Assembly (NCBI GenBank): GCA_029256705.1
Contig: JAQSXK010000010.1
Location: 10,317-74,316, forward strand
Direction of reading: 5' to 3'
Length of the DNA: 64,000 bases
DNA from: Clostridia bacterium
Lineage (GTDB): Bacteria; Bacillota; Clostridia; TANB77; CAG-465
Shown here: positions 1 to 64,000 of the stretch, one piece after another
Numbering within the stretch: the stretch's first letter is position 1
Layout of the letters: every line of letters begins with the position of its first letter
Notes under the pieces: generated by a model
What the model saw: the letters and a program-made list of their open reading frames with translations, nothing else
What the model was told of the DNA's origin: nothing
The model's database searches: none
Translations under genes and position numbers: made by a program

Positions 1-1092
1 GAAGATGAAAGTATATTTGATTTAGCTAGAGATAATTTTAAAAAGTTAGAAGAAGGGGATAAAGATATATTAGCATTATGGCAATATTTTAAAGATGTTA
101 GTATGAAAGAATATGAAAGAATATACAAAATATTAGGTTGTAAATTTGATTCATACAACGGAGAAGCTTTCTATAATGATAAGATGGAAGAAGTAGTAAA
201 AATATTAGATGAAAAAGGTGTACTTGTAGAAAGTGAGGGAGCTAAAGTTGTTAAATTAGGTGAAAATGAACCTCCTTGTATAATACTTAAATCTAATGGT
301 TCTACTATTTATGCTACTAGAGATTTAGCTGCTGTATTATATAGATCTAGAACTTATAATTACGCAAAATCTATATATGTAACCTCATATGAACAAATAC
401 ATCATTTTAAACAAATTTTTGAAGTTTCTAAATATCTAGTAGATGAAAAATATACTAAAAAATTAGTTCATGTACCATATGGTATGGTGAGACTTAAAAC
501 TGGCAAAATGTCTACTAGAGAAGGTACAGTAATTTATCTTCAAGATTTGATTGAGGATGCAATAACTAAATCTAAAAAAATAATTGAAGATAAAGGTGCA
601 GAAGTAGATGACATAGATTTACTTGCTAAACAAATAGGAGTAGGAGCTTTAGTATTCAATGATTTAAAACATAATAAAATTAAAGATATTGTTTTTGATT
701 TGGATGAAGTATTAAGATTTGACGGTGAAACAGGTCCATATGTACAATATACATATGTTAGGATTTGTAGTTTACTTAATAAATCTGGTATAGATGTAAA
801 TAATATAAAGAAAATAAATTATACATATAATGAAGATGAGATAAAATTAATAAAACTTTTAGATAGATTTGAAAGTGCTATATATGAATCAGCTGAAAGT
901 TATGAACCATCTATACTTGCAAGATATATAATTGATGTGGCAAGTAGTTTCTCGGTGTTTTATAATAACAATTCAATACTTGTAGAAGACAATAGTGTTA
1001 AAGAGGCAAGATTGTTACTAGTAAACAGTACTGGAATAGTAATAAAAAAAGGATTAAATTTACTTGGAATAGAAACTCCAATTAAAATGTAA
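1..1092 (+). CDS. argS: arginine--tRNA ligase, C-terminal part (5' end lies outside the window)
   Basis: Frame 1 is open from base 1 into the tracked ORF 103..1092. The sequence looks like the class I ArgRS catalytic-to-DALR anticodon-binding region (STIYATRDLAA..., ...ARLLLV...GIETPIKM at the C-terminus). Confidence 0.88.
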   Translation, partial: EDESIFDLARDNFKKLEEGDKDILALWQYFKDVSMKEYERIYKILGCKFDSYNGEAFYNDKMEEVVKILDEKGVLVESEGAKVVKLGENEPPCIILKSNGSTIYATRDLAAVLYRSRTYNYAKSIYVTSYEQIHHFKQIFEVSKYLVDEKYTKKLVHVPYGMVRLKTGKMSTREGTVIYLQDLIEDAITKSKKIIEDKGAEVDDIDLLAKQIGVGALVFNDLKHNKIKDIVFDLDEVLRFDGETGPYVQYTYVRICSLLNKSGIDVNNIKKINYTYNEDEIKLIKLLDRFESAIYESAESYEPSILARYIIDVASSFSVFYNNNSILVEDNSVKEARLLLVNSTGIVIKKGLNLLGIETPIKM

Positions 1093-1202
1093 ATAATAAT
1101 ATTAATATAATACATAAAGGAATATATTTTCAGATATTAATTGACATAATGTATTATTAGGGTGTATAATATTTTACAAATAAATTAATTAGGAGGGATA
1201 TA

Positions 1203-1439
1203 ATGAAATTTCATTGTATAAGTTTAAAAGATCGGATTAAATATTTAATTGTTGATGTTTTAGAACGTTTATCTATATTATTCTGTTTTTTTATGGTTTT
1301 TGTAATAGCGTGTGTATTTTTACCGATAAGATTATTATCTTTTGATGCAGACTGTGTTTTTAGATTACAAAAAAAACTAATAAATTATTTTTTATCAAAA
1401 CTACTGTCTATAATTTATTTTGATAAATATAAGTTTTAG
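1203..1439 (+). CDS. small hypothetical membrane protein (78 aa)
   Basis: A strong SD (aggaggg) sits 6-7 nt upstream of the ATG. There is one clear hydrophobic helix, and a perfect hairpin terminator follows. Confidence 0.5.
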   Translation: MKFHCISLKDRIKYLIVDVLERLSILFCFFMVFVIACVFLPIRLLSFDADCVFRLQKKLINYFLSKLLSIIYFDKYKF

Positions 1440-1453
1440 AATATTTTTTGTTA

Positions 1454-1496
1454 AAACAACCCCAGCTTCGATAAATTCAAAACTGGGGTTGTTTTT
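1454..1496. terminator. bidirectional intrinsic terminator
   Basis: A perfect 13-bp stem, aaaacaaccccag (1454-1466) with ctggggttgtttt (1483-1495), has A and T runs on both sides. It lies between convergent genes. Confidence 0.8.
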
Positions 1497-1506
1497 ATAC
1501 ATTTAA

Positions 1507-2244
1507 TTAATTTAATTCTTCTTTAGTTACATTTTTATTCCAACCATCTATATTAGATCTTTGTATAGCGCCAAAAATATGTGATCTAACTTTAGGTATA
1601 TCTTTTTTAAGACTTTTTAATAAATCCGTCATATAATCTCTCTTGGTAAATCCATCAGCTGGGCAACATTTTCCCATGACTGGATAATTCTTTTCCCTAG
1701 CTATTGCTCGTATAATTTTTTCTTCTACATAGATAAATGGGCGAATAGTTTTAACTTTACTTCTGCTTAAATACGTTACAGGAGAAAAAGTGTGTATTTT
1801 ACCATTAAGTAGTAAACTCATTAAAAAAGTTTCCATAACATCATCTGCATGATGTCCAAGAGCTATTTTACTACAACCATTTTCTACAGCTAAACTATTT
1901 AATATACCTCTACGCATGTTTGCACATAATGAACAAGGATTTTTTTCTTTACGTATATTAAATACAATATCTGCAATATCTGATTTATATACTATATATT
2001 CTATACCTAATTCTTTGCACAATTCTTCTAATTTTTCTGTTTTAAAAGTTTCACTTCCTGGATGAATTGTTATTGCCATTAAAGTAAACTTTTTATGATA
2101 AAATTTTTGTAAATAGAATAAAGAATAAAGTAGTGTAATACTATCCTTACCACCAGATAATCCAACAGCTATTTTATCTCCTTCATCTATCATATTAAAA
2201 TCTTCTATTGCACGTTTTGCTTTCCCTATAACTCCTTGTAACAT
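1507..2244 (-). CDS. ttcA: PP-loop ATPase, TtcA-family tRNA thiolation protein
   Basis: It has the SGGKDS PP-loop motif near the N-terminus and Cys pairs (CSLC, CCPADG) typical of the TtcA/TilS-like N-type ATP pyrophosphatases. Confidence 0.75.
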   Translation of the reverse strand: MLQGVIGKAKRAIEDFNMIDEGDKIAVGLSGGKDSITLLYSLFYLQKFYHKKFTLMAITIHPGSETFKTEKLEELCKELGIEYIVYKSDIADIVFNIRKEKNPCSLCANMRRGILNSLAVENGCSKIALGHHADDVMETFLMSLLLNGKIHTFSPVTYLSRSKVKTIRPFIYVEEKIIRAIAREKNYPVMGKCCPADGFTKRDYMTDLLKSLKKDIPKVRSHIFGAIQRSNIDGWNKNVTKEELN

Positions 2245-2367
2245 ATTATTTTCTCCTTTAAACTAATAAATATATTATATCACAGCTAATATTACTTAGC
2301 AAGAGTTAATCTACTAACTTAAATAAGAACATAATGAATGAGTATCATAAAGAAAAATAAAATAAGT

Positions 2368-2413
2368 AATAACATCAGTAATAATATAATTTTCTAATAT
2401 TACCGATGTTATT
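2368..2413 (-). terminator. intrinsic terminator downstream of dapA
   Basis: A 16-nt inverted repeat with one mismatch (aataacatcagtaata / tattaccgatgttatt) is followed on the minus strand by a T-rich tail. Confidence 0.6.
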
Positions 2414-2429
2414 ATATAATTATAACATT

Positions 2430-3308
2430 TTATGCTAGATTAAATTCTTTTAAGGTATCTTTTAAAGTTTGTATATTTTTATCACTCATTTTTGAAAGGG
2501 GTAACCTTGTTCCTCCAACATTATACCCCAAAATATTCATACATTCTTTTATTGGTATAGGATTAACTTCAATAAATAAGCTTTTAATTAATTTTAAATA
2601 TCTTAGTTGTAATAATTTAGCTTGCTCTGTATTATTATCAAAATACAACTGACATAAGTTATTTGTTTCTTTTGGAAGTATGTTACTAAGTACTGAAATT
2701 ACACCTTTACCACCTAAAGATAAAATAGGAAGAATTTGATCATCATTACCTGAATATACATCAAAACTTTCATCAACTTTAGATAGAATATCTGCTATTT
2801 GAGATAAATCTGAACTTGCTTCTTTTATTCCAATTATATTAGGTACCTTAGACAATTTAACTACAGTATCTACAGAAATATTTACTGAAGTTCTAGATGG
2901 AACGTTATATACTATTATAGGCAAATTTACAGATTTTGCAATCTCACAAAAATGCATATATAAACCATCTTGTGTACATTTATTATAATATGGTGTAACA
3001 AGTAATAAACCATCAACATTAACTTTTTCGGCATATTTAGATAATTCTATTGAGTATGCTGTATTATTTGTTCCTGTGCCGGCTATGACAGGGACTCTTT
3101 TATTTACTACTTGAACAGTATAACGTATTAGTTCTCTTTTTTCCGTATCTGTAAGAGTAGAAGACTCTCCTGTTGTACCACATACAACTATTGCTTTAAT
3201 TCCATTTGAAATTTGAAATTCAATCAATTCTTTTAGTTTGGCATAATTTACATTTAAATTATCATCAAATGGAGTAACAATAGCGGTAGCCGCACCTTTA
3301 AATATCAT
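2430..3308 (-). CDS. dapA: 4-hydroxy-tetrahydrodipicolinate synthase
   Basis: A 292-aa protein with the GTTGES motif, the YNVP motif and the active-site Lys context (IGIKEAS). It is collinear with DapA over its full length. Confidence 0.92.
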   Translation of the reverse strand: MIFKGAATAIVTPFDDNLNVNYAKLKELIEFQISNGIKAIVVCGTTGESSTLTDTEKRELIRYTVQVVNKRVPVIAGTGTNNTAYSIELSKYAEKVNVDGLLLVTPYYNKCTQDGLYMHFCEIAKSVNLPIIVYNVPSRTSVNISVDTVVKLSKVPNIIGIKEASSDLSQIADILSKVDESFDVYSGNDDQILPILSLGGKGVISVLSNILPKETNNLCQLYFDNNTEQAKLLQLRYLKLIKSLFIEVNPIPIKECMNILGYNVGGTRLPLSKMSDKNIQTLKDTLKEFNLA

Positions 3309-3388
3309 TTAATCACCTCCTGCTAAATTATATGAATAAGGTTATATAAATATGAAAGAGATGACAAATAAATGTCACCTCCCATATC

Positions 3389-3733
3389 TTATTTTAGTAT
3401 CATAACTATTAATGTGATTACTCCAATAGTAAATATTGAAATAAAGGCAAGCATAGATCCTTCAAAATACCTATCACATTCCACCACAATTTTTCCTTCA
3501 CTAGTATATATATTAACATATACAGATTTGTCATATTCATGAAGGAAGAAGAACTCTAAAAATTCGAACAGTTCATTATCTCTGAGCTTTATTGGAAATT
3601 TTAGTTTATCAATTTCAAATTCCCATAAATCTTGTTCAATTTCTTGAATGTTATCAATAATTATTTGACGTAGCTCTTCGTAAGTAGATCCTTCTTTCAA
3701 TATTATTTTTTCAATAACTTTTGGATACTCCAT
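3389..3733 (-). CDS. hypothetical protein with a C-terminal transmembrane tail
   Basis: The internal ATG at 3733 is preceded by aaggaggt at ideal spacing. The tracked start at 3814 has no SD. The C-terminus is hydrophobic (FISIFTIGVITLIVMIL). Confidence 0.5.
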   Translation of the reverse strand: MEYPKVIEKIILKEGSTYEELRQIIIDNIQEIEQDLWEFEIDKLKFPIKLRDNELFEFLEFFFLHEYDKSVYVNIYTSEGKIVVECDRYFEGSMLAFISIFTIGVITLIVMILK

Positions 3734-3888
3734 ATTAATACCTCCTTTTTTAGTTAAATAAGGATTAACTTTTTTACACAGACTAATTATATCATACATA
3801 TTATGTAAAATCAAATAAATTTAGTATAACATACAAAACCAGCCACAAAATTGTGACTGGTTTTATAGTTTAAAAATTATATGTTATA

Positions 3889-4035
3889 CTAGTTACAGCA
3901 GCAACAAATTAATATAAGTACTACAACAATTATTATACAACAGCAAGAATTTCCGCCGCCGAATAATCCTCCGCCGAATCCGCATCCAGTGTTACATCCG
4001 CAACCTGTATTGCATCCACATCTTTCATCCATCAT
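3889..4035 (-). CDS. 48-aa Cys/Gly-rich tiny membrane peptide (YjcZ / tiny_TM_bacill-like, sporulation-associated family)
   Basis: I translated this by hand; it is below the track's size cutoff. The sequence is MMDERCGCNTGCGCNTGCGFGGGLFGGGNSCCCIIIVVVLILICCCCN followed by a stop. A very strong SD (aaaggggggaa) lies 7-8 nt upstream, and a hairpin at about 3840-3866 follows. Confidence 0.55.
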   Translation of the reverse strand: MMDERCGCNTGCGCNTGCGFGGGLFGGGNSCCCIIIVVVLILICCCCN

Positions 4036-4207
4036 TATATATTTCCCCCCTTTGTGTTATAATAACCCTCCGTGAGAAAGGGTTTGAACCATCTACCCCG
4101 AAAAAGGTATCAAAGTTCAATGGTGTAGAGTATCTATCCTTACTACAAATTAGAAATATAAAAGCAAGAGTTATAAGTAAGACGAATAATTGATTTCTGG
4201 ATATCAT
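4025..4207 (-). CDS. small hypothetical protein (60 aa) with an N-terminal hydrophobic segment; overlaps the start of the Cys-rich peptide gene
   Basis: There is a good SD (aaagggagtg) 8 nt upstream of the ATG. Its stop overlaps the downstream peptide start by 11 nt, an arrangement consistent with translational coupling. Confidence 0.4.
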   Translation of the reverse strand: MISRNQLFVLLITLAFIFLICSKDRYSTPLNFDTFFGVDGSNPFSRRVIITQRGEIYNDG

Positions 4208-4369
4208 ATAATTTTCACTCCCTTTAAGTTTAAGATATGTTATGTAAGTTAGTGTAATTATCTTTAACTTAATATACTATATTCTTTTAAAACAAAAATG
4301 TTACTATATTATCTATTGACTAACAGATTTTTTTTTGGTACAATATAACTGTTAAAAAGGAGAGAGATA

Positions 4370-5722
4370 TTGAAAAAGAACGATGTATTAACTGTAGATA
4401 TAGTCGACAATGGAATTAATTTTGAAGGTATAGCTAAGGTAGATAAAATGATTATATTTGTACCTGGAGGTATTAAAGGCGAAAATATTGATGTACGTAT
4501 AATTAAAATTACTTCTAGTTATGCTATTGGTAAAATTGAGCAGATAAACAAAAAGGCTGATAGTAGAATTGAAGATACCATATGTCCCGTATTTAAAACA
4601 TGTGGCGGTTGTGAATCTCAACATATTAAGTATGACTTTCAATTAAGTCTTAAAACTAATATTGTTAAAAATACTCTTAATAGACAAGGTGTAGAATTTG
4701 GCACATTAAATAACATTGTTGGTATGGGACTTCCATATTACTATAGAAATAAAGTGCAATATCCAGTTAGAAGTATAAATGGAGAAAATAGGATAGGATT
4801 TTATTCAAAAAGAACACATAATATTGTAGAGAATAATTGTTGTTATATACAAAATAGGGTAATAGATATTTTATCTAAAGTTGTATTTGAAAAACTTATG
4901 GAATATGATTTTTCTGGTTATAATGAAATAGATTTTAGTGGAGATATTAGACATATAGTTATAAAAAGAGGATATCATACTAGTGAAATAATGATAGTAA
5001 TTGTAGTAAATAATAGGCAATTATTAAAAGATGTTAGATTTCAAAAGGTTGTAAGTGAGTTAAATAAAGAAAATATAAAAGGTATCTTTTTAAATTTAAA
5101 TGAAAGTAAAACAAATGAGATATTAGGAGATGAAACTATTCAAATATATGGTGAAAAATATATAACAGATATAATTGGAAACCATTGTTTTTACATATCA
5201 CCTAAATCTTTTTTTCAAGTAAATACAGTTCAAGTAGAAGTATTGTATAATGTGCTAAAAGAAGGATTGAACTTAAGCCATAATGATATTTTATTTGATT
5301 TATATAGTGGAGTAGGTACAATAGGGATATTTCTAAGTGATTACGTGAAAAAAGTTTACGGTATAGAAATTGAAAAAGAAGCTGTAGAAATGGCTAATAA
5401 AAATATACTATTAAACGAAAATAAAAACTGTGAGTATATAGCAGGTAGTGTGGAGGATAAAATAGAAATATTTAAAAATAGCAATATAATTCCAACTGTG
5501 ATAGTAGTCGATCCTCCTAGAAAAGGGCTTGATGAAAAAAGTATACAATATATACTAGATTTTAATCCAGAAAAAATAGGTTATGTCAGTTGTAATCCTG
5601 CTACTTTAGCAAGGGATTTAAAGTTATTAAGTAGTAAATATACAGTAACTGGTATAACACCTGTAGATATGTTTCCACAAACTGCTCATGTAGAGTGTGT
5701 TGCTATTCTAATAAGAAAGTAG
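4370..5722 (+). CDS. rumA: 23S rRNA (uracil-5-)-methyltransferase, RumA/RlmD family
   Basis: It has an N-terminal TRAM-like domain, a Cys cluster (CPVFKTCGGCESQH), the SAM-binding motif DLYSGVGTIG and the C-terminal catalytic motifs VVDPPRKG...VSCNP. The start is TTG, preceded by aaggagag. Confidence 0.88.
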   Translation: MKKNDVLTVDIVDNGINFEGIAKVDKMIIFVPGGIKGENIDVRIIKITSSYAIGKIEQINKKADSRIEDTICPVFKTCGGCESQHIKYDFQLSLKTNIVKNTLNRQGVEFGTLNNIVGMGLPYYYRNKVQYPVRSINGENRIGFYSKRTHNIVENNCCYIQNRVIDILSKVVFEKLMEYDFSGYNEIDFSGDIRHIVIKRGYHTSEIMIVIVVNNRQLLKDVRFQKVVSELNKENIKGIFLNLNESKTNEILGDETIQIYGEKYITDIIGNHCFYISPKSFFQVNTVQVEVLYNVLKEGLNLSHNDILFDLYSGVGTIGIFLSDYVKKVYGIEIEKEAVEMANKNILLNENKNCEYIAGSVEDKIEIFKNSNIIPTVIVVDPPRKGLDEKSIQYILDFNPEKIGYVSCNPATLARDLKLLSSKYTVTGITPVDMFPQTAHVECVAILIRK

Positions 5723-5763
5723 TATTTTTATATAATATATATTTTAAGAAAGAAGGTCTTTAA

Positions 5764-8382
5764 ATGACAAACCAAGAGTCAGATAAATTTGATGTAAAAG
5801 AAAGTTATGGAATTGATTGTATTTTACCCAAAGAAGAGTTTATATCAAAGTACAAAATTAATGTTGAAGGGTTAAGCGAAGAAGAGTCTATAAAAAATAA
5901 AGAGCAGTATGGTAAAAATGAGATTAAGCAATCTAAACCAAAAAAATGGTATAACTATTTTTTGGCTAGTCTTATTAGTCCTTTTAATGTTATATTACTT
6001 GGAATAACAGGAGTTTTATTTTATACAGATGTAATACTTCAAGAAGTTCCTAGTTATACTAATATAATAGTTATAGTCGTATTAGTTTTAATAAGTACAT
6101 TACTAGAATTTAGTCAAGAATACAAGTCTAATAAAGCTGCGGAAAAACTAAAAGAATTAGTATCTACAACTACAACAGTTTTAAGGAACAATGAAAAATT
6201 TAAAGTTTTTGTAAAGGATCTTACTGTAAATGATATAGTTATTCTTTCAGCTGGTGATATGGTATCAGCTGATTTAAGAATTATTGAATCAAATGATCTA
6301 TATTTAGGACAGTCATCTTTAACAGGAGAATCAGATGCAGTTAGAAAATTTACAGATACTCAAACTAAATCTATAGATGAGATTTCTGGTATTTCAGATT
6401 TAGATACAATTTGTTTAATGGGTACTAATGTTATTAGTGGTTCAGCTAAATGTGCTGTTATGAAAATTGGAGACAATACTTATTTTGGAAAAGTTGCAGA
6501 TACTTTAATCCAAGGTAAACCTAAAACAGGTTTTAGAAAAGAAATAGAAAATATAAGTAATTTATTAATAAAGTTTATGCTTATTATGATACCAATTACT
6601 TTCTTTATTAATGTATGGAAACATGATATGTTAACCACTTTTACATTTGCAGTTGCAATAGCTATTGGAATAACACCACTATTACTTCCGGTTATATTAT
6701 CTTCAACTTTATCTAAAGGTGCTATTAAAATGTCTAAGAAAAAAACTATTGTTAAAAAATTAGACTCAATTCAAAGTTTCGGAGCTATGAATATTTTATG
6801 TACAGATAAAACAGGAACGTTAACAGAAGATAAAATTGTTCTAGAAAAATATTTAGATATTCATGGAAATGAAAATATAGGAGTTTTAAAATATGCATTC
6901 CTAAATTCATTTTTTCAAACTGGTTTAAAAGGTAGTATAGATGAAGCTGTAATAAATAGAGGTCTACAAAACGATTTAAGTCAGCTAACAGAAAAATATA
7001 AAAAAGTAGATGAAATACCATTTGATTTTATGAGACGAAGACTTTCAATTGCTGTTAAAGATGATAATCAAATTATATTAGTAACTAAAGGCGCAGTTGA
7101 AGAAATTTTAAATATTTGTTCTTTTGTAGAACACGATGATAGAGTTTTTGATATAACAGATCAAATTAAAGATAATGCAAAAGGTATAGCTGAAAAATTA
7201 AATGAAGATGGTATGAGAGTAATTGCAGTATGCAAAAAATCAAATACCAACGGCATGGAAGATTTCGAAATAAAAGATGAAAAAGATATGATTCTTGTTG
7301 GTTTTATTGGTTTCTTAGATCCACCTAAAGCCAGTGCAAAAGATTCAATAAAAAAATTAAATGATGCTGGAATAAGAGTAATAGTACTTACAGGAGATAA
7401 TGTCGCTGTTACTAAATCAATTTGTAATCAAGTAGATATTAATACTTCAAAAGTTATTACAGGAAATCAGATAGATAATTTACCTGATGCAGGTGTAATA
7501 CATTTATTAAAAGATGTTAATGTGTTTGCAAAACTTTCTCCTATACAAAAAGCTAGAATTGTAAGATTATTAAAAGATAAAGGTAATGTAGTGGGTTATA
7601 TGGGTGATGGTATAAATGATGCACCATCACTTACAAACTCTGACGTAGGAATTTCTGTTGATACAGCGGTAGATATTGCTAAAGAAACAGCAGATATTAT
7701 CTTACTAGAAAAAGATTTAAATGTTTTAATAGATGGTGTTTTTGAAGGTAGAGCAACATTTACGAACCTTATGAAATATATTAAAGTAGCTGCAAGTATG
7801 AATTTTGGCGAAGTATTTTCAGTAGTAATTGCAAGTATTATATTACCTTTTTTCCCAATTACACCGATACAATTGCTTGTTCAAAGTTTAATTTATGATA
7901 TGGGACAATTGTCTATACCTTTTGATAATGTAGATAGCGATAATTTACAAAGACCTAGAAAATTAAATATATCTAGTTTAAAGAGATTTATGATTTTTAT
8001 GGGACCTTTAAGTTCATGTTTTGATTTAATTGTTTTTGCTACATTATGGTTTGGTTTTGATTTAAGAGCGCCAGATAGTGCATTATTTCAAACAATTTGG
8101 TTCTCATATGGTATAGTTTCCAACTTAGTTGGATTACATGTTATAAGAACGGCTAAAATGCCTTTTGTGGAGAGTAATGCATCAAAATCTGTATACTTTT
8201 CTTCAATATTATTTAGTATAATTTCAATACTAGTACCTTTCACAATATTAGGTAACTTTATAGGATTAGTAGCAATTCCACTTAAGTACATTGCGGTAAT
8301 TCTTGTAGTGCCAATATTATATTGTATAGTTGCTTTATTTGCTAAGAAAATATATATTAAAAAATATAATGAATGGATATAA
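5764..8382 (+). CDS. mgtA: magnesium-translocating P-type ATPase
   Basis: It carries DKTGTLT, TGD, MGDGINDAP and an MgtA-like C-terminal membrane block (FQTIWFSYGIVSNLVGLHVIRT). Its length is 872 aa. Confidence 0.85.
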   Translation: MTNQESDKFDVKESYGIDCILPKEEFISKYKINVEGLSEEESIKNKEQYGKNEIKQSKPKKWYNYFLASLISPFNVILLGITGVLFYTDVILQEVPSYTNIIVIVVLVLISTLLEFSQEYKSNKAAEKLKELVSTTTTVLRNNEKFKVFVKDLTVNDIVILSAGDMVSADLRIIESNDLYLGQSSLTGESDAVRKFTDTQTKSIDEISGISDLDTICLMGTNVISGSAKCAVMKIGDNTYFGKVADTLIQGKPKTGFRKEIENISNLLIKFMLIMIPITFFINVWKHDMLTTFTFAVAIAIGITPLLLPVILSSTLSKGAIKMSKKKTIVKKLDSIQSFGAMNILCTDKTGTLTEDKIVLEKYLDIHGNENIGVLKYAFLNSFFQTGLKGSIDEAVINRGLQNDLSQLTEKYKKVDEIPFDFMRRRLSIAVKDDNQIILVTKGAVEEILNICSFVEHDDRVFDITDQIKDNAKGIAEKLNEDGMRVIAVCKKSNTNGMEDFEIKDEKDMILVGFIGFLDPPKASAKDSIKKLNDAGIRVIVLTGDNVAVTKSICNQVDINTSKVITGNQIDNLPDAGVIHLLKDVNVFAKLSPIQKARIVRLLKDKGNVVGYMGDGINDAPSLTNSDVGISVDTAVDIAKETADIILLEKDLNVLIDGVFEGRATFTNLMKYIKVAASMNFGEVFSVVIASIILPFFPITPIQLLVQSLIYDMGQLSIPFDNVDSDNLQRPRKLNISSLKRFMIFMGPLSSCFDLIVFATLWFGFDLRAPDSALFQTIWFSYGIVSNLVGLHVIRTAKMPFVESNASKSVYFSSILFSIISILVPFTILGNFIGLVAIPLKYIAVILVVPILYCIVALFAKKIYIKKYNEWI

Positions 8383-8411
8383 AATATAAATTGAATGGAG
8401 AAAAAAATTAA

Positions 8412-9635
8412 ATGAATCAAAATTGGAAAAAAAACATAATACTATTTTTAGCAAGTCAAACAATATCACTATTTGGATCATCGCTGGTTCAATATGCAAT
8501 TATGTGGTATATTACTTTAAAGACACAGTCTGGTCTAATGATGACAATATCAATTATATGTGGATTTTTACCTACTTTCTTTATATCCCCATTTGCTGGA
8601 GTTTGGGCAGATCGTTATAATAGAAAGATACTTATCGTTTTATCTGACTCTATGATTGCAATATCTACACTAATTATGGCTATATTATTTTTCATGGGAT
8701 ATGATGCGTTATGGTTACTTTTTGTAATTTCTGCTGTGCGTTCGTTAGGTTCAGGAGTTCAAACACCAGCAATAGGAGCTATTTTACCACAACTTGTTCC
8801 AGAAGATAAGCTTACTAAAGTTAATGCAATAAATGGAAGCATTCAGTCGTTAGTTATGCTTGCTTCACCTATGCTTAGCGGAGCGCTACTTACAATGACA
8901 AAAATAGAAATAATATTTTTTATAGATGTTGTTACTGCTATTATTGGCGTTTTAACAATGATTACACTTGTAAAAGTAGTTACTCACGCAAAAGCAAATG
9001 AAAAGAGAGAAATAAGTTATTTAAGTGATTTTAAAAATGGAATTAAATACATAAAAAGTCATGCATATGTCAAAAGATTTTTCTTGTTTTGTGCATTATT
9101 CTTTTTTCTTGCTACACCTGTAGCATTTTTAACTCCCTTACAAGTAACACGTAGCTTTGGTAATGATGTATGGAGATTGACTTTAATAGAGATCACTTTT
9201 TCTATCGGTATGATGATAGGTGGTATATTAATGTCATCATGGGGCGGTTTTAAAAACAAGGTACACACAATGGTATTATCCGGTATTGCAATGGGAGTAT
9301 GTACATTTGCACTTGGAATAGTGCCTGTTTTCACATTATATGTTATTTTTATGGCTATATTTGGAATTTTTATGCCTATGTTTAACACTCCATCTACTGT
9401 ATTGCTACAAGAAAAAGTAGAAGAAGATTATTTAGGAAGAGTATTTGGAGTATATGGGATGATAGCTAGTGCCATTATGCCGATTGGAATGATTATCTTT
9501 GGACCACTATCAGATATGTTTAAAATTGAATGGTTACTTCTTGGAACAGGAGTTTTGATACTTGTTATTAGTTTATTCTTACTTAAAAATGATGTACTAA
9601 TAGAGGCGGGAAAGCCTAAAGAAGAAGTTTCTTAA
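8412..9635 (+). CDS. MFS transporter (DHA3 / macrolide-efflux-like)
   Basis: It has about 12 predicted hydrophobic helices and the GVWADRYNRK loop motif after TM2 that is typical of MFS proteins. Confidence 0.8.
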   Translation: MNQNWKKNIILFLASQTISLFGSSLVQYAIMWYITLKTQSGLMMTISIICGFLPTFFISPFAGVWADRYNRKILIVLSDSMIAISTLIMAILFFMGYDALWLLFVISAVRSLGSGVQTPAIGAILPQLVPEDKLTKVNAINGSIQSLVMLASPMLSGALLTMTKIEIIFFIDVVTAIIGVLTMITLVKVVTHAKANEKREISYLSDFKNGIKYIKSHAYVKRFFLFCALFFFLATPVAFLTPLQVTRSFGNDVWRLTLIEITFSIGMMIGGILMSSWGGFKNKVHTMVLSGIAMGVCTFALGIVPVFTLYVIFMAIFGIFMPMFNTPSTVLLQEKVEEDYLGRVFGVYGMIASAIMPIGMIIFGPLSDMFKIEWLLLGTGVLILVISLFLLKNDVLIEAGKPKEEVS

Positions 9636-9712
9636 TTTGAAATAAAAGAGCACAATAAATGGTAACATTGTAAATTCATCATATAATGTTTATATAAAGG
9701 AGGGTATTATTT

Positions 9713-11308
9713 ATGATAGAAAAAATTGAAAATGTAGTTAAAAAATTAAATATACCAGATGAATATATAGATTATTATGGAAAATATAAAGCCAAAATTT
9801 ATAGTGATTATTATGAATGTATTAAAGGAAATAAGTCTGGAAAATTGATACTTGTTACTGCTGTAAATCCCACACCACATGGGGAAGGAAAGACAACACA
9901 ATCAATAGGACTTACAATGGCCTTAAACAAAATAGGTAAAAGTTCTATAGCTGTCTTGAGGGAACCGTCTTTAGGACCAGTTTTTGGTGTTAAAGGAGGA
10001 GCAATTGGTGGAGGAATGGCAAAGCTTTTACCATCTCAAGATATTGATTTACATTTTACAGGTGATTTTCATGCTATTACATCAGCAAATAATTTATTGT
10101 GCGCAGTTATAGATAATAGCATCCTACACGGGAATGTTTCAAATATTGATCCTGAAAGAATATGTATAAAAAGAGCTATCGATATGAACGACAGATGTTT
10201 AAAAGAAATAACTACAAATAATGGTATGCATACGGGTTTTGAAATTACAGCAGCTTGTGAACTTATGGCTATATGTTGTTTAGCAGAAGATGTAGAAGAT
10301 TTAAAATATAAAATTGGTAATATACTTATAGGATATACTTTTAATGATGAACCGGTATATGCTAGAAGTTTAAACGTCGTTAATGCAATGATGGCGCTAC
10401 TTAAAGAAGCAATGAATCCTAACTTAGTTCAAACTACAGAAAATACTCCATGTATTGTACATTTAGGTCCATTTGCTAATATTGCTCATGGATGCAATTC
10501 TGTTATTTCCACAAAAATGGGTTTAAAACTTGCTGACTATTGCATAACTGAAGCTGGTTTTGGAGCAGATTTAGGGGCTGAAAAATTCTTCGATATTAAA
10601 TGCAGAAAAGCTAATTTAGTTCCAGATATATCTATACTTGTTGTAACTGTAAAAGCGTTAAAATATAATGGCGGAGATACTGAAGAAAATTTATCTAACG
10701 AAAATATACAAACTCTCGAAAAAGGTATTGTTAATCTAAAGAAACATATTGAAAATATAAAAAAATACGGAGTTCCTTTAATAGTTTGTATTAATAGATT
10801 TAATACAGATACAGAAAATGAAATTAACCATATTAAAAATTATTGTAAAAATTTAGATGTACAATGTGAAATATCTACAGTTTACGAAAATGGTTCAGAC
10901 GGTGCTATTTCACTTGCTAGGCTTACAGTACAAACTTTAGAAAGTAACAATAATAATTTTAAATATATTTATAATGATGATGATAGTATTGAAGATAAAA
11001 TATATAAAGTTTCCAGTGAAATATATGGCGCAAGTAATATCGAATATTTAGATAAAGCAAAAAAAGAACTTGAAAATGTTAAAAGATTAGGTTATGGTAA
11101 GCTACCAATATGCATTGCAAAAACTCCTTTTTCTTTATCAGATAATCCTAAACTGTTAGGATGTCCTAGTGATTTCACTATCACTGTAAAAAATATTAAA
11201 ATAGATAGTGGGGCAGGATTTATTGTTAACACCACATGTAGCATTCAGCTATACTTGGTGTTTTTGTTGTTATATAAATATATGAATAAATATTCATATA
11301 ACTGTTGA
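9713..11308 (+). CDS. fhs: formate--tetrahydrofolate ligase; the last ~30 aa are replaced by unrelated sequence, so it may be inactive
   Basis: FTHFS motifs are present (PTPHGEGKTT, EPSLGPVFGVKGGA, HFTGDFHAI, ...GAGFIV). After GAGFIV (from nt 11228) the conserved ALTGxIMxMPGLPK...GLF tail is missing and is not present in any frame. Confidence 0.8.
   Translation: MIEKIENVVKKLNIPDEYIDYYGKYKAKIYSDYYECIKGNKSGKLILVTAVNPTPHGEGKTTQSIGLTMALNKIGKSSIAVLREPSLGPVFGVKGGAIGGGMAKLLPSQDIDLHFTGDFHAITSANNLLCAVIDNSILHGNVSNIDPERICIKRAIDMNDRCLKEITTNNGMHTGFEITAACELMAICCLAEDVEDLKYKIGNILIGYTFNDEPVYARSLNVVNAMMALLKEAMNPNLVQTTENTPCIVHLGPFANIAHGCNSVISTKMGLKLADYCITEAGFGADLGAEKFFDIKCRKANLVPDISILVVTVKALKYNGGDTEENLSNENIQTLEKGIVNLKKHIENIKKYGVPLIVCINRFNTDTENEINHIKNYCKNLDVQCEISTVYENGSDGAISLARLTVQTLESNNNNFKYIYNDDDSIEDKIYKVSSEIYGASNIEYLDKAKKELENVKRLGYGKLPICIAKTPFSLSDNPKLLGCPSDFTITVKNIKIDSGAGFIVNTTCSIQLYLVFLLLYKYMNKYSYNC
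11281..11298. promoter_or_regulatory. perfect 8-2-8 palindrome TATGAATA-AA-TATTCATA; candidate ArsR/SmtB (CadC) operator
   Basis: The palindrome was read directly from the sequence. Its TGAA..TTCA core matches ArsR/SmtB 12-2-12 type operators. It lies immediately upstream of the cad -35 box. Confidence 0.5.
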
Positions 11309-11333
11309 CATATTATTAAATATATAGTATAAT
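11305..11333 (+). promoter_or_regulatory. sigma-A type promoter of cadC-cadA
   Basis: TTGACA (11305-11310), a 17-nt spacer, then TATAAT (11328-11333). Confidence 0.7.
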
Positions 11334-11342
11334 AAAAATATA

Positions 11343-11366
11343 ATATATGAGCAATCATTCAGATAT
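11343..11366. promoter_or_regulatory. second, imperfect inverted repeat (ATATATGAGCA-AT-CATTCAGATAT); candidate CadC operator
   Basis: It lies between the -10 box and the cadC SD and carries TGA..TCA half sites. Confidence 0.4.
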
Positions 11367-11399
11367 TAAAATAAAAATATATTGAAATGGGGTAATAAT

Positions 11400-11789
11400 A
11401 TGTATAATAAGTTACAAGAATGTGAAAAATGTGACGCTGATGTAATACATGAAGATATTGTAAGTCAAGTGAAAAATAAAATGCCACAAAAAGAAACTTT
11501 AAAAGATCTTACACAATTATTTAAAGTGTTTGGAGATTCAACAAGAATTAGAATACTATGGGCTTTGGATGAGTCTGAAATGTGTGTTTGTGATATAGCA
11601 TATTTATTAAATATGACGCAATCTGCTATTTCACATCAGTTAATTGTACTAAAACAAGAAAGGTTAGTAAAAAATAGAAAAGAAGGTAAAATAGTTTATT
11701 ATTCTTTAAATGATGAACATGTAAAACAAATATTTAATCAAGGTATAGTTCATATTAGAGAACAAAATGAGGAGCAAAATAACGTATAA
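11400..11789 (+). CDS. cadC: ArsR/SmtB-family metal-sensing repressor, CadC-like
   Basis: It has N-terminal Cys residues (CEKCD), the alpha3 CVCDI motif and the wHTH recognition helix (QSAISHQL). It lies directly upstream of cadA. The ATG at 11400 has a GGGG SD. Confidence 0.85.
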   Translation: MYNKLQECEKCDADVIHEDIVSQVKNKMPQKETLKDLTQLFKVFGDSTRIRILWALDESEMCVCDIAYLLNMTQSAISHQLIVLKQERLVKNRKEGKIVYYSLNDEHVKQIFNQGIVHIREQNEEQNNV

Positions 11790-11804
11790 AGGAGGAAGAA
11801 AATA

Positions 11805-13916
11805 GTGTTATCTACAAACAAAAAAGAATGGATATTAGAAGATTTAGATTGTGCTAATTGCGCAGCTAAAATAGAAAAAGAAATTAGTGAATTAAAATAT
11901 ATTAAAACAGCTTCAGTAGATTTTGTTTCAAAGAGACTTGTTATTGAAGCTGAAGAAAATACGAATTTAAACGAAATCAGCGAGCAAATTATAAAAATAA
12001 TAAATAAGATAGAACCTGATGTCAGAGTTGTATCAAAGAACAAAGAGAAAACATTTATTAAAGAAGAAAGCAGTAAAAAAGAAATCATTATTATTGCTTT
12101 AGGTGCACTTTCGTTTACAATTGGATTAGTTTTAGATTTATCTAGTCAATTGGAATTTGCTATATTTTTAATAAGTTATATTATATTGGGCGGAGATATT
12201 GTTTTAAAAGCTCTTAAAAATTTATTAAGAGGAGTAATTTTTGATGAAAGTTTCCTTATGAGTATTGCCACAATTGGAGCGTTTGCTATTGGTAATTTTC
12301 CAGAAGGTGTAGCAGTTATGTTATTTTATAAAGTTGGAGAGTTATTTCAAGATTTAGCTGTTAATCGTTCAAGAAAGTCAATAAGTGAATTAATGGACAT
12401 AAGACCAGATTTCGCTAATCTTAAAGTAGATAATAAATTAAAAGTTGTATCACCAGAGGATGTAAAAATAGGCGATATAATTGTTGTAAAACCTGGTGAA
12501 AAGGTTCCATTAGATGGTAAGGTTATTGATGGAAATTCAATGGCTGATACATGTGCTTTAACAGGTGAATCTATTCCACGAGAAGTGATAGTTGGAGACA
12601 ATATATTAAGTGGTTTTATTAATATAAGTGGTATTTTAACTATAGAAGTTACTAAGGAATTTGGTGAATCTACAGTTTCTAAAATTTTAGATTTAGTACA
12701 AAATGCAAGTATTAAAAAAGCTACAACTGAAAATTTTATAACTAAATTTGCTAGATATTACACACCAGTAGTAGTAATTGCGGCTATTATTATAGCTTTA
12801 ATTCCACCTCTTGTGATGCAAGGAGAAATATTTTCAGATTGGATATATAGAGCACTAGTATTTTTAGTTATATCTTGTCCATGTGCATTAGTTGTTTCAA
12901 TACCACTTGGTTTTTTTGGTGGTATTGGTGGAGCATCAAGACAAGGAATATTGATAAAAGGAAGTAATTATCTTGAAGCTTTAAATAATGTTGAAACGGT
13001 AGTTTTCGACAAAACAGGCACCTTAACAATGGGTGTATTTAATGTAACTCAAATTAATTCACAAAATGGTTATACAAATGAAGAATTAATAGAATATGCT
13101 GCATATGCAGAAAGTTATTCAAATCATCCAATTGCTCTTTCTGTTTTAAAAAGTTATGGAAAGAAAATAGATCTAAATGAAATAGAGAGTTATGAAGAAA
13201 TAGGCGGCCATGGTATAAAAGTTATTACTAACGGTAAAAAAATACTTGTAGGTAATTCTAAACTTATGATCAAAGAAAATATAGACTATTGTAAAGTTGA
13301 ATCCTTTGGAACAGAAATACATGTATCATTAAATGATGTATATGTAGGATATATTGTAATATCTGACGAATTAAAAGATGATTCAAAAAATGTTATTAAA
13401 GCTCTAAAACATATGGGAATTAAAAAAACTGTTATGCTTACTGGTGACAATAAAAATGTTGGAGAAAAAATAGGAAATTCTATTGGAATAGATGAAGTGT
13501 ATACAGAATTATTACCTGATCAAAAAGTTGAAAAACTTGAACTACTAAATAGGCAGAAAACTACTAAGGGAAATATTATTTTTATTGGAGATGGTATAAA
13601 TGATGCTCCAGTACTTGCAAGAGCAGATGTAGGAATTGCTATGGGTGGTTTAGGATCAGATGCTGCTATAGAAGCATCTGACATAGTAATAATGACAGAT
13701 GAACCAATAAAGATAGTAACCGCAATAAAAATAGCAAAAAGAACAAGAAAAATAGTATTACAAAATATATGTTTTGCAATAGGTATTAAAGTATTATTTT
13801 TAGGTTTTGGTGCTCTTGGAGTAGCTTCAATGTGGGAAGCAGTATTTGCTGATGTTGGTGTATCTATTATAGCGATAGTAAATGCTATGAGAGCTATAAA
13901 AGTAGATAACATATAA
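11805..13916 (+). CDS. cadA: Cd/Zn/Co-translocating P1B-type ATPase
   Basis: It has an N-terminal HMA domain (CANCAAKIE), the CPC transmembrane motif, DKTGTLT, SNHP and GDGINDAP. The start is GTG after aaggagga. Confidence 0.9.
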   Translation: MLSTNKKEWILEDLDCANCAAKIEKEISELKYIKTASVDFVSKRLVIEAEENTNLNEISEQIIKIINKIEPDVRVVSKNKEKTFIKEESSKKEIIIIALGALSFTIGLVLDLSSQLEFAIFLISYIILGGDIVLKALKNLLRGVIFDESFLMSIATIGAFAIGNFPEGVAVMLFYKVGELFQDLAVNRSRKSISELMDIRPDFANLKVDNKLKVVSPEDVKIGDIIVVKPGEKVPLDGKVIDGNSMADTCALTGESIPREVIVGDNILSGFINISGILTIEVTKEFGESTVSKILDLVQNASIKKATTENFITKFARYYTPVVVIAAIIIALIPPLVMQGEIFSDWIYRALVFLVISCPCALVVSIPLGFFGGIGGASRQGILIKGSNYLEALNNVETVVFDKTGTLTMGVFNVTQINSQNGYTNEELIEYAAYAESYSNHPIALSVLKSYGKKIDLNEIESYEEIGGHGIKVITNGKKILVGNSKLMIKENIDYCKVESFGTEIHVSLNDVYVGYIVISDELKDDSKNVIKALKHMGIKKTVMLTGDNKNVGEKIGNSIGIDEVYTELLPDQKVEKLELLNRQKTTKGNIIFIGDGINDAPVLARADVGIAMGGLGSDAAIEASDIVIMTDEPIKIVTAIKIAKRTRKIVLQNICFAIGIKVLFLGFGALGVASMWEAVFADVGVSIIAIVNAMRAIKVDNI

Positions 13917-14019
13917 TGTATATTAATAAATTTTAATTATTTAGTTGATTTGTTAGATAAGATTAGATATAATATATACATATTATTTTGATTAATATAG
14001 TTGTAAGGGAGAATTTTAT

Positions 14020-14772
14020 ATGAAATTAATTTCATGGAATGTTAATGGAATAAGAGCAGCACTTAATAAAGGATTTACAGAGTTTTTTAATGAAATAGAT
14101 GCAGATATTTTTTGTGTGCAGGAAACAAAAATGCAGGAAGGTCAAATAGAAATATCTTTTGATGGATACAATCAATATTGGAATAGTGCTGAAAAAAAAG
14201 GATATTCTGGAACTGCGATATTTACAAAGGTTAAACCTATTAGTGTGAACTATGGTATTGGAATAGATGAACATGATAATGAAGGTAGAGTAATTACACT
14301 TGAATTTGATAATTTCTATATAGTTAATATTTATACACCTAATTCTAAAAGAGAATTAGAAAGATTAGAATATAGAATGATATGGGAACAGGAAATAAAA
14401 AAATATATTAAAAAGTTAGATCAAAATAAACCTGTTATAATGTGTGGTGATTTAAATGTTGCACATAATGAAATAGATATAAAAAATGCAAAATCTAACA
14501 GAAGAAGTGCTGGGTTTACAGATGAAGAAAGAGAAAAAATGACAGGACTTTTAAATGATGGATTTACAGATACTTTTAGGTATATATATCCAGATAAAAA
14601 AGATGCTTATTCTTGGTGGTCATATATGGGCAATGCAAGAGCAAAAAATGTTGGTTGGCGTATAGATTACTTTATTGTATCAAGTAGTATAAAAAATGAA
14701 ATTAAAGATGCATATATATATCCAGAAATAATGGGTAGTGACCATTGTCCAGTAGGGCTTGAAATATTTTAG
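14020..14772 (+). CDS. xth: exodeoxyribonuclease III
   Basis: A 250-aa protein with the ISWNVNG, CVQETK, GDLNV and SDHCPV motifs of the ExoIII/APE family. Confidence 0.9.
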   Translation: MKLISWNVNGIRAALNKGFTEFFNEIDADIFCVQETKMQEGQIEISFDGYNQYWNSAEKKGYSGTAIFTKVKPISVNYGIGIDEHDNEGRVITLEFDNFYIVNIYTPNSKRELERLEYRMIWEQEIKKYIKKLDQNKPVIMCGDLNVAHNEIDIKNAKSNRRSAGFTDEEREKMTGLLNDGFTDTFRYIYPDKKDAYSWWSYMGNARAKNVGWRIDYFIVSSSIKNEIKDAYIYPEIMGSDHCPVGLEIF

Positions 14773-14784
14773 TTAATATGTTTA

Positions 14785-14822
14785 AAAATAATGTATAATG
14801 TTTTATACATTATTTTATTTTT
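14785..14822 (+). terminator. intrinsic terminator after xth
   Basis: A perfect 13-bp stem (aaaataatgtata / tatacattatttt) is followed by a T run. Confidence 0.8.
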
Positions 14823-15002
14823 TACAATAAGAATAAATGACTGTGATGTAATTAATAGTCAATTTTAAGAAAAAGCAAATTTTCAATTTGCTGATTATGT
14901 TTAAAAAAAGAAAAAATGAGCACAATATTTATATAATAAACATATACTTAACAGGTAAAATATACTAATTTGTAAATATTAACATAAAATAAACTTAAAT
15001 TG

Positions 15003-15031
15003 TTGAAATATAAGTGTTTAAATGGTATAAT
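15003..15031 (+). promoter_or_regulatory. promoter of the der operon
   Basis: TTGAAA (15003-15008), a 17-nt spacer containing a TG extension, then TATAAT (15026-15031). Confidence 0.6.
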
Positions 15032-15058
15032 ACTATATTAGTGAAAAGAGGTTTATTT

Positions 15059-15295
15059 ATGTTAAACAGATCTCAAATATTTAATTATTTAACGCTTATA
15101 TTGGCTGTTTGTACAATACTTTCAGCTATACTTTCAATTCTTAATAAAATTAGCCCAATTTACGGTATTGTTTTAATGTGTATTATGCTAATATTTAGTC
15201 ATATAAGTAGAAAAATAAATGAAGAAGAAACTATACTTACTGAGAAGCAAATTTCTGTTTTGAGTAATGTAAAAAATAAATCGGAGGAAAAATAA
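15059..15295 (+). CDS. small membrane protein (78 aa)
   Basis: The ATG at 15059 follows aaaagagg. There are two hydrophobic helices. The stop abuts the der start. Confidence 0.5.
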   Translation: MLNRSQIFNYLTLILAVCTILSAILSILNKISPIYGIVLMCIMLIFSHISRKINEEETILTEKQISVLSNVKNKSEEK

Positions 15296-16627
15296 ATGGC
15301 AAAAAAAGTTGTGGCAATAGTAGGAAGACCAAATGTAGGAAAGAGTACACTTTTTAATGCATTAGCTGGTCAAAAAATTTCAATAATTAGAGACTTCCCT
15401 GGTGTAACTAGAGATAGAATATATGCAGACTGTGCTTGGAGAGGAACTAAATTTCAAATAATTGATACTGGTGGTATTGAGCCAGATAGTGAAGATCCAC
15501 TGTTAATGCAAATGAGAAGGCAAGCTATGCTTGCTATGGACATGGCAGATGTTATAGTATTTATAACTGATTTAAAAGTTGGAGTAACCCCTGATGATAT
15601 AGAGGTTGCTAATATGCTTAGAAAAGCAAATAAACCTGTTATATTAGTTTGTAATAAATCTGATAGAGTTGGAGATGCGCCACCTGAAATCTATGAATTT
15701 TATAATTTAGGTTTAGGCGATCCTTTAGCTATTTCTGCTGGTAAAAAATTAGGTATTGGTGAATTACTTGATGAAATATATGGTAAGTTTGATAATGTTG
15801 AACCTGAAATTGAAGATGAAGAAACAATAAGAGTCGCTATAATAGGTAAGCCAAATGTTGGTAAGTCTTCTTTAGTTAATAAAATATTAAATGAAGAAAG
15901 AGTTATAGTAAGTGATATAGCTGGTACAACAAGAGACGCGATAGATTCATATTTTGAGAATAAACATGGAAAATACATATTTGTAGATACAGCTGGTATA
16001 CGCAGAAAAAATAAAGTATACGATAAGTTAGAAAAATTTACAGTTATTAAAGCACAGTCTGCAATAGATAGAGCAAATGTATGTATATTAATGATTGATG
16101 CTACAGAAGGCGTTACAGAGCAAGATGAGAAAATCGCTGGATATGCTCATGAAGCAGGTAGAGCTATTATAATATGTATAAACAAATGGGATTTATTAGA
16201 TAAAGAAACTGGAACATTAGAAGCATATAAAAAGCAAGTATATTATAAACTTGCATACTTATCTTATGCACCGATTATTTTTATATCTGCAGCAACTGGT
16301 CAAAGAGTTGAAAATTTATTTGAAATGATAAATGCAGTAAATAAAGCTAATAATTTAAGAGTTCCTACAGGAATGCTTAATGATGTGATATCTGAAGCTA
16401 TTGCAATAACTCAACCACCTTCAGATAAAGGAAAAAGATTGAAAGTGTTTTATGTTACACAAGTTACGACTAGACCACCAACTTTTGTGGTTTTTGTAAA
16501 TAATAAAGAGTTAATGCATTTTTCATATGTTAGATATTTGGAAAATCATATAAGAAAACAATTTGATATGGTTGGTACTCCAATACATATGATAACAAGA
16601 GAAAAAAGTAGAAGTAATGAAAAATAA
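15296..16627 (+). CDS. der: ribosome-biogenesis GTPase Der (EngA)
   Basis: It has tandem GTPase domains (GRPNVGKS and GKPNVGKS, DTGG/DTAG, NKSD/NKWD) followed by a KH-like C-terminal domain. Confidence 0.93.
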   Translation: MAKKVVAIVGRPNVGKSTLFNALAGQKISIIRDFPGVTRDRIYADCAWRGTKFQIIDTGGIEPDSEDPLLMQMRRQAMLAMDMADVIVFITDLKVGVTPDDIEVANMLRKANKPVILVCNKSDRVGDAPPEIYEFYNLGLGDPLAISAGKKLGIGELLDEIYGKFDNVEPEIEDEETIRVAIIGKPNVGKSSLVNKILNEERVIVSDIAGTTRDAIDSYFENKHGKYIFVDTAGIRRKNKVYDKLEKFTVIKAQSAIDRANVCILMIDATEGVTEQDEKIAGYAHEAGRAIIICINKWDLLDKETGTLEAYKKQVYYKLAYLSYAPIIFISAATGQRVENLFEMINAVNKANNLRVPTGMLNDVISEAIAITQPPSDKGKRLKVFYVTQVTTRPPTFVVFVNNKELMHFSYVRYLENHIRKQFDMVGTPIHMITREKSRSNEK

Positions 16628-16638
16628 GGAGTGATTTT

Positions 16639-16857
16639 ATGGCAGAAATAAAATATGAAATTACTGAAGAGATAAAAATTTTATCAGAAAATTCTAATGG
16701 ATGGACAAAAGAATTAAATTTAGTATCTTGGAATGGTTCTAAGCCAAAGTATGATATACGTGATTGGTCACCTGAGAAAGATAGAATGGCTAAAGGAATA
16801 ACATTAACTGAAGAAGAAATGAAAATATTAGTTGAAACTATGAATAATAGAATATAA
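16639..16857 (+). CDS. YdbC-family (PC4-like) ssDNA-binding protein
   Basis: A 72-aa protein whose pattern (...GWTKELNLVSWNG..PKYDIRDW...M.KGITLT.EE...L) matches the YdbC/PC4-like family. Confidence 0.65.
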   Translation: MAEIKYEITEEIKILSENSNGWTKELNLVSWNGSKPKYDIRDWSPEKDRMAKGITLTEEEMKILVETMNNRI

Positions 16858-16877
16858 TATTTATTGGAGGGAAACGT

Positions 16878-17954
16878 ATGAAAAAAATTGCAATAATGAC
16901 AGCAGGTGGAGATTGTCCTGGATTAAATAGCGTAATAAAAACTGTAGTTCTTTCTGCTAGAAAAAAAGGTATAACAGTTGTTGGTATTTTAGATGGATAT
17001 ATAGGTTTCGTAGAAAACAGATATATGGTACTGACTGAAAAAATAGTAGATAATATAGATACAATGGGTGGCACGATACTTGGTTCTTCAAACAAAGAGA
17101 ATCCTTTTCATTATCCAAATAAAGAAGGTATTGCTAAATTTGAAGATAGAGTCGATGATAGTATAGAAGCATTAAGAAAATTAGATGTTGAAGGATTAAT
17201 AGTAGTAGGAGGAGATGGGTCTTTGGACTCAGCTAGAGTTATTTATGAAAGAGGAATGCCTACAATAGGAATTCCTAAAACTATAGATAATGACATGAGT
17301 GCTAGCAATCCTACAATAGGATTTGAAACAGCTGTACAAAATGCTGTAGACTGCATTTCTAAACTAAAAACAACTGCATATTCACATAAAAGAGTTATGG
17401 TAGTTGAACTTATGGGTAGAACGTCAGGATATTTAACTTTATATGCTGGCTTTGCAGCATGTTCAGATATTATACTGCTTCCTGAAAAAGACTATAATTT
17501 AAATGGTGTTATAAATGAAGTAAAACGTGTAATGTCTAATGGTAAAAGATATTGTATTATAGCAATGTCTGAAGCTGCAAAAGAAAATGGTAAAGAAGAA
17601 ACAATTGCTAGAGTTGTAAAAGATAGTTATGAAGCAAAAAGGTATGGTGGAGTATCTGCTAAACTCGCAAAGGATATAGAAGATGCAACAGGATATGAAG
17701 CTAGATCAATAATACTTGGATATTTACAAAGAGGTGGATCACCTTTTGCAACGGATATGATACTTGGTGCTAGACTTGGGGATTATGCCTTGAATTTATT
17801 AATTAATAATGAACTTGGATATATAGTTGGATCTGAAGATGGAAAATTAATAAAAACTAAATATCCTAAAACAAGAGTAGCAAGACTTTTAGACTTTGAT
17901 AATAATGATTTAATTAAAACAGCTAAAAGTATGGGAATATACTTTGGTGAATAA
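16878..17954 (+). CDS. pfkA: 6-phosphofructokinase
   Basis: It carries the TAGGDCPGLN, GGDGS, PKTIDND and MGR motifs. Confidence 0.88.
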   Translation: MKKIAIMTAGGDCPGLNSVIKTVVLSARKKGITVVGILDGYIGFVENRYMVLTEKIVDNIDTMGGTILGSSNKENPFHYPNKEGIAKFEDRVDDSIEALRKLDVEGLIVVGGDGSLDSARVIYERGMPTIGIPKTIDNDMSASNPTIGFETAVQNAVDCISKLKTTAYSHKRVMVVELMGRTSGYLTLYAGFAACSDIILLPEKDYNLNGVINEVKRVMSNGKRYCIIAMSEAAKENGKEETIARVVKDSYEAKRYGGVSAKLAKDIEDATGYEARSIILGYLQRGGSPFATDMILGARLGDYALNLLINNELGYIVGSEDGKLIKTKYPKTRVARLLDFDNNDLIKTAKSMGIYFGE

Positions 17955-17967
17955 ATAATAAATATAT

Positions 17968-18000
17968 AAAAACATCTGAATGAATTTCAGATGTTTTTTT
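17968..18000 (+). terminator. intrinsic terminator after pfkA
   Basis: A perfect 13-bp stem (aaaaacatctgaa / ttcagatgttttt) with a T7 tail. Confidence 0.85.
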
Positions 18001-18080
18001 GTCGTAATATTTCTGAAGTTTATTGCATATTTCAATAATATTACAAATGATATACTTAACAGTTAAAACGCATAATTTTG

Positions 18081-18109
18081 TTGACAAAAAGTTATATTTA
18101 ATATATAAT
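18081..18109 (+). promoter_or_regulatory. consensus sigma-A promoter of the first giant paralog
   Basis: TTGACA (18081-18086), a 17-nt spacer, then TATAAT (18104-18109). Confidence 0.7.
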
Positions 18110-18149
18110 TTTAAATAAAAAACTATTTTTAAAATAGGGGGAAACTTTG

Positions 18150-21100
18150 ATGAAAAATACAAGAAGGGGTATATCTTTAATTGTACTCGTAATAACAATA
18201 ATTATAATTGCAATTCTTGCAGGTGGTGTTATTTTAACACTATCTACAAATAATCCAATAAATAGTGCTAATGAAGCAGCATTTAAGTCGGATTTAGATG
18301 CTATAGCTTCAGATTTAAATATGTATCAAACGAGTCAATATGCTAAAGCTAAAACATATAGTCCAAATAAACTAGATGCGAATGACTTATCTGCCGAATA
18401 TGATGGTGTAGTTATTGAGGGTAAAACAATTAAAGATATAATACCTATCTTATCTAAAACAGATAAATATAACGGTCAATTTGAAATTACAGATGGTAAA
18501 TTAGTATACTTAGGTACCAATAGAACACAAAAAAGATGGGCACAAGATGTTAATGTAGAGGTTATAGATGCGGATAGATTAGATGCAATAATTTCTACAG
18601 CAACAGCTTTGCCAATATCTGCTGGAACCGAGGTTGTAGCCATTATTAAAATTTCATCTAACGCTAGTATAAATAATATAAATATAACTAATAATTTAGA
18701 ATTATTAGATCATAATAATTTACCTTTAACAATTCAACCGGTATTTGAAATTGGTGTACCAAGTGGTACTGATTTAGATGCATTAAGAACTGTAGAAGTA
18801 ACAATAAAAACAGATGGACTTGCAGAGGGCATATATAAATTGAAACTCAAATCATATAGTATATCTAATATATATGATGTAACAAATTCAAAAGATATAG
18901 TATCAAGTAATTTATTTGAAATAGATAATACACCACCAACAAATCCAGAAATGTCAGCTACTCCAACAGCATGGACTAATTCAGATGTGACTGTGTCCAT
19001 AACATATCCACCAGATAGTGTAACGAAAGAATATAGTTTGGATGGAACATCATGGGATGTATATACAAATTCAATAACTGTTAGTACAAATAATGAAACA
19101 ATATATGCAAGAGCAATAGATATAGCTGGAAATCAAAGTGGACAAAGCACAATAACTGTTGCAAATATAGATAGAGAATTACCAACAGTTACCTTTGGGA
19201 CAAACGGAGGAAATAATCTACAAGTTGCTAGTACTAAAGTAATATTAACTGATATAGGTGTAAGTGGATTAGATGTAGTTTCATTTAAGTATATATGGGA
19301 CACACAAAATGTAGATGAACCAACAGGTCAGTGGAATACATTCGTAAATGATGAAGTAATAAATAAAGTAGATTCTAATGGCACATACTATTTATGGATA
19401 AAGGCATTAGATAATGCTGGAAATAGTCTAATAACTAAATCTAATGTATTTACTGTAGATAATATAGTTCCAGAAAATCCAACAATGTCAGCAAATCCAA
19501 CAACATGGACAAATGGAAATGTAACAGTAACAATTACATATTCAGATGATACAGCAATAAAAGAATATAGCACAAATGGAACAACATGGAGTGCATATAC
19601 AGCACCAGTTGTGGTTAGTACAAATAATACAACAGTATATGCAAGAGCTAGTGATGCTAGTGGAAATCAAAGTGGACAAAGTACAATAACTATTGCAAAT
19701 ATAGATAAAGTAATACCAACAGTAGCATATGCAACAAATGGAGGAACAAATTTACAAACAGCAAGTACAGTTGTTACAGCAAATGATTTAGGTGGAAGTA
19801 ATATAGCTTCATTAGAATATATATGGGATACACAAAATGCTACAACTCCATCATCTGGATGGACAGCATTTACAACTGGTAGTACAATAACAAAATCATC
19901 AATTAACGGAACATATTATCTATGGATAAGAGTAATAGATAATGCAGAAAATAATTTTGTAACTAAATCTAATGCTTTTGTAGCAGATAATACACCACCA
20001 GTAAATCCAACAATGTCGGCATCGCCAACAGGATTTACAAATGGAAATGTAACAGTAACAATTATATATCCATCTGATGCAGCAATAAAAGAATATAGTA
20101 CAAATGGAACAGCATGGAGTGCATATACAGTACCAGTTGTAGTAACTACAAATAATACAACAATTTATGCAAGAGGATCAGATGTAATTGGAAACCAAAG
20201 TGGACAAAGCACGATAACAATTGCGAATATAGATAAGGAAATACCTGTTATATCCGAAACTTTTAGTGGTGGTGCAATATATGATGATCCTACATTTTCA
20301 AACGGATATAATAATACTAATATATATAATAATTTAGGAAATGGATTAGTAACTAATACTAGGACTGTTATAAGTGATTCACCAGTAGGTTCACAATATG
20401 GCTTAGTTATAAAATCGACTGGTGCAGTAGTTCCAGGATATGGTGGATTTTATTTTGCAACTCAAACTGTAGCGAATAAGGTTTTTGTTACTAAAATAAT
20501 AGCTAAAATACCTGTAGGATATAATATAAATTGGGCATCAAATGCTATAGGTACTGAAGGTGCAGCAACTTATTGGTTAACATCACAGGCGGGTACTGGA
20601 AATTGGCAAGAATATATTTTTGAGGTAAGATGTGGATCAACGGGACCATTTTCAACAACAAATTTCTATTATTTAACTGGTGAAACAGCACCTACAGTAT
20701 CTTCACCTTTAGTGTGGACAGTCGCATATGCTAATGTATTTGATAAGGACAAATGGTCTACGTCAGATAGTGTTATGTTTAATTCAACAGATAATAAAGG
20801 AATAGTTGCTTATGGTATAAATCAAAGTTCTACTATTCAACCTACATTTACAAATTGCAGTTCTACTACAAACATAACTAAATTAATTGATAATATAACT
20901 GTTAATGGAACATATTATGTTTGGGTAAAAGATCAAGCTGGAAATGTTGTAAATAAAGCAATAACAATAAGTAATGTTGACACATTGGCACCACAAATAT
21001 CGACTGATGTAAGAAGTGTTTTAAATACAACATTTTCAAATTGGACTTTAAGTGGTGGAGCATATATAGATGGAAGTGGTCAACTGGTATTACCAAATAC

Positions 21101-21674
21101 AGGTTCTAGAGCAGATTCTCCATATTTACAAGTAGATGGAAATCCTTGGATACATGAATTGGATGCTACTACAAGTCAAAGTTCACCTTATTTTACTCCT
21201 GCTGGTGGCGTGCTTATTGGTAGTTCATACTTTGACTCATCGTACAATACTGCAGTATCAAATAATACATACAGTGGTAATGGCTATGCAGAAAAGATAT
21301 TAATAAATGGAACCGCGCATGCGAGATGGGATGGATGGTCTGGATATGGTCCTAACGTAAAATATGTAAAAGTTTTAGTTACTGTGGATGCATATTATTC
21401 TAATGCACCAGTGACTTGCTATAATGTGATATTTACAAGTTCAAATGTTACAAGTCCTAGTAAGAAAGTAATAGTTACAGTTACAGATGATATAAGTGGA
21501 ATAAAAACTAAAAAATGGCTTAGTGGTTCTAAAACCGTAAATGATTTTCAAAGTGCAGGAACAATATTTGATACTGAATTTACAGTAACTGTTAATGGAA
21601 CATACACAATATATACAGAGGATAATGCAGGAAATAAAACAGTAAGACAAGTAATTATTACACAAATAGGATAA
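18150..21674 (+). CDS. giant paralog P1: pilin-like N-terminal module, Ig-like A/B repeats, a jelly-roll-like module and a unique C-terminal domain (function unknown)
   Basis: This is a long uninterrupted ORF with a GGGGG SD 8 nt before the ATG at 18150. The N-terminus is MKNTRRG-ISLIVLVITIIIIAILAGGVILTL. There are three A units (WTN..VTV...YARA.D.AGNQSGQSTIT..NID) and two B units (TNGG.NLQ.AST...IWDTQN...GTYYLWIK..DNAGN). Confidence 0.88.
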   Translation: MKNTRRGISLIVLVITIIIIAILAGGVILTLSTNNPINSANEAAFKSDLDAIASDLNMYQTSQYAKAKTYSPNKLDANDLSAEYDGVVIEGKTIKDIIPILSKTDKYNGQFEITDGKLVYLGTNRTQKRWAQDVNVEVIDADRLDAIISTATALPISAGTEVVAIIKISSNASINNINITNNLELLDHNNLPLTIQPVFEIGVPSGTDLDALRTVEVTIKTDGLAEGIYKLKLKSYSISNIYDVTNSKDIVSSNLFEIDNTPPTNPEMSATPTAWTNSDVTVSITYPPDSVTKEYSLDGTSWDVYTNSITVSTNNETIYARAIDIAGNQSGQSTITVANIDRELPTVTFGTNGGNNLQVASTKVILTDIGVSGLDVVSFKYIWDTQNVDEPTGQWNTFVNDEVINKVDSNGTYYLWIKALDNAGNSLITKSNVFTVDNIVPENPTMSANPTTWTNGNVTVTITYSDDTAIKEYSTNGTTWSAYTAPVVVSTNNTTVYARASDASGNQSGQSTITIANIDKVIPTVAYATNGGTNLQTASTVVTANDLGGSNIASLEYIWDTQNATTPSSGWTAFTTGSTITKSSINGTYYLWIRVIDNAENNFVTKSNAFVADNTPPVNPTMSASPTGFTNGNVTVTIIYPSDAAIKEYSTNGTAWSAYTVPVVVTTNNTTIYARGSDVIGNQSGQSTITIANIDKEIPVISETFSGGAIYDDPTFSNGYNNTNIYNNLGNGLVTNTRTVISDSPVGSQYGLVIKSTGAVVPGYGGFYFATQTVANKVFVTKIIAKIPVGYNINWASNAIGTEGAATYWLTSQAGTGNWQEYIFEVRCGSTGPFSTTNFYYLTGETAPTVSSPLVWTVAYANVFDKDKWSTSDSVMFNSTDNKGIVAYGINQSSTIQPTFTNCSSTTNITKLIDNITVNGTYYVWVKDQAGNVVNKAITISNVDTLAPQISTDVRSVLNTTFSNWTLSGGAYIDGSGQLVLPNTGSRADSPYLQVDGNPWIHELDATTSQSSPYFTPAGGVLIGSSYFDSSYNTAVSNNTYSGNGYAEKILINGTAHARWDGWSGYGPNVKYVKVLVTVDAYYSNAPVTCYNVIFTSSNVTSPSKKVIVTVTDDISGIKTKKWLSGSKTVNDFQSAGTIFDTEFTVTVNGTYTIYTEDNAGNKTVRQVIITQIG

Positions 21675-21767
21675 ATAATTTTAATTTGTGAAATAAAAAT
21701 TGTTTAATTGAAAAATATATATTGTGATATTAATTCAAATTTACTAAAAATATAGGAGGAAAATTGC

Positions 21768-24700
21768 ATGATAAACAAAAGAGAAGGGATATCTTTAATT
21801 GTACTTGTTATAACAATAATAATTGTTATTATACTTGCAGGAGGTGTCATTTTGACACTTTCTGCAAACAACCCAATAAGCAGCGCAAATGAAGCTGTAT
21901 TTAAGTCAGACTTAGATGCAATAGCTTCGGATTTAAATATGTATCAGAGTAGTCAATATTCTAAAGTTAAAGCATATAGTCCAGATAGACTAAATGCAAA
22001 TGATTTAACCGCAGAATATGATGGAACAGTTATTGAAAATAAAACAATAAAAGATATAATACCAGTTTTATCTAAAACAGATAAATACAATGGACAGTTT
22101 GAGATTATAAATGGTAAATTAGTATATTTAGGTACAAATAGAACGCAAAAAAGATGGGCCCAAGATGTTAATGTAGAAGTTATAGATGCAGATAGATTAG
22201 ATGCAATAATTTCTACAGCAACAACTTTGCCAATATCTGCGGGAACTGATGTTGTAGCAACAATAAAAATTTCATCTAATGCTAGTATAAATAATATAAA
22301 ATTGACTAACAATTTAGAATTGTTAGATAACAATAATATAGCAGTTGCAACTCAACCAGTATTTGAAATTGGCACACCAACTGGTACAGAGTTGGATACA
22401 TTAAGAACTGTAGAGGTAACAATAAAAACAGATGAACTTGCAGAGGGTATATATAAATTGAAACTTAAATCATATAGTATATCTAATATATATGATGTAA
22501 CAAATTCAAAGGATATAGTAGCAGGAGAATTATTTGAAATCGATAATACACCACCAGCAAATCCAGAAATGTCAGTCACTTCGACAGGATGGACTAATTC
22601 AGATGTGATTGTATCAGTAACATATCCATCAGATAGTGTAAAGAAAGAATACAGTTTAGATGGAACTACTTGGAACACATATACAGATTCAATAACAGTT
22701 AATACAAATAATACGACAATATATTCAAGAGCAATAGATATAGCTGGAAACCAAAGTGGGCAAAGTACAATGACTATTGTAAATATAGATAAAGAATCAC
22801 CAATTTCTTTATTTGGTACAAATGGAGGAAATAATCTACAAGTTGCTAGTACTAAAGTAACATTAACTGATGTAGGAGTAAGTGGATTAGATATAACCTC
22901 ATTAAAGTATATATGGGATGCACAAAATGTAGATGAACCAACAGGTGAGTGGACTACATTTGTAAACAATGAAATTATAAGTAAAGCAGATTCAAATGGA
23001 ACATATTACTTGTGGATAAAAGCTTTAGACAATGCAGGAAATAGCATAATAACAAAATCTAATGCATTTGTTGTAGATAATATAGTTCCAGAAAATCCAA
23101 CATTGACAGCAATACCAACAGCCTGGACAAATACAAATGTAACTGTAACAATAACATACCCTTCAGATGCTTTTGTTAAAGAATATAGCATAGACGGTAT
23201 AACTTGGAATGCATACACAGAGGTAGTATTAATAACTACAAATAATACAACAATTTATACAAGAGCAACAGATGCAAGTGGAAATCAAAGCGGACAGAGT
23301 ACATTAACTGTGGCAAATATAGATAAAATAATGCCAACAGCTACATATGTAACAAATGGAGGAATAGATTTACAAACAGCAAGTACAGTAGTAACAGCAA
23401 GTGATTTAGGTGGAAGTAATATAATATCATTAGAATATATTTGGGATACACAAAATAGTGTGACACCTATTAATGGTTGGACATCATTTACTAGTGGTAG
23501 TACGATTACAAAGTCTGGAATGACAGGAACATATTACTTATGGATAAAAGTAGTAGATAATGCAGGAAATATTCTAGTAACAAAATCTAATGCTTTTGTA
23601 GCAGATAATACACCACCAGCTAATCCAACAATATCAGCCTCACCAACAGCATGGACAAATGGAAATGTAACAGTAACAATAACATATCCAGCTGATGCAT
23701 CTGTAAAAGAATACAGTACAAATGGAACAACATGGAGTGTATATACAGCACCAGTCGTAATAATTACAAATAATACAACAGTTTATGCAAGAGCAGCAGA
23801 TATGAGCGGAAACCAAAGTGGGCAAAGTACAATAACTGTAGCAAATATAGATAAAATATTACCTACCGTAACATATGGTACAAACGGAGGAACAAATCTA
23901 AAAACAGCTAGCACAACAGTAATAGCTAATGATTTAGGTGGAAGTAATATTAGTTCATCAGAATATATTTGGGATACACAAAATAGTGTAACTCCTTCAT
24001 CTGGTTGGACAGTATTTACTAGTGGTAATACAATAACAAAATCTATGGTTACAGGATCATATTACTTATGGGTAAAAGTAGTAGATAATGCTGGTAACAA
24101 TTTTGTTACAAAATCTAATGTATTTGTATTAGATAATACGCCACCAATAAATCCAGCAATGTCAGCATCTCCTACAGGATGGACAAATGGAAATGTAACA
24201 ATAACAATCACATATCCAGTTGATATGTCTGTAAAAGAGTATAGTACAAATGGTACAACGTGGAGTGCATATACAGCGCCAGTTGTAGTAAGTACAAATA
24301 ATACAACAGTTTACGCAAGAGGTAGTGATGCGAGTGGAAATCAAAGTGGACAGAGTACAATAACTGTAACAAATATTGAAAGGATAGCCCCATCGGTACC
24401 TACAGTAAACTTTAATGGATATACTCCAGGTACATGGACTTCAGCAGCAATAACACTTAATTTATCTTCTACTGATGCTAACTCAGGAATAAATAAATAT
24501 CAATGGTCTAATAATGGAACAACATGGAATGATTTCCAAAGTTCTTGGATATACAATTATGATACAGCACAAACTCCTTGTTTTAGGTCAATAGATAATG
24601 CTGGTAATGTAAGTGCTGCAACTAGTTATTATAATATTTTAAGAGATGCAACTGCACCAACATATACAAGTTATAGTATAACTAATATTACAAGTGATAC

Positions 24701-25499
24701 TTATGATGTATTCGTATATGGTGTATCTGATGCAGGAAGTGGAGTAAATAGAGTACAATTTCCAAATTGGACTGCACTTAATGGTCAAGACGATATGGTA
24801 TCAAGTTTTGAAACAAATTCTACTATAACTGGACAAAACTTAGGTAGTGGAACTTGGAAATATACTGTAAAAAGATCTGATCATAATAATGAATATGGTG
24901 TTTATTTAACACATTTATATTTATATGATAATCTAGGAAATGTTGCAGGATTTGCATTAAACAATACAACTTTAGTTGATGCAAGTATAGTAGCAAAATT
25001 TACTTTAACTGCAGCACAAGAAATATTTAATGGTAGTACTTCATATTATACGGCTGGTGAAGTATCTAATAACTATACAATAGAATTTGATGCTCAGCCT
25101 TCAGATACAATAGATGTATTTTCAGAGAATAATACACTTATAGGTCATACAGGTTATAAACATAGATTTATTATTTTGGAATCACATGGAGGTGGAGTAC
25201 CTAATGCTGGCCTTGGTGTAGATTTAGGAACAAATGGTATAGTTTTGGTTGCACATAGTAACGGATATTATCATTCATTACTTACTTACTACTCTAACCT
25301 TAATGCATGGAATCATTATAAAATAGTAGTAGAAAATAAAATTCCAAGACTATATATAAATGGAGCACTTATTAAAACAGGTTATCCGCCACTATCTTCA
25401 TATACAAAATTGTATACATTATTTTCGATTGGAACAGGTGCATATGGTAATTATATAGGTAGAGCTAATAATTTTGTGTTTTATAATACTGTTAAATAA
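21768..25499 (+). CDS. giant paralog P2: pilin-like N-terminal module, 4 A and 3 B Ig-like units, a GBS Bsp-like repeat and a LamG-like C-terminal domain
   Basis: An AGGAGG SD precedes the start. The N-terminus is MINKREG-ISLIVLVITIIIVIILAGGVILTL. The Bsp-like motif is VQFPNWTALNGQDDMV...YLTHLYLYDNLGN. The C-terminal ~170 aa (…IPRLYINGALIKTG…) has the look of a concanavalin/LamG jelly roll. Confidence 0.88.
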   Translation: MINKREGISLIVLVITIIIVIILAGGVILTLSANNPISSANEAVFKSDLDAIASDLNMYQSSQYSKVKAYSPDRLNANDLTAEYDGTVIENKTIKDIIPVLSKTDKYNGQFEIINGKLVYLGTNRTQKRWAQDVNVEVIDADRLDAIISTATTLPISAGTDVVATIKISSNASINNIKLTNNLELLDNNNIAVATQPVFEIGTPTGTELDTLRTVEVTIKTDELAEGIYKLKLKSYSISNIYDVTNSKDIVAGELFEIDNTPPANPEMSVTSTGWTNSDVIVSVTYPSDSVKKEYSLDGTTWNTYTDSITVNTNNTTIYSRAIDIAGNQSGQSTMTIVNIDKESPISLFGTNGGNNLQVASTKVTLTDVGVSGLDITSLKYIWDAQNVDEPTGEWTTFVNNEIISKADSNGTYYLWIKALDNAGNSIITKSNAFVVDNIVPENPTLTAIPTAWTNTNVTVTITYPSDAFVKEYSIDGITWNAYTEVVLITTNNTTIYTRATDASGNQSGQSTLTVANIDKIMPTATYVTNGGIDLQTASTVVTASDLGGSNIISLEYIWDTQNSVTPINGWTSFTSGSTITKSGMTGTYYLWIKVVDNAGNILVTKSNAFVADNTPPANPTISASPTAWTNGNVTVTITYPADASVKEYSTNGTTWSVYTAPVVIITNNTTVYARAADMSGNQSGQSTITVANIDKILPTVTYGTNGGTNLKTASTTVIANDLGGSNISSSEYIWDTQNSVTPSSGWTVFTSGNTITKSMVTGSYYLWVKVVDNAGNNFVTKSNVFVLDNTPPINPAMSASPTGWTNGNVTITITYPVDMSVKEYSTNGTTWSAYTAPVVVSTNNTTVYARGSDASGNQSGQSTITVTNIERIAPSVPTVNFNGYTPGTWTSAAITLNLSSTDANSGINKYQWSNNGTTWNDFQSSWIYNYDTAQTPCFRSIDNAGNVSAATSYYNILRDATAPTYTSYSITNITSDTYDVFVYGVSDAGSGVNRVQFPNWTALNGQDDMVSSFETNSTITGQNLGSGTWKYTVKRSDHNNEYGVYLTHLYLYDNLGNVAGFALNNTTLVDASIVAKFTLTAAQEIFNGSTSYYTAGEVSNNYTIEFDAQPSDTIDVFSENNTLIGHTGYKHRFIILESHGGGVPNAGLGVDLGTNGIVLVAHSNGYYHSLLTYYSNLNAWNHYKIVVENKIPRLYINGALIKTGYPPLSSYTKLYTLFSIGTGAYGNYIGRANNFVFYNTVK

Positions 25500-25512
25500 T
25501 TTATATAAATAA

Positions 25513-25558
25513 AGAAAATAGTTGAAAAATTAAATAATTTAATTATCAACTATTTTCT
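25513..25558 (+). terminator. hairpin terminator after P2
   Basis: A perfect 13-bp stem (agaaaatagttga / tcaactattttct) with a 20-nt AT loop. Confidence 0.65.
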
Positions 25559-25589
25559 GTTAATTTTTAATATATAATTAAATAAACAC

Positions 25590-25618
25590 TTGATATTTCT
25601 TTTAATACATTATAAAAT
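25590..25618 (+). promoter_or_regulatory. candidate promoter of cassette 1 (156-aa gene plus P3); a duplicate lies at 30007-30035
   Basis: TTGATA, a 17-nt spacer, then TAAAAT. The same arrangement recurs in the duplicated upstream region. Confidence 0.5.
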
Positions 25619-25666
25619 ATAAACATGTAAAATGAATACATAAATAAATTTATAGGAGGATTTAAA

Positions 25667-26137
25667 ATGAATAATAAAGGTCAAAATCAGATTAGGTTAG
25701 TAATTTTAGGGGTTGTTCTTGTTATTGCAATAATAGTTGTTATTGTAGCTATTAATAAAAACAACGCAAATTCAGTGAATGATGGAAATAAAACGGATAA
25801 TACAAAAGTAAATTATACAGAAACAAATGATGGGACTAAGGTAAATACAAGCGAAGAAGTATCTCAAGATAAAAGCGTTAAAGGTGTATTATTAGAACAA
25901 AGTAAAATAGTATATACTAATGGAACATCTAAGTTAACATCAAAAGTAACAAATGATAGTATAGCAAAAGATAATTTAAGATTTAAAGTAAAATTTATAG
26001 CAAATGATGGAACTGTAATGGCAGAAGCTGTAGGATATGTAGGAAAAATAAAAGCGAATGAAACAAAATATATTGATTCATACATAACAATAGATACTTC
26101 TAATTCGAAAAATGTTACTTACGAAATAATGGAATAA
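25667..26137 (+). CDS. membrane-anchored small beta-sandwich protein (156 aa), copy 1
   Basis: An AGGAGG SD precedes the start. There is an N-terminal TM segment (LVILGVVLVIAIIVVIVAI), a low-complexity N/T/D linker and a ~90-aa beta-rich domain that resembles FxLYD/DUF4352-type domains. Confidence 0.75.
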   Translation: MNNKGQNQIRLVILGVVLVIAIIVVIVAINKNNANSVNDGNKTDNTKVNYTETNDGTKVNTSEEVSQDKSVKGVLLEQSKIVYTNGTSKLTSKVTNDSIAKDNLRFKVKFIANDGTVMAEAVGYVGKIKANETKYIDSYITIDTSNSKNVTYEIME

Positions 26138-26176
26138 TATTAAATTAGAAAGTAATAAATATTAAGAGGTGAAGTT

Positions 26177-29100
26177 GTGAATTATAAATATAACAAAATA
26201 GGTATTTCATTAATTGTATTAGTGATAACAATTATAGTAATAATAATACTTGCAGGAGCTGTTATTTTGACACTATCTGCAAATAATCCAATAAATAGTG
26301 CAAATGAGGCGGTATTTAAGTCAGATTTAGATGCAATTGAATCGGACTTGAGTTTGTACGTATCTAGTGAGTATGCAAATACTACTATGTTTAGTCCAGA
26401 TAATTTAAATGCAGATGATTTATCTGTAGAATATAATGGTACTGTTATTGTTGGCAAAACAATAAAAGATATAATACCTGCATTATCTACTACAAATAAA
26501 TATAATGGGCAATTCGAAGTGGTAAACGGAAAGTTAGTTTATGTAGGAACAGATAGAACAAAAAAAAGATGGGCTCAAGATGTTAATGTAGAAGTTATAG
26601 ATGCAGATAGATTAGATGCAATAATTTCTACAGCAACAACTTTACCAATATCTGCTGGAACAGATGTTGTGGCTACAATAAAAATTTCATCTAACGCTAG
26701 TATAAATAATATAAATTTAACGAGTAAACTAGAGTTATTAGATAAAAATAATGTGTTAGTTCCAGTTCAACCATTATTTGAAATTGGCACACCAACTGGG
26801 ACTGGCTTAGATACATTAAGAACTGTAGATGTAACAATAAAAACAGATACACTTACAGAAGGTATATATAAATTAAAATTGAAAGCGTATAGTATATCTA
26901 ATATATATGATGTGGTAATAGAAACTGATATAGTAACAAGTGAGTTATTTGAAATAGATAATACACCACCAACAAATCCAGAAATGTCAGTTACTCCAAC
27001 TGGATGGACTAATTTAGAGGTATTTGTGTCAATTACATACCCATCAGATAGTGTAGTAAAAGAATATAGTTTAGATGGAATAATATGGAATGTATATACA
27101 AATTCAATAACAGTTAATACAAACAGTACAACAATATATGCAAGATCAACAGATATAGCTGGAAACCAAAGTGGACAAAGTACAATAACTATTGCGAATA
27201 TAGATAGAGAATCACCAACAGTTGTATATGGAACTAATGGTGGAGATGATCTACAAGTGGCAAGTACTACAGTAATAGTAACTGATGTAGGGGTAAGCGG
27301 AGTAGATATGACATCATTGAATTATATTTGGGATACACAAAATACTGTAGAACCTGCTAATGGTTGGATAGTATTTGAAAATGGAAATAATATAACTAAA
27401 TCTGGAATTACAGGTACATATTATTTATGGATAAAGGCTACAGACAATACAGGGAATAGTGTAATAACTAAGTCTAATGCTTTTATAGCAGATAATACTG
27501 CTCCGGAAAATCCAGTTATGTCAGCTTCATATACAGGTTGGACAAACGGAAATGTAAATGTAACAATAACATATTCTTCTGATGCAGCATTAAAAGAATA
27601 TAGTACAGACGCTTCAACATGGAATACATACACAGCTCCAGTTGTAATAAGTACAAATAATACAACAGTATATGCAAGGGCAACAGATGCAAGCGGAAAC
27701 CAAAGTGATCAAAGTACAATGACTATAGCAAATATAGATAAAACATTACCAACAGTAACATTTAGCCCAAGTAATATCGCTATGACAAATAATGATGTTT
27801 CAATATCTGTAAGTGCAGTAGATGCTGGCGGAAGCAATATGAAAAAATGGAGATATAGATTAAGTAGTAATAATGGATCTACATATGGTGATTGGCAAGG
27901 TGTAAATACTGGATATAATCCAACTCAGACTTATACACTTGGTGCTGGTATAACAGTTCCAGTTCTTGTAGGTTTACCTATGAATTTAAAACAAAATCAA
28001 AAATATATGCTAGAATTTGATTATAGTTGCTTAAGCGGTACTAATATATTTAATGTAGATTTGTGGCCAGATGATTTACCAGAGGCACATATAAATGCTA
28101 CTACTGCTTTACAGCATTATATTTGGAATAATATAACTTCTAGTAGTATAAATATGAATACCGCAAATTTAAGAATTTTTAATGATATTATAAGACCAAA
28201 CCCAACAGATGTATATATAAATAATATTAATCTATATCCAAAAGAAACTCATAGTATATTATTAAATAGTACTGGTGATTGGAAAATACAAATAGAAGCA
28301 TATGACAATGCAAATAATAGTTCGATATTTACTTCAAATTTATTTAGTATAGATAAAATAGCACCAACAAATCCAACAATGGCAGCTTCACCTACAGGAT
28401 GGACAAATGGAAACGTAGCAGTTACAATAACATATCCAGGGGATTCTGTAATTAAACAATATAGTTTTGATACAATAACTTGGAATACATATACATCAAC
28501 TGTCACAGTATCTAATAATACAACAGTATATGCAAGAACTAGTGATGCTAGTGGAAACCAAAGTGGACAAAGTACACTAACAGTATCAAATATAGATAAA
28601 GTAGCGCCAACGGTAATAGCTACATATAAAAAAGCAGATACAACATCATACGTTTCAGATTCTTGGACTAATCAATCTGTAACTATTACAGCTGCAGGAA
28701 ATGATGGAAGTGGAAGTGGTGTAAATAGGTACCAAATTACATATGATGGATCAACATATTATGATTTACCAAACGGGACAGTTACACTAAGTACTACTGG
28801 AAGAACTGGGGTTTGGGTGAGAGCTATAGATAATGTAGAAAATATAGGGCCTAATTCATCAACATACTTGGTTGCAATAGATAAATTAGCCCCAACCGTT
28901 TCATATAGCACTAATGGAGCAACAAATGTGCAAGTAGCAAGTACTCAAATAACTGTAAATGATGCTGCTAGTTTAAGTGGATTAAATACATCTAGTTTAC
29001 AATATGTGTGGGATGTACAAAATGTAACTACTCCAACAGTTGGATGGGCAAATTTTACAAATGATTCTATTTTAACAAAATTAGGTGTAACTGGAATATA

Positions 29101-29887
29101 TTATTTATGGATTAAAGCGTCAGATAATGCAGGTAACATTGTTGTTTCAAAATCAAATTCATTTTCGATTGTTTCATATTATGCATTTAGTTATACTGGA
29201 AATTATCAAACTTGGACAGCACCTTCGACTGGTAAAATAAAAATTGAAACTTGGGGTGCTATGGGTGGAACACCTATGGGGGATAATTACTATTCGGGTA
29301 AAGGTGGATACGCGTCAGGTGAATTAAATGTTAATGCAGGAGATTTATTATATCTATATGTAGGTGCATATGGTATTAACGGTGGTTGGAACGGTGGCGG
29401 TAAAAATAGTTATCAAGGTGGAAATAACAATTTTACCGGTGGTGGAGCTTCAGATGTTAGAAAAAACGGTATGGCACTATCAAATAGAATAATAGTTGCA
29501 GGTGGCGGAGGAGCCAGCGGTGGATGGCAATCAAGAGGAGGAGATGGTGGAGGTCTGACTGGTAATAGTGGAACTTCAATATCAACTTATACAGGAAATA
29601 GATTTGGTACAGGTGGAACGCAAGCATCTGGTGGAACTGGAGGAACAAGTACTACTTATTCAAACGGTAATAACGGAATATTAGGAATAGGTGGAGATGC
29701 TTATGCTGCTTCTGGCGGCGGAGGCGGAGGCTATTATGGCGGCGGAGGCGGTACAGGAATCAATGCTGATGATGGTGGCGGCGGAGGCGGCTCATCATAT
29801 ATTGGAGGTGTTCTTAATGGAACAACTAGTATAGGTGCTAATACCGATTTTAATGGTAAAATTTCAATAACATATATAATACCATAA
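26177..29887 (+). CDS. giant paralog P3: pilin-like N-terminal module, Ig-like units and a glycine-rich C-terminal domain
   Basis: A GTG start follows aagaggtga. The N-terminus is VNYKYNKIG-ISLIVLVITIIVIIILAGAVILTL. The C-terminus reads YAFSYTGNYQTWTAPSTGKIKIETWGAMGG...GGGASDVRKNG.ALSNRIIVAGGGG... Confidence 0.88.
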   Translation: MNYKYNKIGISLIVLVITIIVIIILAGAVILTLSANNPINSANEAVFKSDLDAIESDLSLYVSSEYANTTMFSPDNLNADDLSVEYNGTVIVGKTIKDIIPALSTTNKYNGQFEVVNGKLVYVGTDRTKKRWAQDVNVEVIDADRLDAIISTATTLPISAGTDVVATIKISSNASINNINLTSKLELLDKNNVLVPVQPLFEIGTPTGTGLDTLRTVDVTIKTDTLTEGIYKLKLKAYSISNIYDVVIETDIVTSELFEIDNTPPTNPEMSVTPTGWTNLEVFVSITYPSDSVVKEYSLDGIIWNVYTNSITVNTNSTTIYARSTDIAGNQSGQSTITIANIDRESPTVVYGTNGGDDLQVASTTVIVTDVGVSGVDMTSLNYIWDTQNTVEPANGWIVFENGNNITKSGITGTYYLWIKATDNTGNSVITKSNAFIADNTAPENPVMSASYTGWTNGNVNVTITYSSDAALKEYSTDASTWNTYTAPVVISTNNTTVYARATDASGNQSDQSTMTIANIDKTLPTVTFSPSNIAMTNNDVSISVSAVDAGGSNMKKWRYRLSSNNGSTYGDWQGVNTGYNPTQTYTLGAGITVPVLVGLPMNLKQNQKYMLEFDYSCLSGTNIFNVDLWPDDLPEAHINATTALQHYIWNNITSSSINMNTANLRIFNDIIRPNPTDVYINNINLYPKETHSILLNSTGDWKIQIEAYDNANNSSIFTSNLFSIDKIAPTNPTMAASPTGWTNGNVAVTITYPGDSVIKQYSFDTITWNTYTSTVTVSNNTTVYARTSDASGNQSGQSTLTVSNIDKVAPTVIATYKKADTTSYVSDSWTNQSVTITAAGNDGSGSGVNRYQITYDGSTYYDLPNGTVTLSTTGRTGVWVRAIDNVENIGPNSSTYLVAIDKLAPTVSYSTNGATNVQVASTQITVNDAASLSGLNTSSLQYVWDVQNVTTPTVGWANFTNDSILTKLGVTGIYYLWIKASDNAGNIVVSKSNSFSIVSYYAFSYTGNYQTWTAPSTGKIKIETWGAMGGTPMGDNYYSGKGGYASGELNVNAGDLLYLYVGAYGINGGWNGGGKNSYQGGNNNFTGGGASDVRKNGMALSNRIIVAGGGGASGGWQSRGGDGGGLTGNSGTSISTYTGNRFGTGGTQASGGTGGTSTTYSNGNNGILGIGGDAYAASGGGGGGYYGGGGGTGINADDGGGGGGSSYIGGVLNGTTSIGANTDFNGKISITYIIP

Positions 29888-29904
29888 TTATTAAGCGATT
29901 TTAT

Positions 29905-29943
29905 AGTAGAAAAAATTATATTTAATAATATATTTTTTCTACT
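29905..29943 (+). terminator. hairpin after P3
   Basis: A perfect 12-bp stem (agtagaaaaaat / attttttctact). The downstream T tail is weak. Confidence 0.45.
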
Positions 29944-30084
29944 TAGTTATATGTTTAAGTTTCTATATTATTTTTTAATATATTTAGCACTAAATTGAAT
30001 AAACACTTGATATTTTTTTTAATACATTGTAAAATATAAACGTGTAAAATGAATACATAAATAAATTTATAGGAGGATTTAAAA

Positions 30085-30555
30085 ATGAGTAATAAAGGTC
30101 AAAATCAAATGAGGTTAGTAATTTTAGGAGTTGTTCTTGTTATTGCAATAATAGTTGTTATTGTAGCTATTAATAAAAACAATGCAAATTCAGTGAATGA
30201 AGGAAATAAAACAGATAATACAAAAGTAAATTACACAGAAACAAATGATGGAACTAAGGTAAATACAAGTGAAGAAGTATCTCAAGATAAAAATGTTAAA
30301 GGTGTGCTATTAGAACAAAGTAAAATAGTATATACAAATGGAACATCTAAGTTAACATCTAAGGTAACAAACGATAGTACAGCAAAAGATAATTTAAGAT
30401 TTAAAGTAAAATTTATAGCAAATGATGGAACTGTAATGGCAGAAGCTGTAGGATATGTAGGAAAAATAAAAGCAAATGAAACAAAATATATTGATTCATA
30501 CATAACAATAGATACTTCTAATTCAAAAAATGTTACTTATGAAATAATGGAGTAG
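30085..30555 (+). CDS. membrane-anchored small beta-sandwich protein (156 aa), copy 2
   Basis: It differs from copy 1 at 5 of 156 residues (N2S, I9M, D39E, S69N, I98T). The SD and upstream leader are the same. Confidence 0.75.
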   Translation: MSNKGQNQMRLVILGVVLVIAIIVVIVAINKNNANSVNEGNKTDNTKVNYTETNDGTKVNTSEEVSQDKNVKGVLLEQSKIVYTNGTSKLTSKVTNDSTAKDNLRFKVKFIANDGTVMAEAVGYVGKIKANETKYIDSYITIDTSNSKNVTYEIME

Positions 30556-30586
30556 TCAATCAAAATGAACTTTAAGAGGTGAAGTT

Positions 30587-33500
30587 GTGAATTACAAATA
30601 TAATAAAATAGGTATATCATTAATAGTATTGGTTATAACAATAATAGTTATTGTTATTCTTGCAGGTGCTGTTATTTTAACATTATCTGCAAATAATCCA
30701 ATAAATAGTGCGAATGAGTCGGTATTTAAGTCAGATTTAGATGCAATTGAATCGGACTTAAGTTTGTATGTAGCTAGTGAGTATGCAAATACTACTTCGT
30801 TTAGTCCAGATAGTCTAAATGCAGACGATTTATCTGTAGATTATAATGGTAATGTTATTGTAGGTAAAACAATAAAAGATATAATACCTGCATTATCTAC
30901 TACAAATAAATATAATGGGCAATTTGAAGTGGTAAACGGAAAATTAGTTTATGTAGGAACAGATAGAACAAAAAAAAGATGGGCACAGGAAACTAATGTG
31001 GATGTTATAGATGCAGATAGATTAGATGCAATAATTTCTACAACAACAACTTTGCCAATATCTGCAGGAACAGATGTTGTAACTACAATAAAAATTTCAT
31101 CTAATGCTAGTATAAATAATATAAATTTAACAAGTAAACTAGAGTTATTAGATAAAAATAATGTATCAGTTACAGTTCAACCATTATTTGAAATTGGCAG
31201 TCCAACTGGAACTGGGTTAGATACATTAAGAACTGTAGAAGTGACAATAAAAACAGATGGGCTCGCAGAAGGTATATATAAATTAAAATTGAAACCATAT
31301 AGCATATCTAATATATATGATGTAACAAACTCAATAGATATAATTAGTAGTGAATTATTTGAAATAGATAATACGCCACCAACAAATCCAGAAATGTCAT
31401 CTACTCCAACAGGATGGACAGATTTAGATGTTTCAATATCCATAACATATCCATTAGATAGTGTAACAAAAGAATATAGTTTAGATGGTACATCATGGAA
31501 TGTATATACAAATCCAATAACAGTTAATACAAATAATACAACAATATATGCAAGAGCGATAGATATAGCTGGAAATCAAAGTGGACAAAGTACAATAACT
31601 ATTGCAAATATAGATAGAGAATCACCAACAGTTATATTCGGTACAAATGGGGGAAATAATCTACAAGTTGCTAGTACTAAAGTAACAGTAACTGATGTAG
31701 GTGTAAGTAATGTAGATATAACTTCATTAAAGTATATATGGGATACACAAAATGTAGATGAACCAACAGGTCAGTGGAATACATTTGTAAATGGTGAAGT
31801 AATAAATAAAGTAGATTCTAATGGCACATATTATTTATGGATAAAAGCATTAGATAATACAGGAAATAGTGTAACAACTAAATCTAACGCATTTGCTGTA
31901 GATAATATAATTCCTGTAAATCCAACAATGTCAGCAAGTCCTACAGGATGGACAAATGGAAATGTAACAGTAACAATTACATATTCAGCTGATGCAGTTG
32001 TTAAAGAATATAGTACAGATACTTTAACATGGAGTGCATATATAGCACCAGTTGTGATTAGTACAAATAATACAACAGTATATGCAAGAGCTAGTGATGC
32101 TAGTGGAAATCAAAGTGAGCAAAGTACTATGACTGTAGCAAATATAGATAAAGTAATACCAGTAATAACTGCTGAAAATGATGGCTCAACAACATCAAGT
32201 ATAACAGTCAAAGCAACTGCGTCGGATTTAGGTGGAAGTGCACTTAATAACGGTTCATACCAATATTCAAAGGATAATGGTGTTACATGGACGGCACTTA
32301 CTAATGTAACAAGTTATACATTTAGTTCACTAACAACAGGAGCATATCAATGTAAAGTAAAGGTATTGGATAACGCAGGTAACAGTGCTATATCTAATAC
32401 ATTAGGAATATCAACAGTAGCTGTTGGAACGATAACAATGTCAGCAAGTCCAACAACTTGGACAAATGGCAATGTAACTGTAACTATAGCATATCCAGCA
32501 GAAGTTGTAACAAAACAATATAGTTTGAATGGTACAACATGGTCTACATATACATCAGCAGTAATAGTTACAACAAATGGAACATTATATGCTAGGGGAT
32601 ATGATGCAGGAAATAATCAAACAACGCAGGCAACAATAACAATAGCTAATATAGATAAAACGTTACCAGTAGTTTCAAACTCTGTAAGTGGAGGTATGAT
32701 ATTTACAGATCAAAAGTTTCAAAATGGAATAAATAATACTTATGTATATAATAATCTTGGTAATGGTACAGTAACTAATACACGTATTGCAATGGCAGAT
32801 TCACCTACAGGTTCTGGATATGGATTGGAAGTAAGAACAACAGGAACACCATCTCCAGGATGGGGAGGATTCTATTTTGCAAATATGGCATCTGCAAATA
32901 AGGTGTTTATTACGAAAATTATAGCAAGTATACCAGTAGGATATACAATAAATTGGGCTTCAAATGCATTTGGTGATGGTGGTACAATCACATGGTTAAC
33001 ATCTCAAGATGGAACAGGAACTTGGCAAGAATATGTATGTAAAGTTACTTGTGGTCCAACAGGAGCATTTAGTTCAACTAACTTTTATTACTTAACTGGA
33101 GGAGCAACACCAACATCATCCAATCCTTTAGTTTGGAGAGTTGCATACGCAACAGTATTTGATACAACATTATGGAAAACAACAAGTAATGCTATAGTGA
33201 GTGCAACAGATACATCTGGAATAGTAGGATATGGAATAAACCAAAGTAGTGTAACTGCACCTACATTTACAAATATAAGTGCAAGAGTAAACTTTGCAAC
33301 AGTATTTGAAAATATTACTGTAAATGGAACATACTACGTATGGCTAAAAGATCAAGCTGGTAATGTAACAAATACTTCAATTTTAGTAAATTATATTGAT
33401 AATATTGTACCAACTGTAACATATGGAACAAATGGTGGTACAGTAGTAACAGCAAGTACAACTGTTACAATAAATGATACAGGTGGAAGTAATTTAAATA

Positions 33501-34525
33501 CAAGTACATTACAATATGTATGGGATATACAAAATGTAACAACACCAGTATCAGGATGGAATACATTTACCAATGGAACAACAATAACTAATTCTGGTAC
33601 AGGAACTTATTATTTGTGGATAAAAGGATCAGATAATGCAGGAAACAATGTAATTACAAAATCTAATGCTTTTGTAACAGTACCTTCAGTAAACCAGACA
33701 TTTGGTTATAATGGAAGTTATCAAACATGGACAGTACCTTATACTGGAACATATAAACTTGAAGTTTGGGGAGCACAAGGCGGAAACAATTGGAATATTG
33801 TTGGTGGTCTAGGTGCATATAGTAGTGGAAATATAAATTTAACTGCTGGAACTATTCTTTATGTATATGTTGGTGGCCAAAATGGTTATAATGGTGGAGG
33901 AACTGCTGGAACAGGAAGTGCTTGTGAAAATGGTGCAAACGGTGGTGGAGCAACTGACATAAGACTTTCTGGAACGGCTCTTGCTAATAGAATCATAGTA
34001 GCTGGCGGCGGAGGCGGTGCTAGTGGAGGTGGCTCAGGACATTACCAAAATGCTACAGGATATAATGGTGCTTATGGTGGTGGCGGAAGTGGAATTGGTA
34101 TAGGAGCACCTGCTTTATATCACGGTGCCGGAGGATCTGCAGGAGGAACAGGTGCAGGAAATGGAGGATCTGCTTCAGGTGGAGATATAACTAGTATGTC
34201 AACATATGCAAAAGGATACAACGGAGGAAATGGATCACTAGGTCAAGGTGGATCTGGTGGAGGAGTATATGGAGATAGATTAGATTACTATGGCCCAGGC
34301 TCTGGCGGCGGAGGCGGAGGCGGCTACTACGGTGGTGGTGGCGGCGGCGGCGGTGCCGGCTGGTGGGGTTCTAACGGTGGTGCTGGTGGTGGCGGTTCTT
34401 GCTATATTGGTGGTGTAACATCAGGTCAAACAATAGCTGGAAATGCTACAATGCCAGGTACAGCTGGTGGTTCAATAGTTGGAAATAGTGGTAATGGTTA
34501 TGTTAAAATAACTAATGCACCATAA
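30587..34525 (+). CDS. giant paralog P4: pilin-like N-terminal module, Ig-like units, a jelly-roll-like module shared with P1 and an expanded glycine-rich C-terminal domain
   Basis: The GTG start and SD match those of P3. The N-terminal ~500 aa are closely similar to P3. The internal block NSVSGGMIFTDQKF...VWRVAYATVFD parallels P1 ETFSGGAIYDDPTF...VWTVAYANVFD. The C-terminal domain contains G7 and G8 runs. Confidence 0.88.
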   Translation: MNYKYNKIGISLIVLVITIIVIVILAGAVILTLSANNPINSANESVFKSDLDAIESDLSLYVASEYANTTSFSPDSLNADDLSVDYNGNVIVGKTIKDIIPALSTTNKYNGQFEVVNGKLVYVGTDRTKKRWAQETNVDVIDADRLDAIISTTTTLPISAGTDVVTTIKISSNASINNINLTSKLELLDKNNVSVTVQPLFEIGSPTGTGLDTLRTVEVTIKTDGLAEGIYKLKLKPYSISNIYDVTNSIDIISSELFEIDNTPPTNPEMSSTPTGWTDLDVSISITYPLDSVTKEYSLDGTSWNVYTNPITVNTNNTTIYARAIDIAGNQSGQSTITIANIDRESPTVIFGTNGGNNLQVASTKVTVTDVGVSNVDITSLKYIWDTQNVDEPTGQWNTFVNGEVINKVDSNGTYYLWIKALDNTGNSVTTKSNAFAVDNIIPVNPTMSASPTGWTNGNVTVTITYSADAVVKEYSTDTLTWSAYIAPVVISTNNTTVYARASDASGNQSEQSTMTVANIDKVIPVITAENDGSTTSSITVKATASDLGGSALNNGSYQYSKDNGVTWTALTNVTSYTFSSLTTGAYQCKVKVLDNAGNSAISNTLGISTVAVGTITMSASPTTWTNGNVTVTIAYPAEVVTKQYSLNGTTWSTYTSAVIVTTNGTLYARGYDAGNNQTTQATITIANIDKTLPVVSNSVSGGMIFTDQKFQNGINNTYVYNNLGNGTVTNTRIAMADSPTGSGYGLEVRTTGTPSPGWGGFYFANMASANKVFITKIIASIPVGYTINWASNAFGDGGTITWLTSQDGTGTWQEYVCKVTCGPTGAFSSTNFYYLTGGATPTSSNPLVWRVAYATVFDTTLWKTTSNAIVSATDTSGIVGYGINQSSVTAPTFTNISARVNFATVFENITVNGTYYVWLKDQAGNVTNTSILVNYIDNIVPTVTYGTNGGTVVTASTTVTINDTGGSNLNTSTLQYVWDIQNVTTPVSGWNTFTNGTTITNSGTGTYYLWIKGSDNAGNNVITKSNAFVTVPSVNQTFGYNGSYQTWTVPYTGTYKLEVWGAQGGNNWNIVGGLGAYSSGNINLTAGTILYVYVGGQNGYNGGGTAGTGSACENGANGGGATDIRLSGTALANRIIVAGGGGGASGGGSGHYQNATGYNGAYGGGGSGIGIGAPALYHGAGGSAGGTGAGNGGSASGGDITSMSTYAKGYNGGNGSLGQGGSGGGVYGDRLDYYGPGSGGGGGGGYYGGGGGGGGAGWWGSNGGAGGGGSCYIGGVTSGQTIAGNATMPGTAGGSIVGNSGNGYVKITNAP

Positions 34526-34538
34526 TTTAAATTAAAGT

Positions 34539-34573
34539 AAAAGAGTACAGGTTTTTTGAACTTGTACTCTTTT
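34539..34573 (+). terminator. intrinsic terminator after P4
   Basis: An 11-bp stem (aaaagagtaca / tgtactctttt) with a T-rich tail. Confidence 0.75.
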
Positions 34574-34690
34574 AAATAAAATAATAAATACTTTTTATTT
34601 TATTTAATGTTGACAAACCAAAATTATACTGTTATAATAATAACTGCGTTTTAAAAAGAGATTCCATAAATAATTATTTAGGAGGTTGTC

Positions 34691-36487
34691 ATGAAAAAAT
34701 TTTTATCTGGTATTTTATTTATAATTATATTTACAACTTTGGTAGTATCTACGGTGGTTTGTATATACATGGTTGGTACATATAAAAAAGGTGTTGATAT
34801 AAGTAATATAGAGTTAAATGCCATTCCACATATATATGACAGTAAAGGTAATGAAATTTCTGTTATATATGATAATGAAACAAGGGTTTATACAAAGCTT
34901 TCGGAAGTTCCTAAGTATGTTTATACTAGTTTTATAGCTATTGAAGATAAACGGTTTTATGAACATCATGGCTTTGATGTTAAACGATTTAGCGGTGCGG
35001 TTATTAATTATGTATTTAATAAAAATTTAGTTGGGCGTGGTGGTGGTAGTACCATAACTCAGCAATTAGCTAGAAACATAACAGAAGATAATGAAGATAC
35101 ACCAAAGCGTAAGATGAGAGAAATTGCTAGAGCAATATATTTAGAAAAAAATATGAGTAAAGATGAAATACTTGAAAACTATATTAACTACATTTACTTT
35201 GGTCAAGGTGCCTATGGAATAAATGCTGCAAGTTTAGTCTTTTTTGGTAAAATCCCATCAAAATTAAGTGTTGCAGAATCTGCAGCTATTGCAGCTATGG
35301 CATATTCACCAGAAGGAAATAATCCATATTCTAGTGATGATTCTAAGAAAAGGTTATTAGACAGACAAAAACTTGTTTTAAAAGAAATGAAAGAGCAGGG
35401 GTATATATCTAAATCTGAATATGATGAAGCTTTGAAACAAGATATTGTATTTAAAACTATTAAGGATACTGCAGTTAATCAATATGTTCGTATTGCAATA
35501 AAAGAAGCAAAAGAAATGTTGATTAGTAGTGGGTTAAGAGAAGATGAGGCAGAAATAGAGAAAAGTATATTAAATGGTAATATACAAATTTATACTAATC
35601 TTAATGTAGATTACCAAAATGAACTATACAAAACCATGAAATCATATTTTAAAGATGATATTGAGGCTTCCTTTATAATAACTACTAAGGATGGAAAAAT
35701 TATATCTGCAATATCTTCGCGAACTAATAGTCAGTACGATAGAATTAAAATTATGACTAGACAACCAGGTTCTACTATGAAACCAATTGCTGTGTATGCA
35801 CCTGCTTTTGATATGGGTATTCTAACTCCTAATTCAATTGTAACTGATTCTAAAGTTGTAATTAAATCTGGTAATAATACGTGGTCACCATCCAACTGGT
35901 ATGAAGGCTATCGAGGTGATTTTAGAGTTTATGATGCAATAGGACAGTCAATAAATACAATTGCTGTTAAAACATTAGATTTGGTTGGTATATCTAAATC
36001 TATGACTTATCTTAAGAACTTTGGTATAACATCTCTTACTAAACAAGATGCAGTATATCCGCTTGCAATAGGTGGTATTACTAATGGAATTTCTCCTTTT
36101 GAGATGGTAAGAGCGTATAATGTATTTAATAATGAAGGGATGTTTAGAAATATTTCGTTTATAGATAAAATAATTGTAGACGGTAAAACAATAAAGATTA
36201 GTCAAGATAAATATAAAGTAATATCTGAGGATGCAAATGATATGATTGATGATACTTTACGTTATGTTGTTACAAATGGTACTGCAAGTAAAGCTAATAT
36301 ATCTGGATTAGAAGTACGTGCTAAAACTGGTACAACAGACGATAAAAAAGATTTCTGGCTGTGTGGTTATACGGATGATGTAACAGCGACACTTTGGGTT
36401 GGATATGATAAACCAAAATCAATGAACTTTTCATCTGGTGAAGTAGCTACTTTATGGAGTAAATTGGTATCTAAATATTACAAATAA
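34691..36487 (+). CDS. class A penicillin-binding protein (glycosyltransferase plus transpeptidase)
   Basis: The GT51 motifs are EDKRFYEHHG and GGSTITQQL. The transpeptidase motifs are STMKP (SxxK), SIN and KTGT. There is an N-terminal TM anchor. Confidence 0.88.
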   Translation: MKKFLSGILFIIIFTTLVVSTVVCIYMVGTYKKGVDISNIELNAIPHIYDSKGNEISVIYDNETRVYTKLSEVPKYVYTSFIAIEDKRFYEHHGFDVKRFSGAVINYVFNKNLVGRGGGSTITQQLARNITEDNEDTPKRKMREIARAIYLEKNMSKDEILENYINYIYFGQGAYGINAASLVFFGKIPSKLSVAESAAIAAMAYSPEGNNPYSSDDSKKRLLDRQKLVLKEMKEQGYISKSEYDEALKQDIVFKTIKDTAVNQYVRIAIKEAKEMLISSGLREDEAEIEKSILNGNIQIYTNLNVDYQNELYKTMKSYFKDDIEASFIITTKDGKIISAISSRTNSQYDRIKIMTRQPGSTMKPIAVYAPAFDMGILTPNSIVTDSKVVIKSGNNTWSPSNWYEGYRGDFRVYDAIGQSINTIAVKTLDLVGISKSMTYLKNFGITSLTKQDAVYPLAIGGITNGISPFEMVRAYNVFNNEGMFRNISFIDKIIVDGKTIKISQDKYKVISEDANDMIDDTLRYVVTNGTASKANISGLEVRAKTGTTDDKKDFWLCGYTDDVTATLWVGYDKPKSMNFSSGEVATLWSKLVSKYYK

Positions 36488-36558
36488 CTGCAAAAAACAC
36501 TTAAATAATAATTTTATTTAGGTGTTTTTTATTATGTGAAATGTTTTTATATAAAATT

Positions 36559-36586
36559 CAAACTTTTGTTTGACAAACAATAGTTT
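36559..36586. promoter_or_regulatory. two adjacent LexA (Cheo-type) boxes: CAAAC-TTTT-GTTTG and AAAC-AATA-GTTT
   Basis: The palindromes were read directly from the sequence. They overlap the -35 box and spacer of the lexA promoter. This is a variant of the Gram-positive GAAC-N4-GTTC/T motif. Confidence 0.55.
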
Positions 36587-36598
36587 CTATGATATAAT
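36570..36598 (+). promoter_or_regulatory. lexA promoter
   Basis: TTGACA (36570-36575), a 17-nt spacer, then TATAAT (36593-36598). Confidence 0.7.
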
Positions 36599-36624
36599 GA
36601 AAATATAGTTTTGAGGAGGTTGAA

Positions 36625-37242
36625 ATGAATAAATCAGATTTAAATGAAAAAGAACAAAAAGTTTTAGATTTTATTATATCACAAATAAAAGATACGGGTT
36701 ATCCACCATCAGTTAGAGAAATATGCAAATCAGTTGGTTTTAAGTCAACATGTTCTGCACATCAATATATAAAAAGACTTGCAGATAAAGGTTACTTAGA
36801 AAAATCAGATCTTAAAATGAGAGCGCTTAAAGTTGTGGAAGATGAAAAAGAAGATACAATATCTCTTCCAATAATAGGAAAAGTTGCAGCAGGTGAACCT
36901 ATACTTGCTACAGAAAATATTGAAGATTATTTTTCAATTGGAGAAAGTTTCTTTAACAAGGATTCATTAAAAAATGATAATTTTGTACTTAGAGTTCAAG
37001 GACAAAGTATGATAAACGTTGGTATAAATAATGGAGATTTTATTGTTGTTTCCAAACAAAGTACTGCACGAAATGGTGAAATAATAGTAGCTATGATTGA
37101 TGGAGATGCAACTGTTAAAACATACTATAAAGAAAAAAGTTATATAAGGCTTCAACCTGAGAACGATACAATGGATCCTATAATTTCAGATAAAGTAGAA
37201 ATTGTAGGTAAGGTAATAGGATTATTTAGAAAAATTAGTTAA
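36625..37242 (+). CDS. lexA: LexA repressor
   Basis: It has an N-terminal wHTH (GYPPSVREI), the cleavage site VAAG-EP, and the S24 peptidase Ser/Lys motifs (GQSM ... VKT). Confidence 0.93.
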   Translation: MNKSDLNEKEQKVLDFIISQIKDTGYPPSVREICKSVGFKSTCSAHQYIKRLADKGYLEKSDLKMRALKVVEDEKEDTISLPIIGKVAAGEPILATENIEDYFSIGESFFNKDSLKNDNFVLRVQGQSMINVGINNGDFIVVSKQSTARNGEIIVAMIDGDATVKTYYKEKSYIRLQPENDTMDPIISDKVEIVGKVIGLFRKIS

Positions 37243-37324
37243 TTTAAAGTGGGACTTGAAATTTTTAAGTCTCACTTTTATTGCCTCTATAACATAATAT
37301 ATTGTATATAGGGGGTGTTAAAAA

Positions 37325-37909
37325 ATGGAACTCAAAGATAAAAAAGTAGGACTAGGCATTACCGGGTCTTTTTGTAATTTCAATAGAATACAAGAAATAA
37401 TACAAAATTTAAAAAATGAAGGGGCTACAGTTATACCAATAATTACAGAGACTGTTAGAGATACTACTACTAAATTCTATGAAAAAGAGGATTTTATAAA
37501 AATGTTACAAGACAACACGGGAAATGTTTTAATAGATACAATAACTAAAGCTGAGCCTATAGGACCTAAAAATATGTTAGATATTTTACTTATTTGTCCA
37601 TGTACAGGAAATACTGCCGCTAAACTTGCAAATGGAATAACAGACTCAGCTGTTTTAATGGCTGCAAAGAGTCACATAAGAAATAATAAACCAATTGTAA
37701 TTGGTATATCAACAAATGATGGTTTAGGTCATAACTTAAAAAATATAGCAGAATTATTAAATAGTAAAAATACATATTTTGTGCCATTTAATCAAGATGA
37801 TTATAATATCAAGCCAAAATCACTTGTATTGAATTATGATCAAATTATAGATACTTTAAAATATGCTTTAGATCATAAACAAATTCAACCCATTATAAGT
37901 TTAAGATGA
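37325..37909 (+). CDS. spoVFB: dipicolinate synthase subunit B (flavoprotein)
   Basis: It is collinear from end to end with B. subtilis SpoVFB as I recall it (GITGS.C, KAEP.GPK, TGN..AKLANG.TDS.VLMAAK...RNN.P.V.GISTND.LG, F.PF.QDD, QP). Confidence 0.82.
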   Translation: MELKDKKVGLGITGSFCNFNRIQEIIQNLKNEGATVIPIITETVRDTTTKFYEKEDFIKMLQDNTGNVLIDTITKAEPIGPKNMLDILLICPCTGNTAAKLANGITDSAVLMAAKSHIRNNKPIVIGISTNDGLGHNLKNIAELLNSKNTYFVPFNQDDYNIKPKSLVLNYDQIIDTLKYALDHKQIQPIISLR

Positions 37910-37915
37910 AATATA

Positions 37916-37950
37916 AGAAATGTAGAAAAAGATTTTACATTTCTTTTTCT
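37916..37950 (+). terminator. terminator after spoVFB
   Basis: An 8-bp stem (gaaatgta ... tacatttc) is followed by a T run. Confidence 0.55.
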
Positions 37951-38038
37951 TTATTTTAAAAATTATGTTAAATTTGTAATAATAAATTAAATATTTAATA
38001 TAATATATAGATGAAAGTCTATATATTATATTTATTTT

Positions 38039-38067
38039 CTTGACAAAATAAATTATTTATCATATAA
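38039..38067 (+). promoter_or_regulatory. ars operon promoter
   Basis: TTGACA (38039-38044), a 17-nt spacer, then TATAAT (38062-38067). Confidence 0.7.
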
Positions 38068-38087
38068 TACATATATAAATATGTATA
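38066..38087. promoter_or_regulatory. inverted repeat ATACATAT-N6-ATATGTAT; candidate ArsR operator
   Basis: This perfect 8-bp inverted repeat overlaps the -10 box and the predicted transcription start region of the ars promoter. Confidence 0.45.
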
Positions 38088-38094
38088 TATCGAG

Positions 38095-38406
38095 GTGATT
38101 AAATTGGATAAAAAATACGAAGAAAACGCAAAATTATTTAAAGTTCTATCTGATGAAAATAGAATAAGAATAATTGAAATGATATCTTGTGATGAAATAT
38201 GTGCTTGTAATATATTAGAGAAATTAGATATAACACAACCAACTTTATCTCATCATATGAAAGTTCTAGAAGAAGTTAATTTAGTATCTAGTAGAAAAGA
38301 TGGAACATGGACTTATTATAAATTAAATAGAAATAAAATAAGTAAAATACTAATGTTTATAATACAAATAACTTCAGATAACGAAAAATGTATATGTAAA
38401 GAATAA
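38095..38406 (+). CDS. arsR: ArsR-family arsenic-responsive repressor
   Basis: It has the wHTH with the ELCVCD-like metal site (EICACN) and QPTLSHHM. It is the first gene of the ars operon. Confidence 0.85.
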   Translation: MIKLDKKYEENAKLFKVLSDENRIRIIEMISCDEICACNILEKLDITQPTLSHHMKVLEEVNLVSSRKDGTWTYYKLNRNKISKILMFIIQITSDNEKCICKE

Positions 38407-38421
38407 TAGGAGGTATAATAA

Positions 38422-38775
38422 ATGAGTAAAATTAAAATTTTTGATCCAGCTATGTGCTGTTCAACTGGTGTATGTGGACCGATTGTTAATCCACAGCTTT
38501 TAAGAGTTTCTACTGTTATAAATAATTTAAAAGGGCAAGGTATAATAATAGAAAGGTATTCATTAAATAATAACCCACAAGCTTTTGTAGATAATATGAA
38601 TGTAAGTGAATTAATAAAAAGTCAAGGGATTAATGTATTACCTATAACTACTGTAGACAATGAAATAGTTAAAACAAAGGAATATTTGACAAATGAAGAA
38701 TTTGCAAAGTATTTAAATATTAAACTAAGTAGTATTTTGAATAATAATAATAGACCAAATTTACGTAGAAAGTAG
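38422..38775 (+). CDS. arsD: arsenical resistance metallochaperone ArsD
   Basis: It has the N-terminal hallmark IFDPAMCCSTGVCG. Confidence 0.9.
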   Translation: MSKIKIFDPAMCCSTGVCGPIVNPQLLRVSTVINNLKGQGIIIERYSLNNNPQAFVDNMNVSELIKSQGINVLPITTVDNEIVKTKEYLTNEEFAKYLNIKLSSILNNNNRPNLRRK

Positions 38776-38783
38776 GTAATTTT

Positions 38784-40532
38784 ATGTTTGAAAATTTTGA
38801 CATTAATAATTTAAATCTAACTAAATATTTATTTTTTACCGGAAAAGGTGGAACAGGAAAAACATCAACTGCATGTAGTATAGCTGTAAATCTTGCAGAT
38901 AGAGGTAATAAAGTATTTTTGGTAAGTACAGATCCAGCATCTAATTTACAAGATGTATTTGATATGAAACTTACAAATAAACCTAAAGAAATAATAGGAA
39001 TACCTAATTTAAAAGTAGCTAACTTAGACCCAATTACATCTGCAAATGAATATAAAGATTCAGTTGTTGCACCATATAGAGGGATTTTACCAGATTCCGC
39101 AATAAAAAATATGGAAGAACAATTATCTGGCTCATGTACAGTAGAAATAGCATCATTTAACGAATTTTCACATATTATAACTGATATCAAAATTAGTGAA
39201 GAGTTCGATTATATAATTTTTGATACAGCACCAACTGGTCATACTTTAAGAATGTTAATGCTACCTTCAGCGTGGTCTGGATTCATAGATACAAACAAAT
39301 TTGGAGCTTCATGTTTAGGACAATTATCTGGTTTAGGAGATAAGAAACAAATATATCATAATGCGATGGATATGTTAAAAGATAAGGAAAAGACTACAAT
39401 TGTACTTTTAGCAAGACCAGAAGAAACGCCACTTAAAGAGGCATTAAGATCATTTAATGAACTGAAACAAATTGGGCTTAATAACCAAATGTTAATAATA
39501 AATGGTATTCTTATGAATTATGATGACGATACGTCAAAAGTTATCTATATAAAACAAAGAAATGCACTTAGCAATATTACTAAAGGTTTTAAAGATGTAA
39601 AAACATATATCTTACCACTTAGAGGATATAATATAATTGGTATAGACAATATTAGAGATTTCATTAACAAGGATAGTTATATTAATATAAATGAAAATAT
39701 AAACATTTCAGACATTAATGGCTTAAAATTTGTTGTAGATGATATTGAAATGAGTAATAAAAAAGTTATATTTACAATGGGAAAAGGTGGAACTGGTAAA
39801 ACAACAATTGCGTCTGCTATTGCTTTAGAATTAAGTAATAGAGGAAATAAAGTTGTGCTTGCATCTACAGATCCAGCAGATCATTTAAAGTATGTAATAT
39901 CTAAAAACATTAATTTAGATATTATTAAAATAGATGAGCAAGAAGAACTAGAAAAGCACAAATCTCAAGTTATAAATAAAGCAATTGAAAATAATATAAC
40001 CGATGAAGATTTAGAGTATATTAAAGAAGATTTAAGATCACCTTGTACACAAGAAATTGCAGTGTTTAAAGCATTTGCAAAAATAGTAGATAAGTCTGAA
40101 GATAGTATAGTTATAATAGATACGGCTCCAACAGGTCATACACTACTATTGTTAGATACTACGCAAAGTTATAATAAAGAAATAAAGAGAAGTCAAGGTG
40201 ATGTACCACAAGAAGTTATTAAATTATTACCTAGATTAAAAAATGAAAAAGAAACAGAAGTTATTATTGTAACTCTTGCAGAAACAACCCCTGTATTTGA
40301 ATCTATTAGATTATTGGAAGATTTAAAAAGAGCCGGAATATATAGTAAATGGTGGGTTGTAAACTCTAGTATATACCTAACAAATACTACAAACAAGGTT
40401 TTATTAAGTAGAGCAAATAATGAAATTAAATGGATAAATAAAGTTGCAGAAATATCAGATCATAATTTTGCTGTTATAAAGTGGATGGAAGAAGATTTAA
40501 AAGAAGATAATTTAAGAAAATTAATATACTAA
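38784..40532 (+). CDS. arsA: arsenite-stimulated ATPase ArsA
   Basis: It has two homologous halves, each with GKGGTGKT and DTAPTGHTL signatures. Its length is 582 aa. Confidence 0.9.
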   Translation: MFENFDINNLNLTKYLFFTGKGGTGKTSTACSIAVNLADRGNKVFLVSTDPASNLQDVFDMKLTNKPKEIIGIPNLKVANLDPITSANEYKDSVVAPYRGILPDSAIKNMEEQLSGSCTVEIASFNEFSHIITDIKISEEFDYIIFDTAPTGHTLRMLMLPSAWSGFIDTNKFGASCLGQLSGLGDKKQIYHNAMDMLKDKEKTTIVLLARPEETPLKEALRSFNELKQIGLNNQMLIINGILMNYDDDTSKVIYIKQRNALSNITKGFKDVKTYILPLRGYNIIGIDNIRDFINKDSYININENINISDINGLKFVVDDIEMSNKKVIFTMGKGGTGKTTIASAIALELSNRGNKVVLASTDPADHLKYVISKNINLDIIKIDEQEELEKHKSQVINKAIENNITDEDLEYIKEDLRSPCTQEIAVFKAFAKIVDKSEDSIVIIDTAPTGHTLLLLDTTQSYNKEIKRSQGDVPQEVIKLLPRLKNEKETEVIIVTLAETTPVFESIRLLEDLKRAGIYSKWWVVNSSIYLTNTTNKVLLSRANNEIKWINKVAEISDHNFAVIKWMEEDLKEDNLRKLIY

Positions 40533-40609
40533 TATTAAAATGTATACATATTAACAAAATCCTCACTTTTTCATACTATATACTATGGAAAAGTGAGGTG
40601 AATTATAAA

Positions 40610-41164
40610 ATGTTTGATGAATTTTCGAATGATTTTGGTTACATGAATTATCCATACATTCCGTATAATAGAAATTTGTATAAAAGTAATGATATACATA
40701 GAGTAACTCCTGCAATGCAAGTTCCTAGAGAAGTTTTGGAGTTAATAAAAGATTCAGTCGGATCTGAAAGAGAAGATGAACTTTTTTACGATTTCTTATT
40801 AACAGTAGCTACTAGTAAAGAGGATAAGGATATTATAGAAAGTATAAGAAATGATGAAAGACATCATAATCAACTATTTAGAAAAATATATCTTGAACTT
40901 ACTGGAGTATCTCTTCCAAAAGCTAGTACTGATGTGCAGGAGCATGAATTTAACATGACATATTTGCAGGGTCTTGAAGTAGCACTTATGGGAGAATTAT
41001 CCGCTGTAGAAAAATATAGAAAAATACTTGGTGAAATGACAGATAGACAAAGATATAACATGGTATTTGAAATATTAACAGATGAATTAAAGCATGCAGC
41101 AAAATACAATTATTTAATAACTAAAAATATGGTGAGTATGAATAGAGAAGAACAAAGTATATAA
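40610..41164 (+). CDS. ferritin-like / rubrerythrin-like four-helix-bundle protein
   Basis: It has paired E...ExxH-type motifs (EREDE...NDERHH; ELSAVEKY...TDELKH). The ATG at 40610 lies 9 nt after GAGGTG. Confidence 0.6.
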   Translation: MFDEFSNDFGYMNYPYIPYNRNLYKSNDIHRVTPAMQVPREVLELIKDSVGSEREDELFYDFLLTVATSKEDKDIIESIRNDERHHNQLFRKIYLELTGVSLPKASTDVQEHEFNMTYLQGLEVALMGELSAVEKYRKILGEMTDRQRYNMVFEILTDELKHAAKYNYLITKNMVSMNREEQSI

Positions 41165-41304
41165 TAAATTTAAGATTCAAGGCAATACTTGAGTCTTTTT
41201 TTGCTCAAAAAAACATAAATTTTACACAAATGACATATTACGACATTTTTTTGCTTTTCATTATGTTATAATTTGCTAAATTATAATAGAAAGGGGAAAA
41301 AACT

Positions 41305-41556
41305 ATGGATAAATTGAAAATTTTACAAAAAGAATTAGATGAGATGGTAGAGGAAAATAAACCTTATGATGAAATAGTTAAAAAGAGTAAAGAACTGGAT
41401 TATTATATAACAAAAGAAATGATTAAAATGCACAAAAATGCATTAAATGATCGAAGACGGAGTATCGAATATTTAACGGTTACTCTGTTTTTGCTTTTTT
41501 TTAATATATATCTATGCAATTATTGGAAAAATATAGAAAAATATACAAAAAAATAG
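41305..41556 (+). CDS. Spo0E-family sporulation regulatory protein (aspartyl-phosphate phosphatase-like)
   Basis: The N-terminal ~45 aa (LKILQKELDEMVEENKPYDEIVKKSKELDYYITKEM) fit the Spo0E helix-hairpin family. The ORF tail reads through a terminator-like hairpin at about 41455-41500. Confidence 0.55.
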   Translation: MDKLKILQKELDEMVEENKPYDEIVKKSKELDYYITKEMIKMHKNALNDRRRSIEYLTVTLFLLFFNIYLCNYWKNIEKYTKK

Positions 41557-41563
41557 TGAATTA

Positions 41564-41592
41564 TTGACTATAATTATATTATATGGTAAAAT
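41564..41592 (+). promoter_or_regulatory. promoter of the fifth paralog (P5)
   Basis: TTGACT (41564-41569), a 17-nt spacer with a TG extension, then TAAAAT (41587-41592). Confidence 0.6.
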
Positions 41593-41702
41593 TTAGTAAA
41601 TTATGTGTTCTGATTATATTTATAAAATAAGATTTGTACTGCTATTAATGTTATAGTCAGATATAGTTTATTTATAAAATATATATTAGGAGGTAAAAAT
41701 GT

Positions 41703-44195
41703 ATGGAATATCTTAGTGGAAGAAAAGGTATATCTTTAATAAGTTTAGTTATAATTATTGTAATTATGATTATATTAGCAGGAGCAGTTATTTTGACATT
41801 ATCAAATAACAATGCAATTAATAAAGCAACAGAAGCAGTTTTTAAAAGTATATTAAAAGATTATGAAAGTGAATTAACCATGTGGTTTTCAAATGAATAT
41901 TTAGAAACTAATGGATTACTAAATGTAACTACTGTTAATGCTACAAAGGATAGTGGCACGTATATAAAAGGCGGAAACACACTTAAATTAAAAGACATAA
42001 TAACAAGTGTAAAGAAAGAACATGAAAGCTTACTAGAAATAAAAAAAGGAAGACTTATATATACTGGAACAGATGAAAAACAAAAAGAATGGATGAATCA
42101 AATTGGAATATCTTTAGATATAACAACTGAAACTGGTGCAATACCTGTAGATATAGTAGCGGGGTGGACATTTACTGCTGCTTTAATGAGCGACGGAACA
42201 GTTAAAACATGGGGAAGTAATGGATATGGACAATTAGGTGATGGAACACTGATGAATAGAAGTTTGCCCACAACCATTTCTGGTTTAGAAAATGTAGTTC
42301 AAATAGCTGCAGGTGATGAATATATGCTAGCATTGTTAAATGATGGAACTGTAAAAGCATGGGGAAGTAACTGGGCAGGACAACTTGGTAACGGAACAAC
42401 AGAAGATAAAAGTATACCTACAATTGTAACTGGATTAACAAATGTAAGTAAAATAGCGGCAGGTCAATATCTTTCACTTGCAATATTAAATGATGGAACA
42501 GTTAAGGGATGGGGATATAATGAATTTGGTCAACTAGGTGATGGTACATTGCAAAATAAAAGTGTACCTACAACAGTAACAGGACTTACTAATGTAAAAC
42601 AATTAGCATCAGGATATGATCATACACTTGCATTATTAAATGATGGAACAGTAAAAGCTTGGGGTTGTAATAATTACGGAAAATTAGGAGATGGTACTAC
42701 AAATGATACTACATCTCCAATAACAATTTCTGGTTTAAATAATGTTACACAAATTTCTGCAGGATACTATCACTCTGTAGCTTTACTAAGTGATGGAACA
42801 ATAAAGACATGGGGAAGTAACTGGGCAGGACAACTTGGTAACGGATCAAATACTGATGTACATGTACCAACCCTTGTATCAGGATTAACTGGAGTAAAAC
42901 AAATTTGTAAAAATTATGATCATACCGCTGTAATTATGAATGATGGAACAATAAAAATATGGGGCTACAATGAGTATGGACAATTAGCTAATGGAACAAC
43001 AATAGACAGTAATGTACCAATTACAATAACAAACACACTAAATGTAAAACAAATTGCAATTGGTGGTAATCATACGGTAGCTATTTTAGCTGATGGAACA
43101 ATAAAATCATGGGGTAACAATGATCATGGTCAATTAGGTGATGGAAAAACTTCTAATTATTACTTACCTAAAATATTAGAAGGCTTAACAAATGTAAAAC
43201 AAGTATCCGCGGGATGGATGCACTCAGCTTTCCTATTAAATGATGGTACAGTTAAAATAATGGGAGATAACGAATATGGACAAATAGGTGATGGTACGAA
43301 TATAGACAGTAACGTTCCAGTATCGGTTTTGGGTTTAAATAATGTAAACCAAATTACATCAGGAGATAATTTTATGTTAGCATTATTAAACGATGGGACA
43401 GTAAAAGCTTGGGGAGATAATATGTTCGGCCAGTTAGGTACTGGAACAACAATAGATAGTAATGTTCCAGTAACAATATCTGGACTTACAAACGTAGTAC
43501 AAATAGCTTCAGGTGAATATCATGCAGCAGCTTTGCTAAATGATGGAACTGTAAAGATATGGGGAGCTAATTGGGCAGGAGAATTAGGAAATGGAACTAA
43601 AACAAATAGTAAAGTTCCAATAATAGTACCTGGACTTACAAATGTAAAAGAATTAGCACTAGGATATGATTATACTTTAGCATTACTAAATGATGGAACA
43701 GTAAAAGCTTGGGGTTGTAATAAATACGGTCAATTAGGAGACGCAACCAATACTGATAGCACTGTGCCAGTAACTGTGCCAGGACTTACAAATGTAAAAC
43801 AATTAGTATCTGGATATGAACATGTATTAGCATTATTAAATGATGGAACAGTGAAATCTTGGGGAAGTAACTGGGCAGGACAACTTGGAGATGGTACAAT
43901 AACAGACAGTAATATACCTGTAGTAGTATCTGCGGTATATAATGTAAAAGAGCTGTGTAAAGAGTATGATCATACATTAGTATTATTAAACGATGGAACA
44001 GTGAAATCTTGGGGATATAATGAATTTGGGCAGTTAGGTAACGGAACAAATGAAAATAATTATTATCCAACTATTATATCTGGACTGTCTAACGTAAAAC
44101 AAGTAACAACAGGTGGTGATCATTCATTGGCACTACTAAATGATGGAACTGTAAAAGTATGGGGTAGCAATAGTCAAGGTCAAATAGGAAATTAA
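41703..44195 (+). CDS. paralog P5: pilin-like N-terminal module fused to 14 RCC1-type beta-propeller blades
   Basis: An AGGAGG SD lies 9 nt upstream. The N-terminus is MEYLSGRKG-ISLISLVIIIVIMIILAGAVILTL, followed by a head homologous to those of P1-P4 (NKATEAVFKS...LIYTGTDEKQKEWM). I counted 14 DGT[VI]K.[WM]G..(.)GQLG repeats. Confidence 0.88.
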   Translation: MEYLSGRKGISLISLVIIIVIMIILAGAVILTLSNNNAINKATEAVFKSILKDYESELTMWFSNEYLETNGLLNVTTVNATKDSGTYIKGGNTLKLKDIITSVKKEHESLLEIKKGRLIYTGTDEKQKEWMNQIGISLDITTETGAIPVDIVAGWTFTAALMSDGTVKTWGSNGYGQLGDGTLMNRSLPTTISGLENVVQIAAGDEYMLALLNDGTVKAWGSNWAGQLGNGTTEDKSIPTIVTGLTNVSKIAAGQYLSLAILNDGTVKGWGYNEFGQLGDGTLQNKSVPTTVTGLTNVKQLASGYDHTLALLNDGTVKAWGCNNYGKLGDGTTNDTTSPITISGLNNVTQISAGYYHSVALLSDGTIKTWGSNWAGQLGNGSNTDVHVPTLVSGLTGVKQICKNYDHTAVIMNDGTIKIWGYNEYGQLANGTTIDSNVPITITNTLNVKQIAIGGNHTVAILADGTIKSWGNNDHGQLGDGKTSNYYLPKILEGLTNVKQVSAGWMHSAFLLNDGTVKIMGDNEYGQIGDGTNIDSNVPVSVLGLNNVNQITSGDNFMLALLNDGTVKAWGDNMFGQLGTGTTIDSNVPVTISGLTNVVQIASGEYHAAALLNDGTVKIWGANWAGELGNGTKTNSKVPIIVPGLTNVKELALGYDYTLALLNDGTVKAWGCNKYGQLGDATNTDSTVPVTVPGLTNVKQLVSGYEHVLALLNDGTVKSWGSNWAGQLGDGTITDSNIPVVVSAVYNVKELCKEYDHTLVLLNDGTVKSWGYNEFGQLGNGTNENNYYPTIISGLSNVKQVTTGGDHSLALLNDGTVKVWGSNSQGQIGN
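42140..44192 (+). repeat. about 150-nt periodic coding repeats (14 RCC1 blades)
   Basis: The repeating ~50-aa units are visible in both the protein and the DNA (…aatgatggaacagtaaaagcttgggg… recurs). Confidence 0.85.
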
Positions 44196-44293
44196 ATATA
44201 CTACATATTGCTTTTTTATGTAAATTATGATATAATATATGCGTTTTAAATATGTATATTTCAATAATTATTTGAAAGGTGTGTAAAAATTAT

Positions 44294-45043
44294 ATGAATA
44301 ATTGCAAAGAATTAAATATTGGGTATGAATATGTAATAGAAAATTACATGGGGAATCGGCAATTAGAGTATTATACAAGTAGGGCTTTGATAAAAGGTCT
44401 ATCAGAGACAGAGAAGGTTCTATTAAATTATTATTTTGAAAAGAATGATACTATTTTAGATGTAGGTACCGGTTGTGGTAGATTTGCTCTTGCCGCCTAC
44501 GAAGAAAAATACACTGACATGTATGCAATAGACATGAATCCAAAATTTATTGAAAGGGCTATACAAATATCTGAGAGTAGGTCGTATAATATAAAATTTT
44601 CTGTTCAAAATGCTCAATTTACTACATTTAAAGATAAGACTTTTGAAAGTATAATTTTTACTTCAGATGGATTTTCACAAATACCAGGTAATGAAAATAA
44701 ACTGGCTGTATTAAAAGAAATGTACAGAATCATGAAACCAGGTGGAGTATTTATATTAGCGGTAATTGATGAAAATCTTGTAAGAGAAAATGACCCGAAT
44801 TATGCTGAGATAATTGATAGGTTCAGAGAAAGTGGGGCATGGAAAGATAGAGGATTTTATGATCAAAATGATGTTGTTATATATGACGGTGGTTATATGC
44901 ATTTTGCCAGTGTTAGTGAAACAACTACCTTGATCAATAAATCTGGATTTAGTCATTTGTTTAATGTTACTGCTAAAGATATTCTTGGTGAAAATGATAA
45001 AAAGTCTTCCAACATATCTAGATTCTTTGTATTAAAAAAATAA
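44294..45043 (+). CDS. class I SAM-dependent methyltransferase
   Basis: Motif I is ILDVGTGCGRFA, followed by the post-I acidic residue (AIDMN). The start is uncertain (GTG at 44279 or ATG at 44294). Confidence 0.75.
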   Translation: MNNCKELNIGYEYVIENYMGNRQLEYYTSRALIKGLSETEKVLLNYYFEKNDTILDVGTGCGRFALAAYEEKYTDMYAIDMNPKFIERAIQISESRSYNIKFSVQNAQFTTFKDKTFESIIFTSDGFSQIPGNENKLAVLKEMYRIMKPGGVFILAVIDENLVRENDPNYAEIIDRFRESGAWKDRGFYDQNDVVIYDGGYMHFASVSETTTLINKSGFSHLFNVTAKDILGENDKKSSNISRFFVLKK

Positions 45044-45263
45044 TTTTTTATAATCTTCTAAAAACAACTTCACAAATATGTGGAGTTGCTTTTTTTATAT
45101 ATTTTAATAAAATATTAAGTTTGGTTAATATTAATAAGTAAGATAAAGTTGCAAAGTACTAGAATATGCTAATATATACAGTATATTTATGAGATTATAA
45201 TAGACAATGAGATAAATAAATGATATAATATAATGTATTAAATACAGAAATTGAGGAATTTAA

Positions 45264-46820
45264 ATGATAAGATTAAATGAAATAAAGTTATCTATAGAAA
45301 GTAATGAGTCTGAGCTATATAAAATAGCATGCAATATGTTACATATACAAAAGAGTGAAATAAGGGATTTAATAATATATAAAAAGTCTATTGATGCAAG
45401 GGATAAAGAGAATATTAAATTTATTTACACCTTAGATTTAAATATTGAAAATGAATCTAGATTTAAAAGTAGAATAATAGCAAATAATGAAAAGTATGTT
45501 AAAGTAGAAGTTAAACGTAAAAGTAAAGAGAGACCAGTTATAGTTGGAGCAGGTCCAGCTGGACTTTTTGCAGCTTTGACTTTGGCTGAAGCTGGTTTAA
45601 ACCCTATAATACTTGAACAAGGTAAAAAAGTAGAAGATCGTAAAAAAGATGTTGATCTTTTTTGGGAAACTGGTGAATTAAATACAATGTCAAATGTACA
45701 ATTTGGTGAAGGTGGAGCTGGTACATTTTCAGACGGGAAATTAACAACTCAAATAAATAATCCTTTATGTAGAAAAGTTTTAGAAGAGTTTGTATCTTGT
45801 AATGCACCTAAAGAAATTATGTATGATGCAAAACCACATATTGGTACAGATAAATTAATTGAAGTAGTAAAAAATCTAAGACAAAAAATTGAAAAGCTCG
45901 GTGGAGAATTTTTATTTAACGAAAAACTAACAGATATAACAATTGAAAATGGTAGTCTAGTAAGCGCTAAATGCAGTAAAACTATAAATACAGATGCTTT
46001 AATACTTGCAATAGGACATAGTAGTAGAGACACGTTTGAAATGATATATAACAAAGGGCTAAATTTGGCTAAAAAACCATTTTCTGTTGGAGTTAGAATT
46101 GAACATTTGCAAAGTATGATAAATAAATCTCAATATGGAGAATTTGCAAATAGTCCTAAACTAGGTGCAGCAGATTACAAATTAGTATATCACGGAGAAG
46201 ACAATAGGTCTGCATATACATTTTGTATGTGCCCTGGTGGAACTGTTGTAGCAGCCGCTTCTGAAGAAAATACGGTTGTTACAAATGGTATGAGCGTATA
46301 TAATAGGGATGGTATAAATTCTAACAGCGCACTTGTTGTAGGAGTTTTTCCAGAAGATTTTAAAGATGAATCTCCACTTGCTGGTATGTACTTTCAAAGA
46401 GAGTTAGAACAAAAAGCTTTTATAGCCGGTGGAAAAGAATATAAGGCTCCAGCTCAATTAGTAGGAGACTTTTTGAAAGGAAATATATCAACTAAATTAG
46501 GAGAAGTAAAACCTACATATACTCCTGGAATTACATTTAGTGATTTTAATAATATATTACCAGAATTTATAACTAAAACTATGAAAGAAGCTTTAGTATA
46601 TTTAGATAAAAGATTGAAAGGTTTTGGTTCAAACGATAGCTTACTTACAGGAGTTGAGACACGTACATCTTCTCCTATAAGAATATTACGTGATGAAAAG
46701 TATTTAACAAATATATCTGGTATATATCCTTGTGGTGAAGGAGCAGGATATGCTGGTGGTATAATATCTGCTGCTGTTGATGGAATAAAGTGTGCAAATG
46801 CAATACTTACAAATGAATAA
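45264..46820 (+). CDS. FAD-dependent oxidoreductase (COG2509-type)
   Basis: It has a Rossmann GxGxxG motif (VGAGPAGLFAA) and the C-terminal GEGAGYAGGI motif typical of this uncharacterised flavoprotein family. Confidence 0.75.
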   Translation: MIRLNEIKLSIESNESELYKIACNMLHIQKSEIRDLIIYKKSIDARDKENIKFIYTLDLNIENESRFKSRIIANNEKYVKVEVKRKSKERPVIVGAGPAGLFAALTLAEAGLNPIILEQGKKVEDRKKDVDLFWETGELNTMSNVQFGEGGAGTFSDGKLTTQINNPLCRKVLEEFVSCNAPKEIMYDAKPHIGTDKLIEVVKNLRQKIEKLGGEFLFNEKLTDITIENGSLVSAKCSKTINTDALILAIGHSSRDTFEMIYNKGLNLAKKPFSVGVRIEHLQSMINKSQYGEFANSPKLGAADYKLVYHGEDNRSAYTFCMCPGGTVVAAASEENTVVTNGMSVYNRDGINSNSALVVGVFPEDFKDESPLAGMYFQRELEQKAFIAGGKEYKAPAQLVGDFLKGNISTKLGEVKPTYTPGITFSDFNNILPEFITKTMKEALVYLDKRLKGFGSNDSLLTGVETRTSSPIRILRDEKYLTNISGIYPCGEGAGYAGGIISAAVDGIKCANAILTNE

Positions 46821-46869
46821 CATTTATGCTAGTGGCAGATACTATAGTAGTTATTATGGAGCGTAAAAA

Positions 46870-48291
46870 ATGAGTAAAGAATTAAGCAAAAATATACAAA
46901 TTGCTAAAGAAATTGCACAAAAGATTAAAAACAAAAATGGTAGAATGTTTTATGTTGGTGGATATGTAAGAGATCTATTGATGGATAAAGAAAATAAAGA
47001 TATAGATGTTGAAGTGTTTGGGTTATCTTTAGATGAATTAACAGAAATAATATCAGAATATGGAATAGTTGATCAAATTGGTATAAGTTTTGGTATACTT
47101 AAAGTACATGGATTGGATATAGATTTTGGTGTTCCAAGAAAAGAAAATAATATAGGTGTTAGGCATAGAGACTTTGAAATAAATTTTGATTCAAATATGA
47201 GCATATTAGAAGCATGTAGAAGAAGAGATTTTACAATTAATGCATTAATGCAAGATGTTCTTACCGATGAGATAATAGATAATTTTAATGGTATTCAAGA
47301 TATAAAAAATAAGATTATTAGACATATTGATGAAACTACATTTGTTCAAGATGAATTAAGAGTGCTAAGGGCTTGCTCTTTTGCCGCTAGATTAGATTTT
47401 AATATATCTAATGATACACTTATTTTATGTAAAAAATTAGATTGTACAAATTTAACTAAAGAAAGAATATATACTGAAGTAGAGAAAGCATTATTAAAAG
47501 CGGATAAGCCTTCAATATTTTTCGAATATGTAAGGGAAATTGGATTACTTAAAAAAATATTTTCTCCTATGGATAAATTAATTGGAGTTCAGCAAAATCC
47601 CAAATACCATCCAGAAGGTGATGTTTGGACACATACAATGATGGTAATTGATGAATGTGCTAAACTTAGGGAAAAGTCTAGTTATCCAATTGCACTTATG
47701 CTTGCAGCTGTGTGTCATGATTTAGGTAAGATAACGACTACAAGACTTCTGCATGGAAAAATAATTTCATATAATCATGAAAATGAACTTCATTTAACTA
47801 AAAAGTTTTTAAAAAATATAACTAACAATAACGATCTTACTTATTCAGTCATGTTACTTGTTAAAAATCATATGAGACCTAACATTTTAGCAAAAAATAA
47901 CTCTAGTGATAAAGCAATTAGAAAATTAATAATAGATACAAGTAGTAAAATAGTCAATATACAGGATGCATTATTACTTTCAAAAGCAGATAGGTTAGGT
48001 AGAAATAATGATGACTTAGAAACATATAATATCGATGATTGGTGGAAAGAAAAATTATTGACTGTGAATGAAAATAAAACGAAGATAGTTCCATTGATAA
48101 CTGGAAAAGATCTAATAGAACTTGGATACGCCCAAGGTGAAGAATTAGGAAAAGCTTTAAAATATGCTTTTGATTTGCAAATAACTGGATTATATAAAGA
48201 AGAAATAATTAATAAAATTAAAAGTAGTAAAAAAGAAATAAGTAAATTAAAACTACAAGGTAAGACAAATAATTGTAAGGATAAATTATAA
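46870..48291 (+). CDS. CCA-adding enzyme / poly(A) polymerase-family nucleotidyltransferase with an HD domain
   Basis: It has the head-domain motifs GGYVRDLL...DIDV and RRDFTINA, and later an HD motif (CHDLGK). Confidence 0.75.
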   Translation: MSKELSKNIQIAKEIAQKIKNKNGRMFYVGGYVRDLLMDKENKDIDVEVFGLSLDELTEIISEYGIVDQIGISFGILKVHGLDIDFGVPRKENNIGVRHRDFEINFDSNMSILEACRRRDFTINALMQDVLTDEIIDNFNGIQDIKNKIIRHIDETTFVQDELRVLRACSFAARLDFNISNDTLILCKKLDCTNLTKERIYTEVEKALLKADKPSIFFEYVREIGLLKKIFSPMDKLIGVQQNPKYHPEGDVWTHTMMVIDECAKLREKSSYPIALMLAAVCHDLGKITTTRLLHGKIISYNHENELHLTKKFLKNITNNNDLTYSVMLLVKNHMRPNILAKNNSSDKAIRKLIIDTSSKIVNIQDALLLSKADRLGRNNDDLETYNIDDWWKEKLLTVNENKTKIVPLITGKDLIELGYAQGEELGKALKYAFDLQITGLYKEEIINKIKSSKKEISKLKLQGKTNNCKDKL

Positions 48292-48320
48292 AATAATAAA
48301 TTTGAAGGAGTGTGATCATA

Positions 48321-48503
48321 ATGGGTTCAATAAATAGAGGCAGTTTTAAAAATACTAAAGCATCAACTAGATCAAAAGTTAGTAATAGTGCATATAATAG
48401 AAATGCAGCGTCAAAATATGGTAGTAATAAATTTGGATTTAAAGAGGCGCCAAAAACTTCTAGCAGCAATATTAAAATTAATAATGAAACTGAAAGTAAA
48501 TAA
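48321..48503 (+). CDS. small basic Ser/Asn/Lys-rich protein (60 aa)
   Basis: A GGAG SD lies 10 nt before the ATG at 48321. A strong terminator follows immediately. Confidence 0.45.
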   Translation: MGSINRGSFKNTKASTRSKVSNSAYNRNAASKYGSNKFGFKEAPKTSSSNIKINNETESK

Positions 48504-48507
48504 TAAA

Positions 48508-48540
48508 ATATAACCACCTAATATGGTGGTTATATTTTTT
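48508..48540 (+). terminator. intrinsic terminator
   Basis: A perfect 11-bp stem (atataaccacc / ggtggttatat) with a T run. Confidence 0.85.
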
Positions 48541-48632
48541 AATTAAAAAATAATATATAACTTATAGATTTAATTCTTTTAAATTATAATTAATTTGAAG
48601 GATAACCTTCAAAAATTTTAGGAGGAATTCGT

Positions 48633-48998
48633 ATGAAAAAAATACTACCTAAGTTTAACTTAATTATAACCTTTATAATTCTTTTAGGAATTAGTTATGT
48701 TATAAAGTTAATAGGTGTGTACAGTCAAGGAAAGGCATTTATATATCTAATGGGAGTACTTATATTTTGCACTTCATTCAAAATAGTATTAGAAGTACTT
48801 ACTAATTATTCTGAAAATTCTAAACTATTTTTAATTTTGATTATGAGTGGAATGTACATTTTAATTTTATTAACATCTTGGATTGCAATAAAAATGTTAA
48901 ATGTAGATTTAGAAACTGCATTTTTGTTAATATCATTTGGAATCGCTATACCAAATGTTACAAAGCTGAAGGAAAAGAAAGAAAGCAATTCATCATAA
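48633..48998 (+). CDS. hypothetical integral membrane protein (121 aa, about 4 TM)
   Basis: An AGGAGG SD precedes the start, and the hydrophobic helices are evident. Confidence 0.55.
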   Translation: MKKILPKFNLIITFIILLGISYVIKLIGVYSQGKAFIYLMGVLIFCTSFKIVLEVLTNYSENSKLFLILIMSGMYILILLTSWIAIKMLNVDLETAFLLISFGIAIPNVTKLKEKKESNSS

Positions 48999-49136
48999 GA
49001 TATATTCAAAAAAGACTTACAATAATATTGTGAGTCTTTACTCTTTTAGCATATAATCATTTTAAGTGTAACATGTAACCTTTAATGGACATACTATATT
49101 ATTAAATGACTGAATATATTATAAGGGGGTGAAAAG

Positions 49137-49412
49137 ATGGAAGAGATGAATAGTGACAATTCACAATATAAGTATGAAGATATAGATAGACCATATGGTT
49201 ATGGAAAAAATTATCCGTATGGCTGGAAAAAACCATGTCCATATGGAAAATGTTCGTATGGACAAAAATGGCCAAATTGGTATGGACCATATTTCCCAGG
49301 CGGATATTACGGTGGAGGATTTGGGTTCCCTTGGTTTTTACTTGCATTAAAATCATTAAGTCCAAGAGATGCAATTAGATTAATAGATGAAATGGAAAAT
49401 ATGGAATTTTAA
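49137..49412 (+). CDS. small Tyr/Gly/Pro/Trp-rich protein (91 aa); possibly spore-associated
   Basis: A strong SD (aagggggtga) precedes the start. The composition is unusual (YGYGKNYPYGWKKPCPYGKCSYGQKWPNWYGPYFPGGYYGGGFGFPWF). A terminator hairpin lies at about 49445-49490. Confidence 0.55.
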   Translation: MEEMNSDNSQYKYEDIDRPYGYGKNYPYGWKKPCPYGKCSYGQKWPNWYGPYFPGGYYGGGFGFPWFLLALKSLSPRDAIRLIDEMENMEF

Positions 49413-49599
49413 TATGCAAAGTATTAATAGTACAAATACATAATTTAATTAAAAAAGGTAATTCTATACGTAGAATTGCTTTTTTTAATTTTTATATAAA
49501 AATTAACTTTACAAATTTATTAATAAATGATATTATATAAGTATAAGGTTTTTAAATAAATATTTAATATATATTGTAAAAACTCGAAAGGAATTAATT

Positions 49600-50859
49600 A
49601 TGACAAATAAGTTAAGAATAAATATATTTGATTTGTTAATGTGCTTTTCCGATGCTTTGGATCTAATTAGTCCATTAGTGACAGGTCATCAAATTAGGGT
49701 AGCATATATCTCCTTAAAACTTGCACAAGAATATAAATTGCCAAAAGAGCAAATTAAAAAACTTGTAATAGCAGCATGTATCCATGATATAGGAGCAACT
49801 ACAGTAAAAGAAAGAAATGAAATAATAAAAGCAGATTTTGAAAGTGACGGTAGACATGAAAAAGTAGGATCTAAATATATTGAAGGCAGTATTTTTCATG
49901 ATGTTTCAAAAATAGTGGGACATCATCATAAAAAATGGAATAACGGTTTAGGAGCTGCGGTTAAAGGTGAAGAAATCCCAATTGAATGTCATCTATTGCA
50001 TTTGGCAGACAGAATAGATACTTTAATAGATAAAGAATCTTATGTATTACATCAAAGGAAGAATATAACAGAAGAAATTATTCAAAAATCCGGAGAATGG
50101 TTTATGCCAGAATTAGTAGAAGCGTTTGTAAAATTATCTGTTAATGAATCTTTTTGGCTGTATACAGTTTCAAAGAATGTATCCAAAATATTACGTAAAG
50201 ATGCGAAACTTTCAAAAGTATATTTAAATACTGATGAACTTTATGAGGTAACTAAATGGTTTAGTAATATAATAGATTTTAGAAGTAGATTTACATCAGT
50301 ACATTCAAGGGGTGTGTCTGCGAGTGCTGGAGCAATAGCAACTGTTATGAGAATGGATGAAGATTATATAAAAATAATGGAAATTTCCGGGTTTATACAC
50401 GACTTAGGAAAATTAGCTGTATCAAATACCATATTAGAGAAAAATGGTAAATTGACTGTTGAGGAATATAACATAATTAAATCACATACATTCCATACAT
50501 ATAATGTATTAAGTAGAATAAAAAGTTTAAAAACAATAAGTGAGTATGGGTCATACCATCACGAAAAACTTGATGGAACTGGTTATCCATTTCATATAAA
50601 AGGCAGAAGTATGAAACTTGGTTCTAGGATTCTTGCTGTTGCTGATATATTTACAGCTATTGCAGAAGATAGGCCATATAGAGTAGCTATGAGTAAAGAT
50701 GAAGTTATTAGATTAATCTCTTCTAAAGGTGATGATAAAGCATTAGATTCTAAGATAGTAAAAGTTTTTCTTGAAAACTATGATGTAATTGATGAAACAA
50801 GAAAAAAAGCCCAATCTATTGCAAGCCAAGAATATGAGAAATTTTGGCAAGAGGTATAA
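49600..50859 (+). CDS. tandem HD-domain protein with a C-terminal HD-GYP domain (putative c-di-GMP phosphodiesterase)
   Basis: The C-terminal motifs are HDLGK and HHEKLDGTGYP. The N-terminal half has HDIG plus GHHHKKWNG but lacks GYP. Confidence 0.8.
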   Translation: MTNKLRINIFDLLMCFSDALDLISPLVTGHQIRVAYISLKLAQEYKLPKEQIKKLVIAACIHDIGATTVKERNEIIKADFESDGRHEKVGSKYIEGSIFHDVSKIVGHHHKKWNNGLGAAVKGEEIPIECHLLHLADRIDTLIDKESYVLHQRKNITEEIIQKSGEWFMPELVEAFVKLSVNESFWLYTVSKNVSKILRKDAKLSKVYLNTDELYEVTKWFSNIIDFRSRFTSVHSRGVSASAGAIATVMRMDEDYIKIMEISGFIHDLGKLAVSNTILEKNGKLTVEEYNIIKSHTFHTYNVLSRIKSLKTISEYGSYHHEKLDGTGYPFHIKGRSMKLGSRILAVADIFTAIAEDRPYRVAMSKDEVIRLISSKGDDKALDSKIVKVFLENYDVIDETRKKAQSIASQEYEKFWQEV

Positions 50860-50892
50860 CAATAGTTTTGCATAGAATAACTAAAAGTCAAA

Positions 50893-50926
50893 AAAACCGT
50901 CCATATTATTAAATATGGACGGTTTT
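50893..50926. terminator. bidirectional intrinsic terminator
   Basis: A perfect 14-bp stem (aaaaccgtccatat / atatggacggtttt) lies between convergent genes. Confidence 0.85.
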
Positions 50927-50941
50927 AAAACATAATACTTA

Positions 50942-51214
50942 TTAAACTGGAACTTCAATGTTTAGTATCGTAATTGTAAACTTATTTGAATTTACCATAT
51001 ACGGTACAACATCTCCGATATGAGTCTTATGTATATTTTTACCTATGGGGCTGTCTAATGAAACTTCATCAGTATTGTACTTAGAATGGTTTACTAATTT
51101 TAAAGTATAAATATCCGTTTCATTTGTCTCATGCTCAAGTAAACTAAAAGTAATTATATTTCCTATGATTGCTTCTTTTAAAATATTATCATTTATTATT
51201 ATTTGAATTTTCAT
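50942..51214 (-). CDS. small protein resembling the GreA/GreB C-terminal (FKBP-like) domain
   Basis: A 90-aa protein. The segment VSLDSPIGKNIHKTHIGDVV...FTITILNIE resembles the GreA C-terminal domain signature (S..SP.G.AL.G...GD.V). Confidence 0.45.
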   Translation of the reverse strand: MKIQIIINDNILKEAIIGNIITFSLLEHETNETDIYTLKLVNHSKYNTDEVSLDSPIGKNIHKTHIGDVVPYMVNSNKFTITILNIEVPV

Positions 51215-51416
51215 ATATAGAGTTCAAAAATTATTTAATTATTTGATTATTTTTTAGCGTTGTATAATTTTAACATTTTTGTTACAAAAAGTCAAGTAAA
51301 AATGCAAAAAATTACAATTAAATACATAATACTACAAAAATCATAATGAATTATTAATGATTTTCTGGTGATAATAAATAGATGATATAACAATATCATA
51401 TTTGGAAGGTATAAAA

Positions 51417-52400
51417 ATGAAAAAAATATTAATAAGTATTATGAAAATTGTTGGTATTATTATAATAGTAATAATTGTATTATTGTTTGTATTAACAATA
51501 GTAAATAATATATTAACTATTAGTGAAAAAGAAAAATACATAAATGTAGGTAAATATGTAATAATAGATGGAAAAAGAATGAATATATATTCAAAAATTA
51601 ATGATAATAAAAAAGATACAATAATATTACTTAGTGGATATGGAAACAGTTCACCAGTTTTAGATTTTATGCCACTTACTAATGAATTAAGTAAAAACTA
51701 TAACGTAGCTATAGTTGAGTATTTTGGATATGGTTGGAGTGATAAGACAGACAAAGAGAGAACATCTAATAATATAATAGAGGAAACTAGAGCTGCCTTA
51801 AAGCAAAGTGGAATTAATCCGCCATATATATTAATGCCACATTCAATTTCTGGAATATATAGTTTATATTATGCAAATAAATATCCTGATGAAGTAAAGG
51901 CTATTATAGGAATAGATCCAAGTGTTCCAGCTCAAATGTACTATGTAGATTTAATAAAAAAGAAAAGTAAATTAGAAAAATTAGTTACAACAACAGGTAT
52001 TGTAAGAGCTATAACTAAAATTAATCCTTCAATAGTCCAACCAAAATCATTAGAAGGTGTGTATTCTAGTGAAGATTTAAATTTAATAAGGATTATGTAT
52101 TGTTGGAATAATTCTAATGAATCATTAATTAATGAGTACAATAATATGTTAAAAAATATGCAAGAAACTGAAAATTATAGATTTCAAAGTAACATACCCG
52201 TGTTATTTTTTCTATCTAAACAAAGTATTAATGTAGACACTGAAATAGGCAAGAATTGGATAAAAATTCATGAGAATTTAATATCTAATATAATTTATAA
52301 AAAAATTACTATTCTTAATGGACCACATCATTTGTATTGGACAGATTTTAAACAGATATCTGAGGAAACATATCAATTTCTAAATAGAGACGATAAATGA
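51417..52400 (+). CDS. alpha/beta hydrolase with an N-terminal membrane anchor
   Basis: The nucleophile elbow is HSISG (GxSxG-like). The ATG at 51417 follows ggaagg. Confidence 0.7.
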   Translation: MKKILISIMKIVGIIIIVIIVLLFVLTIVNNILTISEKEKYINVGKYVIIDGKRMNIYSKINDNKKDTIILLSGYGNSSPVLDFMPLTNELSKNYNVAIVEYFGYGWSDKTDKERTSNNIIEETRAALKQSGINPPYILMPHSISGIYSLYYANKYPDEVKAIIGIDPSVPAQMYYVDLIKKKSKLEKLVTTTGIVRAITKINPSIVQPKSLEGVYSSEDLNLIRIMYCWNNSNESLINEYNNMLKNMQETENYRFQSNIPVLFFLSKQSINVDTEIGKNWIKIHENLISNIIYKKITILNGPHHLYWTDFKQISEETYQFLNRDDK

Positions 52401-52417
52401 TAAATATAACAAAATAA

Positions 52418-52448
52418 AAAAGTACTTTGAAAAATTCAAAGTACTTTT
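52418..52448. terminator. bidirectional intrinsic terminator (hydrolase gene and tRNA-Met)
   Basis: A perfect 14-bp stem (aaaagtactttgaa / ttcaaagtactttt) with a 3-nt loop. Confidence 0.85.
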
Positions 52449-52452
52449 AATT

Positions 52453-52529
52453 TGGTAGCGGCAGTAGGAGTCGAACCTACGACCTTTCGGGTATGAACCG
52501 AACGCTCTAGCCAACTAAGCTATGCCGCC
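52453..52529 (-). tRNA. tRNA-Met (CAT anticodon, elongator type)
   Basis: I folded the reverse complement by hand: GGCGGCA TA GCTT AGTTGGCTA GAGC G TTCGG TTCATAC CCGAA AGGTC GTAGG TTCGACT CCTAC TGCCGCT A CCA. All four stems pair, and the CCA end is encoded. I cannot exclude an Ile2 (lysidine) identity. Confidence 0.85.
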
Positions 52530-52562
52530 ATAAAAAAATGCTATAATTAACTTAGCAAATTA

Positions 52563-52591
52563 ATTATAACATAATTGTCCTTATATGTCAA
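52563..52591 (-). promoter_or_regulatory. consensus promoter of tRNA-Met
   Basis: On the minus strand: TTGACA (52591-52586), a 17-nt spacer, then TATAAT (52568-52563). Confidence 0.7.
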
Positions 52592-52679
52592 TCAATAAAT
52601 TGAAAAAAATAAAATAATTTATAAAAATATATACTAACTTACTTTTGTAAAATATGATATTATAAGTGCATAAAAAATG

Positions 52680-53309
52680 TTATTTCTTTTTTGTAAACGT
52701 ACATTGAGGACTTTTGATTTTTAAATTTTCATAAGGTATAGCGAATGTAACAATTCCGCTAGAATATGGAGCAATATCATATTGCTGATAATAAAAATTA
52801 ATTGTTTTTTGAGTAAGATAGAAATTATTTTCATTAAAGTTTTCCGATATTAATGCTTTATAATTATCAAAATATATACCAGGATTTTCAGCTAAATTTT
52901 TATCTGCCTGAATTTGTATTTCCTTTATAATCATATTTTTGTAATCTGGATTTTCCTTGAATAAGTCTTTAAGCTTTATAATATTTCCATTTTGTAAGTT
53001 AAAAGTATCTGATGATCGTATTGTCATTCCATGCGCCCCACCAGTATATTCATATTGATCATAATATGTACTTAGAGTGCAGTTATCATTTAATGTGAGT
53101 GTATACTTCATAAACGCTTCATATGGATTAAATGGGTAATCTTGCTTAATTGAAGCTTCATATTGTTCTATAGCATTTGGAAGAAGTGTATTTAATGCAT
53201 AATTATAAAATTCATTTGCTACTTTTATAAAGTGTATATTAATTTTCTTTTGAACATTAGGATCTTTTGCTAAAGTAATTATAGGATATTCGATATTGAC
53301 ATTGACCAT
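52680..53309 (-). CDS. DUF3298/DUF4163-domain protein (RsiV / PdaC C-terminal-like); start uncertain
   Basis: It has the motifs YTGGAHG and F..Y..APY..G. The tracked ATG has a poor SD, whereas a strong SD lies 90 nt upstream (see findings). Confidence 0.7.
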   Translation of the reverse strand: MVNVNIEYPIITLAKDPNVQKKINIHFIKVANEFYNYALNTLLPNAIEQYEASIKQDYPFNPYEAFMKYTLTLNDNCTLSTYYDQYEYTGGAHGMTIRSSDTFNLQNGNIIKLKDLFKENPDYKNMIIKEIQIQADKNLAENPGIYFDNYKALISENFNENNFYLTQKTINFYYQQYDIAPYSSGIVTFAIPYENLKIKSPQCTFTKKK

Positions 53310-53500
53310 TATTTTTTCTTTGTGTGTAAAACTTTTTTTAATACTTTTTGTTGTTACATTAGCGCTATTATTAATAATGTTTCTCGTTTTAAATCACCTC
53401 CTATAACATAATATGCAATATCATTATTATAGTTATCTCAGAAACTTTGAATTTTAATATATACATTAAATAAAAAGATATATAATTTCTTTGGTATTAG

Positions 53501-53529
53501 TTGACTAAAATAAGGAGTAGTGATATAAT
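53501..53529 (+). promoter_or_regulatory. promoter of the ABC transporter operon
   Basis: TTGACT (53501-53506), a 17-nt spacer with a TG extension, then TATAAT (53524-53529). Confidence 0.65.
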
Positions 53530-53579
53530 TTTTGTATTAAATCATATATAAAAATATATACGTAAAGGAGATAATAAAA

Positions 53580-54464
53580 ATGAACGTAATTGAAATTAAA
53601 AATTTAACTAAGTATTACAATAAATCTAGAGGTATAATTGATGTTAGTTTTGATGTTAAAGAAGGTGAAATATTCGGGTTTATTGGACCGAATGGTTCTG
53701 GTAAAAGTACTACAATTAGAACTTTACTTGGTTTAATACATCCTACAAATGGTGAAGCTAAAATATTTGGTATGGATTGCGCTAGTAATTCGCCTAAAAT
53801 AATGAAAGAAGTAGGGTATCTTCCTTCAGAAGTATTTTATTATGATGGAATGAAAGTTATAGATTTACTTAATTATTCAGCTTCTTTCTATAAAAAAGAT
53901 TGTTCAAAAAGAATAGAAGAACTTTCAAAAATAATGGATTTGGATTTAAATAGAAAAATAGATGAGTTATCTTATGGTAATAAAAAGAAAGTAGGTATTG
54001 TTCAGGCATTACTTCATGAACCAAAACTTATTATTTTAGATGAACCAACTGGTGGACTTGATCCTCTGATGCAACAAAAGTTTTTTGATTTATTAAAAGA
54101 AGAAAATAAAAAAGGTGCAACTATTTTCTTCTCATCACATGTTTTAAGTGAAGTACAAAGGATATGTGATAAAGTTGCTATAATTAAGGAAGGTAAAATT
54201 GTTAAATTAGAGAAGATGAGTGAAATTAATGATAGTAATTATAAAAGATTTAAAATAGAGACTAAAGATAAAGTAGAAGATAGTTATTTTCAAATTGATG
54301 GAGTTAATGAATTAAAAATAGAAGAAAATACTCATAGTTTCATGTTTAAAGGTGATGTAAATGATATACTAAAAAAAATAGCAACTATACAAGTAAATAA
54401 CATATGGATAGATGAATTAGATCTTGAAGAAATATTTCTACATTATTATAATAAGGGGGAGTAA
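53580..54464 (+). CDS. ABC transporter ATP-binding protein
   Basis: Walker A is GPNGSGKST, the signature-like motif is LSYGNKKK, and Walker B is LIILDEP. Confidence 0.9.
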   Translation: MNVIEIKNLTKYYNKSRGIIDVSFDVKEGEIFGFIGPNGSGKSTTIRTLLGLIHPTNGEAKIFGMDCASNSPKIMKEVGYLPSEVFYYDGMKVIDLLNYSASFYKKDCSKRIEELSKIMDLDLNRKIDELSYGNKKKVGIVQALLHEPKLIILDEPTGGLDPLMQQKFFDLLKEENKKGATIFFSSHVLSEVQRICDKVAIIKEGKIVKLEKMSEINDSNYKRFKIETKDKVEDSYFQIDGVNELKIEENTHSFMFKGDVNDILKKIATIQVNNIWIDELDLEEIFLHYYNKGE

Positions 54465-54467
54465 GAA

Positions 54468-55256
54468 ATGAATATTTACTTACATGAATTAAAATCTAAT
54501 ATGAAATTTGCTTTCATCTGGATTATAGTATTGATTATGTTAGCTGCAATTATGGTATTAATGTATACTAGTATTAGTCAAGATATAGATGTTTTTAAAT
54601 CTATGTTAAATAATTTTCCTGAAAACTTGAGAATTGTATTTGGAATTAGTATTGAAAGAATAGGTTCAATACTAGGATATTATTCATCTTTTGTACTGAC
54701 GATTATACTTGTATCTTGCTCAGTAGAAGCGATGATTCTAGGAGTTTCTATTCTATCTAAAGAGACAAGAGAAAAGACAGCAGATTTTCTATACACAAAA
54801 CCTATTTCAAGAAACAAAATTATTACATCCAAATTACTTGCTTCATTTACTTTACTATGTATATCTAACATTATTTATACATTAAGTTTGTTTTTTGCAC
54901 TATCGAGCGTTTCTGGTGTAAGTTTTAACTTAAACACATTTTTTTTAATAGCATTTATACCTTTTATTGTTCAACTTATATTTTTTACTTTAGGTATATT
55001 TGTATCTGCAATATTTAGTAAAATAAAAGCTGTACTTCCAATATCTATGGGTATTGTATTTGCCTTTTATTTATTAAGCTCTTTTGCTGATGAGAAACTT
55101 AGAGTATTAATGCCATTTAAATATTTTGACACAAATTATATATTAAATAATTCAAAATATGAATTAAGTTATACCATTCTTACATTTGCAATAATTGCTA
55201 TATTGACAATCTTAACATATGCAATATATAATAAAAAAGATATACAATCAGTATAG
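54468..55256 (+). CDS. ABC-2 family permease
   Basis: It has about 6 TM helices and is coupled to the upstream ATPase gene by a 3-nt gap. Confidence 0.75.
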   Translation: MNIYLHELKSNMKFAFIWIIVLIMLAAIMVLMYTSISQDIDVFKSMLNNFPENLRIVFGISIERIGSILGYYSSFVLTIILVSCSVEAMILGVSILSKETREKTADFLYTKPISRNKIITSKLLASFTLLCISNIIYTLSLFFALSSVSGVSFNLNTFFLIAFIPFIVQLIFFTLGIFVSAIFSKIKAVLPISMGIVFAFYLLSSFADEKLRVLMPFKYFDTNYILNNSKYELSYTILTFAIIAILTILTYAIYNKKDIQSV

Positions 55257-55268
55257 AGGGGTGAATAT

Positions 55269-56072
55269 ATGAATATTTATTTAAGAGAATTAAATGCTAA
55301 TAAAAAAGCGTTAATAATTTGGTCAATATGTATGATACTATTTGTTATGATGGGAATGCAAAAGTATGAAGCACTTACAAGTGGTGGGACAAATATGACA
55401 GCATTTAATGAGATGGTAGATGCAATGCCTAAAGTAATTCAAACAATGTGGGGGATATCTGAGATAGATATTACAAAACCTATTGGATATTTTGCAGTTT
55501 TGTTTCCATTTTTATTAGTAATGGGAGGAATACATGCGAGTATGATAGGTTCTAATATAATTTCTAAAGAAGAAAGAGATAAAACTGTTGAATTTTTGAT
55601 GACTAAACCAGTGTCAAGAAAAAAGATTATTACTGTAAAACTTATTGCTTCTTTAACAAATATATTGATTTTTAATGTAGTTATATTCATAACCTCATTA
55701 ATTACTTTAAATAGTTTAACTAGTGAACCAATATTAACTCAAATAATATTATCTGCAATTGCTATGCTCTTTGTACAACTATTATTTATGGTTATTGGAC
55801 TTGGTATGGCAACTATGAGTAAAAATTATAAAAAATCTGGAAGTATAACTGTTTCAATATTACTTAGTACATACTTTTTATCTTTAATAATAGATATGAC
55901 AGATAAATTAGAAATATTTAATTTGTTAACACCATTTAAATATTTTGATGCAAAAGAATTTCTTACAACTAATAAATTAAATATATGGTACATAATTTTA
56001 ACTATTGTTATTATGATGGCAATTCTTATACCTTCATATAGAAAATATAATAGTAGAGATTTAAATATGTAA
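55269..56072 (+). CDS. ABC-2 family permease (paralog of the preceding gene)
   Basis: It has the same N-terminal pattern (MNIYL.EL..N.K) and the shared motif SKE.R(D/E)KT..FL.TKP(V/I)SR.KIIT.KL.AS. Confidence 0.75.
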   Translation: MNIYLRELNANKKALIIWSICMILFVMMGMQKYEALTSGGTNMTAFNEMVDAMPKVIQTMWGISEIDITKPIGYFAVLFPFLLVMGGIHASMIGSNIISKEERDKTVEFLMTKPVSRKKIITVKLIASLTNILIFNVVIFITSLITLNSLTSEPILTQIILSAIAMLFVQLLFMVIGLGMATMSKNYKKSGSITVSILLSTYFLSLIIDMTDKLEIFNLLTPFKYFDAKEFLTTNKLNIWYIILTIVIMMAILIPSYRKYNSRDLNM

Positions 56073-56098
56073 TATGATTTTATTTTATAAATTTTAAA

Positions 56099-56800
56099 TT
56101 ATTGATACATGGTAGTGGAGTCTAATACTTCTATATCTGTCGTACTACCAAAAACGTTTTTGTCTATTTCGGCTAGTAAATGCCACATTGCCATATCTGC
56201 GGTACCAATTTCAGCTATATCTCTTTTTAAAAATATGTCTATTCTGTTAAAAGCTTTATCTTTTGTAATTCTATCTATTTTATTTGTATTAGATCCACTA
56301 GATTCTTGAATATTAACAATAACTAATACATTATTATTAAAATAACTTTCACTATACTTCTCAAAGGATGAATATAATGTTTCATCATTATACTTTACTT
56401 TGTATTTTTTTAGGTCAGATAATGATTTAATTATATCTACCGAGGGACTATTGAAGTTGTCGATATAAATATGTGTCTGTATACTTTTTGAACTAAATGT
56501 TATAGGTACAGGAGTTGGTGAAATCCCTTGAAGTATATCTTTATCAAAAGGATTATTAAACTGCATAAAATAAGTTCCTATTTTGTATAATTCTTTATTG
56601 TTTTCCAAATCTACATACTTTATAACCTTGTAGCCAAATCCAATATATTCACTGCTACCACCATCTTCATATGATTTTACTTGTATACAAAGAATAGGAG
56701 ATTTATTATTATCTACTCTAATAAAATCAATTGCAAATAATATCATTCCAAATATAATTAATATTCCTAAAACAACTATAATTTTTGTACTTGTTTTCAT
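56099..56800 (-). CDS. hypothetical membrane-anchored / secreted protein (233 aa)
   Basis: There is an N-terminal TM/signal segment (IIVVLGILIIFGMILFAI). I recognise no family. Confidence 0.55.
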   Translation of the reverse strand: MKTSTKIIVVLGILIIFGMILFAIDFIRVDNNKSPILCIQVKSYEDGGSSEYIGFGYKVIKYVDLENNKELYKIGTYFMQFNNPFDKDILQGISPTPVPITFSSKSIQTHIYIDNFNSPSVDIIKSLSDLKKYKVKYNDETLYSSFEKYSESYFNNNVLVIVNIQESSGSNTNKIDRITKDKAFNRIDIFLKRDIAEIGTADMAMWHLLAEIDKNVFGSTTDIEVLDSTTMYQ

Positions 56801-56960
56801 ATATCTATACCTCCATAAAATAACATACTTTAATATATAAAATTAGTATATACAATTTTTTAAAAAATGTCAATTAAATTTTAAAATTAATAGATTATTT
56901 TTTTGTTTTGTGATAAAATATAAATATATTATTATTAAGTATAATTTAGGAGGTAAATAT

Positions 56961-58115
56961 ATGAGTACAAATAGAATAATATTAAATGAAACTTCATATT
57001 TTGGTAGAGGTTCAAGAGAAGTATTAACTAATGAAATAAAACAAAGAGGATTTTCAAATGTCCTTGTTGTTACAGATAAGGCATTACTTAATGCTGGTGT
57101 TACAGATAAAGTAACAAGTATATTAGATAAAGAAAATATAACATATAACGTATTTTCTAATTTAAAACCTAACCCAACAATAGACAACGTAAAAGATGGG
57201 GTTCAAGTTTGTAAGTTATATAACTCAGATTGTATAGTTGCCGTAGGTGGTGGATCTGCGATAGATACTGCTAAAGCTATAGCAATTATTATTAAAAACC
57301 CAGAATTTTCTGATGTAAAATCTTTAGATGGAGTAGCAAATACAAAAAATAAATGTCTTCCAATAATTGCATTTCCAACAACTGCAGGAACTGCTGCGGA
57401 AGTAACTATAAACTATGTTATAACAGATGAACAAAATGTTAAAAAAATGGTATGTGTTGACCCTCACGATATACCTGTTGTTGCAATAATCGATTCTGAA
57501 CTTATGGAATCAATGCCAAAAGTGCTTGCAGCGGCTACTGGAATGGACGCTTTAACACATGCTATGGAAGGATATATAACAAAAGCTGCTTGGTCAATGA
57601 CAGATATGTTCCATATAAGAGCAATAAAACTTATATTCGATAACCTAGAAAAAGCAGTTATACAAAAAGATATAGTATCAATAGAAAATATGGCACTTGC
57701 ACAATATACTGCAGGTCAAGGGTTTTCAAATGTTGGACTTGGTATAGTTCATTCTATGGCTCATCAATTAGGAGCAGTTTATGATACTCCTCATGGAATA
57801 GCAAATGCATTACTTTTACCTTATGTAATGAAATATAACGGAGAAGTATGTGAAGAAAGATTTAGAGAAATATTAAAAGCATTAGAAGTAAATACAAGTA
57901 ATATGAATAAAGAACAAGTAGTAGAAACACTAGTGGGTAAAATAACGAATCTTTCTATTTCTCTAGGTATACCACAAAAATTAAATGAGATTAATGTTAA
58001 AGATACTGATATACAAATGCTTGCAGAGAAAGCATACAATGATATTTGTACAGGTGGAAATCCAAGAACAACTTCAGTAGAAGATATAGCTAAAATATAT
58101 AAAGAGGCATATTAA
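56961..58115 (+). CDS. iron-containing alcohol dehydrogenase (lactaldehyde/propanediol oxidoreductase-like)
   Basis: It has GGGSAIDTAK and Fe-ADH His motifs (THAMEGY, HSMAHQLG, HG.ANA). The ATG at 56961 follows aggagg. Confidence 0.88.
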   Translation: MSTNRIILNETSYFGRGSREVLTNEIKQRGFSNVLVVTDKALLNAGVTDKVTSILDKENITYNVFSNLKPNPTIDNVKDGVQVCKLYNSDCIVAVGGGSAIDTAKAIAIIIKNPEFSDVKSLDGVANTKNKCLPIIAFPTTAGTAAEVTINYVITDEQNVKKMVCVDPHDIPVVAIIDSELMESMPKVLAAATGMDALTHAMEGYITKAAWSMTDMFHIRAIKLIFDNLEKAVIQKDIVSIENMALAQYTAGQGFSNVGLGIVHSMAHQLGAVYDTPHGIANALLLPYVMKYNGEVCEERFREILKALEVNTSNMNKEQVVETLVGKITNLSISLGIPQKLNEINVKDTDIQMLAEKAYNDICTGGNPRTTSVEDIAKIYKEAY

Positions 58116-58134
58116 ATTAAATAATAAATCAATA

Positions 58135-58166
58135 AAAAATGTACTTAGAAATAGGTACATTTTTTT
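58135..58166 (+). terminator. intrinsic terminator after the adh gene
   Basis: A perfect 10-bp stem (aaaaatgtac / gtacattttt) with a T run. Confidence 0.75.
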
Positions 58167-58317
58167 ATATAAATATAATATAATAAAATTTTTATTTAAA
58201 TATGTTTAATTTTAATTAATATTGTGATATAATTTCTATAATTGGAATATTTAGGAATAACTGAATATATATTTTCCTAAATTTAGATGGACAAAAAAGT
58301 ACGTAGAGGAGAAATTG

Positions 58318-58977
58318 ATGAGTAAAATTATTAAGCTAATAATATTTTTTGTATTTGTTATAATAATATTTTCTGTTTTATTAACACTAGATAAATTTAA
58401 TATGCTTCCAAAAGAAATCTTTTACGCAAACGATTTTAATATACAAGTAATTAAAAGTAATAAAGATGCAGATTATGACGGTATAGAGGATTATGCAGAT
58501 ATATTACAAGGAGCAAAAATTGAGGCTAGTAACAAACCAAAATATAAAAGTGAGTATTATAGAGGAGGTTATCCACCAGAGGGTGAAGGCGTATGTACAG
58601 ATGTTGTATGGAGATCTTTAAAAAATGCCGGATATAATTTGAAAGAACTAATAGATTTAGATATAAAAGAAAATTTAAAACTATACAAAGCTATAGATGT
58701 ACCAGATCCAAATATAGATTTTCGTAGAGTTAGAAATTTAAAAGTGTTTTTTGATAATCACTATACCATCCTTACAAACGATCCATATGATATTACTGAA
58801 TGGATGCCCGGAGATATAGTCATATTTGGAACTACACATATAGCTGTAATTTCAGATAGACGAAATAAAGAGGGACTTCCATATATAATACATAACGCAA
58901 GTCAACCTAATAGAGATGAAGACGCGATTATATATTGGTATAGCACTAGGGGTATAACAGGGCATTATCGTATTTGA
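58318..58977 (+). CDS. DUF1287-domain protein with an N-terminal anchor
   Basis: The pattern D.D.DGI.DY.DIL.GA...A...P.Y...YY.GGYPP...GVCTDVVWR...AGY.L resembles the DUF1287 family. Confidence 0.65.
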   Translation: MSKIIKLIIFFVFVIIIFSVLLTLDKFNMLPKEIFYANDFNIQVIKSNKDADYDGIEDYADILQGAKIEASNKPKYKSEYYRGGYPPEGEGVCTDVVWRSLKNAGYNLKELIDLDIKENLKLYKAIDVPDPNIDFRRVRNLKVFFDNHYTILTNDPYDITEWMPGDIVIFGTTHIAVISDRRNKEGLPYIIHNASQPNRDEDAIIYWYSTRGITGHYRI

Positions 58978-59057
58978 ATTTAAAATCACATACGTTAAAT
59001 TCATATAAAGTAGGTATATTTATATACTTAAGTATACATTAGAAAGAAGGAAAAAAT

Positions 59058-60089
59058 ATGAAATTATCTAAAAATAAAATAATAATTATAACTGTAGTAG
59101 TATTACTTTTAATAACTGTATCAGTACTAATATATACATTAAATGTATCATCTAATCCACCAGAATTATATGTTAAAACAAATAATGTATTAGAAACTAA
59201 ATGCATTAAAGGTGGATTTAAATGGAACTATTTAGGAGGAAGTAGTGTGGCAGATGCCTTATCACCAACTAAAATGGAGTATACCGAGGAAAATACAATA
59301 TATGTTAATCCTAGCGAAACTTTAATATTTAGTAATTCAAGTAATTATAAAATGTATAATGAAGATATTAGATATTATGATGAAGAACTTAAAGAACAAA
59401 TAATAACATCAGATATAGCATCAGCCACTACAGAATCAAAAACAGTATCTTTTGATGCGCCAAAGCAATTAGGTACATATATACTTTCAATTACTATTAA
59501 TTATTATGATAAAGGCAGTGTACAATATGGTGTAAAAGTAGTAGTAACTTATGATGTATCATCACTAGAACAATATGCAAATACGTATGTAGGAGATGCT
59601 TCAAAAGTATCTGCAATATTAAATTTATTACCATATGGTAATTATAAAAATGGAATAGAGCTTATTACATCAAAAGAGCCATATGGAATTATAACAAATT
59701 ACTCAAATAAAGATTTATCAAAATCAGAATTAGAATTTAATACATTAGCACTATTTACTTTAGTACAAAATGTAGATAATATAACATATAACATAAAAAG
59801 CGGGGATAATATAAAAACTTATACTGTAACAAGAAATGAGCTAAAAGGAAAATATAATTTAACTATTGAAGGACTAAAAAATTATATTAGTAAGAAAGAT
59901 AAAGAGTATGTTCAATTAGAAAACTTAAGCAAAGAATATACATTAAAAAATGCAATTGAAGATAATTGTTTTGTATGGAATATACAAGAAGAATATAATA
60001 GAGAAGTTTTAGAAAATTTTGTGAGCAAAGTAAATAATAAACAAAACGCTTTTATTCGTATAGCTAAAGTAACAATTGAAGGTGAATAA
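59058..60089 (+). CDS. DUF4825-like protein with a truncated C-terminal DUF4362-like segment
   Basis: The central YVGDASKVSAILNLLPYG...NTLALFTLVQNVD segment resembles DUF4825. The C-terminal ...LENFVSKVNNKQNAFIRIAKVTIEGE stops where DUF4362 homologs normally continue. Confidence 0.55.
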   Translation: MKLSKNKIIIITVVVLLLITVSVLIYTLNVSSNPPELYVKTNNVLETKCIKGGFKWNYLGGSSVADALSPTKMEYTEENTIYVNPSETLIFSNSSNYKMYNEDIRYYDEELKEQIITSDIASATTESKTVSFDAPKQLGTYILSITINYYDKGSVQYGVKVVVTYDVSSLEQYANTYVGDASKVSAILNLLPYGNYKNGIELITSKEPYGIITNYSNKDLSKSELEFNTLALFTLVQNVDNITYNIKSGDNIKTYTVTRNELKGKYNLTIEGLKNYISKKDKEYVQLENLSKEYTLKNAIEDNCFVWNIQEEYNREVLENFVSKVNNKQNAFIRIAKVTIEGE

Positions 60090-60427
60090 AAATAACTACT
60101 GGATCAGATAATGATATATCAAGTGTTATACTTCATAATGGTAATAGCGAAATGCATGAGGTTACGGAAACATATATTATATATACTAACGGTTATTAAT
60201 TAAAATATAATAAAAAAATGCACCTAATTTTGGTACATTTTTTGTTTCCATGAAATTAAATTGACACATAAAATATAAAATCTGTTTTTGTACAAAGAAA
60301 TGACATAAAATATTAATATACGCCATATTTCGACAAAAAGTTATAAATTTATGTGATAAAATTCAACCAATAGAATAATTATATGAAATTTTTCTAGAAT
60401 TGATTAAAAATATTGGGAGGAATTATC

Positions 60428-63400
60428 ATGAAGAAAAGAATAGGAGTAATATTTTTTACATTAATTGTTTGTTCTTTACTTATTACACTGTTAAATGAAA
60501 ATAATGATCTAATAGGAATAGGACAAGTTGAAACATCACAAGCAGAGCAAACAGAAGAATTAACAGTAAAATACAAGACAACTAATAGTATCGCAATATC
60601 ATGGGAAGATATGCAGATACCAGAAACAGTTGTAAAATATAATATATATAAAAACGAACAATTTATAACAACAATAACAGATAAATCTTATATATATGCT
60701 AGTCTTATTAGTGATACGGCATATAATTTTAAGGTTGATTTTTTAACTGCGGAAGATAGTATTGTTATGTCAAAATCAATAAATAATATTATGCCAGCTA
60801 AAACAATATCAACATTTAATCAAAACATGATTTTAGAAAAAGACACATATTATATAACTGCAACCACTATACCAGCTGGTATAACAATTGATGTAGCTGC
60901 TGGAAGTATAATTAAATTTTATTCAGGATCAACACTAACAATAAATGGAACATTAAAATTAAATGGAACAGATTTAGAAAAGGTAATATTTACATCAATT
61001 GCAGACATAGGGAATGGATGTGATGCAAATTATTATTGGAAACAAGTTATAGTAAATTCTACTGGAGTATTTGAGACAAATAATGCAATTATTAGATATG
61101 GTGGTATAAATACAGATTGGTATTTAAATAGTTATGGAATAATAAATTTTGAAAATACACAAGTAAGCGATTTGAGATCATATGGCACATCCCTAAATTC
61201 GGGAAGTATTGAAATAATAAATAGCAATATACAAAACACAAATAATTTTAATAATTTAACAAATATAGATATACAAAATAGCACACTTTATGAAATTAAA
61301 ATAACGTATAATAATTCAATACAGGAGAATAACACTAAAATATTAAATAATAGTATAACCAGAGGCATGACATATACACCTAATATGTACTCTACATCAA
61401 TAATACAAAATAATATAACAACCGGTGGAGCTGGTTCATCACTAAGAATATATTTAGCAAATGCTAATAAAAATATAATAAAAGATTTTTCAAATAATGC
61501 AAATAGTGAAGTGTTTCAATATGGAGAAATACAAATACTATCAATGCCTACTGTTTCAGATATGATTTTTCCAAAGGCAATATATTATGTAGATAGTATT
61601 ACAATACCAGAAGGTATAACCATGGATATCCCAGCAGGAAGTATGATTAAAATAGGTGATAGTAGAAGATTAACAATAAATGGAACATTAAAACTAAATG
61701 GAAACGAAGAAAAGAAAGTAATAATTACATCAATAAGAGATGTAGGATATGGAGCTGTTTATTATTTCGATCAAATTCTAGTAGGATATACTGGAAATTT
61801 TGAAGCGACTGATGCGATTATAAGATATGGAGGTACATATAATTATAAGTATTTAGATAGTTATGGAACAGTTAAATTTAGAAATACACAAATAAATAAT
61901 ACATATGCTGGATCAACATTCAATTCAGGAAATGTAGAAATAATTAATAGTAACATAGAAAAACTTATTAACTTTAATAATTTAACGAATATAAATATAC
62001 AAAGCAGTTTAATATTCGATGCTAGTATAGTATACAATAATCAAACGCAACAAAATAATATTAATATTTTAAGTAATACCATAACAAATGGAATTAAGTT
62101 TACACCTAATATATTGTCACAACCTAATATAAAGGATAATATAACTACATCATATTATTATCCGATAAATTTTACATGTACAAATAGTAACGCTAATATT
62201 TTTAAAAATATTAGTAATAATAGAAATCTAAATTATATATTTTATGAAAGTATTAATTTAAATGGTACAATCAATAATTTAAAGTTAACAAATAATAATG
62301 AATATATGTTAGGAAATATTATTATACCTGTTGATAAATTATTAGAGATAGAATCAAAAACAAAATGTAAGTTAGAACAATATTCACTGATTACAGTCGA
62401 TGGTAAGTTAGTTATTAATGGGACAAATCAAGATAATGTTTTATTAACTAATATAACAGATAATACATCATCGCGTAATTATAGAGGAATTAAAATTAAT
62501 AGTACAGGTGTTGCACTTATTAATAATATGGTAATGAGATATTGTGGATATAATGGTTATCCGTCATCTCCTGGAATAGAAAATAATGGACAGTTATATT
62601 TAGTAAATAGTAGTATAACAAATATTCAAAGTTACAATGCATTAGTGTATAATACAAGTGTAACAGATCAGATATTAAAATATAACTATATTGGTGGATC
62701 AACAACAACTAATATCCCTTTAGAAGCTTCATATAACTATTGGGGTGCAGCTAATGGACCTAGGAGATATAATCCTGTAACAAAAAATTATGAAGGTAGC
62801 GGTAGTTCAGTAGATACTAATACAACTTGGAATCCATATAATACAACTTTTTTAAAAGCAGAGATAATATTAGATACCCATATAAATGATACATTAAATA
62901 TGGAAAGACAGCATTTTGGTGAGGCTGGTATAAATGGTTATACTGGAAATTATTCAAAAACATATGATGATTTGAATATAGTTATACCAAATATAGATTT
63001 AAAATTCACAAGAACATATAATTCTAAAAATACTGGTTCAGATATAATAGGTAAAGGTTGGACATTTGGCTTTAGCTCAAAGGTTGAAGTTAATCTATTA
63101 GATAGTAATATAGTATACGTATATTTACCTAATGGTAGTATAAATACATTTACTAAACAAGGTGATGGTACATTTATATCAAATGATTCTAGAAATATAC
63201 TTAGTATTGAAAGTGGAAGATATGTTTTAACAACTAAAGAACAAACAAAATATAGATTCAATGATAATAAATATTTGTATAGCATATTAGATAAGTATGG
63301 GAATAATACTAGTATTACTGTTGATACAACAGGAAAAATAACTAATATATATGATTATTCTGGTAGAGTATATACAATTGCTTATACAAATAATAAGGTT

Positions 63401-64000
63401 AGTAGTATAACAGATCCTATAAACAGAAAAATTACTTATAACTATAATGCACAAGGTTTGTTATATGAAGTTATAGGGGTAAATGGAAAATCTACTTATT
63501 ACGAATATAATGAAAATAGTTATATGACATGTATAAAAGAAGCTAATGATGCAAATCAAATAATAACAGTGCAAACTATGACATATATAGAAGATAGTGT
63601 AAGCGGATATAGAGTAGCCACTTTAAAAGATGAATCAGGAAAGATAGATACATATTCATATAATACAATTGAAAAATCTACAACTATAACAGATCAAAAT
63701 AATAGGATAACAAAAAAGTATTTCGATACAAATGGGTACACTATAAAAATAGTAGAACCTAGTAATTTAGAAACTTTAATTACATATGATACTTTAAATG
63801 GTATTAATAAATATGGAGAGGTAAAATCTAAAACTGAAATAACAGGGCAAATTACTACTTATGATAGAGATTCTAATGGTAATGTTATAAAACAAACTAA
63901 TTCTGATGGTAGTTATAAGACTTATGAATATAACACAAAAAATAGTTTAACTAAGGAAATAGATGAAAATCAAAACATAACACAAAATTTTTATTCTGTA
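60428..64000 (+). CDS. Rhs/YD-repeat polymorphic toxin precursor, N-terminal 1191 aa (3' end lies outside the window)
   Basis: This gene is absent from the ORF track because it has no stop in the window. A GGGAGG SD precedes the start. I read the frame through and spot-checked it at four places. It encodes a signal peptide (MKKRIGVIFFTLIVCSLLITLL), an FN3-like domain, three beta-helix-like modules, the Rhs N-terminal hallmark (LKFTRTYNS...GKGWTFGF), and then YD repeats (G....Y.YD..G.L). Confidence 0.85.
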   Translation, partial: MKKRIGVIFFTLIVCSLLITLLNENNDLIGIGQVETSQAEQTEELTVKYKTTNSIAISWEDMQIPETVVKYNIYKNEQFITTITDKSYIYASLISDTAYNFKVDFLTAEDSIVMSKSINNIMPAKTISTFNQNMILEKDTYYITATTIPAGITIDVAAGSIIKFYSGSTLTINGTLKLNGTDLEKVIFTSIADIGNGCDANYYWKQVIVNSTGVFETNNAIIRYGGINTDWYLNSYGIINFENTQVSDLRSYGTSLNSGSIEIINSNIQNTNNFNNLTNIDIQNSTLYEIKITYNNSIQENNTKILNNSITRGMTYTPNMYSTSIIQNNITTGGAGSSLRIYLANANKNIIKDFSNNANSEVFQYGEIQILSMPTVSDMIFPKAIYYVDSITIPEGITMDIPAGSMIKIGDSRRLTINGTLKLNGNEEKKVIITSIRDVGYGAVYYFDQILVGYTGNFEATDAIIRYGGTYNYKYLDSYGTVKFRNTQINNTYAGSTFNSGNVEIINSNIEKLINFNNLTNINIQSSLIFDASIVYNNQTQQNNINILSNTITNGIKFTPNILSQPNIKDNITTSYYYPINFTCTNSNANIFKNISNNRNLNYIFYESINLNGTINNLKLTNNNEYMLGNIIIPVDKLLEIESKTKCKLEQYSLITVDGKLVINGTNQDNVLLTNITDNTSSRNYRGIKINSTGVALINNMVMRYCGYNGYPSSPGIENNGQLYLVNSSITNIQSYNALVYNTSVTDQILKYNYIGGSTTTNIPLEASYNYWGAANGPRRYNPVTKNYEGSGSSVDTNTTWNPYNTTFLKAEIILDTHINDTLNMERQHFGEAGINGYTGNYSKTYDDLNIVIPNIDLKFTRTYNSKNTGSDIIGKGWTFGFSSKVEVNLLDSNIVYVYLPNGSINTFTKQGDGTFISNDSRNILSIESGRYVLTTKEQTKYRFNDNKYLYSILDKYGNNTSITVDTTGKITNIYDYSGRVYTIAYTNNKVSSITDPINRKITYNYNAQGLLYEVIGVNGKSTYYEYNENSYMTCIKEANDANQIITVQTMTYIEDSVSGYRVATLKDESGKIDTYSYNTIEKSTTITDQNNRITKKYFDTNGYTIKIVEPSNLETLITYDTLNGINKYGEVKSKTEITGQITTYDRDSNGNVIKQTNSDGSYKTYEYNTKNSLTKEIDENQNITQNFYSV

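Follow-up and report, generated by a model that had tools for sequence, protein, structure and literature searches.

The locus described here raises the question of what is encoded by four very large neighbouring genes which share a common front end and carry different C-terminal domains. The window, i.e., the whole stretch of 64 kb of DNA that was analysed, contains between pfk (16878-17954) and a class A PBP gene (34691-36487) a block (18147-34525) of six genes, all on the + strand; these are, exactly as first described, four co-oriented giant ORFs of 1175, 1243, 1236 and 1312 aa (P1 to P4) and two ORFs of 156 aa (S1 and S2). P1 (18147-21674), whose first start codon is TTG and whose likelier start is the ATG at 18150, is followed by P2 (21768-25499), S1 (25667-26137, 39 nt upstream of P3), P3 (26177-29887), S2 (30085-30555, 31 nt upstream of P4) and P4 (30587-34525). 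Each of the six genes is preceded by a good Shine-Dalgarno sequence, and a perfect sigma-70 consensus (TTGACA-17-TATAAT; 18081-18109, + strand), located 38 nt upstream of P1, is by its sequence the likely promoter of P1 and may perhaps drive P2 as well. A hairpin is found at 17968-17998, 3' of pfk. No transposase or phage genes are present within the 64-kb window, in agreement with the first-pass annotation, nor are any genes of the pilus machinery.

The four giant proteins are paralogs far beyond chance, as their pairwise BLASTP alignments give E = 0 across ~1000 aa. Identity amounts to 62-93% over the head (HEAD), the beta-rich domain (BETA) and the first three repeat units, and to only 19-39% over the last 200 aa. 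The conserved N-terminal head, previously estimated at ~110 aa, is present in all four proteins but is in fact ~140 aa long (P1, 18147-18566, aa 1-140; P2, 21768-22184; P3, 26177-26599; P4, 30587-31009). It is followed by BETA, expected at ~120 aa and found at ~122 aa (P1, 18567-18932, aa 141-262; P2, 22185-22550; P3, 26600-26965; P4, 31010-31375), which in P1 is modelled by AF2 (pLDDT ~90-96) as an Ig-like beta-sandwich with Foldseek matches to Ig V-set/nanobody-like folds (E ~1e-3), while a Pfam search of this domain returned no family. The alternating units of ~80 and ~95 aa which had been noticed are likewise found in P1-P4: the former belong to the OmpL47-type NCBIfam NF047446 (3-6 copies per protein, E 1e-22 to 1e-45), and the latter are Ig-like and have no family match. 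In P1, where the overall order is HEAD, BETA, A-B-A-B-A repeats, X, B', Z, B', this stalk of alternating OmpL47-type and Ig-like units extends over 18933-20237 (NF047446 E 3.8e-28, 4 stretches); the repeats occupy 22551-24632 in P2, 26966-29176 in P3, with a unique insert, and 31376-32659 in P4.

Behind the stalk, the proteins diverge. As proposed from the first inspection, P2 ends with a GBS_Bsp-like repeat (24663-24962, E 2.6e-12) and a LamG/ConA-like lectin domain (24963-25496; Laminin_G_3, E 9e-6, which falls slightly short of the Pfam cutoff), and P3 and P4 end with glycine-rich domains of the ALK/LTK type (ALK_LTK_GRD; 29207-29884, E 8.6e-26, and 33722-34522, E 1.6e-10, respectively), the latter preceded by Ig-like units (33164-33691). 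The single unknown domain of ~230 aa formerly assigned to P1 consists instead of two modules, named X (~190 aa; 20217-20780, aa 691-878) and Z (~140 aa; 21027-21446, aa 961-1100), neither of which matched a known family. Z is found only in P1 among the four, and X is shared with P4 (32639-33199, aa 685-871). Thus, the ends do differ from gene to gene, but the modules form a shuffled mosaic and do not represent one payload for each gene. In the sister strain L009, which shares 92-96% DNA identity with this region, there are two giant genes instead of four; the orthologue of P4 is 96% identical and that of P1 carries a glycine-rich domain in place of Z, so that both a payload swap and a change in copy number are seen. 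A fifth family member lies outside the block (41703-44195, + strand, 830 aa); it begins with MEYLSGRKG/ISLISLVIIIV... (the slash marks the putative cleavage site), matches the head HMM with E 1.4e-34 and bears an RCC1-like beta-propeller (E 9e-255).

The most constant feature of these proteins is the N-terminus, in which a basic leader of ~7 residues ending in Gly is followed by the near-invariant ISLIVLVITIIVIIILAG, with Val and not Glu at position +5. The leaders in the block (MMKNTRRG, MINKREG, MNYKYNKIG) are short and mostly basic, with Gly at -1; in the head of P1, MMKNTRRG precedes ISLIVLVITIIIIAILAGG (alpha1N, Val at +5), a predicted helix reaching ~aa 67 and four short strands. Among ~250 family members the median leader is 7 residues long, position -1 is occupied by Gly (238) or Ala (10), and the consensus has Ile at +1, Ser at +2, Leu at +3, Ile at +4 and Thr at +9. 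At position +5, 222 of 248 members have Val and the others Thr, Ile or Ser, and Glu never occurs there in these 248. The hydrophobic segment behind the cleavage site, ISLIVLVITIIIIAILAGGVIL, is near-invariant throughout the family and predicted to be helical, with ~19 membrane-segment residues nearly unchanged across hundreds of divergent proteins, and a conserved head of ~100 aa follows this helix. As judged from these alignments, the conservation of the N-terminus far exceeds that of a generic membrane anchor.

A relationship with type IV pilins is suggested by several lines of evidence. When the head profile was compared with all PDB sequences, the best matches were type IV pilins, i.e., Geobacter PilA-N (E 8.5e-4, marginal), Thermus PilA, GspG and PilE1, with alignments that run in register, Gly(-1) on Gly(-1), to ~residue 60 and reach alpha1C, although they lie partly within the hydrophobic segment. 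The AF2 model of HEAD (pLDDT 84.5) has ~60 residues of helix (7-34 and 37-67), then a small beta-sheet of four short strands, and its Foldseek search gave the C. difficile minor pilin PilW as the top PDB entry and N. gonorrhoeae PilE at a lower rank, all these matches being non-significant (E 0.55-7.8, TM 0.34-0.38). The N-methyl signatures PF07963, TIGR02532 and IPR012902 were matched neither by P1-P4 (E≤0.1) nor by 74 relatives (E≤1e-4), and the sole pilin-family match of P1-P4 is a weak one to TIGR01710 GspG (E 0.029).

The family comprises 2,507 clusters at E≤1e-10, and one MAG alone has at least 39 such genes; the genomes of relatives contain dozens of paralogs, up to 1540 aa long, and the payloads over the 74 relatives include BspA LRR, Bsp-like, Ig, LamG, F5/8-C, RCC1 and glycine-rich domains. 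Three independent type IV pilus operons have been found in related MAGs (L008, L062 and L086), encoding PilM/N-like and PilO-like proteins, PilB and PilC and, in L086, also PilT. The short pilins of these operons (106-250 aa) begin with MKKG/ISLIVLVIT, and those of L062 and L008, the two of the three operons that were scored, match the head HMM with E ~1e-21 over positions 3-86 and 3-109, respectively. Moreover, from one genome to the next, changes in the helix of the large proteins go along with changes in the helix of the operon pilin. The operon-encoded "PilD" of the relatives is devoid of a peptidase domain, and a stand-alone Peptidase_A24 gene is found in one such MAG (locus L066), 2.4 kb upstream of a head gene. 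Housekeeping genes surround the large genes, which are dispersed and unlinked to the pilus operons, pilus genes occurring in the flanks of just one of 75 genome loci.

From these data, P1-P4 and the RCC1 protein are probably modular type IV pilin-like surface proteins, and they look less like an entirely new system than like a branch of the known modular pilins that is hugely expanded and apparently unrecognised. The "modular-pilin logic" invoked earlier is thereby borne out, given the pilin-like front end and the same N-terminus on the operon pilins of relatives; so is the idea that payloads are interchangeable behind a single module for anchoring or delivery, since the head is pilin-like and the payload differs between strain orthologues. 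Such a protein would consist of four parts: a class-III-type signal (short basic leader, Gly(-1), near-invariant hydrophobic alpha1N); a small globular pilin-like head; a rigid stalk made of BETA and 5-10 OmpL47-type and Ig-like units, which from the typical size of an Ig domain would measure tens of nanometres; and a variable, putatively ligand-binding tip, i.e., a LamG lectin with a Bsp-like repeat, an ALK-type glycine-rich domain, X, Z or an RCC1 propeller. The N-terminal helix would insert the protein into the membrane and a prepilin peptidase would cut the leader after Gly(-1), after which the pilin module could either enter the type IV pilus of the lineage or stay in the membrane as an anchor. 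In the former case the tip would be the likely position in the pilus, because pilins without Glu5 cap filaments and bulky cargo fits there; in the latter, the stalk would carry the binding domain through and past the cell wall. Recombination at the stalk repeats may lead to payload swaps and to changes in copy number between strains, the outcome being a variable repertoire of adhesins.

Glu5 is a hallmark of assembling pilins, and its absence, together with the missing N-methyl signature and the non-significant match of the best pilin fold (E 0.55, TM ~0.37), speaks against this interpretation. So do the marginal PDB sequence match, the lack of pilus genes in the window, the location of the large genes away from pilus operons and the missing peptidase domain of the operon-encoded "PilD"; furthermore, it is difficult to imagine how a single pilus would accommodate, as its subunits, the dozens of paralogs per genome, which reach 1540 aa. 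The lack of Glu5 and of the N-methyl signature, the number of paralogs and the non-significant fold match also favour the main alternative, which we consider rather unlikely, namely that the proteins represent ordinary stalk adhesins with a signal anchor (type II membrane proteins) in a bacterium making little use of sortase anchoring, with an N-terminal helix that is neither cleaved nor polymerised and serves as a mere tether, and with a pilin likeness due to common descent or concerted evolution and not to current use of the pilus machinery. The dispersal of the very numerous genes among housekeeping genes is consistent with it, and a long Ig-like stalk would suit the crossing of a Gram-positive wall. 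In favour of the pilin-like reading, other means of attachment are lacking, as the first-pass annotation had stated and as Pfam, NCBIfam and inspection of the C-termini confirm: P1-P4 have no SLH, cell-wall-binding or choline-binding repeats (Pfam/NCBIfam, E≤0.1) and no C-terminal LPXTG with a transmembrane segment and basic tail, the one internal LPNTG (P1, aa 982) having neither segment nor tail behind it, and their only hydrophobic segment is the N-terminal one. A passive anchor fails to explain why the membrane residues, Gly(-1) and the 7-residue basic leader are kept near-invariant in hundreds of divergent proteins; nor does it account for the same segment on the pilins of three pilus operons, its co-variation with the operon pilin in each genome, or the conserved head behind the helix.

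The basic N-region, the hydrophobic core and the small residues behind it (SANEA) also loosely resemble a long Gram-positive signal peptide, which would make these proteins soluble or loosely wall-associated binders, released after cleavage by signal peptidase I (e.g., near NSA/NEA). This seems very improbable, as the hydrophobic run of ~26 residues is almost invariant, unlike the h-regions of signal peptides, the predicted helix runs on without a break into a conserved, amphipathic stretch and the folded head, and the sequence past the putative cut site is conserved as well.

The small genes of the block merit separate consideration. S1, which is 97% identical to S2, is a bitopic membrane protein in which a transmembrane helix at the N-terminus is joined to a beta-rich domain. 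At four related loci (L005, L009, L010 and L053), S-like genes immediately precede HEAD-BETA-A genes, and at L075 a head gene lacking BETA; S genes lie 15-40 nt upstream of HEAD-BETA genes and co-occur with them whatever the payload. The S proteins are therefore conserved membrane partners of the HEAD-BETA subfamily, and our guess is that they act in assembly or anchoring. The analogy with polymorphic toxins that had been drawn at first, in which the C-termini would be effectors of contact-dependent competition and the 156-aa genes their immunity partners, may account for tandem arrays with conserved fronts, variable ends and small genes in between, but is hardly credible and already largely refuted. 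The recognisable payloads are all of the binding or adhesion type (lectin, Ig, LRR, propeller, glycine-rich), no toxin domain was found in the window proteins or the 74 relatives, and no T6SS, T7SS or CDI genes lie near the block. Immunity genes would be expected immediately downstream of their toxin gene and to vary with its payload, but the S genes precede their partners, and S1 and S2 are almost identical although S1 follows a gene ending in LamG (P2) and S2 one ending in a glycine-rich domain (P3).

Returning to the pilin-like reading, a broader extension of it can be put forward tentatively: this low-GC, uncultured lineage of Clostridia might run an unrecognised surface-display system on a Glu5-less type IV pilin module. 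In such a system a single retractile machine (PilB/PilT/PilC/PilMNO) might process and display dozens of giant adhesins per cell, the prepilin peptidase might be split into a stand-alone A24 protease and an A24_N domain fused to a Glu5-bearing pilin, and even the major pilin might polymerise without the salt bridge from Glu5 to the N-terminus, which is thought to be general among bacterial type IV filaments. If all this were true, sortase anchoring would be functionally replaced, by what could be seen as an analogue of the archaeal "bindosome" with its class III signals.

Among known systems, the closest are the modular pilins, described in 2021 in a survey defined by the IPR012902 N-methyl motif (Raynaud et al., PMC8179133), exemplified in Streptococcus sanguinis by PilB and PilC, which carry a vWA and a ConA-like lectin module, respectively (PMC8179133; Shahin et al. 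2023, PMC9934059). The statement that this architecture is not a described system is thus only partly valid: modular pilins were known (PMC8179133), but since IPR012902 is absent here the family would have been invisible to that survey and its Glu5-less branch appears unrecorded. As in modular pilins, an N-terminal pilin module carries grafted non-pilus domains (here OmpL47-type, Bsp-like, LamG, ALK_LTK_GRD and RCC1) with a predicted role in adhesion, and the LamG/ConA-like payload of P2 belongs to the same superfamily as the lectin module of S. sanguinis PilC. The differences are the lack of the N-methyl motif, with Val replacing Glu5, the 5-10 Ig-like domains that separate the pilin module from the payload as a stalk, the dozens of paralogs per genome scattered outside pilus operons, the conserved small membrane partner S, and the size: P1-P4 measure 1175-1312 aa and relatives reach 1540 aa, against a maximum of 860 aa in the survey (PMC8179133). 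Glu5-less minor pilins of the GspK/PilK/PilX class are known as tip subunits, Glu5 being dispensable at the tip (PMC10191384). P1-P4 resemble them in lacking Glu5 and in being bigger than major pilins; unlike that class, with one copy per system, the present family is hugely expanded and its short operon pilin, a candidate major subunit, also lacks Glu5, and P1-P4 have no sequence similarity to the alpha-domain insertions of the GspK type. Beta domains behind the pilin module are shared with ETEC CofB, since CofB-type pilins carry beta-repeat and beta-sandwich domains in this position (PMC8179133). CofB and C. difficile PilW (PDB 7t31, 8dx4), the latter the top, albeit weak, structural match of the head model, differ from P1-P4 in having canonical class III signals with Glu5 and in being encoded in pilus operons. 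With sortase-anchored LPXTG adhesins (Ig-like or Rib-type repeats, Bsp-like) the proteins have in common a repetitive Ig-like stalk that presents a distal binding domain and a repeat number that differs between strains, but their polarity is opposite, with no LPXTG signal, a pilin-like anchor at the N-terminus and the payload at the C-terminus. Finally, the sugar-binding "bindosome" proteins of Sulfolobus (Szabo et al. 2007, cited in PMC10191384) reportedly bear a pilin-type class III signal without Glu5. Archaeal surface proteins with class III signals are functionally diverse, are encoded by scattered genes and rely on one shared peptidase and assembly system. By analogy, the present family may be likened to them in its many diverse surface proteins, its scattered genes and its pilin-type signal without Glu5; it differs in belonging to a bacterial lineage with, in relatives, a bacterial-type PilB/PilT/PilC/PilMNO operon, and in carrying adhesin-type domains where the bindosome has solute-binding proteins.

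Six co-oriented ORFs, all on the forward strand, are found at 18147-34525 exactly as listed in the first-pass annotation: four giants, P1 (18147-21674, 1175 aa), P2 (21768-25499, 1243 aa), P3 (26177-29887, 1236 aa) and P4 (30587-34525, 1312 aa), and two 156-aa genes, S1 (25667-26137) preceding P3 and S2 (30085-30555) preceding P4. The block is set in a window of low G+C content (about 25-34%) among housekeeping genes, with der and pfk upstream and a class A PBP gene, lexA and an ars operon downstream. Every pair of giants aligns over about 1000 aa (E = 0). Their architectures were derived from iterated HMMs built on segments of P1, combined with Pfam and NCBIfam, and all begin with HEAD, a pilin-like N-terminal module of about 140 aa, followed by BETA, a domain of about 122 aa. 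Downstream of these, P1 carries A-B-A-B-A, X, B', Z and B'; P2 carries A-B-A-B-A-B-A-A', a GBS_Bsp-like and a LamG-like domain; P3 carries A-B-A, a unique insert, A-A'-B and a glycine-rich domain (ALK_LTK_GRD); P4 carries A-B-A-B'-A, X, B'-B and a glycine-rich domain. Unit A is the OmpL47-type domain NF047446 (three to six copies per protein, E 1e-22 to 1e-45), while unit B is Ig-like, about 95 aa long, and matches no family. BETA is confidently modelled as an Ig-like sandwich; X, Z, the P3 insert, BETA and S gave no Pfam match at E ≤ 5 and no useful PDB sequence match. Protein identity is 62-93% across HEAD, BETA and the first three repeat units and drops to 19-39% in the last 200 aa, so that both identities and module order bear out the initial description of tandem giants with a common front and differing C-termini, except that the unknown 230-aa domain then assigned to P1 consists of two modules, one of which (X) is also carried by P4. 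Since the fronts are 77-87% identical at the DNA level, the copies are old and not recent duplicates.

A strong Shine-Dalgarno sequence precedes each of the six ORFs. A perfect TTGACA-17-TATAAT lies 38 nt upstream of P1, and S1 and S2 are each preceded by a matching TTGATA-17-TAAAAT site, all of these being consensus matches only; these point to three transcription units, P1(-P2), S1-P3 and S2-P4. Just 5' of the PBP gene (34610-34638) lies another perfect TTGACA-17-TATAAT, here TG-extended, marking a separate transcription unit at the downstream edge of the block. The flanks also contain an arsR-arsD-arsA arsenic resistance operon (38095-40532) and, on the other side, genes for an ArsR-type regulator and a heavy-metal P-type ATPase (11382-13916), both ordinary and with no relation to the finding. 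In the Rfam search over the window, a tRNA was the only match. From about 60425, a further giant ORF on the forward strand extends past the end of the window, beyond 64000, and covers at least 1190 aa; it has an ordinary, signal-like N-terminus (MKKRIGVIFFTLIVCSLLITLL) that differs from the GISLIVLVIT head, and it probably encodes a second kind of large surface protein.

The N-terminus of the giants is composed of a basic leader followed by Gly and then ISLIVLVITIIIIAILAGG. In about 250 HEAD-bearing proteins (the head family), the motif is Gly at -1, the last leader residue, then Ile+1, Ser+2, Leu+3, Ile+4, Val+5 and Thr+9, with a median leader length of 7 residues, and in none of them is the glutamate typical of position +5 in mature pilins (Glu5) present. 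Apart from the absent Glu5, the sequence is arranged as in a class III (prepilin) signal, and the family escapes both PF07963 and TIGR02532. When the head profile was compared with all PDB sequences, the best matches were type IV pilins (Geobacter PilA-N, E 8.5e-4; Thermus PilA; GspG; PilE1), with an in-register alignment that starts at Gly(-1) and reaches into alpha1C. In the AlphaFold2 model of the head (17-sequence alignment, pLDDT 84.5), about 60 residues are predicted to form a helix with a kink at Asn-Asn-Pro, and four short strands come after it. A head-only model was used for Foldseek, because Ig-like matches to BETA dominated the result obtained with the two-domain model; the C. difficile minor pilin PilW ranks first and a gonococcal pilin tenth. 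This comparison, which the first-pass annotation had proposed, thus places pilins at the top, but with E-values short of significance, and the structural likeness of the modelled head to pilins is suggestive. Ala replaces Gly at -1 (KKA/ISLIV, the slash following the last leader residue) in head-family loci of the MAG RGIG7442 (L049, L055, L057, L059, L067) and of SRP313737 (L069, L071, L077), while the operon pilin of RGIG7442 retains Gly; the substitution may affect processing efficiency.

A type IV pilus operon has been found on three independent contigs of related uncultured Clostridia (L008, from an ENA metagenome; L062, from an NCBI MAG; L086, from ENA). Each encodes a PilM/N-like protein, a PilO-like protein, small pilins and PilB (T2SSE with an MshEN domain); PilC is present in L008 and L086, the L062 locus stopping just past PilB, and L086 also has a PilT-family ATPase. 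In all three, a short pilin with Val at +5 starts MKKG/ISLIVLVIT (106, 136 or 250 aa; L086:8061-8381, L062:16325-16735 and L008:10001-10753), and for those of L062 and L008 the head HMM gives E about 1e-21, the homology reaching well past the membrane segment. These short proteins are candidate major pilins of the PilB/PilT/PilC system, and a major subunit devoid of Glu5 would be unusual in a bacterial type IV pilus. The operon genes resembling pilD (L062:16964-17755, L008:10790-11743, L086:8540-9394) encode only an A24_N (zinc-finger/methyltransferase) domain fused to a pilin-like segment that has Glu5 (G/VFNVELLV, G/AISVEVLV), and no Peptidase_A24 domain was detected in them. A stand-alone Peptidase_A24 (L066:6838-7587, 249 aa, GFGDVK motif, PF01478 E 1e-12), itself lacking A24_N, is encoded in another MAG, 2.4 kb upstream of a head-family gene; the lineage therefore has a leader peptidase, and its prepilin peptidase is apparently split between the two genes. 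A metagenome scan with PilB returned two short contigs only. The Tad-like cluster reported for TANB77 (PMC11680825) was discarded as a counterpart of this operon, as its genes differ (CpaB, TadZ, CpaF, a TadBC fusion). At another locus (L003:3453-10801), a Tad-like set (a CbiA/TadZ-like protein, two membrane proteins and a CpaF-like T2SSE ATPase) adjoins conjugation-type genes (TraC-like, TraG), and downstream of the set, at a distance of a few kb, is a weak head-family member, P0017 (406 aa, AVSLIVLVIT); it is possible that P0017 is tied to Tad-type machinery.

The first 40 or so residues of the large proteins mirror the peculiarities of the operon pilin of their own genome: 'IIVLAILA...SNTNIIEQA' in RGIG7442 and L086, 'IIVMII...AIILSLS' in the MAG of L062 and 'IIIIIILAGAVILNL' in the L008 group. 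The L086 operon appears to lie on JAFYUV010000017.1, a contig of RGIG7442 that bears three head-family loci. Such genome-wise co-variation, read from the sequences, is what would be expected of subunits sharing a machine or a filament core, and concerted evolution alone could also be its source. The main rival is that the N-terminus serves as a plain signal anchor that stays uncleaved and owes its likeness to pilins to ancestry alone, a reading which we hold to be doubtful, though serious. We consider it probable that P1-P4 are modular type IV pilin-like adhesins, in which the pilin module bears a stalk of Ig-like units and an exchangeable tip for binding.

The head family is large. A word-indexed search with the first 264 aa returned 17 relatives, in all of which SLIVLVIT is invariant, and the family could be read as rare on this basis; this reading is ruled out, and the apparent rarity is an index artefact, because 1.84 billion representative proteins, searched exhaustively with a profile, gave 16,353 matches at E ≤ 1e-3, 2,507 at E ≤ 1e-10 and 159 at E ≤ 1e-30 (145-1236 aa among the best 150 matches listed). 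When one genome was scanned for each GTDB species, 406 relatives emerged, the best 80 of which all come from uncultured Clostridia or Bacillota MAGs, with human (Hadza) gut and buffalo colon among their sources. In the 84 fetched loci and the window, 129 head-bearing ORFs of 118-1540 aa were identified, often in tandem and in arrays of up to five genes, and one MAG holds at least 39 distinct head-family genes. The window itself encodes a fifth member that was absent from the first list of genes (41703-44195, forward strand, 830 aa), in which the head (GRKG/ISLISLVIIIV) precedes an RCC1 beta-propeller of about 14 repeats. The payloads, or variable C-terminal parts, of 74 representatives comprise BspA-type LRR, Bsp-like, Ig-like, glycine-rich, RCC1, LamG, F5/8-C, FGE-sulfatase-like and Glug domains, which are of adhesin type and, by domain assignment, binding modules; the mapping of spread and fused payloads suggested at the outset has thus revealed a family of thousands with many payload types. 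A phage or plasmid origin was rejected, the head having no tblastn match in 50,697 phage and 72,556 plasmid records. In L001 (8762-12402) and L002, two small Spo0A_C-domain genes are followed directly by a tandem of two head-family genes (391 and 387 aa) with an FGE-sulfatase-like payload.

S1 and S2 are 97% identical, and each combines a single transmembrane helix at the N-terminus with a conserved domain rich in beta structure. Homologues precede head genes by 15-40 nt in L005, L009, L010, L053 and L075; four of these five head genes are HEAD-BETA-A, that of L075 having no detectable BETA, and their payloads vary (FGE-sulfatase-like, RCC1, glycine-rich), so S is a partner of the front end and not of the payload. 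The resemblance to polymorphic toxins drawn in the first-pass annotation is therefore rejected as unlikely: no toxin domain occurs among the payloads of the 74 representatives, all of them binding modules, and S tracks the front end. That the giants are Sec-secreted proteins is likewise unlikely.

In the closest genome, the MAG OH_SBrB_108 (L009), the DNA is 92-96% identical across the region, and two giants and one S (L009:10004-18736) correspond to the four and two of the window (18147-34525). The P1 orthologue is 83% identical over 960 aa and ends, with a likely frameshift at its extreme end, in an Ig-like unit and a glycine-rich domain where P1 has Z. Payload replacement and copy-number change have therefore taken place on a short evolutionary scale.

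If P1-P4 act as pilin-like adhesins, the leader would be cleaved after Gly(-1), the giants would make use of the pilus machinery, and each would be placed at the filament tip or be kept in the membrane as a stalked anchor; these mechanistic steps are put forward from computation on sequences and models. The tip position is proposed because subunits without Glu5 cap filaments (PMC10191384). Should the family consist of real pilin-module proteins, a very large branch of the diversity of type IV pilins, counting thousands of clusters from metagenomes of gut, rumen and other anaerobic habitats, would be escaping current signatures. It would offer a natural test case for the assembly of bacterial type IV filaments without Glu5, and would show how abundant Clostridia without isolates attach to substrates, hosts or partner cells. 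The payload-swapping arrays would then be a main source of strain-level surface variation, which bears on colonisation and immune recognition of uncultured gut Clostridia. As no more than loose background, response to immunotherapy has been linked to a distinct pilin, of Tad type, from the uncultured order TANB77 (PMC11680825).

The modular-pilin logic suggested for the block corresponds to a known concept: Raynaud et al. (PMC8179133) described more than 1,200 modular pilins in 264 architectures, the largest of 860 aa, all defined by IPR012902. The architecture of P1-P4 is that of modular pilins, but they have neither the N-methyl signature nor Glu5, so they are neither strict-signature members nor categorically new; the initial view that the system had not been described fails for the concept and appears to stand for this Glu5-less, signature-less branch, which falls outside the definition. 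Beyond modular pilins, the family adds a long stalk, a very large size, a massive expansion of paralogs that lie outside pilus operons, and the conserved small partner S. In the archaeal 'bindosome', many diverse surface proteins carry one class III (pilin-type) signal, and this would be the closest functional analogy for such diverse proteins with a common pilin-type signal.

Follow-up and report, generated by a model that had tools for sequence, protein, structure and literature searches.

A type IV pilin-like head without Glu5 shared by five large modular proteins of a Clostridia bacterium

Five large proteins, P1 to P5, encoded within 64,000 nucleotides of a Clostridia bacterium contig (JAQSXK010000010.1; hereafter the window), begin with a head of the same kind. 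A preliminary description, made from the letters alone, likened this head to the N-terminus of type IV pilins, and particularly to the modular pilins of Streptococcus sanguinis, while pointing out that the glutamate at position +5 and the GFTLIE motif were missing and that no prepilin peptidase or pilus assembly gene lay in the window. The locus raises the question whether a head devoid of these hallmarks is related to pilins at all and, if so, how the proteins that carry it are displayed.

The observations behind this question proved accurate. The five N-termini stand in the translations exactly as they had been written, and a six-frame motif scan returned exactly five head modules in the window. 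Position +5 is occupied by Val in P1-P4 and by Ser in P5, and GFTLIE is absent. The 64-kb window and the adjoining 8.6 kb of upstream contig contain neither pilus-assembly nor prepilin-peptidase genes; over the same span the genes flanking P1-P5 are housekeeping genes, without phage functions.

All five genes are on the plus strand and their heads, of about 140 amino acids, are built alike: a basic leader of 7-9 residues, always ending in Gly, is followed by a 25-residue hydrophobic, alpha1N-like helix, an amphipathic alpha1C and a small folded part with a beta-sheet. P1 (18150..21674), a modular pilin-like protein of 1174 aa, is defined by its open reading frame, its translation and the same JGI gene call, which likewise starts at the ATG at 18150; a TTG is present at 18147. 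Its leader MKNTRRG (18150..18170), short, basic and ending in Gly at -1, precedes the alpha1N-like hydrophobic segment ISLIVLVITIIIIAILAGGVILTLS (18171..18245, 25 aa), where Val stands at +5 in place of the Glu of canonical pilins. The whole head module covers aa 1-140 (18150..18569), as judged from an AlphaFold model, with the boundary set by comparison with P5. A shared domain then reaches to about aa 265 and leads into OmpL47-type/CHB_HEX_C-like beta-barrel repeats, detected as NF047446 in six stretches together with a weak CHB_HEX_C match.

What follows the head across the five proteins is a choice of OmpL47/CHB_HEX_C-like repeats and GBS_Bsp-like, ALK_LTK_GRD or RCC1 modules. P2 (21768..25499, 1243 aa; head 21768-22187) has repeats and a GBS_Bsp-like module (aa 972-1063). 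P3 (26177..29887, 1236 aa; head 26177-26602) and P4 (30587..34525, 1312 aa; head 30587-31012) both have a C-terminal glycine-rich ALK_LTK_GRD domain, at aa 1017-1213 and aa 1053-1309, respectively. In P5 (41703..44195, 830 aa; head 41703-42116, with Ser at +5) the head is followed by some 13-14 RCC1 repeats, which form beta-propellers. A single-pass membrane protein of 156 aa is encoded about 40 bp upstream of P3 (25667..26137, plus strand), and a second copy with 96.8% amino acid identity to the first is found just upstream of P4 (30085..30555, plus strand). Its homologues occupy the same place upstream of head genes in three related loci (L009, L035 and L045), and the 156-aa ORFs give weak, sub-threshold matches to Pfam Pilin_N (PF07790). 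This membrane protein is a possible partner.

P1-P4 are paralogous across their first 570-950 residues, at 65-78% identity, whereas P5 has only aa ~24-138 in common with them, at 37-41% identity. Since the resemblance of P5 is restricted to this region, the head constitutes a module in its own right, with its end near aa 140. A homologue search with the single sequence of the P1 head yielded only 5 matches, and a large family appeared only when a profile was used. With the head profile, 2,020 clusters at 50% identity were retrieved at E<=1e-10, the head always being the protein N-terminus, so that chance can by no means account for its sharing. The family thus delimited is very large and lacks annotation, and the motifs recorded in the preliminary description (NNPI..A.EA.FK, GKLVY.G and W) recur throughout it.

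Among 239 members inspected (237 of them motif-matched), Gly, Ser at +2 and Leu at +3 are invariant; Lys or Arg dominates the two positions before the Gly in the 237, and one relative (L036) has Ala in place of the leader-end Gly. Residue +5 is Val in 194 members, Ile in 17, Thr in 16, Leu in 4, Ala in 3, Met in 2 and Ser in 1, never Glu or Asp. Individual positions of the hydrophobic helix are near-invariant across the 239 members, and the folded part of the head is conserved across different fusions. The modules at the C-terminus, examined in 80 representatives, represent 25 or more Pfam families, among them LamG, LRR/BspA, RCC1, Ig-like, discoidin, cadherin-like and GH113. The C-terminal 60 aa of the 239 database members are free of LPXTG-like motifs, which leaves the head as the only evident anchor; inspection by eye of the C-termini of P3, P4 and P5 revealed no such motif either.

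Comparison with proteins of known structure pointed to pilins. Searched against 177,635 PDB sequences, the head profile gave eight matches, six of which are type IV pilins or pseudopilins, all aligned in register with Gly-1 on Gly-1 and Val5 on Glu5. Geopilin ranked first (E=1.1e-4 and 7.6e-3), followed by S. sanguinis PilE1, MshA and GspG. Alignment of the head to canonical GFTLIE pilins with hhalign was in register as well (probability 93.4%, E=2.5e-7). Curated models did not reach their cutoffs: Pfam N_methyl (PF07963) recognised none of the five heads, the one match, to P1, staying below threshold (E=0.054, 13.5 bits, cutoff 21.2), and no NCBIfam pilin or pseudopilin model was at threshold, GspG (TIGR01710) attaining 13-18 bits where 88.85 is required. 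Sub-threshold matches consistently fall on the GspG N-terminus.

The predicted topology of the head fits the pilin 'lollipop', in which a long alpha1 packs on a beta-sheet. AlphaFold predicts for the P1 head a long helix and a small beta-sheet (pLDDT 82.9 for the full head, 89.5 for aa 30-145), with helix 10-66 kinked at NNP, five short strands and a C-terminal helix. No significant counterpart was found in the PDB, Foldseek returning no match at E<2 for either the full head or the helix-truncated models; the sole pilin it listed, Clostridioides difficile PilW (E about 5, TMq 0.24-0.37), is not significant.

Next, we consider the genomic context of relatives. In uncultured spore-forming Clostridia, the major-pilin slot of conserved PilMN-PilO-pilin-PilD-like-PilB-PilT-PilC clusters is filled by short members of the family (106-191 aa). 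In one of these loci (L006), the protein P0121 and two tandem paralogues are encoded between PilMN/PilO-like genes and those for the PilD-like protein, PilB, PilT and PilC; the same cluster is found also in L076, L088-90, L099-101, L102-103 and L104-107. Short members are encoded with such machinery in at least seven distinct clusters. Their machinery is bacterial and T4aP-like, comprising PilB with an MshEN domain, PilT, PilC and PilM/N, and a cluster pilin shows a weak, sub-threshold match to Pilin_N (PF07790). The candidate major pilins likewise lack Glu5, and the only acidic +5 residue in the clusters belongs to a pilin-like module attached to, or encoded just downstream of, the PilD-like gene. 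For P0351, a protein of a type IV pilus cluster, the longest contig listed measures 366,052 bp. Contig JAFYUV010000017.1, on which L036 has its scattered head gene, is of equal length, and this agreement, in length alone, suggests that cluster and scattered gene belong to one genome. A T2SSE-like match at the end of L009 was rejected as a pilus gene, as it belongs to a ParA/ParB-type region.

Three independent lines, the in-register profiles, the short members in pilin slots and the helix-plus-sheet topology of the AlphaFold model, support the pilin reading, and with it the earlier comparison to S. sanguinis proteins in which a pilin-like head bears large modules. We conclude that the heads are pilin-derived and fused to long repeat stalks and distal modules of binding type (glycine-rich, GBS Bsp-like and RCC1 propellers). 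What such heads do is less certain. We consider it rather probable that P1-P5, in an uncultured, low-GC and cell-walled bacterium of the Clostridia/Bacillota, act as modular surface proteins of type IV pilin-like kind, displayed by a pilus that does not depend on Glu5. Their precursors would enter the membrane through Sec/SRP in an N-in bitopic orientation, and type IV pilus machinery from another part of the genome would lift them out via their heads. Because of their bulk, P1-P5 would most probably be placed at the tip of a filament of Glu5-less major pilins, or on a very short filament, and interchangeable adhesin modules could thereby be shown beyond the cell wall. Since the presumed major pilins are also without Glu5, the lineage appears to have given up the salt bridge between Glu5 and the N-terminal amine.

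Several facts count against assembly of P1-P5 into a pilus. The machinery has been seen only in relatives, not on the window contig (64 kb and 8.6 kb upstream), and PilD-like matches of JGI origin stem from samples other than that of the window (3300042922). Foldseek and the curated pilin models, as described above, gave no significant support. In Pseudomonas aeruginosa PilA, substitutions of Glu5 block methylation and assembly, which speaks against a Glu5-less pilus. Moreover, the PilD homologue of the clusters has kept only its N-terminal methylase/Zn-finger domain (A24_N_bact only), and both the aspartyl-protease domain and GxGD are absent in 120 of its 120 closest homologues; as known systems need cleavage first, such a homologue is a further argument against assembly. 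A regular-expression scan for GxGD-K over 1.46 Mb of family loci produced false positives only (ComEA and an M14 peptidase), but its reach is limited to some 20 kb on the loci of pilin genes, and it cannot rule out the motif elsewhere in the genomes. With a PilD that lacks its protease, the leader either remains uncleaved or must be cut by some other enzyme, whether an A24 peptidase encoded away from the clusters or one of a different kind.

The long members of the family lend weight to a different view of the head. They are scattered among housekeeping genes and reach 3,451 aa, and a single MAG carries at least 26 head genes; heads in such number, some on proteins of more than 3,000 aa, are far above the subunit load of any known pilus. 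Possibly, the pilin-derived head is now a mere membrane anchor and stalk base of the large scattered proteins, or serves in a short, non-filamentous bindosome-like assembly, and only the short cluster members polymerise; the large proteins would be tethered in the cytoplasmic membrane and would cross the wall by their long repeat regions. Besides the dozens of giant head genes per MAG amid housekeeping genes, this is favoured by the lack of machinery adjoining the scattered head genes, by the lack of a detected functional peptidase in the linked clusters and by the globular part, which differs between long members (GKLVY.G-type head) and short ones (L006-type pilins). A non-pilus precedent comes from archaea, where sugar-binding proteins have class III signal peptides (PMC3047682). 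Yet the helix is nearly residue-for-residue alike in scattered long members and cluster pilins, which is not required of a plain anchor, and the folded part of the head is kept across fusions. The invariant Gly at -1, to judge by sequence conservation, suggests that the leader is processed, although cleavage itself is undemonstrated, and a head-plus-dockerin gene directly adjoins one pilus cluster. We regard this reading of P1-P5 as less likely, though not to be dismissed, and many long head proteins may never enter a filament.

It could also be argued that the N-terminus is a common signal peptide of the Sec pathway, or a signal anchor, with no relation to pilins, its pilin likeness being a compositional coincidence of the hydrophobic helix. 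The failure of curated pilin models and of Foldseek to reach significance and the missing Glu5 and GFTLIE motif agree with this. A coincidence of composition, however, would not be expected to single out pilins, in exact register, among all PDB sequences, many membrane proteins included, nor to align with canonical pilins as it does in hhalign, and signal anchors do not typically keep individual hydrophobic positions near-invariant, as the 239 members do. With 25 residues, moreover, the hydrophobic stretch exceeds what would be expected of a typical signal-peptidase I substrate, as judged without a predictor. Family members fill the pilin slots of type IV pilus clusters, and by this genomic context the explanation is largely refuted; we find it very improbable. 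Tail-fibre-like proteins of a phage or prophage, brought to mind by the ALK_LTK_GRD domain of P3 and P4, as glycine-rich domains occur also in phage fibres, deserve hardly any credence given the housekeeping flanks without phage functions and the other modules of most family members. A phage origin of the heads was rejected, no head relative being found in 2.9 million IMG/VR contigs.

Returning to the display of P1-P5 by a pilus, the absence of Glu5 is not without parallel. Class III signal peptides have Glu5 'often, but not always', i.e. it is frequent and not obligatory (PMC10191384), and tip-capping subunits lack it, in keeping with a position that has no subunit above in need of charge neutralisation (PMC9934059, PMC10191384). 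Modular pilins are predicted to be located at the tip (PMC10191384, PMC9934059, PMC8179133). The nearest likeness is to PilB and PilC of S. sanguinis (Raynaud et al. 2021, PMC8179133; Shahin et al. 2023, PMC9934059), in which adhesion or lectin-type domains are similarly grafted onto a small N-terminal pilin module; concanavalin/LamG-type lectins are found in these modular pilins and are frequent in the head family too, and in both cases a position at the tip is expected owing to bulk. PilB and PilC, however, carry a class III signal peptide of the canonical kind, Glu5 included; their mass is about 50 kDa, and their genes belong to the pil locus. The head proteins lack Glu5. Those of the window attain 1,300 aa and those of relatives 3,451 aa, and they are numerous (five in the window, at least 26 per MAG) and scattered away from machinery.

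The lack of an acidic +5 residue is shared with capping minor pilins of GspK/PilK type and with S. sanguinis PilA. In known systems, however, only a single subunit is Glu5-less, its gene accompanies those of the remaining minor pilins, and Glu5 is retained in the major pilin; in the head family the candidate major pilins are Glu5-less as well, and neither a T2SSK-type domain nor a minor-pilin operon context (HIJK) was found for the window proteins. Archaeal type IV pilins and class III surface proteins, such as those of the Sulfolobus bindosome, also have no conserved Glu5 and, like the head family, place a pilin-type N-terminus on many surface proteins. Here the host is bacterial and the machinery bacterial and T4aP-like. 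Archaea possess an active A24 peptidase, PibD/FlaK, without methylase, whereas the Clostridia clusters keep the opposite half, methylase/Zn-finger without protease. The pilus of uncultured gut Clostridia of the order TANB77 (PMC11680825) similarly involves pilin-like proteins of low-GC Clostridia missed by standard annotation, but its cluster is of Tad/CpaF-TadB/C type, unlike the PilB/PilT/PilC/PilMN type of the head family, and it was rejected as the same system.

Signature-based tools and censuses are blind to this family, and published tools that expect Glu5 probably are too. The Pfam N_methyl model is one that we take to underlie IPR012902; since models of this type miss the head, the published modular-pilin census, which relied on this signature, would not have counted the head proteins, and much of the adhesin repertoire of uncultured gut Clostridia is labelled 'hypothetical'. 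The signature K/R-G-ISLIVLVITIIVIIILAG...NNPI offers a handle for finding such adhesins. The lectin-like, LRR, RCC1 and dockerin modules point to binding of host, glycans or other cells.

More tentatively, and as a possibility that we rate well below an even chance, a widespread lineage of uncultured gut and environmental spore-forming Clostridia may have a pilus without Glu5 in all its pilins, the major ones among them, with PilD cut down to a methylase/Zn-finger domain fused to a Glu5-bearing pilin module. The head would then be employed as a general tag by which dozens of giant, interchangeable adhesins per genome are exported and displayed, the leader being left uncleaved or cut by an unrecognised enzyme. 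Glu5 and cleavage by PilD are regarded as near-universal in bacterial type IV filaments, and a Glu5-less clade with a protease-less PilD represents a natural experiment on their purpose.

The preliminary description had proposed that five large surface-protein genes, P1-P5, carry pilin-like N-terminal heads devoid of the glutamate (Glu5) which canonical GFTLIE pilins possess at the fifth position (+5) after the leader glycine. When ORFs and translations were checked, the five ORFs and their N-termini proved exact as written, and a six-frame motif scan found exactly five heads in the window. P1-P4 are paralogous across their first 570-950 aa. P5 has only aa ~24-138 in common with them (37-41% identity), which sets the head apart as a module of its own, bounded at about aa 140. 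Judging by Pfam and NCBIfam matches, the C-terminal parts are typical surface-protein modules. OmpL47-type/CHB_HEX_C-like barrels are present in P1, P2 and P4; P2 also has a GBS Bsp-like repeat, P3 and P4 each have an ALK_LTK glycine-rich domain, and P5 has 13-14 RCC1 repeats.

The heads of P3 and P4 are 91% identical at the DNA level, and about 40 bp upstream of each gene lies one of two copies (25667-26137 and 30085-30555; 96.8% identical) of a 156-aa single-pass membrane protein. This suggests a recent segmental duplication; the 156-aa gene with P3 (25600-29887) and the 156-aa gene with P4 (30020-34525) look like a recent tandem one. The C-terminal parts of P3 and P4 have diverged or been reshuffled. 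Homologues of the 156-aa protein (36-61% identity) occupy the same place upstream of head genes in three loci from relatives (L009, L045, L035). The two genes form a conserved pair of unknown role, the small protein being possibly a partner or chaperone.

The window lies within a 116,787-bp JGI metagenome contig (sample 3300042922, Ga0456363_0000371), its first nucleotide falling at about contig position 11,684. Gene content of the window (25-34% GC) is chromosomal and typical of Firmicutes. Genes for ArgS, a TrmA-like protein, two P-type ATPases, formate-THF ligase, Der and PFK are found upstream; class A PBP, LexA, ArsR/D/A, a CCA-adding-type enzyme, an HD domain protein, GreA, ABC transporters and Fe-ADH are found downstream. 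An ArsR-ArsD-ArsA arsenic-resistance operon with LexA and a flavoprotein (38095-40532) lies between the P1-P4 block and P5. A very large ORF (60425-64000, at least 1,191 aa, running off the end) combines DUF6531 and RHS repeats with a Sec-type signal peptide of the ordinary kind; this Rhs-family, toxin-like surface protein is unrelated to pilin heads. The earlier statement that pilus genes are missing holds: in Pfam searches of the called ORFs, neither the 64 kb nor the 8.6 kb upstream yielded a PilB/C/D/M/N/O/T-type gene.

A single-sequence search with the head retrieved only five relatives. A profile built from these and the window heads retrieved more than 1,800 from a word-indexed database, and when 1.84 billion cluster representatives were scanned exhaustively with HMMER, 11,174 matched at E<=1e-3, of which 2,020 passed E<=1e-10 and 164 passed E<=1e-30. 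Among the HMMER matches listed, the match begins within the first 43 residues, mostly within the first ten, of proteins of 129-1,236 aa. The consensus of 239 fetched sequences reads [KR][KR]-G, then ISLIVLVITIIVIIILAGAVILSL..NNPI..A.EA.FK. The 237 motif-matching sequences show no variation at Gly, S+2 or L+3, and conservation exceeds 90% at many of the other hydrophobic positions taken singly. Position +5 is V, I, T, L, A, M or S, and acidic in none of the 239.

The heads have no significant match in Pfam or NCBIfam. Their best sub-threshold matches are consistently to the GspG N-terminus (TIGR01710, E=0.002-0.085, profile positions 1-55), and P1 also approaches N_methyl (E=0.054, sub-threshold). 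When the head profile was compared with all PDB sequences, six of the eight matches at E<10 were type IV pilins or pseudopilins: three Geopilins (two of them at E=1.1e-4 and 7.6e-3), S. sanguinis PilE1, MshA and GspG. Four alignments shown place Val5 opposite Glu5, with Gly on Gly in those reaching the leader. A comparison by hhalign with aligned canonical GFTLIE pilins from unrelated loci kept this register across 78 columns, at 93.4% probability (E=2.5e-7). As far as profile comparison can show it, the N-terminal ~60-80 residues of the head are homologous to type IV pilins, and the helix is pilin-like.

AlphaFold (102-sequence alignment) modelled the full head, with pLDDT 82.9, as a helix (residues 10-66) kinked at NNP, five short strands and a C-terminal helix; truncation to aa 30-145 left the topology unchanged (pLDDT 89.5, pTM 0.80). 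The predicted topology is lollipop-like. A Foldseek search of PDB with both models returned nothing significant, the sole pilin listed being C. difficile PilW (E about 5). No structural relative has been demonstrated for the ~70-residue globular part.

Genomic context in relatives is the strongest evidence for a pilin-like head. In locus L006, the 160-aa protein P0121 and two tandem paralogues lie inside a complete type IV pilus cluster adjoining the spoIIIA operon. The order is PilM-N fusion (PilN domain E=3e-7), PilO-like protein, two small membrane proteins, three GISLIV pilins, PilD-like protein, minor pilin, 73-aa protein, PilB (MshEN+T2SSE), PilT and PilC. Directly after PilC, in this cluster only, stands a 491-aa multi-pass membrane protein (17371-18846) without Pfam match; judged by sequence alone, it may be a pilin-modifying glycosyltransferase of the GT-C type. 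The same order, with GISLIV pilins of 106-191 aa, recurs in L076 (a GTDB MAG; PilB 63% identical), L088-90 (human-gut contigs), and L099-101, L102-103 and L104-107 (buffalo-gut and other contigs). More distant clusters on other low-GC contigs (L091, L092) have KGITLVAL-type pilins, likewise without Glu5. This second type (KGITLVALVVTIVVLLILAG, 75-87 aa; L091 9654-9881, L092 9655-9918) suggests that loss of Glu5 is older than the GISLIV family.

Short members inside pilus clusters tie the family to bona fide pilus machinery; in conserved T4aP-like clusters, the pilins come from the head family. P1-P5 are a modular, dispersed branch of it, the machinery not having been shown for the window's own genome. 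Head-bearing proteins also occur directly upstream of pilus clusters (L099 4265-5599 and 5609-6061; L104 4409-5485). One of them, 444 aa long and 4 kb upstream of its cluster, contains a Dockerin_1 domain and so raises the possibility that pilin heads are connected with cohesin-dockerin assemblies. The pilus-cluster protein P0351 and a scattered, LRR-bearing head gene of L036 (RGIG7442) are suggested to belong to one genome, sequence overlap not having been shown.

The PilD-position gene of every Glu5-less cluster matches Pfam A24_N_bact, a methylase/Zn-finger domain with CxxC...CxxC, over its full length (E~1e-29) and has no Peptidase_A24 domain (L006 11583-12386, L076 10489-11352, L089 9977-10801, L099 10001-10843, L091 9977-10783, L092 9854-10615). 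Canonical PilDs from GFTLIE-pilin loci L093 and L094, with YD.K and GxGDVK motifs, served as reference. Transmembrane segments C-terminal to A24_N are still present in the L091 and L092 proteins, which have lost GxGD, that of L092 ending early. In those of L006, L076 and L089, a charged linker and a pilin-like segment (KKxG-VFVSE/VYITE...) with Glu or Asp at +5 stand in place of the whole protease half, and in most clusters this half is replaced by a Glu+5 pilin-like module. L091 and L092 encode the equivalent Asp5 minor pilin as an ORF of its own, directly downstream. All 120 best database homologues (262-292 aa) have PF06750 only, without GxGD, and 101 carry Glu at +5 of the internal segment. 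Many of them represent tens to hundreds of member sequences, and some A24_N-only proteins are named 'prepilin peptidase' by NCBI.

In the clusters sampled, a linked protease is missing from 8/8 Glu5-less types and GxGD is present in 3/3 canonical ones; losses of Glu5 and of the linked protease thus co-occur in this lineage. No Peptidase_A24 gene was found within 10 kb of any cluster examined, and a protease motif scan of 1.46 Mb of ~20-kb genome pieces gave no candidate peptidase. The N-terminal domain of PilD is a methylase and the C-terminal one a protease; the two are separable, as in TadV, which lacks the methylase, and the role proposed for Glu5 is to neutralise the amine at the N-terminus of the adjacent subunit (PMC10191384). 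The methylase domain has been kept and is well conserved, which argues for continued production of a free N-terminus, putatively by an unlinked peptidase; this is inferred from ~20-kb genome pieces only.

The family was confirmed at no fewer than 270 loci of GTDB species genomes, among 593 pattern matches examined. Records of all 78 loci kept are uncultured Clostridia/Bacillota MAGs, the sources named including human (Hadza), buffalo and sheep gut. A typical paralogue cluster lies among housekeeping genes (DnaG/SigA, McsB/ClpC), not adjoining pilus genes. At least 25 different Pfam modules occur across 80 long representatives, including glycine-rich domain, Bsp-like, RCC1, LamG, Ig-like, LRR/BspA, GLUG, cadherin-like, discoidin and GH113. 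None of the 239 fetched members has an LPXTG motif; large members carry adhesin-type modules and no anchor other than the head. MAG STCSWMC_228 has at least 26 distinct head genes, counted in ~20-kb fetched pieces only, and the longest head-bearing ORF reaches 3,451 aa. Such number and size of paralogues are unprecedented, and it therefore remains possible that in most large paralogues the head is merely a membrane anchor, or part of a bindosome-like assembly.

Most likely, by inference, Sec/SRP inserts P1-P5 with the leader in the cytoplasm, processing occurs at Gly, provided a peptidase exists, and a PilB/PilC machine encoded elsewhere (not shown in the window's genome) extracts them. Because of their bulk, they would sit at filament tips or on very short filaments; from publications on modular pilins and on capping subunits without Glu5, the tip is the natural place to expect them (PMC8179133, PMC9934059). 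P1-P5 are modular pilins in architecture and, by inference, in function, but do not meet two operational criteria, Glu5 and the N_methyl signature. Unlike Glu5-less capping pilins, here the whole system lacks Glu5, major pilins included. The cluster in the TANB77 pilus paper is Tad-type, and we found no description in the literature of the head family or of a PilD consisting of A24_N only. In these clusters nature itself puts the roles of Glu5 and PilD to the test, and with the head family a large set of adhesins that had been hidden in uncultured Clostridia comes to light.

Follow-up and report, generated by a model that had tools for sequence, protein, structure and literature searches.

The analyzed stretch of DNA, here called the window, is 64 kb long and originates from an uncultured Clostridia-type soil bacterium. 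An open reading frame on its forward strand, P3, encodes a protein of 1,236 amino acids, starts with GTG and has the sequence AAGAGGTGAAG just ahead of the start codon. It was recovered with an identical sequence in three independent soil runs. The protein is composed of a carrier module (the N-module), a stalk and a glycine-rich tip (the glycine-rich domain, GRD), in that order, and the features were placed as follows:

26177-29887, +: P3, whole open reading frame, 1,236 aa
26177-26203, +: putative class III (prepilin-type) leader MNYKYNKIG, with the conserved Gly as last residue (from the sequence; cleavage presumed)
26204-26620, +: pilin-like N-module, aa 10-148 (alignment, AF2 model, homologs in a type IV pilus operon)
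26621-29170, +: stalk, aa 149-998, about nine β-rich modules (NF047446 and motif map)
29171-29884, +: TNF-like / glycine-rich (ALK_LTK_GRD) domain, aa 999-1236 (Pfam, profile, AF2, Foldseek)
29225-29815, +: envelope of the Pfam PF12810 match, aa 1017-1213 (hmmscan)
29171-29500, +: N-terminal half of the GRD, domain residues 1-110 (DSSP of the model, alignment to ALK)
29501-29767, +: Gly-rich core of the GRD, domain residues 111-199 (AF2 model, ALK alignment)
29768-29884, +: predicted closing β-strands of the GRD sandwich, SSYIGGV … GKISITYIIP (AF2 model, profile)

The segment 29171-29887 (+) represents the last 238 codons of the open reading frame 26177-29887. Its translation reads YAFSYTGNYQTWTAPSTGKIKIETWGAMGG ... 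LLYLYVGAYG ... GGGASDVRKNGMALSNRIIVAGGGGASGG ... SSYIGGV ... ISITYIIP, followed by the stop codon, and thus agrees in both peptide and position with the C-terminal payload described in an earlier note on this DNA.

P3 is one of five N-module proteins encoded in the window, which are accompanied by a small upstream gene:

18147-21674, +: P1, same N-module and stalk type, another C-terminal module (HMM/sequence)
21768-25499, +: P2, same N-module and stalk type, GBS_Bsp-like C-terminus with a weak Laminin_G_3 match (HMM)
25667-26137, +: small membrane-anchored protein of 156 aa, directly upstream of P3 (sequence)
30587-34525, +: P4, paralog of 1,312 aa with the same N-module (PF12810 and pairwise alignment)
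33743-34513, +: GRD of P4, aa 1053-1309 in Pfam (PF12810, E=1.6e-10, 41.8 bits)
41703-44195, +: P5, same N-module, RCC1-repeat β-propeller (HMM)

The paralogs are 87% identical over 2.2 kb at their 5' ends and divergent in their 3' parts. The terminal GRD of P4 is longer than that of P3, and the two domains are 53% identical. Of the 227 aligned positions, only 59 are identical with a residue other than Gly. A second copy of the 156-aa protein, 97% identical to the first, is encoded at 30085-30555, upstream of P4. It gave no PHROG match and no significant Pfam match. Homologs in other MAGs are located upstream of N-module giants both with and without a GRD, and the idea of a chaperone dedicated to the GRD, modeled on gp25 of phage Pam3, was therefore rejected. 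While the window encodes five N-module proteins, some related MAGs contain ten to twenty or more such loci, numbers that fit poorly on a single filament tip. The GRD recurs on this carrier in 8 of the 134 N-module open reading frames in related loci and in 12 of the 136 top representative clusters, and it is also found downstream of canonical N_methyl pilin modules in two proteins (P0031 and P0092).

The cluster is flanked by the housekeeping genes der, pfk, PBP1A, and lexA, and no phage genes were identified in the 64-kb window. A search of the window against Rfam yielded a single tRNA and no rRNA, while scans for promoters and terminators gave 101 promoter-like sites (111.5 expected from shuffled sequence) and 6 terminator-like sites (4.0 expected), which is at or near chance.

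Glycine accounts for 73 of the 238 residues in the GRD of P3 (30.7%), as compared to 6.0% over residues 1-998 of P3 and 6.5% for a set of 15 housekeeping open reading frames from the window. The G+C content of the DNA encoding the GRD is 41.6% versus 28.3% for the window. In this DNA, the only output of Tandem Repeats Finder was two trivial arrays, 15-19 nt in length, which shows that the domain is not a simple repeat at the DNA level.

The last 238 residues of P3 represent a true member of the PF12810 glycine-rich domain family, as proposed in the earlier note. The hmmscan search identified ALK_LTK_GRD with E=8.6e-26 and 91.8 bits (gathering cutoff 24.5), and the match spans profile positions 6-203 of 243 and residues 1017-1213 of P3. 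The sequence pattern on which that assignment was based corresponds to nearly invariant columns in an alignment of 115 homologs. In total, the GRD has 1,597 homologs, and PF12810 was present in all 120 of those listed. A profile built from the 115 homologs and searched against the PDB sequences matched only ALK (E=1.9e-14), SCD-2 (6.3e-12), and LTK (9.1e-11), with profile positions 47-274 covering residues 76-340 of the ALK chain, that is, the whole domain including the closing β-strands. The profile was needed to reveal the homology to ALK, since the single GRD sequence matched ALK in the PDB sequences at a nonsignificant E-value of about 0.24. P3 thus shares the GRD with the ALK/LTK receptor tyrosine kinases but falls outside that receptor family, and no match to an EGF or kinase domain was obtained for P3. 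Six PHROG families also match the domain, the best being phrog_7388 with E=8.6e-36, and all six are annotated as "unknown function". A tblastn search of phage genomes with the full GRD gave no match, probably through low-complexity masking, while a search with the first 116 residues gave two weak matches.

The AF2 model of the GRD has a pLDDT of 94.3, a pTM of 0.92 and ten β-strands, and confidently predicts a TNF-like β-sandwich that carries a Gly-rich subdomain. Residues 1-110 are predicted to form seven strands of the sandwich, and the earliest of the Gly motifs (WGAMGG, GKGG, GINGGWNGGG, and GGGASD) alternate with these strands. Residues 111-199 are modeled without helix and almost without strand, at block-mean pLDDT values of 89-98. 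The protein ends only three residues past the last β-strand of the domain. A Foldseek search against the PDB bore out the proposed likeness to the ALK glycine-rich domain: the best 21 matches are all to TNF-like/glycine-rich structures of ALK and LTK, each with a probability of 1.00 and with TM-scores of 0.43-0.54, while rank 22 is a Pam3 fiber (E=0.018, TM 0.27). In the BFVD database, there were 113 viral matches, the best with E=1e-17, a TM-score of 0.80 and an rmsd of 2.9 Å. The TM-score to the phage glycine-rich proteins hence exceeds that to ALK/LTK.

In ALK and LTK, according to the earlier note, the domain places a lattice of polyglycine-II (PGII) helices on a TNF-like core. For P3, the core is supported by the predicted ALK-like sandwich fold. 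Gly-rich segments of P3 align to all 14 published PGII segments of ALK (PMC13243192), with a numbering that is uncertain by one or two residues, and ten of these fall within the Gly-rich core at residues 111-199. Judging from this alignment, the Gly segments of P3 may well adopt PGII geometry.

The stalk contains three OmpL47-type barrel/Ig-like repeats, which start near residues 265, 443, and 730. The NF047446 model matches it in four stretches (E=9.7e-30), and the stalk also includes two repeats that end in YYLWIK. At residues 521-700, there is an insert of about 180 residues that was matched to no module type. OmpL47-type repeats and the PF12810 domain are thus located behind the N-module, an arrangement that makes P3 a modular pilin if the N-module is a pilin module.

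The N-terminus of P3 reads MNYKYNKIG followed by ISLIVLVITIIVIIILAGAVILTL, i.e., a short basic leader, a Gly, and a hydrophobic stretch of about 20 or more residues. The N-module continues as ISLIVLVITIIVIIILAG…NNPI…A.EA.FKS, which represents a helix, and ends with a small β-sheet. In its AF2 model (pLDDT 85.8), a helix at residues 11-68 is kinked at NNP and followed by five short strands. In an alignment of 47 homologs, at least 90% retain Gly9 and the residues after it, and the sequence G/ISLIV, with the slash at the putative cleavage site, is present in 99 of the 136 representatives. Position +5 of the mature module is a nearly invariant Val, and Glu5 is absent. Archaeal pilins and, in bacteria, GspK-type tip pseudopilins lack this residue as well. 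The Val at this position thus counts against a canonical major pilin, but not against membership in the superfamily.

The searches for similarity to known pilins gave no significant match. The pilin HMMs Pfam PF07963 (N_methyl) and TIGR02532 did not match the whole proteins at E<=0.01, and the pilin HMMs of Pfam (N_methyl) and NCBIfam did not match their first 70 residues at E<=1. The best Foldseek match of the N-module in the PDB has an E-value of 1.7, with PilW of C. difficile at 2.4-7 only, while a profile of the module searched against the PDB sequences gave Geopilin (E=0.16) and PilE1 (E=2.7) below the threshold, along with spurious matches to RAD23. In the JGI annotation of the homologs, three are called PulG and one PilE. 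Small homologs of 134-135 amino acids (P0157 and P0195) are encoded in a complete type IV pilus operon of a related MAG (locus L003), in which a PilN-domain gene is followed by pilins, an A24 prepilin peptidase, two T2SSE genes, and T2SSF. A second locus (L068) also links small homologs of the N-module to pilus genes. Pilus assembly genes are absent from the 64-kb window and missing near 75 of the 77 related loci. The earlier note had described P3 as a pilin-like giant protein with the glycine-rich domain as its terminal module. The terminal position of the GRD stands and the small homologs in the pilus operon speak for a pilin-like carrier, whereas the pilin models gave no match and the known pilin folds no significant one. 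The pilin-like nature of the N-module is thus supported indirectly.

Taken together, P3 is probably an adhesin of the modular type IV pilin-like kind, in which a stalk built from β-domains presents a TNF-like/Gly-rich tip for binding. The basic leader ending in Gly and the hydrophobic helix would target the protein to the membrane, where the leader would probably be removed by prepilin peptidase. The pilin module may then anchor P3 in a type IV filament or at the filament tip, or otherwise in the membrane, and the tandem β-domains, about 850 residues in length, would serve as the stalk. Given that the GRD terminates a protein with a pilin-like carrier, its most likely role, by analogy with related modules, is that of a ligand-binding (adhesin) tip, and it may bind to a ligand on another surface, such as a cell, a polymer, or a particle.

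The alternative to be taken most seriously, although we consider it clearly the less probable, is that the N-module holds P3 in the cytoplasmic membrane, either as a signal-anchor that escapes cleavage or as a pseudopilin that is cleaved but does not polymerize, and that each stalk crosses the cell wall with its GRD as a separate fibril, outside any pilus. It would account for the lack of pilus machinery near the cluster and near nearly all related loci, for the missing Glu5 and the negative pilin searches, and for the many paralogs per genome, and a stalk of this length would make display on a filament needless. However, proteins of 134-135 amino acids that carry the same N-module are encoded beside a prepilin peptidase gene in a complete pilus operon, and a basic leader with an almost invariant terminal Gly is a hallmark of processing by this peptidase. 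Moreover, minor pilins are commonly encoded by orphan modular pilin genes at a distance from the machinery (PMC8179133).

A different role for the tip itself, namely that the GRD binds to a bulk surface such as ice, a mineral, or a crystalline polymer via a flat PGII face, like the snow-flea antifreeze protein, seems improbable. PGII bundles have flat, regular faces, the organism is known from soil metagenomes, and the snow-flea antifreeze protein, ALK, and S16 gp38 have been grouped together as Gly-rich PPII bundles (PMC13243192). The GRD of P3 is nevertheless homologous to modules of ALK/LTK and phage fibers rather than to the antifreeze protein, and the ligands of these relatives are proteins or host receptors. 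In addition, the low number of non-Gly residues shared between the P3 and P4 domains is better explained by variable specificity than by one fixed bulk surface.

Even less credible is a toxic effector similar to the polymorphic toxins, with the small upstream protein as its immunity protein or partner. The paralogs do share their N-terminal parts and vary in their C-termini, and a small gene is paired with both P3 and P4. However, no enzymatic or toxin family matched P3, and the other C-terminal modules on the carrier (Laminin_G_3 and the RCC1 propeller) have binding-type folds. The upstream protein is membrane-anchored and 97% identical between the copies, as compared to 53% for the GRDs, and it also accompanies N-module giants that lack a GRD. 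Finally, plain low-complexity sequence or the remnant of a prophage tail fiber, without a folded domain or cellular role, is hardly conceivable despite the high Gly content and the phage proteins among the strongest structural matches, because the open reading frame is intact and recurs in the three soil runs, the Pfam score far exceeds the cutoff, the fold is predicted with confidence, the tandem repeats are trivial, and the flanks consist of housekeeping genes in a window devoid of phage genes.

Current pilin models fail to detect the carrier family. If P3 is the modular pilin-like adhesin that we favor, the number of type IV pilin-like proteins that annotation assigns to these Clostridia is consequently too low. 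A broader and speculative proposal, which we regard as rather unlikely, is that the Glu5-less G/ISLIVLV…NNPI module represents an undescribed, lineage-specific route for surface display in uncultured soil and gut Clostridia, and that the TNF-like/Gly-rich tip is ancient and mobile. The type IV machinery or its peptidase would then handle large proteins in numbers of ten to twenty or more per genome, each with an exchangeable tip (GRD, lectin-like, RCC1 propeller). Such a route would have a parallel in some archaea, where many surface proteins carry class III signal peptides. The TNF-like/Gly-rich tip would be common to bacterial pili, phage fibers and, via transfer, the animal ALK/LTK receptors, and the bacterial GRD proteins would offer a tractable system for studying ligand recognition by this fold. 

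The placement of the GRD at the free end of a long stalk, where it can be swapped with lectin-like and β-propeller modules, argues that its general task is to bind ligands away from the cell. With 238 residues and no disulfide-rich insertions, the domain of P3 is a possible model for the folding of PGII lattices and for recognition by them.

In comparison with known systems, the GRD of P3 has its family, its predicted fold class and an extracellular location in common with the "TG" region, which forms the ligand-binding part of ALK and LTK (PF12810; PDB 7NX1, 7LRZ, 7N00, 7LS0, and 7LIR). It is a minimal version, with 238 amino acids as compared to about 300, and lacks two long insertions present in ALK. 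In ALK/LTK, the chain continues past the domain with an EGF-like domain, a transmembrane helix, and a kinase, while in P3, a bacterial surface protein, the domain itself is the free C-terminal end. The ligand of P3 must be a different one from the cytokines ALKAL1/2, which are animal proteins.

The animal receptors and one phage fiber are the only PF12810 members that have been studied, despite very many bacterial and viral sequences. The earlier statement that bacterial members have no assigned function holds for cellular bacteria, for which no paper that assigns a function to a member was found, but needs refinement for the prokaryotic viruses, since the structure of gp24 of phage Pam3 has been solved (PDB 7YFW; PMC9608196). 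Its TNF-like and Gly-rich domains form the distal tip of the fiber and resemble those of ALK in C. elegans, and a role in host receptor recognition was proposed from the structure (PMC9608196). The strands of the sandwich extend into a lattice of Gly motifs with conserved Gly stems and variable tips (PMC9608196). As in P3, a long structure presents the domain at its end. However, gp24 and its own chaperone assemble into a 3:3 complex and an α-helical bundle docks gp24 to the baseplate, while P3 is built on a pilin-like module and a stalk. In the structure of gp38 from Salmonella phage S16 (PDB 6F45), as described in the two papers that cite it (PMC9608196, PMC13243192), a PGII sandwich at the fiber tip recognizes the receptor. 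Its supporting domain is a β-helix rather than a TNF-like sandwich, and its lattice has three layers and 10 motifs. This adhesin was absent from the Foldseek matches of the P3 domain.

The closest structural relatives of the GRD are glycine-rich proteins of phages and giant viruses (BFVD H9YQ77, A0A8S5SE10, and A0A8S5QTR7), with a TM-score of 0.80, rmsd values of 2.9-3.6 Å and 31-35% identity. PHROG 7388, 5811, and 1589 also match, and these viral proteins carry no functional annotation. A "glycine rich protein" gene in a C. difficile phage is located between the tail-fiber/XkdX genes and the gene for holin. The domain occupies N-terminal positions in the best PHROG profiles (4-217 of 455) and the C-terminus in P3, and the relatives are virion or viral proteins, while P3 is a chromosomally encoded surface protein.

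The modular type IV pilins, such as PilB (vWA) and PilC (lectin) of Streptococcus sanguinis (PMC8179133, PMC9934059), consist of a pilin carrier with a grafted binding module, as does P3. They represent a documented adhesin design with a catalog of more than 1,200 proteins (PMC8179133). Models of the IPR012902/PF07963 type do not match the carrier of P3, which contains Val rather than Glu at position +5. With 1,236 residues and a stalk of ~850, P3 is longer than the pilin of 860 residues that was considered an "extreme case" (PMC8179133). The catalog (Dataset S1) includes the architectures IPR012902-PF12810 in two proteins, IPR012902-PF12810 x3 in one, and IPR012902-RCC1 in one. The fusion of a pilin with PF12810 has thus been cataloged before (PMC8179133), and P3 would add another such protein.

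The C-terminal domain of P3 is a genuine and compact representative of the glycine-rich domain family PF12810 (ALK_LTK_GRD; hereafter GRD), carried by one of five proteins in the window that have a common N-terminal module (N-module). These proteins, and two small genes in the same region, are:

18147-21674: P1, N-module, C-terminal end unassigned
21768-25499: P2, N-module, C-terminal end GBS_Bsp-like with a weak Laminin_G_3 match
25667-26137 (+): 156-aa protein, a single transmembrane helix at the N-terminus, C-terminal part β-rich
26177-29887 (+): P3, 1,236 residues, N-module, C-terminal GRD
30085-30555 (+): second 156-aa protein, 97% identical to the first and of the same layout
30587-34525: P4, N-module, C-terminal GRD
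41703-44195 (+): P5, 830 aa, N-module (RKGISLISLVIIIVIMIILAG…) and, behind it, a β-propeller of 11 RCC1 repeats (PF25390, E=8.9e-255)

The P3 gene starts with GTG behind a good ribosome-binding site and is present in three soil runs and in JGI metagenome 3300042922; the organism is an uncultured soil bacterium. The last 238 residues of P3 are encoded at 29171-29887 (+), where translation reproduces the glycine-rich peptide quoted in the earlier note and ends in a stop codon. Glycine makes up 30.7% of this segment, compared to 6.0% of the remainder of P3 and 6.5% of 15 housekeeping ORFs in the window, and the G+C content of its DNA is 41.6%, compared to 28.3% for the window. Given this composition, and since Tandem Repeats Finder detected just two arrays of 15-19 nt in the segment, the glycine richness lies in the protein sequence itself and does not stem from a slipped DNA repeat.

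A search of P3 against Pfam with hmmscan gave a single match, to PF12810: residues 1017-1213 align to profile positions 6-203 of 243 and score 91.8 bits (E=8.6e-26), where the gathering cutoff is 24.5. This bears out the family membership proposed in the earlier note. P4, the next large ORF, has the same domain at its end (E=1.6e-10, profile positions 7-241). The P3 GRD has 1,597 matches among 5.8 billion proteins, and the best 120 of these all contain PF12810, with identities to P3 of no more than about 50%. Nearly all homologues listed align to query residues 5-235, and the GRD is therefore one complete domain. The motifs quoted in the earlier note correspond to nearly invariant columns in an alignment of 115 homologues. 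Among the PDB sequences, the P3 GRD alone finds ALK weakly (E about 0.24), and the profile of the alignment finds ALK (1.9e-14), its C. elegans homologue SCD-2 (6.3e-12) and LTK (9.1e-11), with no matches beyond these three; the matches run the whole length of the domain, closing strands included.

The AlphaFold2 model of the P3 GRD, for which this alignment was the input, is very confident (pLDDT 94.3, pTM 0.92) and contains ten β-strands, to which both ends of the sequence contribute. Residues 111-199 of the model are without helix or strand, but nevertheless have block-mean pLDDT values of 89-98. A Foldseek search against the PDB placed ALK/LTK entries of the GRD, or of the TNF-like plus glycine-rich region, at the top 21 ranks (E 5e-8 to 7.5e-6, probability 1.00, TM 0.43-0.54), as expected from the ALK-type fold claimed earlier, followed at rank 22 by the fibre of cyanophage Pam3. 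Predicted viral structures are much closer than those in the PDB (best E=1e-17, TM 0.80, rmsd 2.9 Å), and the 113 matches below 1e-3 include siphovirus, myovirus, cyanophage, Caulobacter-phage and giant-virus proteins. For ALK, 14 polyglycine-II segments have been tabulated (PMC13243192). When the ALK fragment was aligned to the HMM numbered on P3 and these segments were marked, all 14 fell on aligned glycine-rich segments of P3, with a residue numbering that is uncertain by one or two in this sequence alignment. ALK differs in having two long insertions, both of which are lacking in the aligned P3 GRD. The earlier note would have yielded to plain low-complexity sequence had there been no family hit and no polyglycine-II helices in the predicted structure; the hmmscan match, the fold matches and the segment alignment together speak for the note on both points, the polyglycine-II helices being putative, and low complexity, for all the glycine, is an improbable reading.

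The N-module has a basic leader of 7-9 residues with a glycine at its end, followed by ISLIVLVITIIVIIILAG…NNPI…A.EA.FKS, and its predicted topology is a kinked 58-residue helix and then a small sheet. OmpL47-type/Ig-like repeats follow it in all four giants (P1-P4); P5 adds a fifth protein to the carrier family and is located outside the four-gene cluster. The evidence on pilin identity is mixed. The N-module matches no Pfam or NCBIfam pilin model, even at E<=1, and gave no significant match in Foldseek; it has a valine instead of a glutamate at position +5, and no pilus genes were found within the window. The most telling point in favour is that two N-module proteins of 134-135 residues in the Clostridia MAG GCA_028692955.1 are encoded inside a full type IV pilus operon, in the order PilN-domain gene, the two N-module genes, prepilin peptidase gene, two T2SSE ATPases and T2SSF. 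A second locus also has N-module proteins in a pilus-gene context. The predicted topology and the operon linkage led us to accept "pilin-like", as the carrier had been called, as the best description, with processing and filament assembly being putative. The main rival, that P3 is a membrane-anchored fibril and not a filament subunit, would suit a window without pilus genes and sits less easily with the operon; we regard it as unlikely, and it concerns the anchoring, not the role of the tip. The complete pilus operon of GCA_028692955.1 (contig JAQUWH010000003.1; positions 6590-16697 of locus L003) lies directly downstream of the spoIIIA operon. Each of its pilins, a third pilin-like one (NKKGISLMSMVIYVV…) among them, has a G|ISL… N-terminus that lacks Glu5.

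When one genome per species was scanned, the N-module had at least 411 relatives, every one of them in a MAG of uncultured Clostridia/Bacillota; some of these MAGs have ten to twenty or more such loci. In 81 loci there are 134 N-module ORFs, and 92 of the complete ones have 400-1,500 residues; the GRD is present on eight of the 134 and is the most C-terminal module in all eight. In the homologue protein searches, no listed match reached about 1.75 times the query length (maxima of 417 aa with the 238-aa query and 254 aa with the 148-aa query), and giant homologues were therefore missed there and found via the genome loci and a search of representatives. In the latter, an exhaustive comparison with 1.84 billion representatives, the N-module profile matched 457 clusters at E<=1e-30, a number that rises to 3,009 at E<=1e-10, with the module N-terminal in every case and a GRD in 12 of the 136 best representatives. 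Canonical N_methyl pilin modules also precede the GRD, in the homologues P0031 and P0092.

The locus evolves through duplication and through swapping of its distal parts. A tandem duplication (25560-27759 and 29968-32169; 87.4% nucleotide identity over 2,213 nt) covers the 156-aa gene, the spacer and the first ~1.58 kb of P3 and P4. Downstream of it, the two differ in the arrangement of repeat modules, and their GRDs have diverged to 53% identity, with glycines making up half of the identities. The MAG OH_SBrB_108, the nearest N-module relative, has a P4 orthologue that is 95.8% identical, and no P3 orthologue was found there. The 156-aa proteins have no significant family match; homologues in five loci of other MAGs (L005, L006, L008, L055 and L073) lie 30-40 nt upstream of N-module giants, both with and without a GRD, and they may serve the giants as partner or assembly factor. 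Perfect sigma-70 consensus sequences (TTGACA-17-TATAAT) occur upstream of P1 (18081-18109, +) and of the PBP1A gene (34610-34638, +); promoter-like sites overall are not above expectation (101 vs 111.5 in shuffled sequence). At ~60425-64000 (+), an ORF of at least 1,190 aa continues past the window end; its product combines a signal peptide with an FN3-like region, β-helix-like repeats and repeats of the RHS/YD type (…YNYNAQGLLYEV…YEYNENS…). It is probably a surface protein or toxin-delivery protein of the Rhs family.

Our literature search found no paper in which a cellular bacterial GRD is assigned a function. Because the domain sits at the free end of a β-rich stalk of ~850 residues and is interchangeable with lectin-like and propeller modules, its most likely role would be that of a ligand-binding adhesin tip, a reading we favour with some reservation. 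That it instead binds a bulk surface, acts as a toxin or derives from a prophage seems improbable in each case. In a C. difficile phage, a "glycine rich protein" gene has the tail-fibre/XkdX genes on one side and the holin gene on the other. In Pam3 gp24, the TNF-like domain and the glycine-rich one form the distal fibre tip, which resembles C. elegans ALK and has been proposed to recognize the host receptor (PMC9608196). An adhesin tip on P3 would offer a functional hint for a very large, uncharacterised domain family, and the pilin-like carriers are a family overlooked by current models. Modular type IV pilins consist of a pilin carrier with a grafted binding module, and their supplementary catalogue lists pilin-PF12810 and pilin-RCC1 architectures as well as a PF12810-containing PilY1 protein (PMC8179133). 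The architecture of P3 follows the same known design, already catalogued with PF12810.

Follow-up and report, generated by a model that had tools for sequence, protein, structure and literature searches.

The P5 gene and its surroundings

The gene P5 lies on the forward strand of the window, i.e. the whole stretch of 64,000 nucleotides that was analysed. The coding sequence and its upstream signals are the following:

41564..41592, + strand: promoter-like site of the sigma-70 type, TTGACT-17 nt-TAAAAT, with a TG before the -10 hexamer
41688..41694, + strand: ribosome-binding site AGGAGGT, with the GGAGG core 9 nt before the ATG, as read from the sequence
41703..44195, + strand: P5 coding sequence, 830 aa plus stop, ATG start, for a protein predicted to be pilin-like and modular, with two RCC1 propellers

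The promoter-like site shows 10 of 12 consensus matches, with the TG present, and both hexamers and the spacer are unchanged in locus L003 of a related MAG (a strain about 95% identical overall). Promoter-like sites around P5, in an AT-rich region, were in no excess over shuffled sequence (17 versus 22 +/- 4), and the site is thus a good consensus match rather than functional proof. To this extent, the original prediction that P5 has a promoter of its own at these positions is maintained.

P5 had also been described as standing apart from the main block, and housekeeping and ars genes do intervene: the interval contains a PBP1-type gene, lexA, a flavoprotein gene, arsR, arsD, arsA, a rubrerythrin-like gene and a Spo0E-like ORF. 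P5 and most paralogues of its N-terminal region (the head, described below) are surrounded by housekeeping genes and remote from pilus operons. Genes joining the head to RCC1 repeats showed no synteny across genomes, their neighbours being different in loci L001, L012/L013 and L014.

In MAG OH_SBrB_108, the orthologue has the same length (830 aa) and is 95.2% identical to P5. Length and reading frame are kept between the two genes, in which 97 codons differ synonymously and 40 non-synonymously, a pattern that indicates purifying selection; as judged from this comparison, P5 is a functional gene. The possibility that the distal propeller evolves faster between strains was dropped, as the differences lacked significance (Fisher p=0.095 and p=0.43).

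RCC1 repeats and predicted beta-propellers

The encoded protein was divided into the following predicted modules:

41703..42119, + strand: pilin-type head module, residues 1-139, composed of a long alpha1 helix and a small beta/alpha subdomain, with homology to P1-P4
42120..42143, + strand: linker between head and propeller 1, residues 140-147, with pLDDT <50 at 140-144
42144..43175, + strand: RCC1 beta-propeller 1, residues 148-491, seven four-stranded blades with 28 strands (AF2)
43185..44192, + strand: RCC1 beta-propeller 2, residues 495-830, seven blades with 27 strands (AF2)

The assignment of the repeats to RCC1 was confirmed by Pfam, where PF00415 (RCC1; E=5.7e-154, 13 stretches, 501 bits against a cut-off of 21.7), PF13540 (RCC1_2; E=1.4e-135, 14 stretches, 439 bits, cut-off 22) and PF25390 (RCC1-like domain; E=8.9e-255, 845 bits, cut-off 150) all exceeded their gathering thresholds. 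RCC1-type families are returned exclusively, in agreement with the proposed lack of Ig-like cassettes. Fourteen DGT[VI]K motifs follow each other with an exact 50-aa period, from residue 164 to residue 814; the repeats are 13 full ones and a terminal piece of 23 residues, so that the earlier count of 14 is right when the partial repeat is included.

The fold was predicted by using AlphaFold (AF2) on a combined alignment (A4), for which sequence sets were chosen with MAFFT so that head and repeat regions both align; the single-sequence run gave a pLDDT of 36. The resulting model has a mean pLDDT of 91.3, exceeding 90 in most parts of the two propellers, and low confidence is confined to residues 1-7, 140-144 and 492-494. 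It contains 55 strands in the repeat region, with a break at residues 492-494. When the model was compared with known structures by Foldseek, UVR8 gave a target-normalised TM of 0.88-0.92 (rmsd 1.5-1.7 A) and the RCC1-like domains of HERC1, HERC2 and RPGR 0.79-0.84, while the RCC1 domain was also among the matches; single RCC1-like domains of seven blades, taken from the PDB, can be superposed almost fully on the model. The break and the UVR8 match support, at the level of the model, the anticipated folding of the repeats into two closed 7-bladed propellers. Identity between blades of P5 peaks at offset 7 (60%, versus 50-58%), and blades 5 and 12 both have an unusual C-K-[NE]-Y-D-H ending. Propeller 2 probably arose, on this sequence evidence, by duplication of a 7-blade unit.

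A search for bacterial proteins with at least 13 RCC1 blades produced 7,515 matches (E<=1e-10), of which the top 120 mostly span the whole 680-aa repeat region. Among these best 120 full-length matches, the head is carried by P0265, P0273 and P0330 only, and P0338 has a canonical N_methyl pilin motif.

The head and its family

Residues 1 to about 140 of P5 are 41-44% identical to the heads of the four large upstream paralogues P1-P4 (ORFs at 18147, 21768, 26177 and 30587), with E values from 1.5e-17 to 5e-21. The proposed homology, which an insignificant alignment score would have contradicted, is still detected at E=3e-12 to 3e-15 when the hydrophobic segment is taken out, and the similarity therefore exceeds that of a shared membrane helix.

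An exhaustive HMM search at E<=1e-10 recovered 1,297 cluster representatives (50% identity clusters) carrying the head, with lengths between 131 and over 1,200 aa. The payloads of the best 81 representatives belong to 31 or more different Pfam families. RCC1 repeats are the payload in 7 of the top 150, as well as in P0265, P0273 and P0330; lectin-like domains, Ig-like domains, LRR, CBM, F5/8 type C and PF12810 are among the others. The idea of a portable module is well borne out by these figures. The source organism has at least 7 head paralogues, 6-7 consecutive copies occur in each of the loci L001 and L007, and paralogue payloads reach about 1,300 aa.

The P5 head alone gave no match in a word-index search, which was a sensitivity artefact, as the exhaustive HMM search found the large family. 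One candidate, P0042 (3,313 aa, 24 'head' stretches), was discarded, being a cadherin-like repeat protein that matches the IVNGQVVY motif only. Scanning a genome collection with patterns back-translated from the head alignment, which were too specific, matched the source-related MAG alone. No paper on the motif GISLIVL / KGISLI was retrieved from the literature.

Comparison of the head with type IV pilins

The N-terminal end of the head contains two predicted segments:

41703..41729, + strand: predicted leader MEYLSGRKG, residues 1-9, with its last residue, a Gly, aligned to Gly-1 of type IV prepilins
41730..41801, + strand: hydrophobic alpha1-N, ISLISLVIIIVIMIILAGAVILTL, residues 10-33, with no Glu at +5

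Class III signals are defined by about 21 hydrophobic residues behind a short hydrophilic leader whose last residue is Gly (PMC4471445). P5 has this layout, with its short hydrophilic leader, final Gly and hydrophobic residues 10-33; the median leader length in the head family is 7 residues. The alpha1-N consensus, ISLIVLVITIIVIIILAGAVILSL, is near-invariant across 256 family members, which is more easily reconciled with recognition by a common machinery than with a generic membrane anchor. At position +5, the same 256 members have V in 212 cases, I in 19, T in 15, A in 4 and E in none. P5 has a Ser there, and its mature N-terminus is devoid of both Phe1 and the Glu5 expected of a pilin. Glu5 is 'almost invariable' in bacteria and often missing in archaea, and Glu5 mutants of classical bacterial pilins do not homopolymerise (PMC4471445).

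A head profile built from 59 sequences was searched against the PDB. Type IV pilins or pseudopilins account for all eight of the best matches, with Gly-1 in register; they include Geobacter PilA-N (E=1.6e-5 and 2e-4), S. sanguinis PilE1 (E=0.0025), PilA, GspG and MshA. Neither Pfam (even at E<=10) nor NCBIfam scans placed a pilin-motif family on the P5 head, the reference model for pilin cleavage and methylation being PF07963, with TIGR02532 (NCBIfam) and IPR012902 (InterPro) as its equivalents. Since a control minor pilin of canonical appearance (SKSG/VFLIE...) was likewise missed by Pfam, this negative result carries little weight.

In the AF2 model, residues 12-68 of the head form the alpha1 helix (about 57 residues, with a kink at 36-37), followed by a small subdomain at about 75-133; pLDDT is 87-97 over residues 11-130, except for the 31-40 block (77). 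The pilin 'lollipop' fold has an alpha1 of about 50 residues, with its C-terminal half packed on an antiparallel beta-sheet. Beyond alpha1, the model of the head has only one clear hairpin (111-120), a few tiny strands and short helices, and a four-stranded beta-meander was not clearly predicted in this small globular part.

Proteins matching the N-terminal part of the head only were examined in their context, and 3 out of 3 lie in full type IV pilus operons, in loci of related uncultured Clostridia (L006, L010 and L011). Each operon includes a PilM/N-like gene, tandem pilins, minor pilins, PilB (MshEN+T2SSE), PilT and PilC (T2SSF). The tandem pilins, 1-4 per operon and 130-162 aa long, start with KKGISLIVLVITIIVIIILAGAVILSL, and the N-terminal motif KG/ISLIVLVITIIVIIILAGAVIL is identical in P5 and in these short pilins of all three operons. 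They match the head HMM over leader and alpha1 with E values from 1e-24 to 1e-28, profile positions from about 3 to 70 being common to the head and to the operon-encoded pilins; these also lack Glu5, so that, in this lineage, its absence is no argument against filament assembly. PilB/C/D-like machinery was found neither in the 64-kb window nor in three stretches of the related MAG (L003-L005).

The original prediction of a pilin-like head agrees with the PDB matches, all pilins at the top, and with the motif found on the operon pilins of relatives. As far as sequence comparison can tell, the head of P5 is a type IV pilin module.

Proposed function and alternative explanations

On balance, P5 is probably a modular type IV pilin-like protein, made of a pilin head, a flexible linker and two RCC1 propellers, and displayed on a pilus. 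The head would comprise a short basic leader up to the Gly, a hydrophobic alpha1-N of about 24 residues, the rest of the alpha1 of about 57 residues and a globular subdomain of about 70 residues. The alpha1-N would insert P5 into the membrane, a prepilin peptidase may cut the leader after Gly9, and the pilin module would be taken up, and presumably polymerised, by the type IV pilus machinery of the lineage. Given the bulky payload, the tip or the start of the filament would be the most likely position of P5. The propellers would be displayed at the surface, held off the cell as a ligand-binding module of the adhesin type. Counted against the pilus model were the many paralogues per genome, for all of which tip seats are not obvious, the absence of PilB/C/D-like genes from the window and the three related stretches, and the missing Phe1 and Glu5, together with the small subdomain without a clear beta-meander.

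It is possible, but rather unlikely, that the pilin-like N-terminus does no more than anchor or sort the protein, the propellers reaching the surface from the membrane or from a pseudopilus-like stub, as in a bindosome and with no filament. The location of P5 and most head paralogues among housekeeping genes, off the pilus operons, would fit such an arrangement, as would the number of paralogues per genome, the size of their payloads (up to about 1,300 aa) and the lack of the residue needed for homopolymerisation in classical bacterial pilins. However, modular pilins with genes away from pilus operons are known, the whole alpha1, beyond the membrane segment, is common to the head and the operon-encoded pilins, and the near-invariance of alpha1-N suggests packing constraints. 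A precedent for the anchor does exist in the bindosome of Sulfolobus solfataricus, in which sugar-binding proteins carry class III signal peptides and need a type IV filament-like system for their surface localisation; a filament has never been observed (PMC4471445). The bindosome and the P5 family both combine many different binding proteins with a common pilin-type signal devoid of Glu5, but the former is archaeal, carries solute-binding cargo and has no conserved pilin head of about 140 aa.

Much less can be said for P5 being an ordinary Sec-dependent secreted protein or type II membrane protein, with a pilin resemblance due to convergence in hydrophobic composition. The lack of matches to pilin-motif HMMs and the modest PDB matches (best E=1.6e-5), which rest largely on the hydrophobic helix, would be expected in that case, which we regard as very unlikely: unlike a class I signal peptide, the hydrophobic stretch of about 24 residues is not followed by a small-x-small motif, the homology runs on through alpha1-C, and neither the register of the Gly in eight pilin matches out of eight nor the motif shared with the pilins of three operons would be explained. 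Even less probable, to the point of being hardly credible, is an intracellular role of the RCC1 domains as a guanine-nucleotide exchange factor or enzyme-like module, instead of an extracellular binder. Such roles are those of eukaryotic RCC1 and of the RCC1-repeat effectors of Legionella, and nothing but fold similarity to the RCC1, HERC2 and RPGR domains speaks for them in P5. UVR8, the best structural match, is no exchange factor, the pilin-type signal and the positive-inside leader put the propellers outside the membrane, and the other payloads found on the head are typical extracellular binding modules.

Relation to known modular pilins and propeller proteins

Provided that its head counts as a pilin module, P5 is a modular pilin in the sense of Raynaud et al. 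2021, who defined the term (PMC8179133). In the Streptococcus sanguinis proteins PilB (pilin plus vWA) and PilC (pilin plus lectin) (PMC8179133; PMC9934059), as in P5, a short linker connects a small pilin module at the N-terminus with a bulky module that folds independently and is not pilus-specific; such proteins are expected to display a binding module, the filament tip being the probable place. The P5 host, too, is probably a monoderm Firmicute, and sporulation genes in the loci of relatives suggest an endospore-former. Unlike the S. sanguinis proteins, P5 has a head without Phe1, Glu5 or a Pfam/NCBIfam pilin-motif match and a payload of two propellers (680 aa), its gene has no link to a pilus operon, and its paralogous family is very large.

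A parallel in payload is PilX2 of the Saccharibacteria TM7x, a pilin with a C-terminal RCC1 propeller, a non-canonical signal and no prediction as a PilD substrate; its deletion lowers host binding from about 10.6% to about 4.6% of host cells, and it was proposed as a type IV pilus adhesin (PMC11623550). A pilin-type N-terminus and a C-terminal beta-propeller of RCC1 repeats are common to both proteins, whereas PilX2, from a Patescibacterium, has one heptabladed propeller and a gene inside the pilus locus, and P5 has two propellers, another pilin module and no linked pilus genes. In Gram-negative type IV pili, PilY1/PilC are beta-propeller adhesins at the tip, following a 'carrier plus effector' logic (PMC8179133). 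P5 would share with them the display of a propeller as adhesin and the modular logic, its own tip position being a proposal; PilY1, however, is no pilin but docks onto a minor-pilin complex, and its propeller, which is non-RCC1, is the carrier (IPR008707).

The repeat family and the predicted 7-bladed fold are also shared with UVR8, HERC2, RPGR and RCC1 of eukaryotes, and with the bacterial multi-RCC1 proteins (COG5184, 'alpha-tubulin suppressor-like RCC1 family'). The identity of the P5 repeat region to its bacterial relatives is typically 32-55%; most bacterial multi-RCC1 proteins have Sec signals or other N-terminal domains, not a pilin module.

The architecture, which had been called unusual, is less so than supposed: RCC1 repeats recur on the head, multi-RCC1 proteins are numerous (the 7,515 matches above), and pilin-RCC1 proteins have been published (PMC8179133, PMC11623550). 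Dataset S1 of Raynaud et al. 2021 already contains IPR012902-RCC1 and IPR012902-PF12810 architectures (PMC8179133), the PF12810 payload being also present in the head family of the window. With the concept already published, P5 differs by its Glu5-less, motif-negative head, its two propellers and a gene lying away from any pilus operon. As the census relied on the IPR012902 signature, the P5 head family was probably missed there, and proteins of this family would be undercounted by it.

Significance

The annotation of P5 may be improved from 'hypothetical protein' to pilin-anchored double RCC1 propeller, probably an adhesin, on the strength of its sequence. As a tentative and somewhat doubtful extension, a lineage of uncultured low-GC spore-forming Clostridia may use Glu5-less pilins (ISLIVLVITIIV...), which the Pfam and NCBIfam motif models missed here, and may have evolved from this basis a dedicated carrier head of about 140 aa, bearing dozens of different payloads per genome, as a general means of surface display. 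If true, the head would be a carrier pilin module comparable to sortase or S-layer-homology anchoring, with binding or enzymatic payloads, and P5 would be one cargo among others. If the operon pilins are major subunits, a bacterial type IV pilus would polymerise without the Glu5 salt bridge, and the head family offers a natural test of the need for Glu5 in bacterial pilus assembly. Should the reading hold, a large share of the surface proteins of these poorly known Clostridia would be carried by a pilin module that the Pfam and NCBIfam motif models missed here, in at least 1,297 clusters (50% identity).

P5 and its genomic context

The reading frame originally predicted to encode a further head-bearing protein is real, and the observation was confirmed overall. 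The features around it are as follows.

41703..44195, forward strand: P5 open reading frame, 830 aa
9 nt upstream of the P5 ATG: ribosome-binding site AGGAGGT
41564-41592: promoter-like site, TTGACT-17-TAAAAT with TG upstream, a near-consensus match
Upstream of P5: PBP1-type gene, lexA, arsR, arsD, arsA, rubrerythrin-like gene, Spo0E-like ORF
Downstream of P5: methyltransferase gene, FAD-dependent protein gene

The neighbours of P5 are housekeeping genes, and no PilB/C/D-like genes were found within the 64-kb window or in three stretches of the related MAG OH_SBrB_108. The site at 41564-41592 is a candidate consensus match, plausible but unproven as the P5 promoter, because promoter-like matches in this AT-rich region show no excess over shuffled sequence; its hexamers and spacer are unchanged in the related strain.

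The window (GC ~27%) shows ~95-96% nucleotide identity to contig JAEWPS010000018.1 ('MAG: Bacillota bacterium isolate OH_SBrB_108'). The P5 orthologue of this MAG is also 830 aa long and 95.2% identical, and the two genes differ by 97 synonymous and 40 non-synonymous codons, which points to purifying selection. Between the two strains, a suspected faster divergence of the distal propeller was not significant.

A small ORF (41305-41556, 83 aa) lies just upstream of P5 and bears a weak Spo0E-like likeness (PF09388, E=0.0055). Since an inverted repeat followed by a T-run, read from the sequence and unreported by the terminator scan, falls inside its 3' end, the true protein may be shorter. A terminator-like hairpin with a T-tail is located at 41172-41197, 3' of the rubrerythrin-like gene, consistent with transcription of P5 and the small ORF apart from the ars and rubrerythrin genes.

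RCC1 repeats and predicted fold

Outside the head, only RCC1-type families were recognized by Pfam (PF00415, E=5.7e-154, 13 stretches; PF13540, 14 stretches; PF25390, E=8.9e-255), and the scan of P5 detected no Ig-like cassettes, both as anticipated. The 14 repeats counted previously were recovered as 14 DGT[VI]K motifs, spaced by an exact 50-aa period between residues 164 and 814, the last repeat being a 23-residue piece.

AlphaFold gave a pLDDT of 36 from the single sequence, and a mean of 91.3 with an alignment spanning both head and repeats. Confidence is low only at residues 1-7 (leader), 140-144 and 492-494, so that the model divides into three units.

Units of the P5 AlphaFold model
Residues 12-133: head unit
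Residues 148-491: propeller 1, 28 strands
Residues 495-830: propeller 2, 27 strands

The repeats are accordingly predicted to form two seven-bladed propellers, with 14 four-stranded blades in all, matching the two that had been proposed. By Foldseek, the best PDB match was UVR8 (target-normalised TM 0.88-0.92, rmsd 1.5-1.7 A), followed by HERC2, HERC1, RPGR and RCC1 domains, all single 7-bladed RCC1-like domains superposed nearly in full on the model. With a pTM of 0.53, the mutual orientation of the head and the two propellers is not fixed by the model. Identity between blades peaks at offset 7 (60%, vs 50-58%), and blades 5 and 12 have in common an odd C-K-[NE]-Y-D-H ending; together, these suggest duplication of a 7-blade unit.

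The head family

Residues 1-~140 of P5 were aligned to the N-termini of the four large upstream paralogues P1-P4 (ORFs at 18147, 21768, 26177 and 30587) with 41-44% identity (E=1.5e-17 to 5e-21), and the similarity persisted without the hydrophobic segment (E=3e-12 to 3e-15); the homology claimed for the head is therefore significant.

Head profiles, built from 5 and then from 59 sequences, were compared with the full set of PDB sequences, and every one of the best matches was a type IV pilin or pseudopilin: Geobacter PilA-N (E=1.6e-5 and 2e-4), S. sanguinis PilE1 (E=0.0025), PilA, a fimbrial protein, GspG and MshA. In these alignments the last leader residue of the head, a Gly, is in register with the prepilin cleavage Gly. 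The pilin-motif models of Pfam and NCBIfam did not match the head, the Pfam model being insensitive as run, as it also missed its control.

An exhaustive HMM search collected 6,201 cluster representatives at E<=1e-3, of which 1,297 reached E<=1e-10 and 83 reached E<=1e-30; their lengths range from 131 to over 1,200 aa. Few of them have a named source. For most of these it is an uncultured 'Clostridia bacterium' assembly, with the protein annotated as hypothetical; one partial sequence bears the label Myroides sp., and one JGI entry is named 'pseudopilin PulG'. Among 256 members the N-terminal motif is strikingly uniform, [KR]-G | I-S-L-I-V-L-V-I-T-I-I-V-I-I-I-L-A-G-A-V-I-L-S-L-x-x-N-N-P-I, and the leader has a median length of 7 residues. 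At position +5 of the mature head, 250 members have V, I, T or A, and none of the 256 has Glu.

In the AlphaFold2 model of the P5 head, alpha1 spans residues 12-68 and is kinked at 36-37, the place of an N-N-P in most members, consistent with a pilin 'stick'. Only a single hairpin is clear in the small globular part, so that the head is a candidate for the complete pilin fold.

The window contains five head paralogues, and a second contig of MAG OH_SBrB_108 (L005) adds two; in other genomes, arrays of six and seven occur at loci L001 and L007. At 18147-34525 the window carries four large paralogues, vs two in the syntenic stretch (L004) of the ~95% identical MAG, reflecting either strain-level copy-number variation or repeat collapse in the assembly. 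Near-identical 156-aa single-pass membrane proteins (25667-26137 and 30085-30555) directly precede P3 and P4. Homologues 57-61% identical occur on two unrelated metagenome contigs (L001 16502-16999 and L014 12164-12637), there preceding large Ig-like head proteins. The arrangement suggests a partner gene conserved with the Ig-type paralogues; P5 lacks one.

Type IV pilus operons in relatives

Three family members matching only the N-terminal part of the head were chosen for inspection of their context, and all three (loci L006, L010 and L011) sit within complete type IV pilus operons, the strongest evidence for the pilin nature of the head. Each operon includes PilB (MshEN+T2SSE), PilT (T2SSE), PilC (T2SSF), a PilM/N-like gene, small membrane proteins, further minor pilins, and one to four tandem pilins of 130-162 aa, starting KKGISLIVLVITIIVIIILAGAVILSL.

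Tandem short pilins with Val at +5
L006 10001-10843
L010 8699-10393
L011 10001-10489

The head HMM aligns with these operon pilins (E=1e-24 to 1e-28) at profile positions ~3-70, i.e. the leader and the whole alpha1, and with head-only proteins encoded outside operons, such as P0153 (143 aa), at positions 3-141. The two extents argue that the head is a specific pilin-module subfamily, having alpha1 in common with the operon pilins of the lineage and a ~70-aa globular part of its own. The tandem pilins are presumably the major subunits, and they lack Glu5. Among type IV pili of bacteria this is unusual, since mutants in Glu5 are unable to homopolymerise (PMC4471445).

In two of the three operons (L006 11041-11853, L011 11317-12120) a minor pilin of the canonical Glu5 type (KKSG|VFVSE...) is fused in one ORF to PF06750, the N-terminal domain of prepilin peptidases, which includes a Cys-rich zinc motif; the catalytic A24 domain (PF01478) was not detected within these operons. 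The third encodes the same minor pilin as a separate 146-aa ORF (L010 10896-11336).

Payloads carried by the head

Pfam analysis of the 81 best head-bearing representatives revealed at least 31 payload families, which gives good support to the proposal that the head is portable.

Main payload families among the 81 best head representatives
ALK_LTK glycine-rich domain: 10
Y_Y_Y: 7
GBS_Bsp-like: 6
CHB_HEX_C: 6
RCC1: 5
Laminin_G_3: 5
Bact_surface_Ig-like: 4

GLUG, BspA-type LRR, cadherin-like, F5/8 type C, CBM_4_9, GH113 and more were also present. The commonest payload, PF12810 (ALK/LTK-type glycine-rich), ends large paralogues such as P4 (E=1.6e-10; C-terminal ~260 aa of 30587-34525) and the database protein P0001 (E=8.6e-26).

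RCC1 is a recurrent payload and no one-off, being attached to 7 of the 150 best head proteins. Three database proteins (P0330, P0265 and P0273) are full-length relatives with 7 or 16 repeats; in the closest, P0330 (978 aa, Clostridia MAG), a single propeller precedes other sequence. No synteny of head-RCC1 genes was found between genomes. Long RCC1 arrays, of at least 13-14 blades, are plentiful among bacterial proteins at large, with 7,515 matches at E<=1e-10, and most of the 120 best span the whole repeat region. One of the matched proteins, P0338, joins a canonical pilin N-terminus (RTG|FTLIELLIV, PF07963) to RCC1 repeats.

Discussion

The architecture of P5 is established: its N-terminal module is of pilin type and is joined by a flexible linker to two predicted RCC1 propellers. 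P5 would enter the membrane via alpha1-N, prepilin peptidase would cut the leader after Gly9, and the pilin module would be taken up by a type IV pilus machinery. The bulk of the payload makes the filament tip the probable place of P5, a position proposed for modular pilins (PMC8179133), and the propellers would serve as a ligand-binding module. We consider this pilus-borne arrangement fairly probable. The main rival is that P5 is anchored at the surface without polymerisation, by analogy with the Sulfolobus bindosome (PMC4471445); it is favoured by the number of paralogues and by their location outside pilus operons, and is considered the less probable of the two.

Modular pilins were defined by Raynaud et al. 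2021, with over 1,200 proteins, in 264 architectures, carrying the N-terminal IPR012902 motif; their Dataset S1 includes IPR012902-IPR000408/PF13540 (RCC1) and IPR012902-PF12810 (PMC8179133). In Saccharibacteria TM7x, the pilin PilX2 has a non-canonical signal peptide and carries a heptabladed RCC1 propeller, and deletion of PilX2 approximately halves host binding (PMC11623550). The design principle of P5 is thus published, so that the 'unusual' architecture of the original interpretation does not stand. That interpretation is supported in part; its portable head is upheld. Compared with these proteins, P5 differs in a pilin module without Phe1 and Glu5, the latter 'almost invariable' in bacteria (PMC4471445), in a double propeller as payload, in a head missed by pilin-motif models (Pfam, insensitive as run, and NCBIfam), and in a very large carrier family. 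No mention of the head N-terminal motif was found in the literature, and the carrier family is undescribed as far as the searches show. Judged by its sequence, P5 is a modular pilin on a non-canonical pilin module. In itself it is a useful gain in annotation; the wider lead concerns a candidate class of Glu5-less pilins, which may be used as general carriers.
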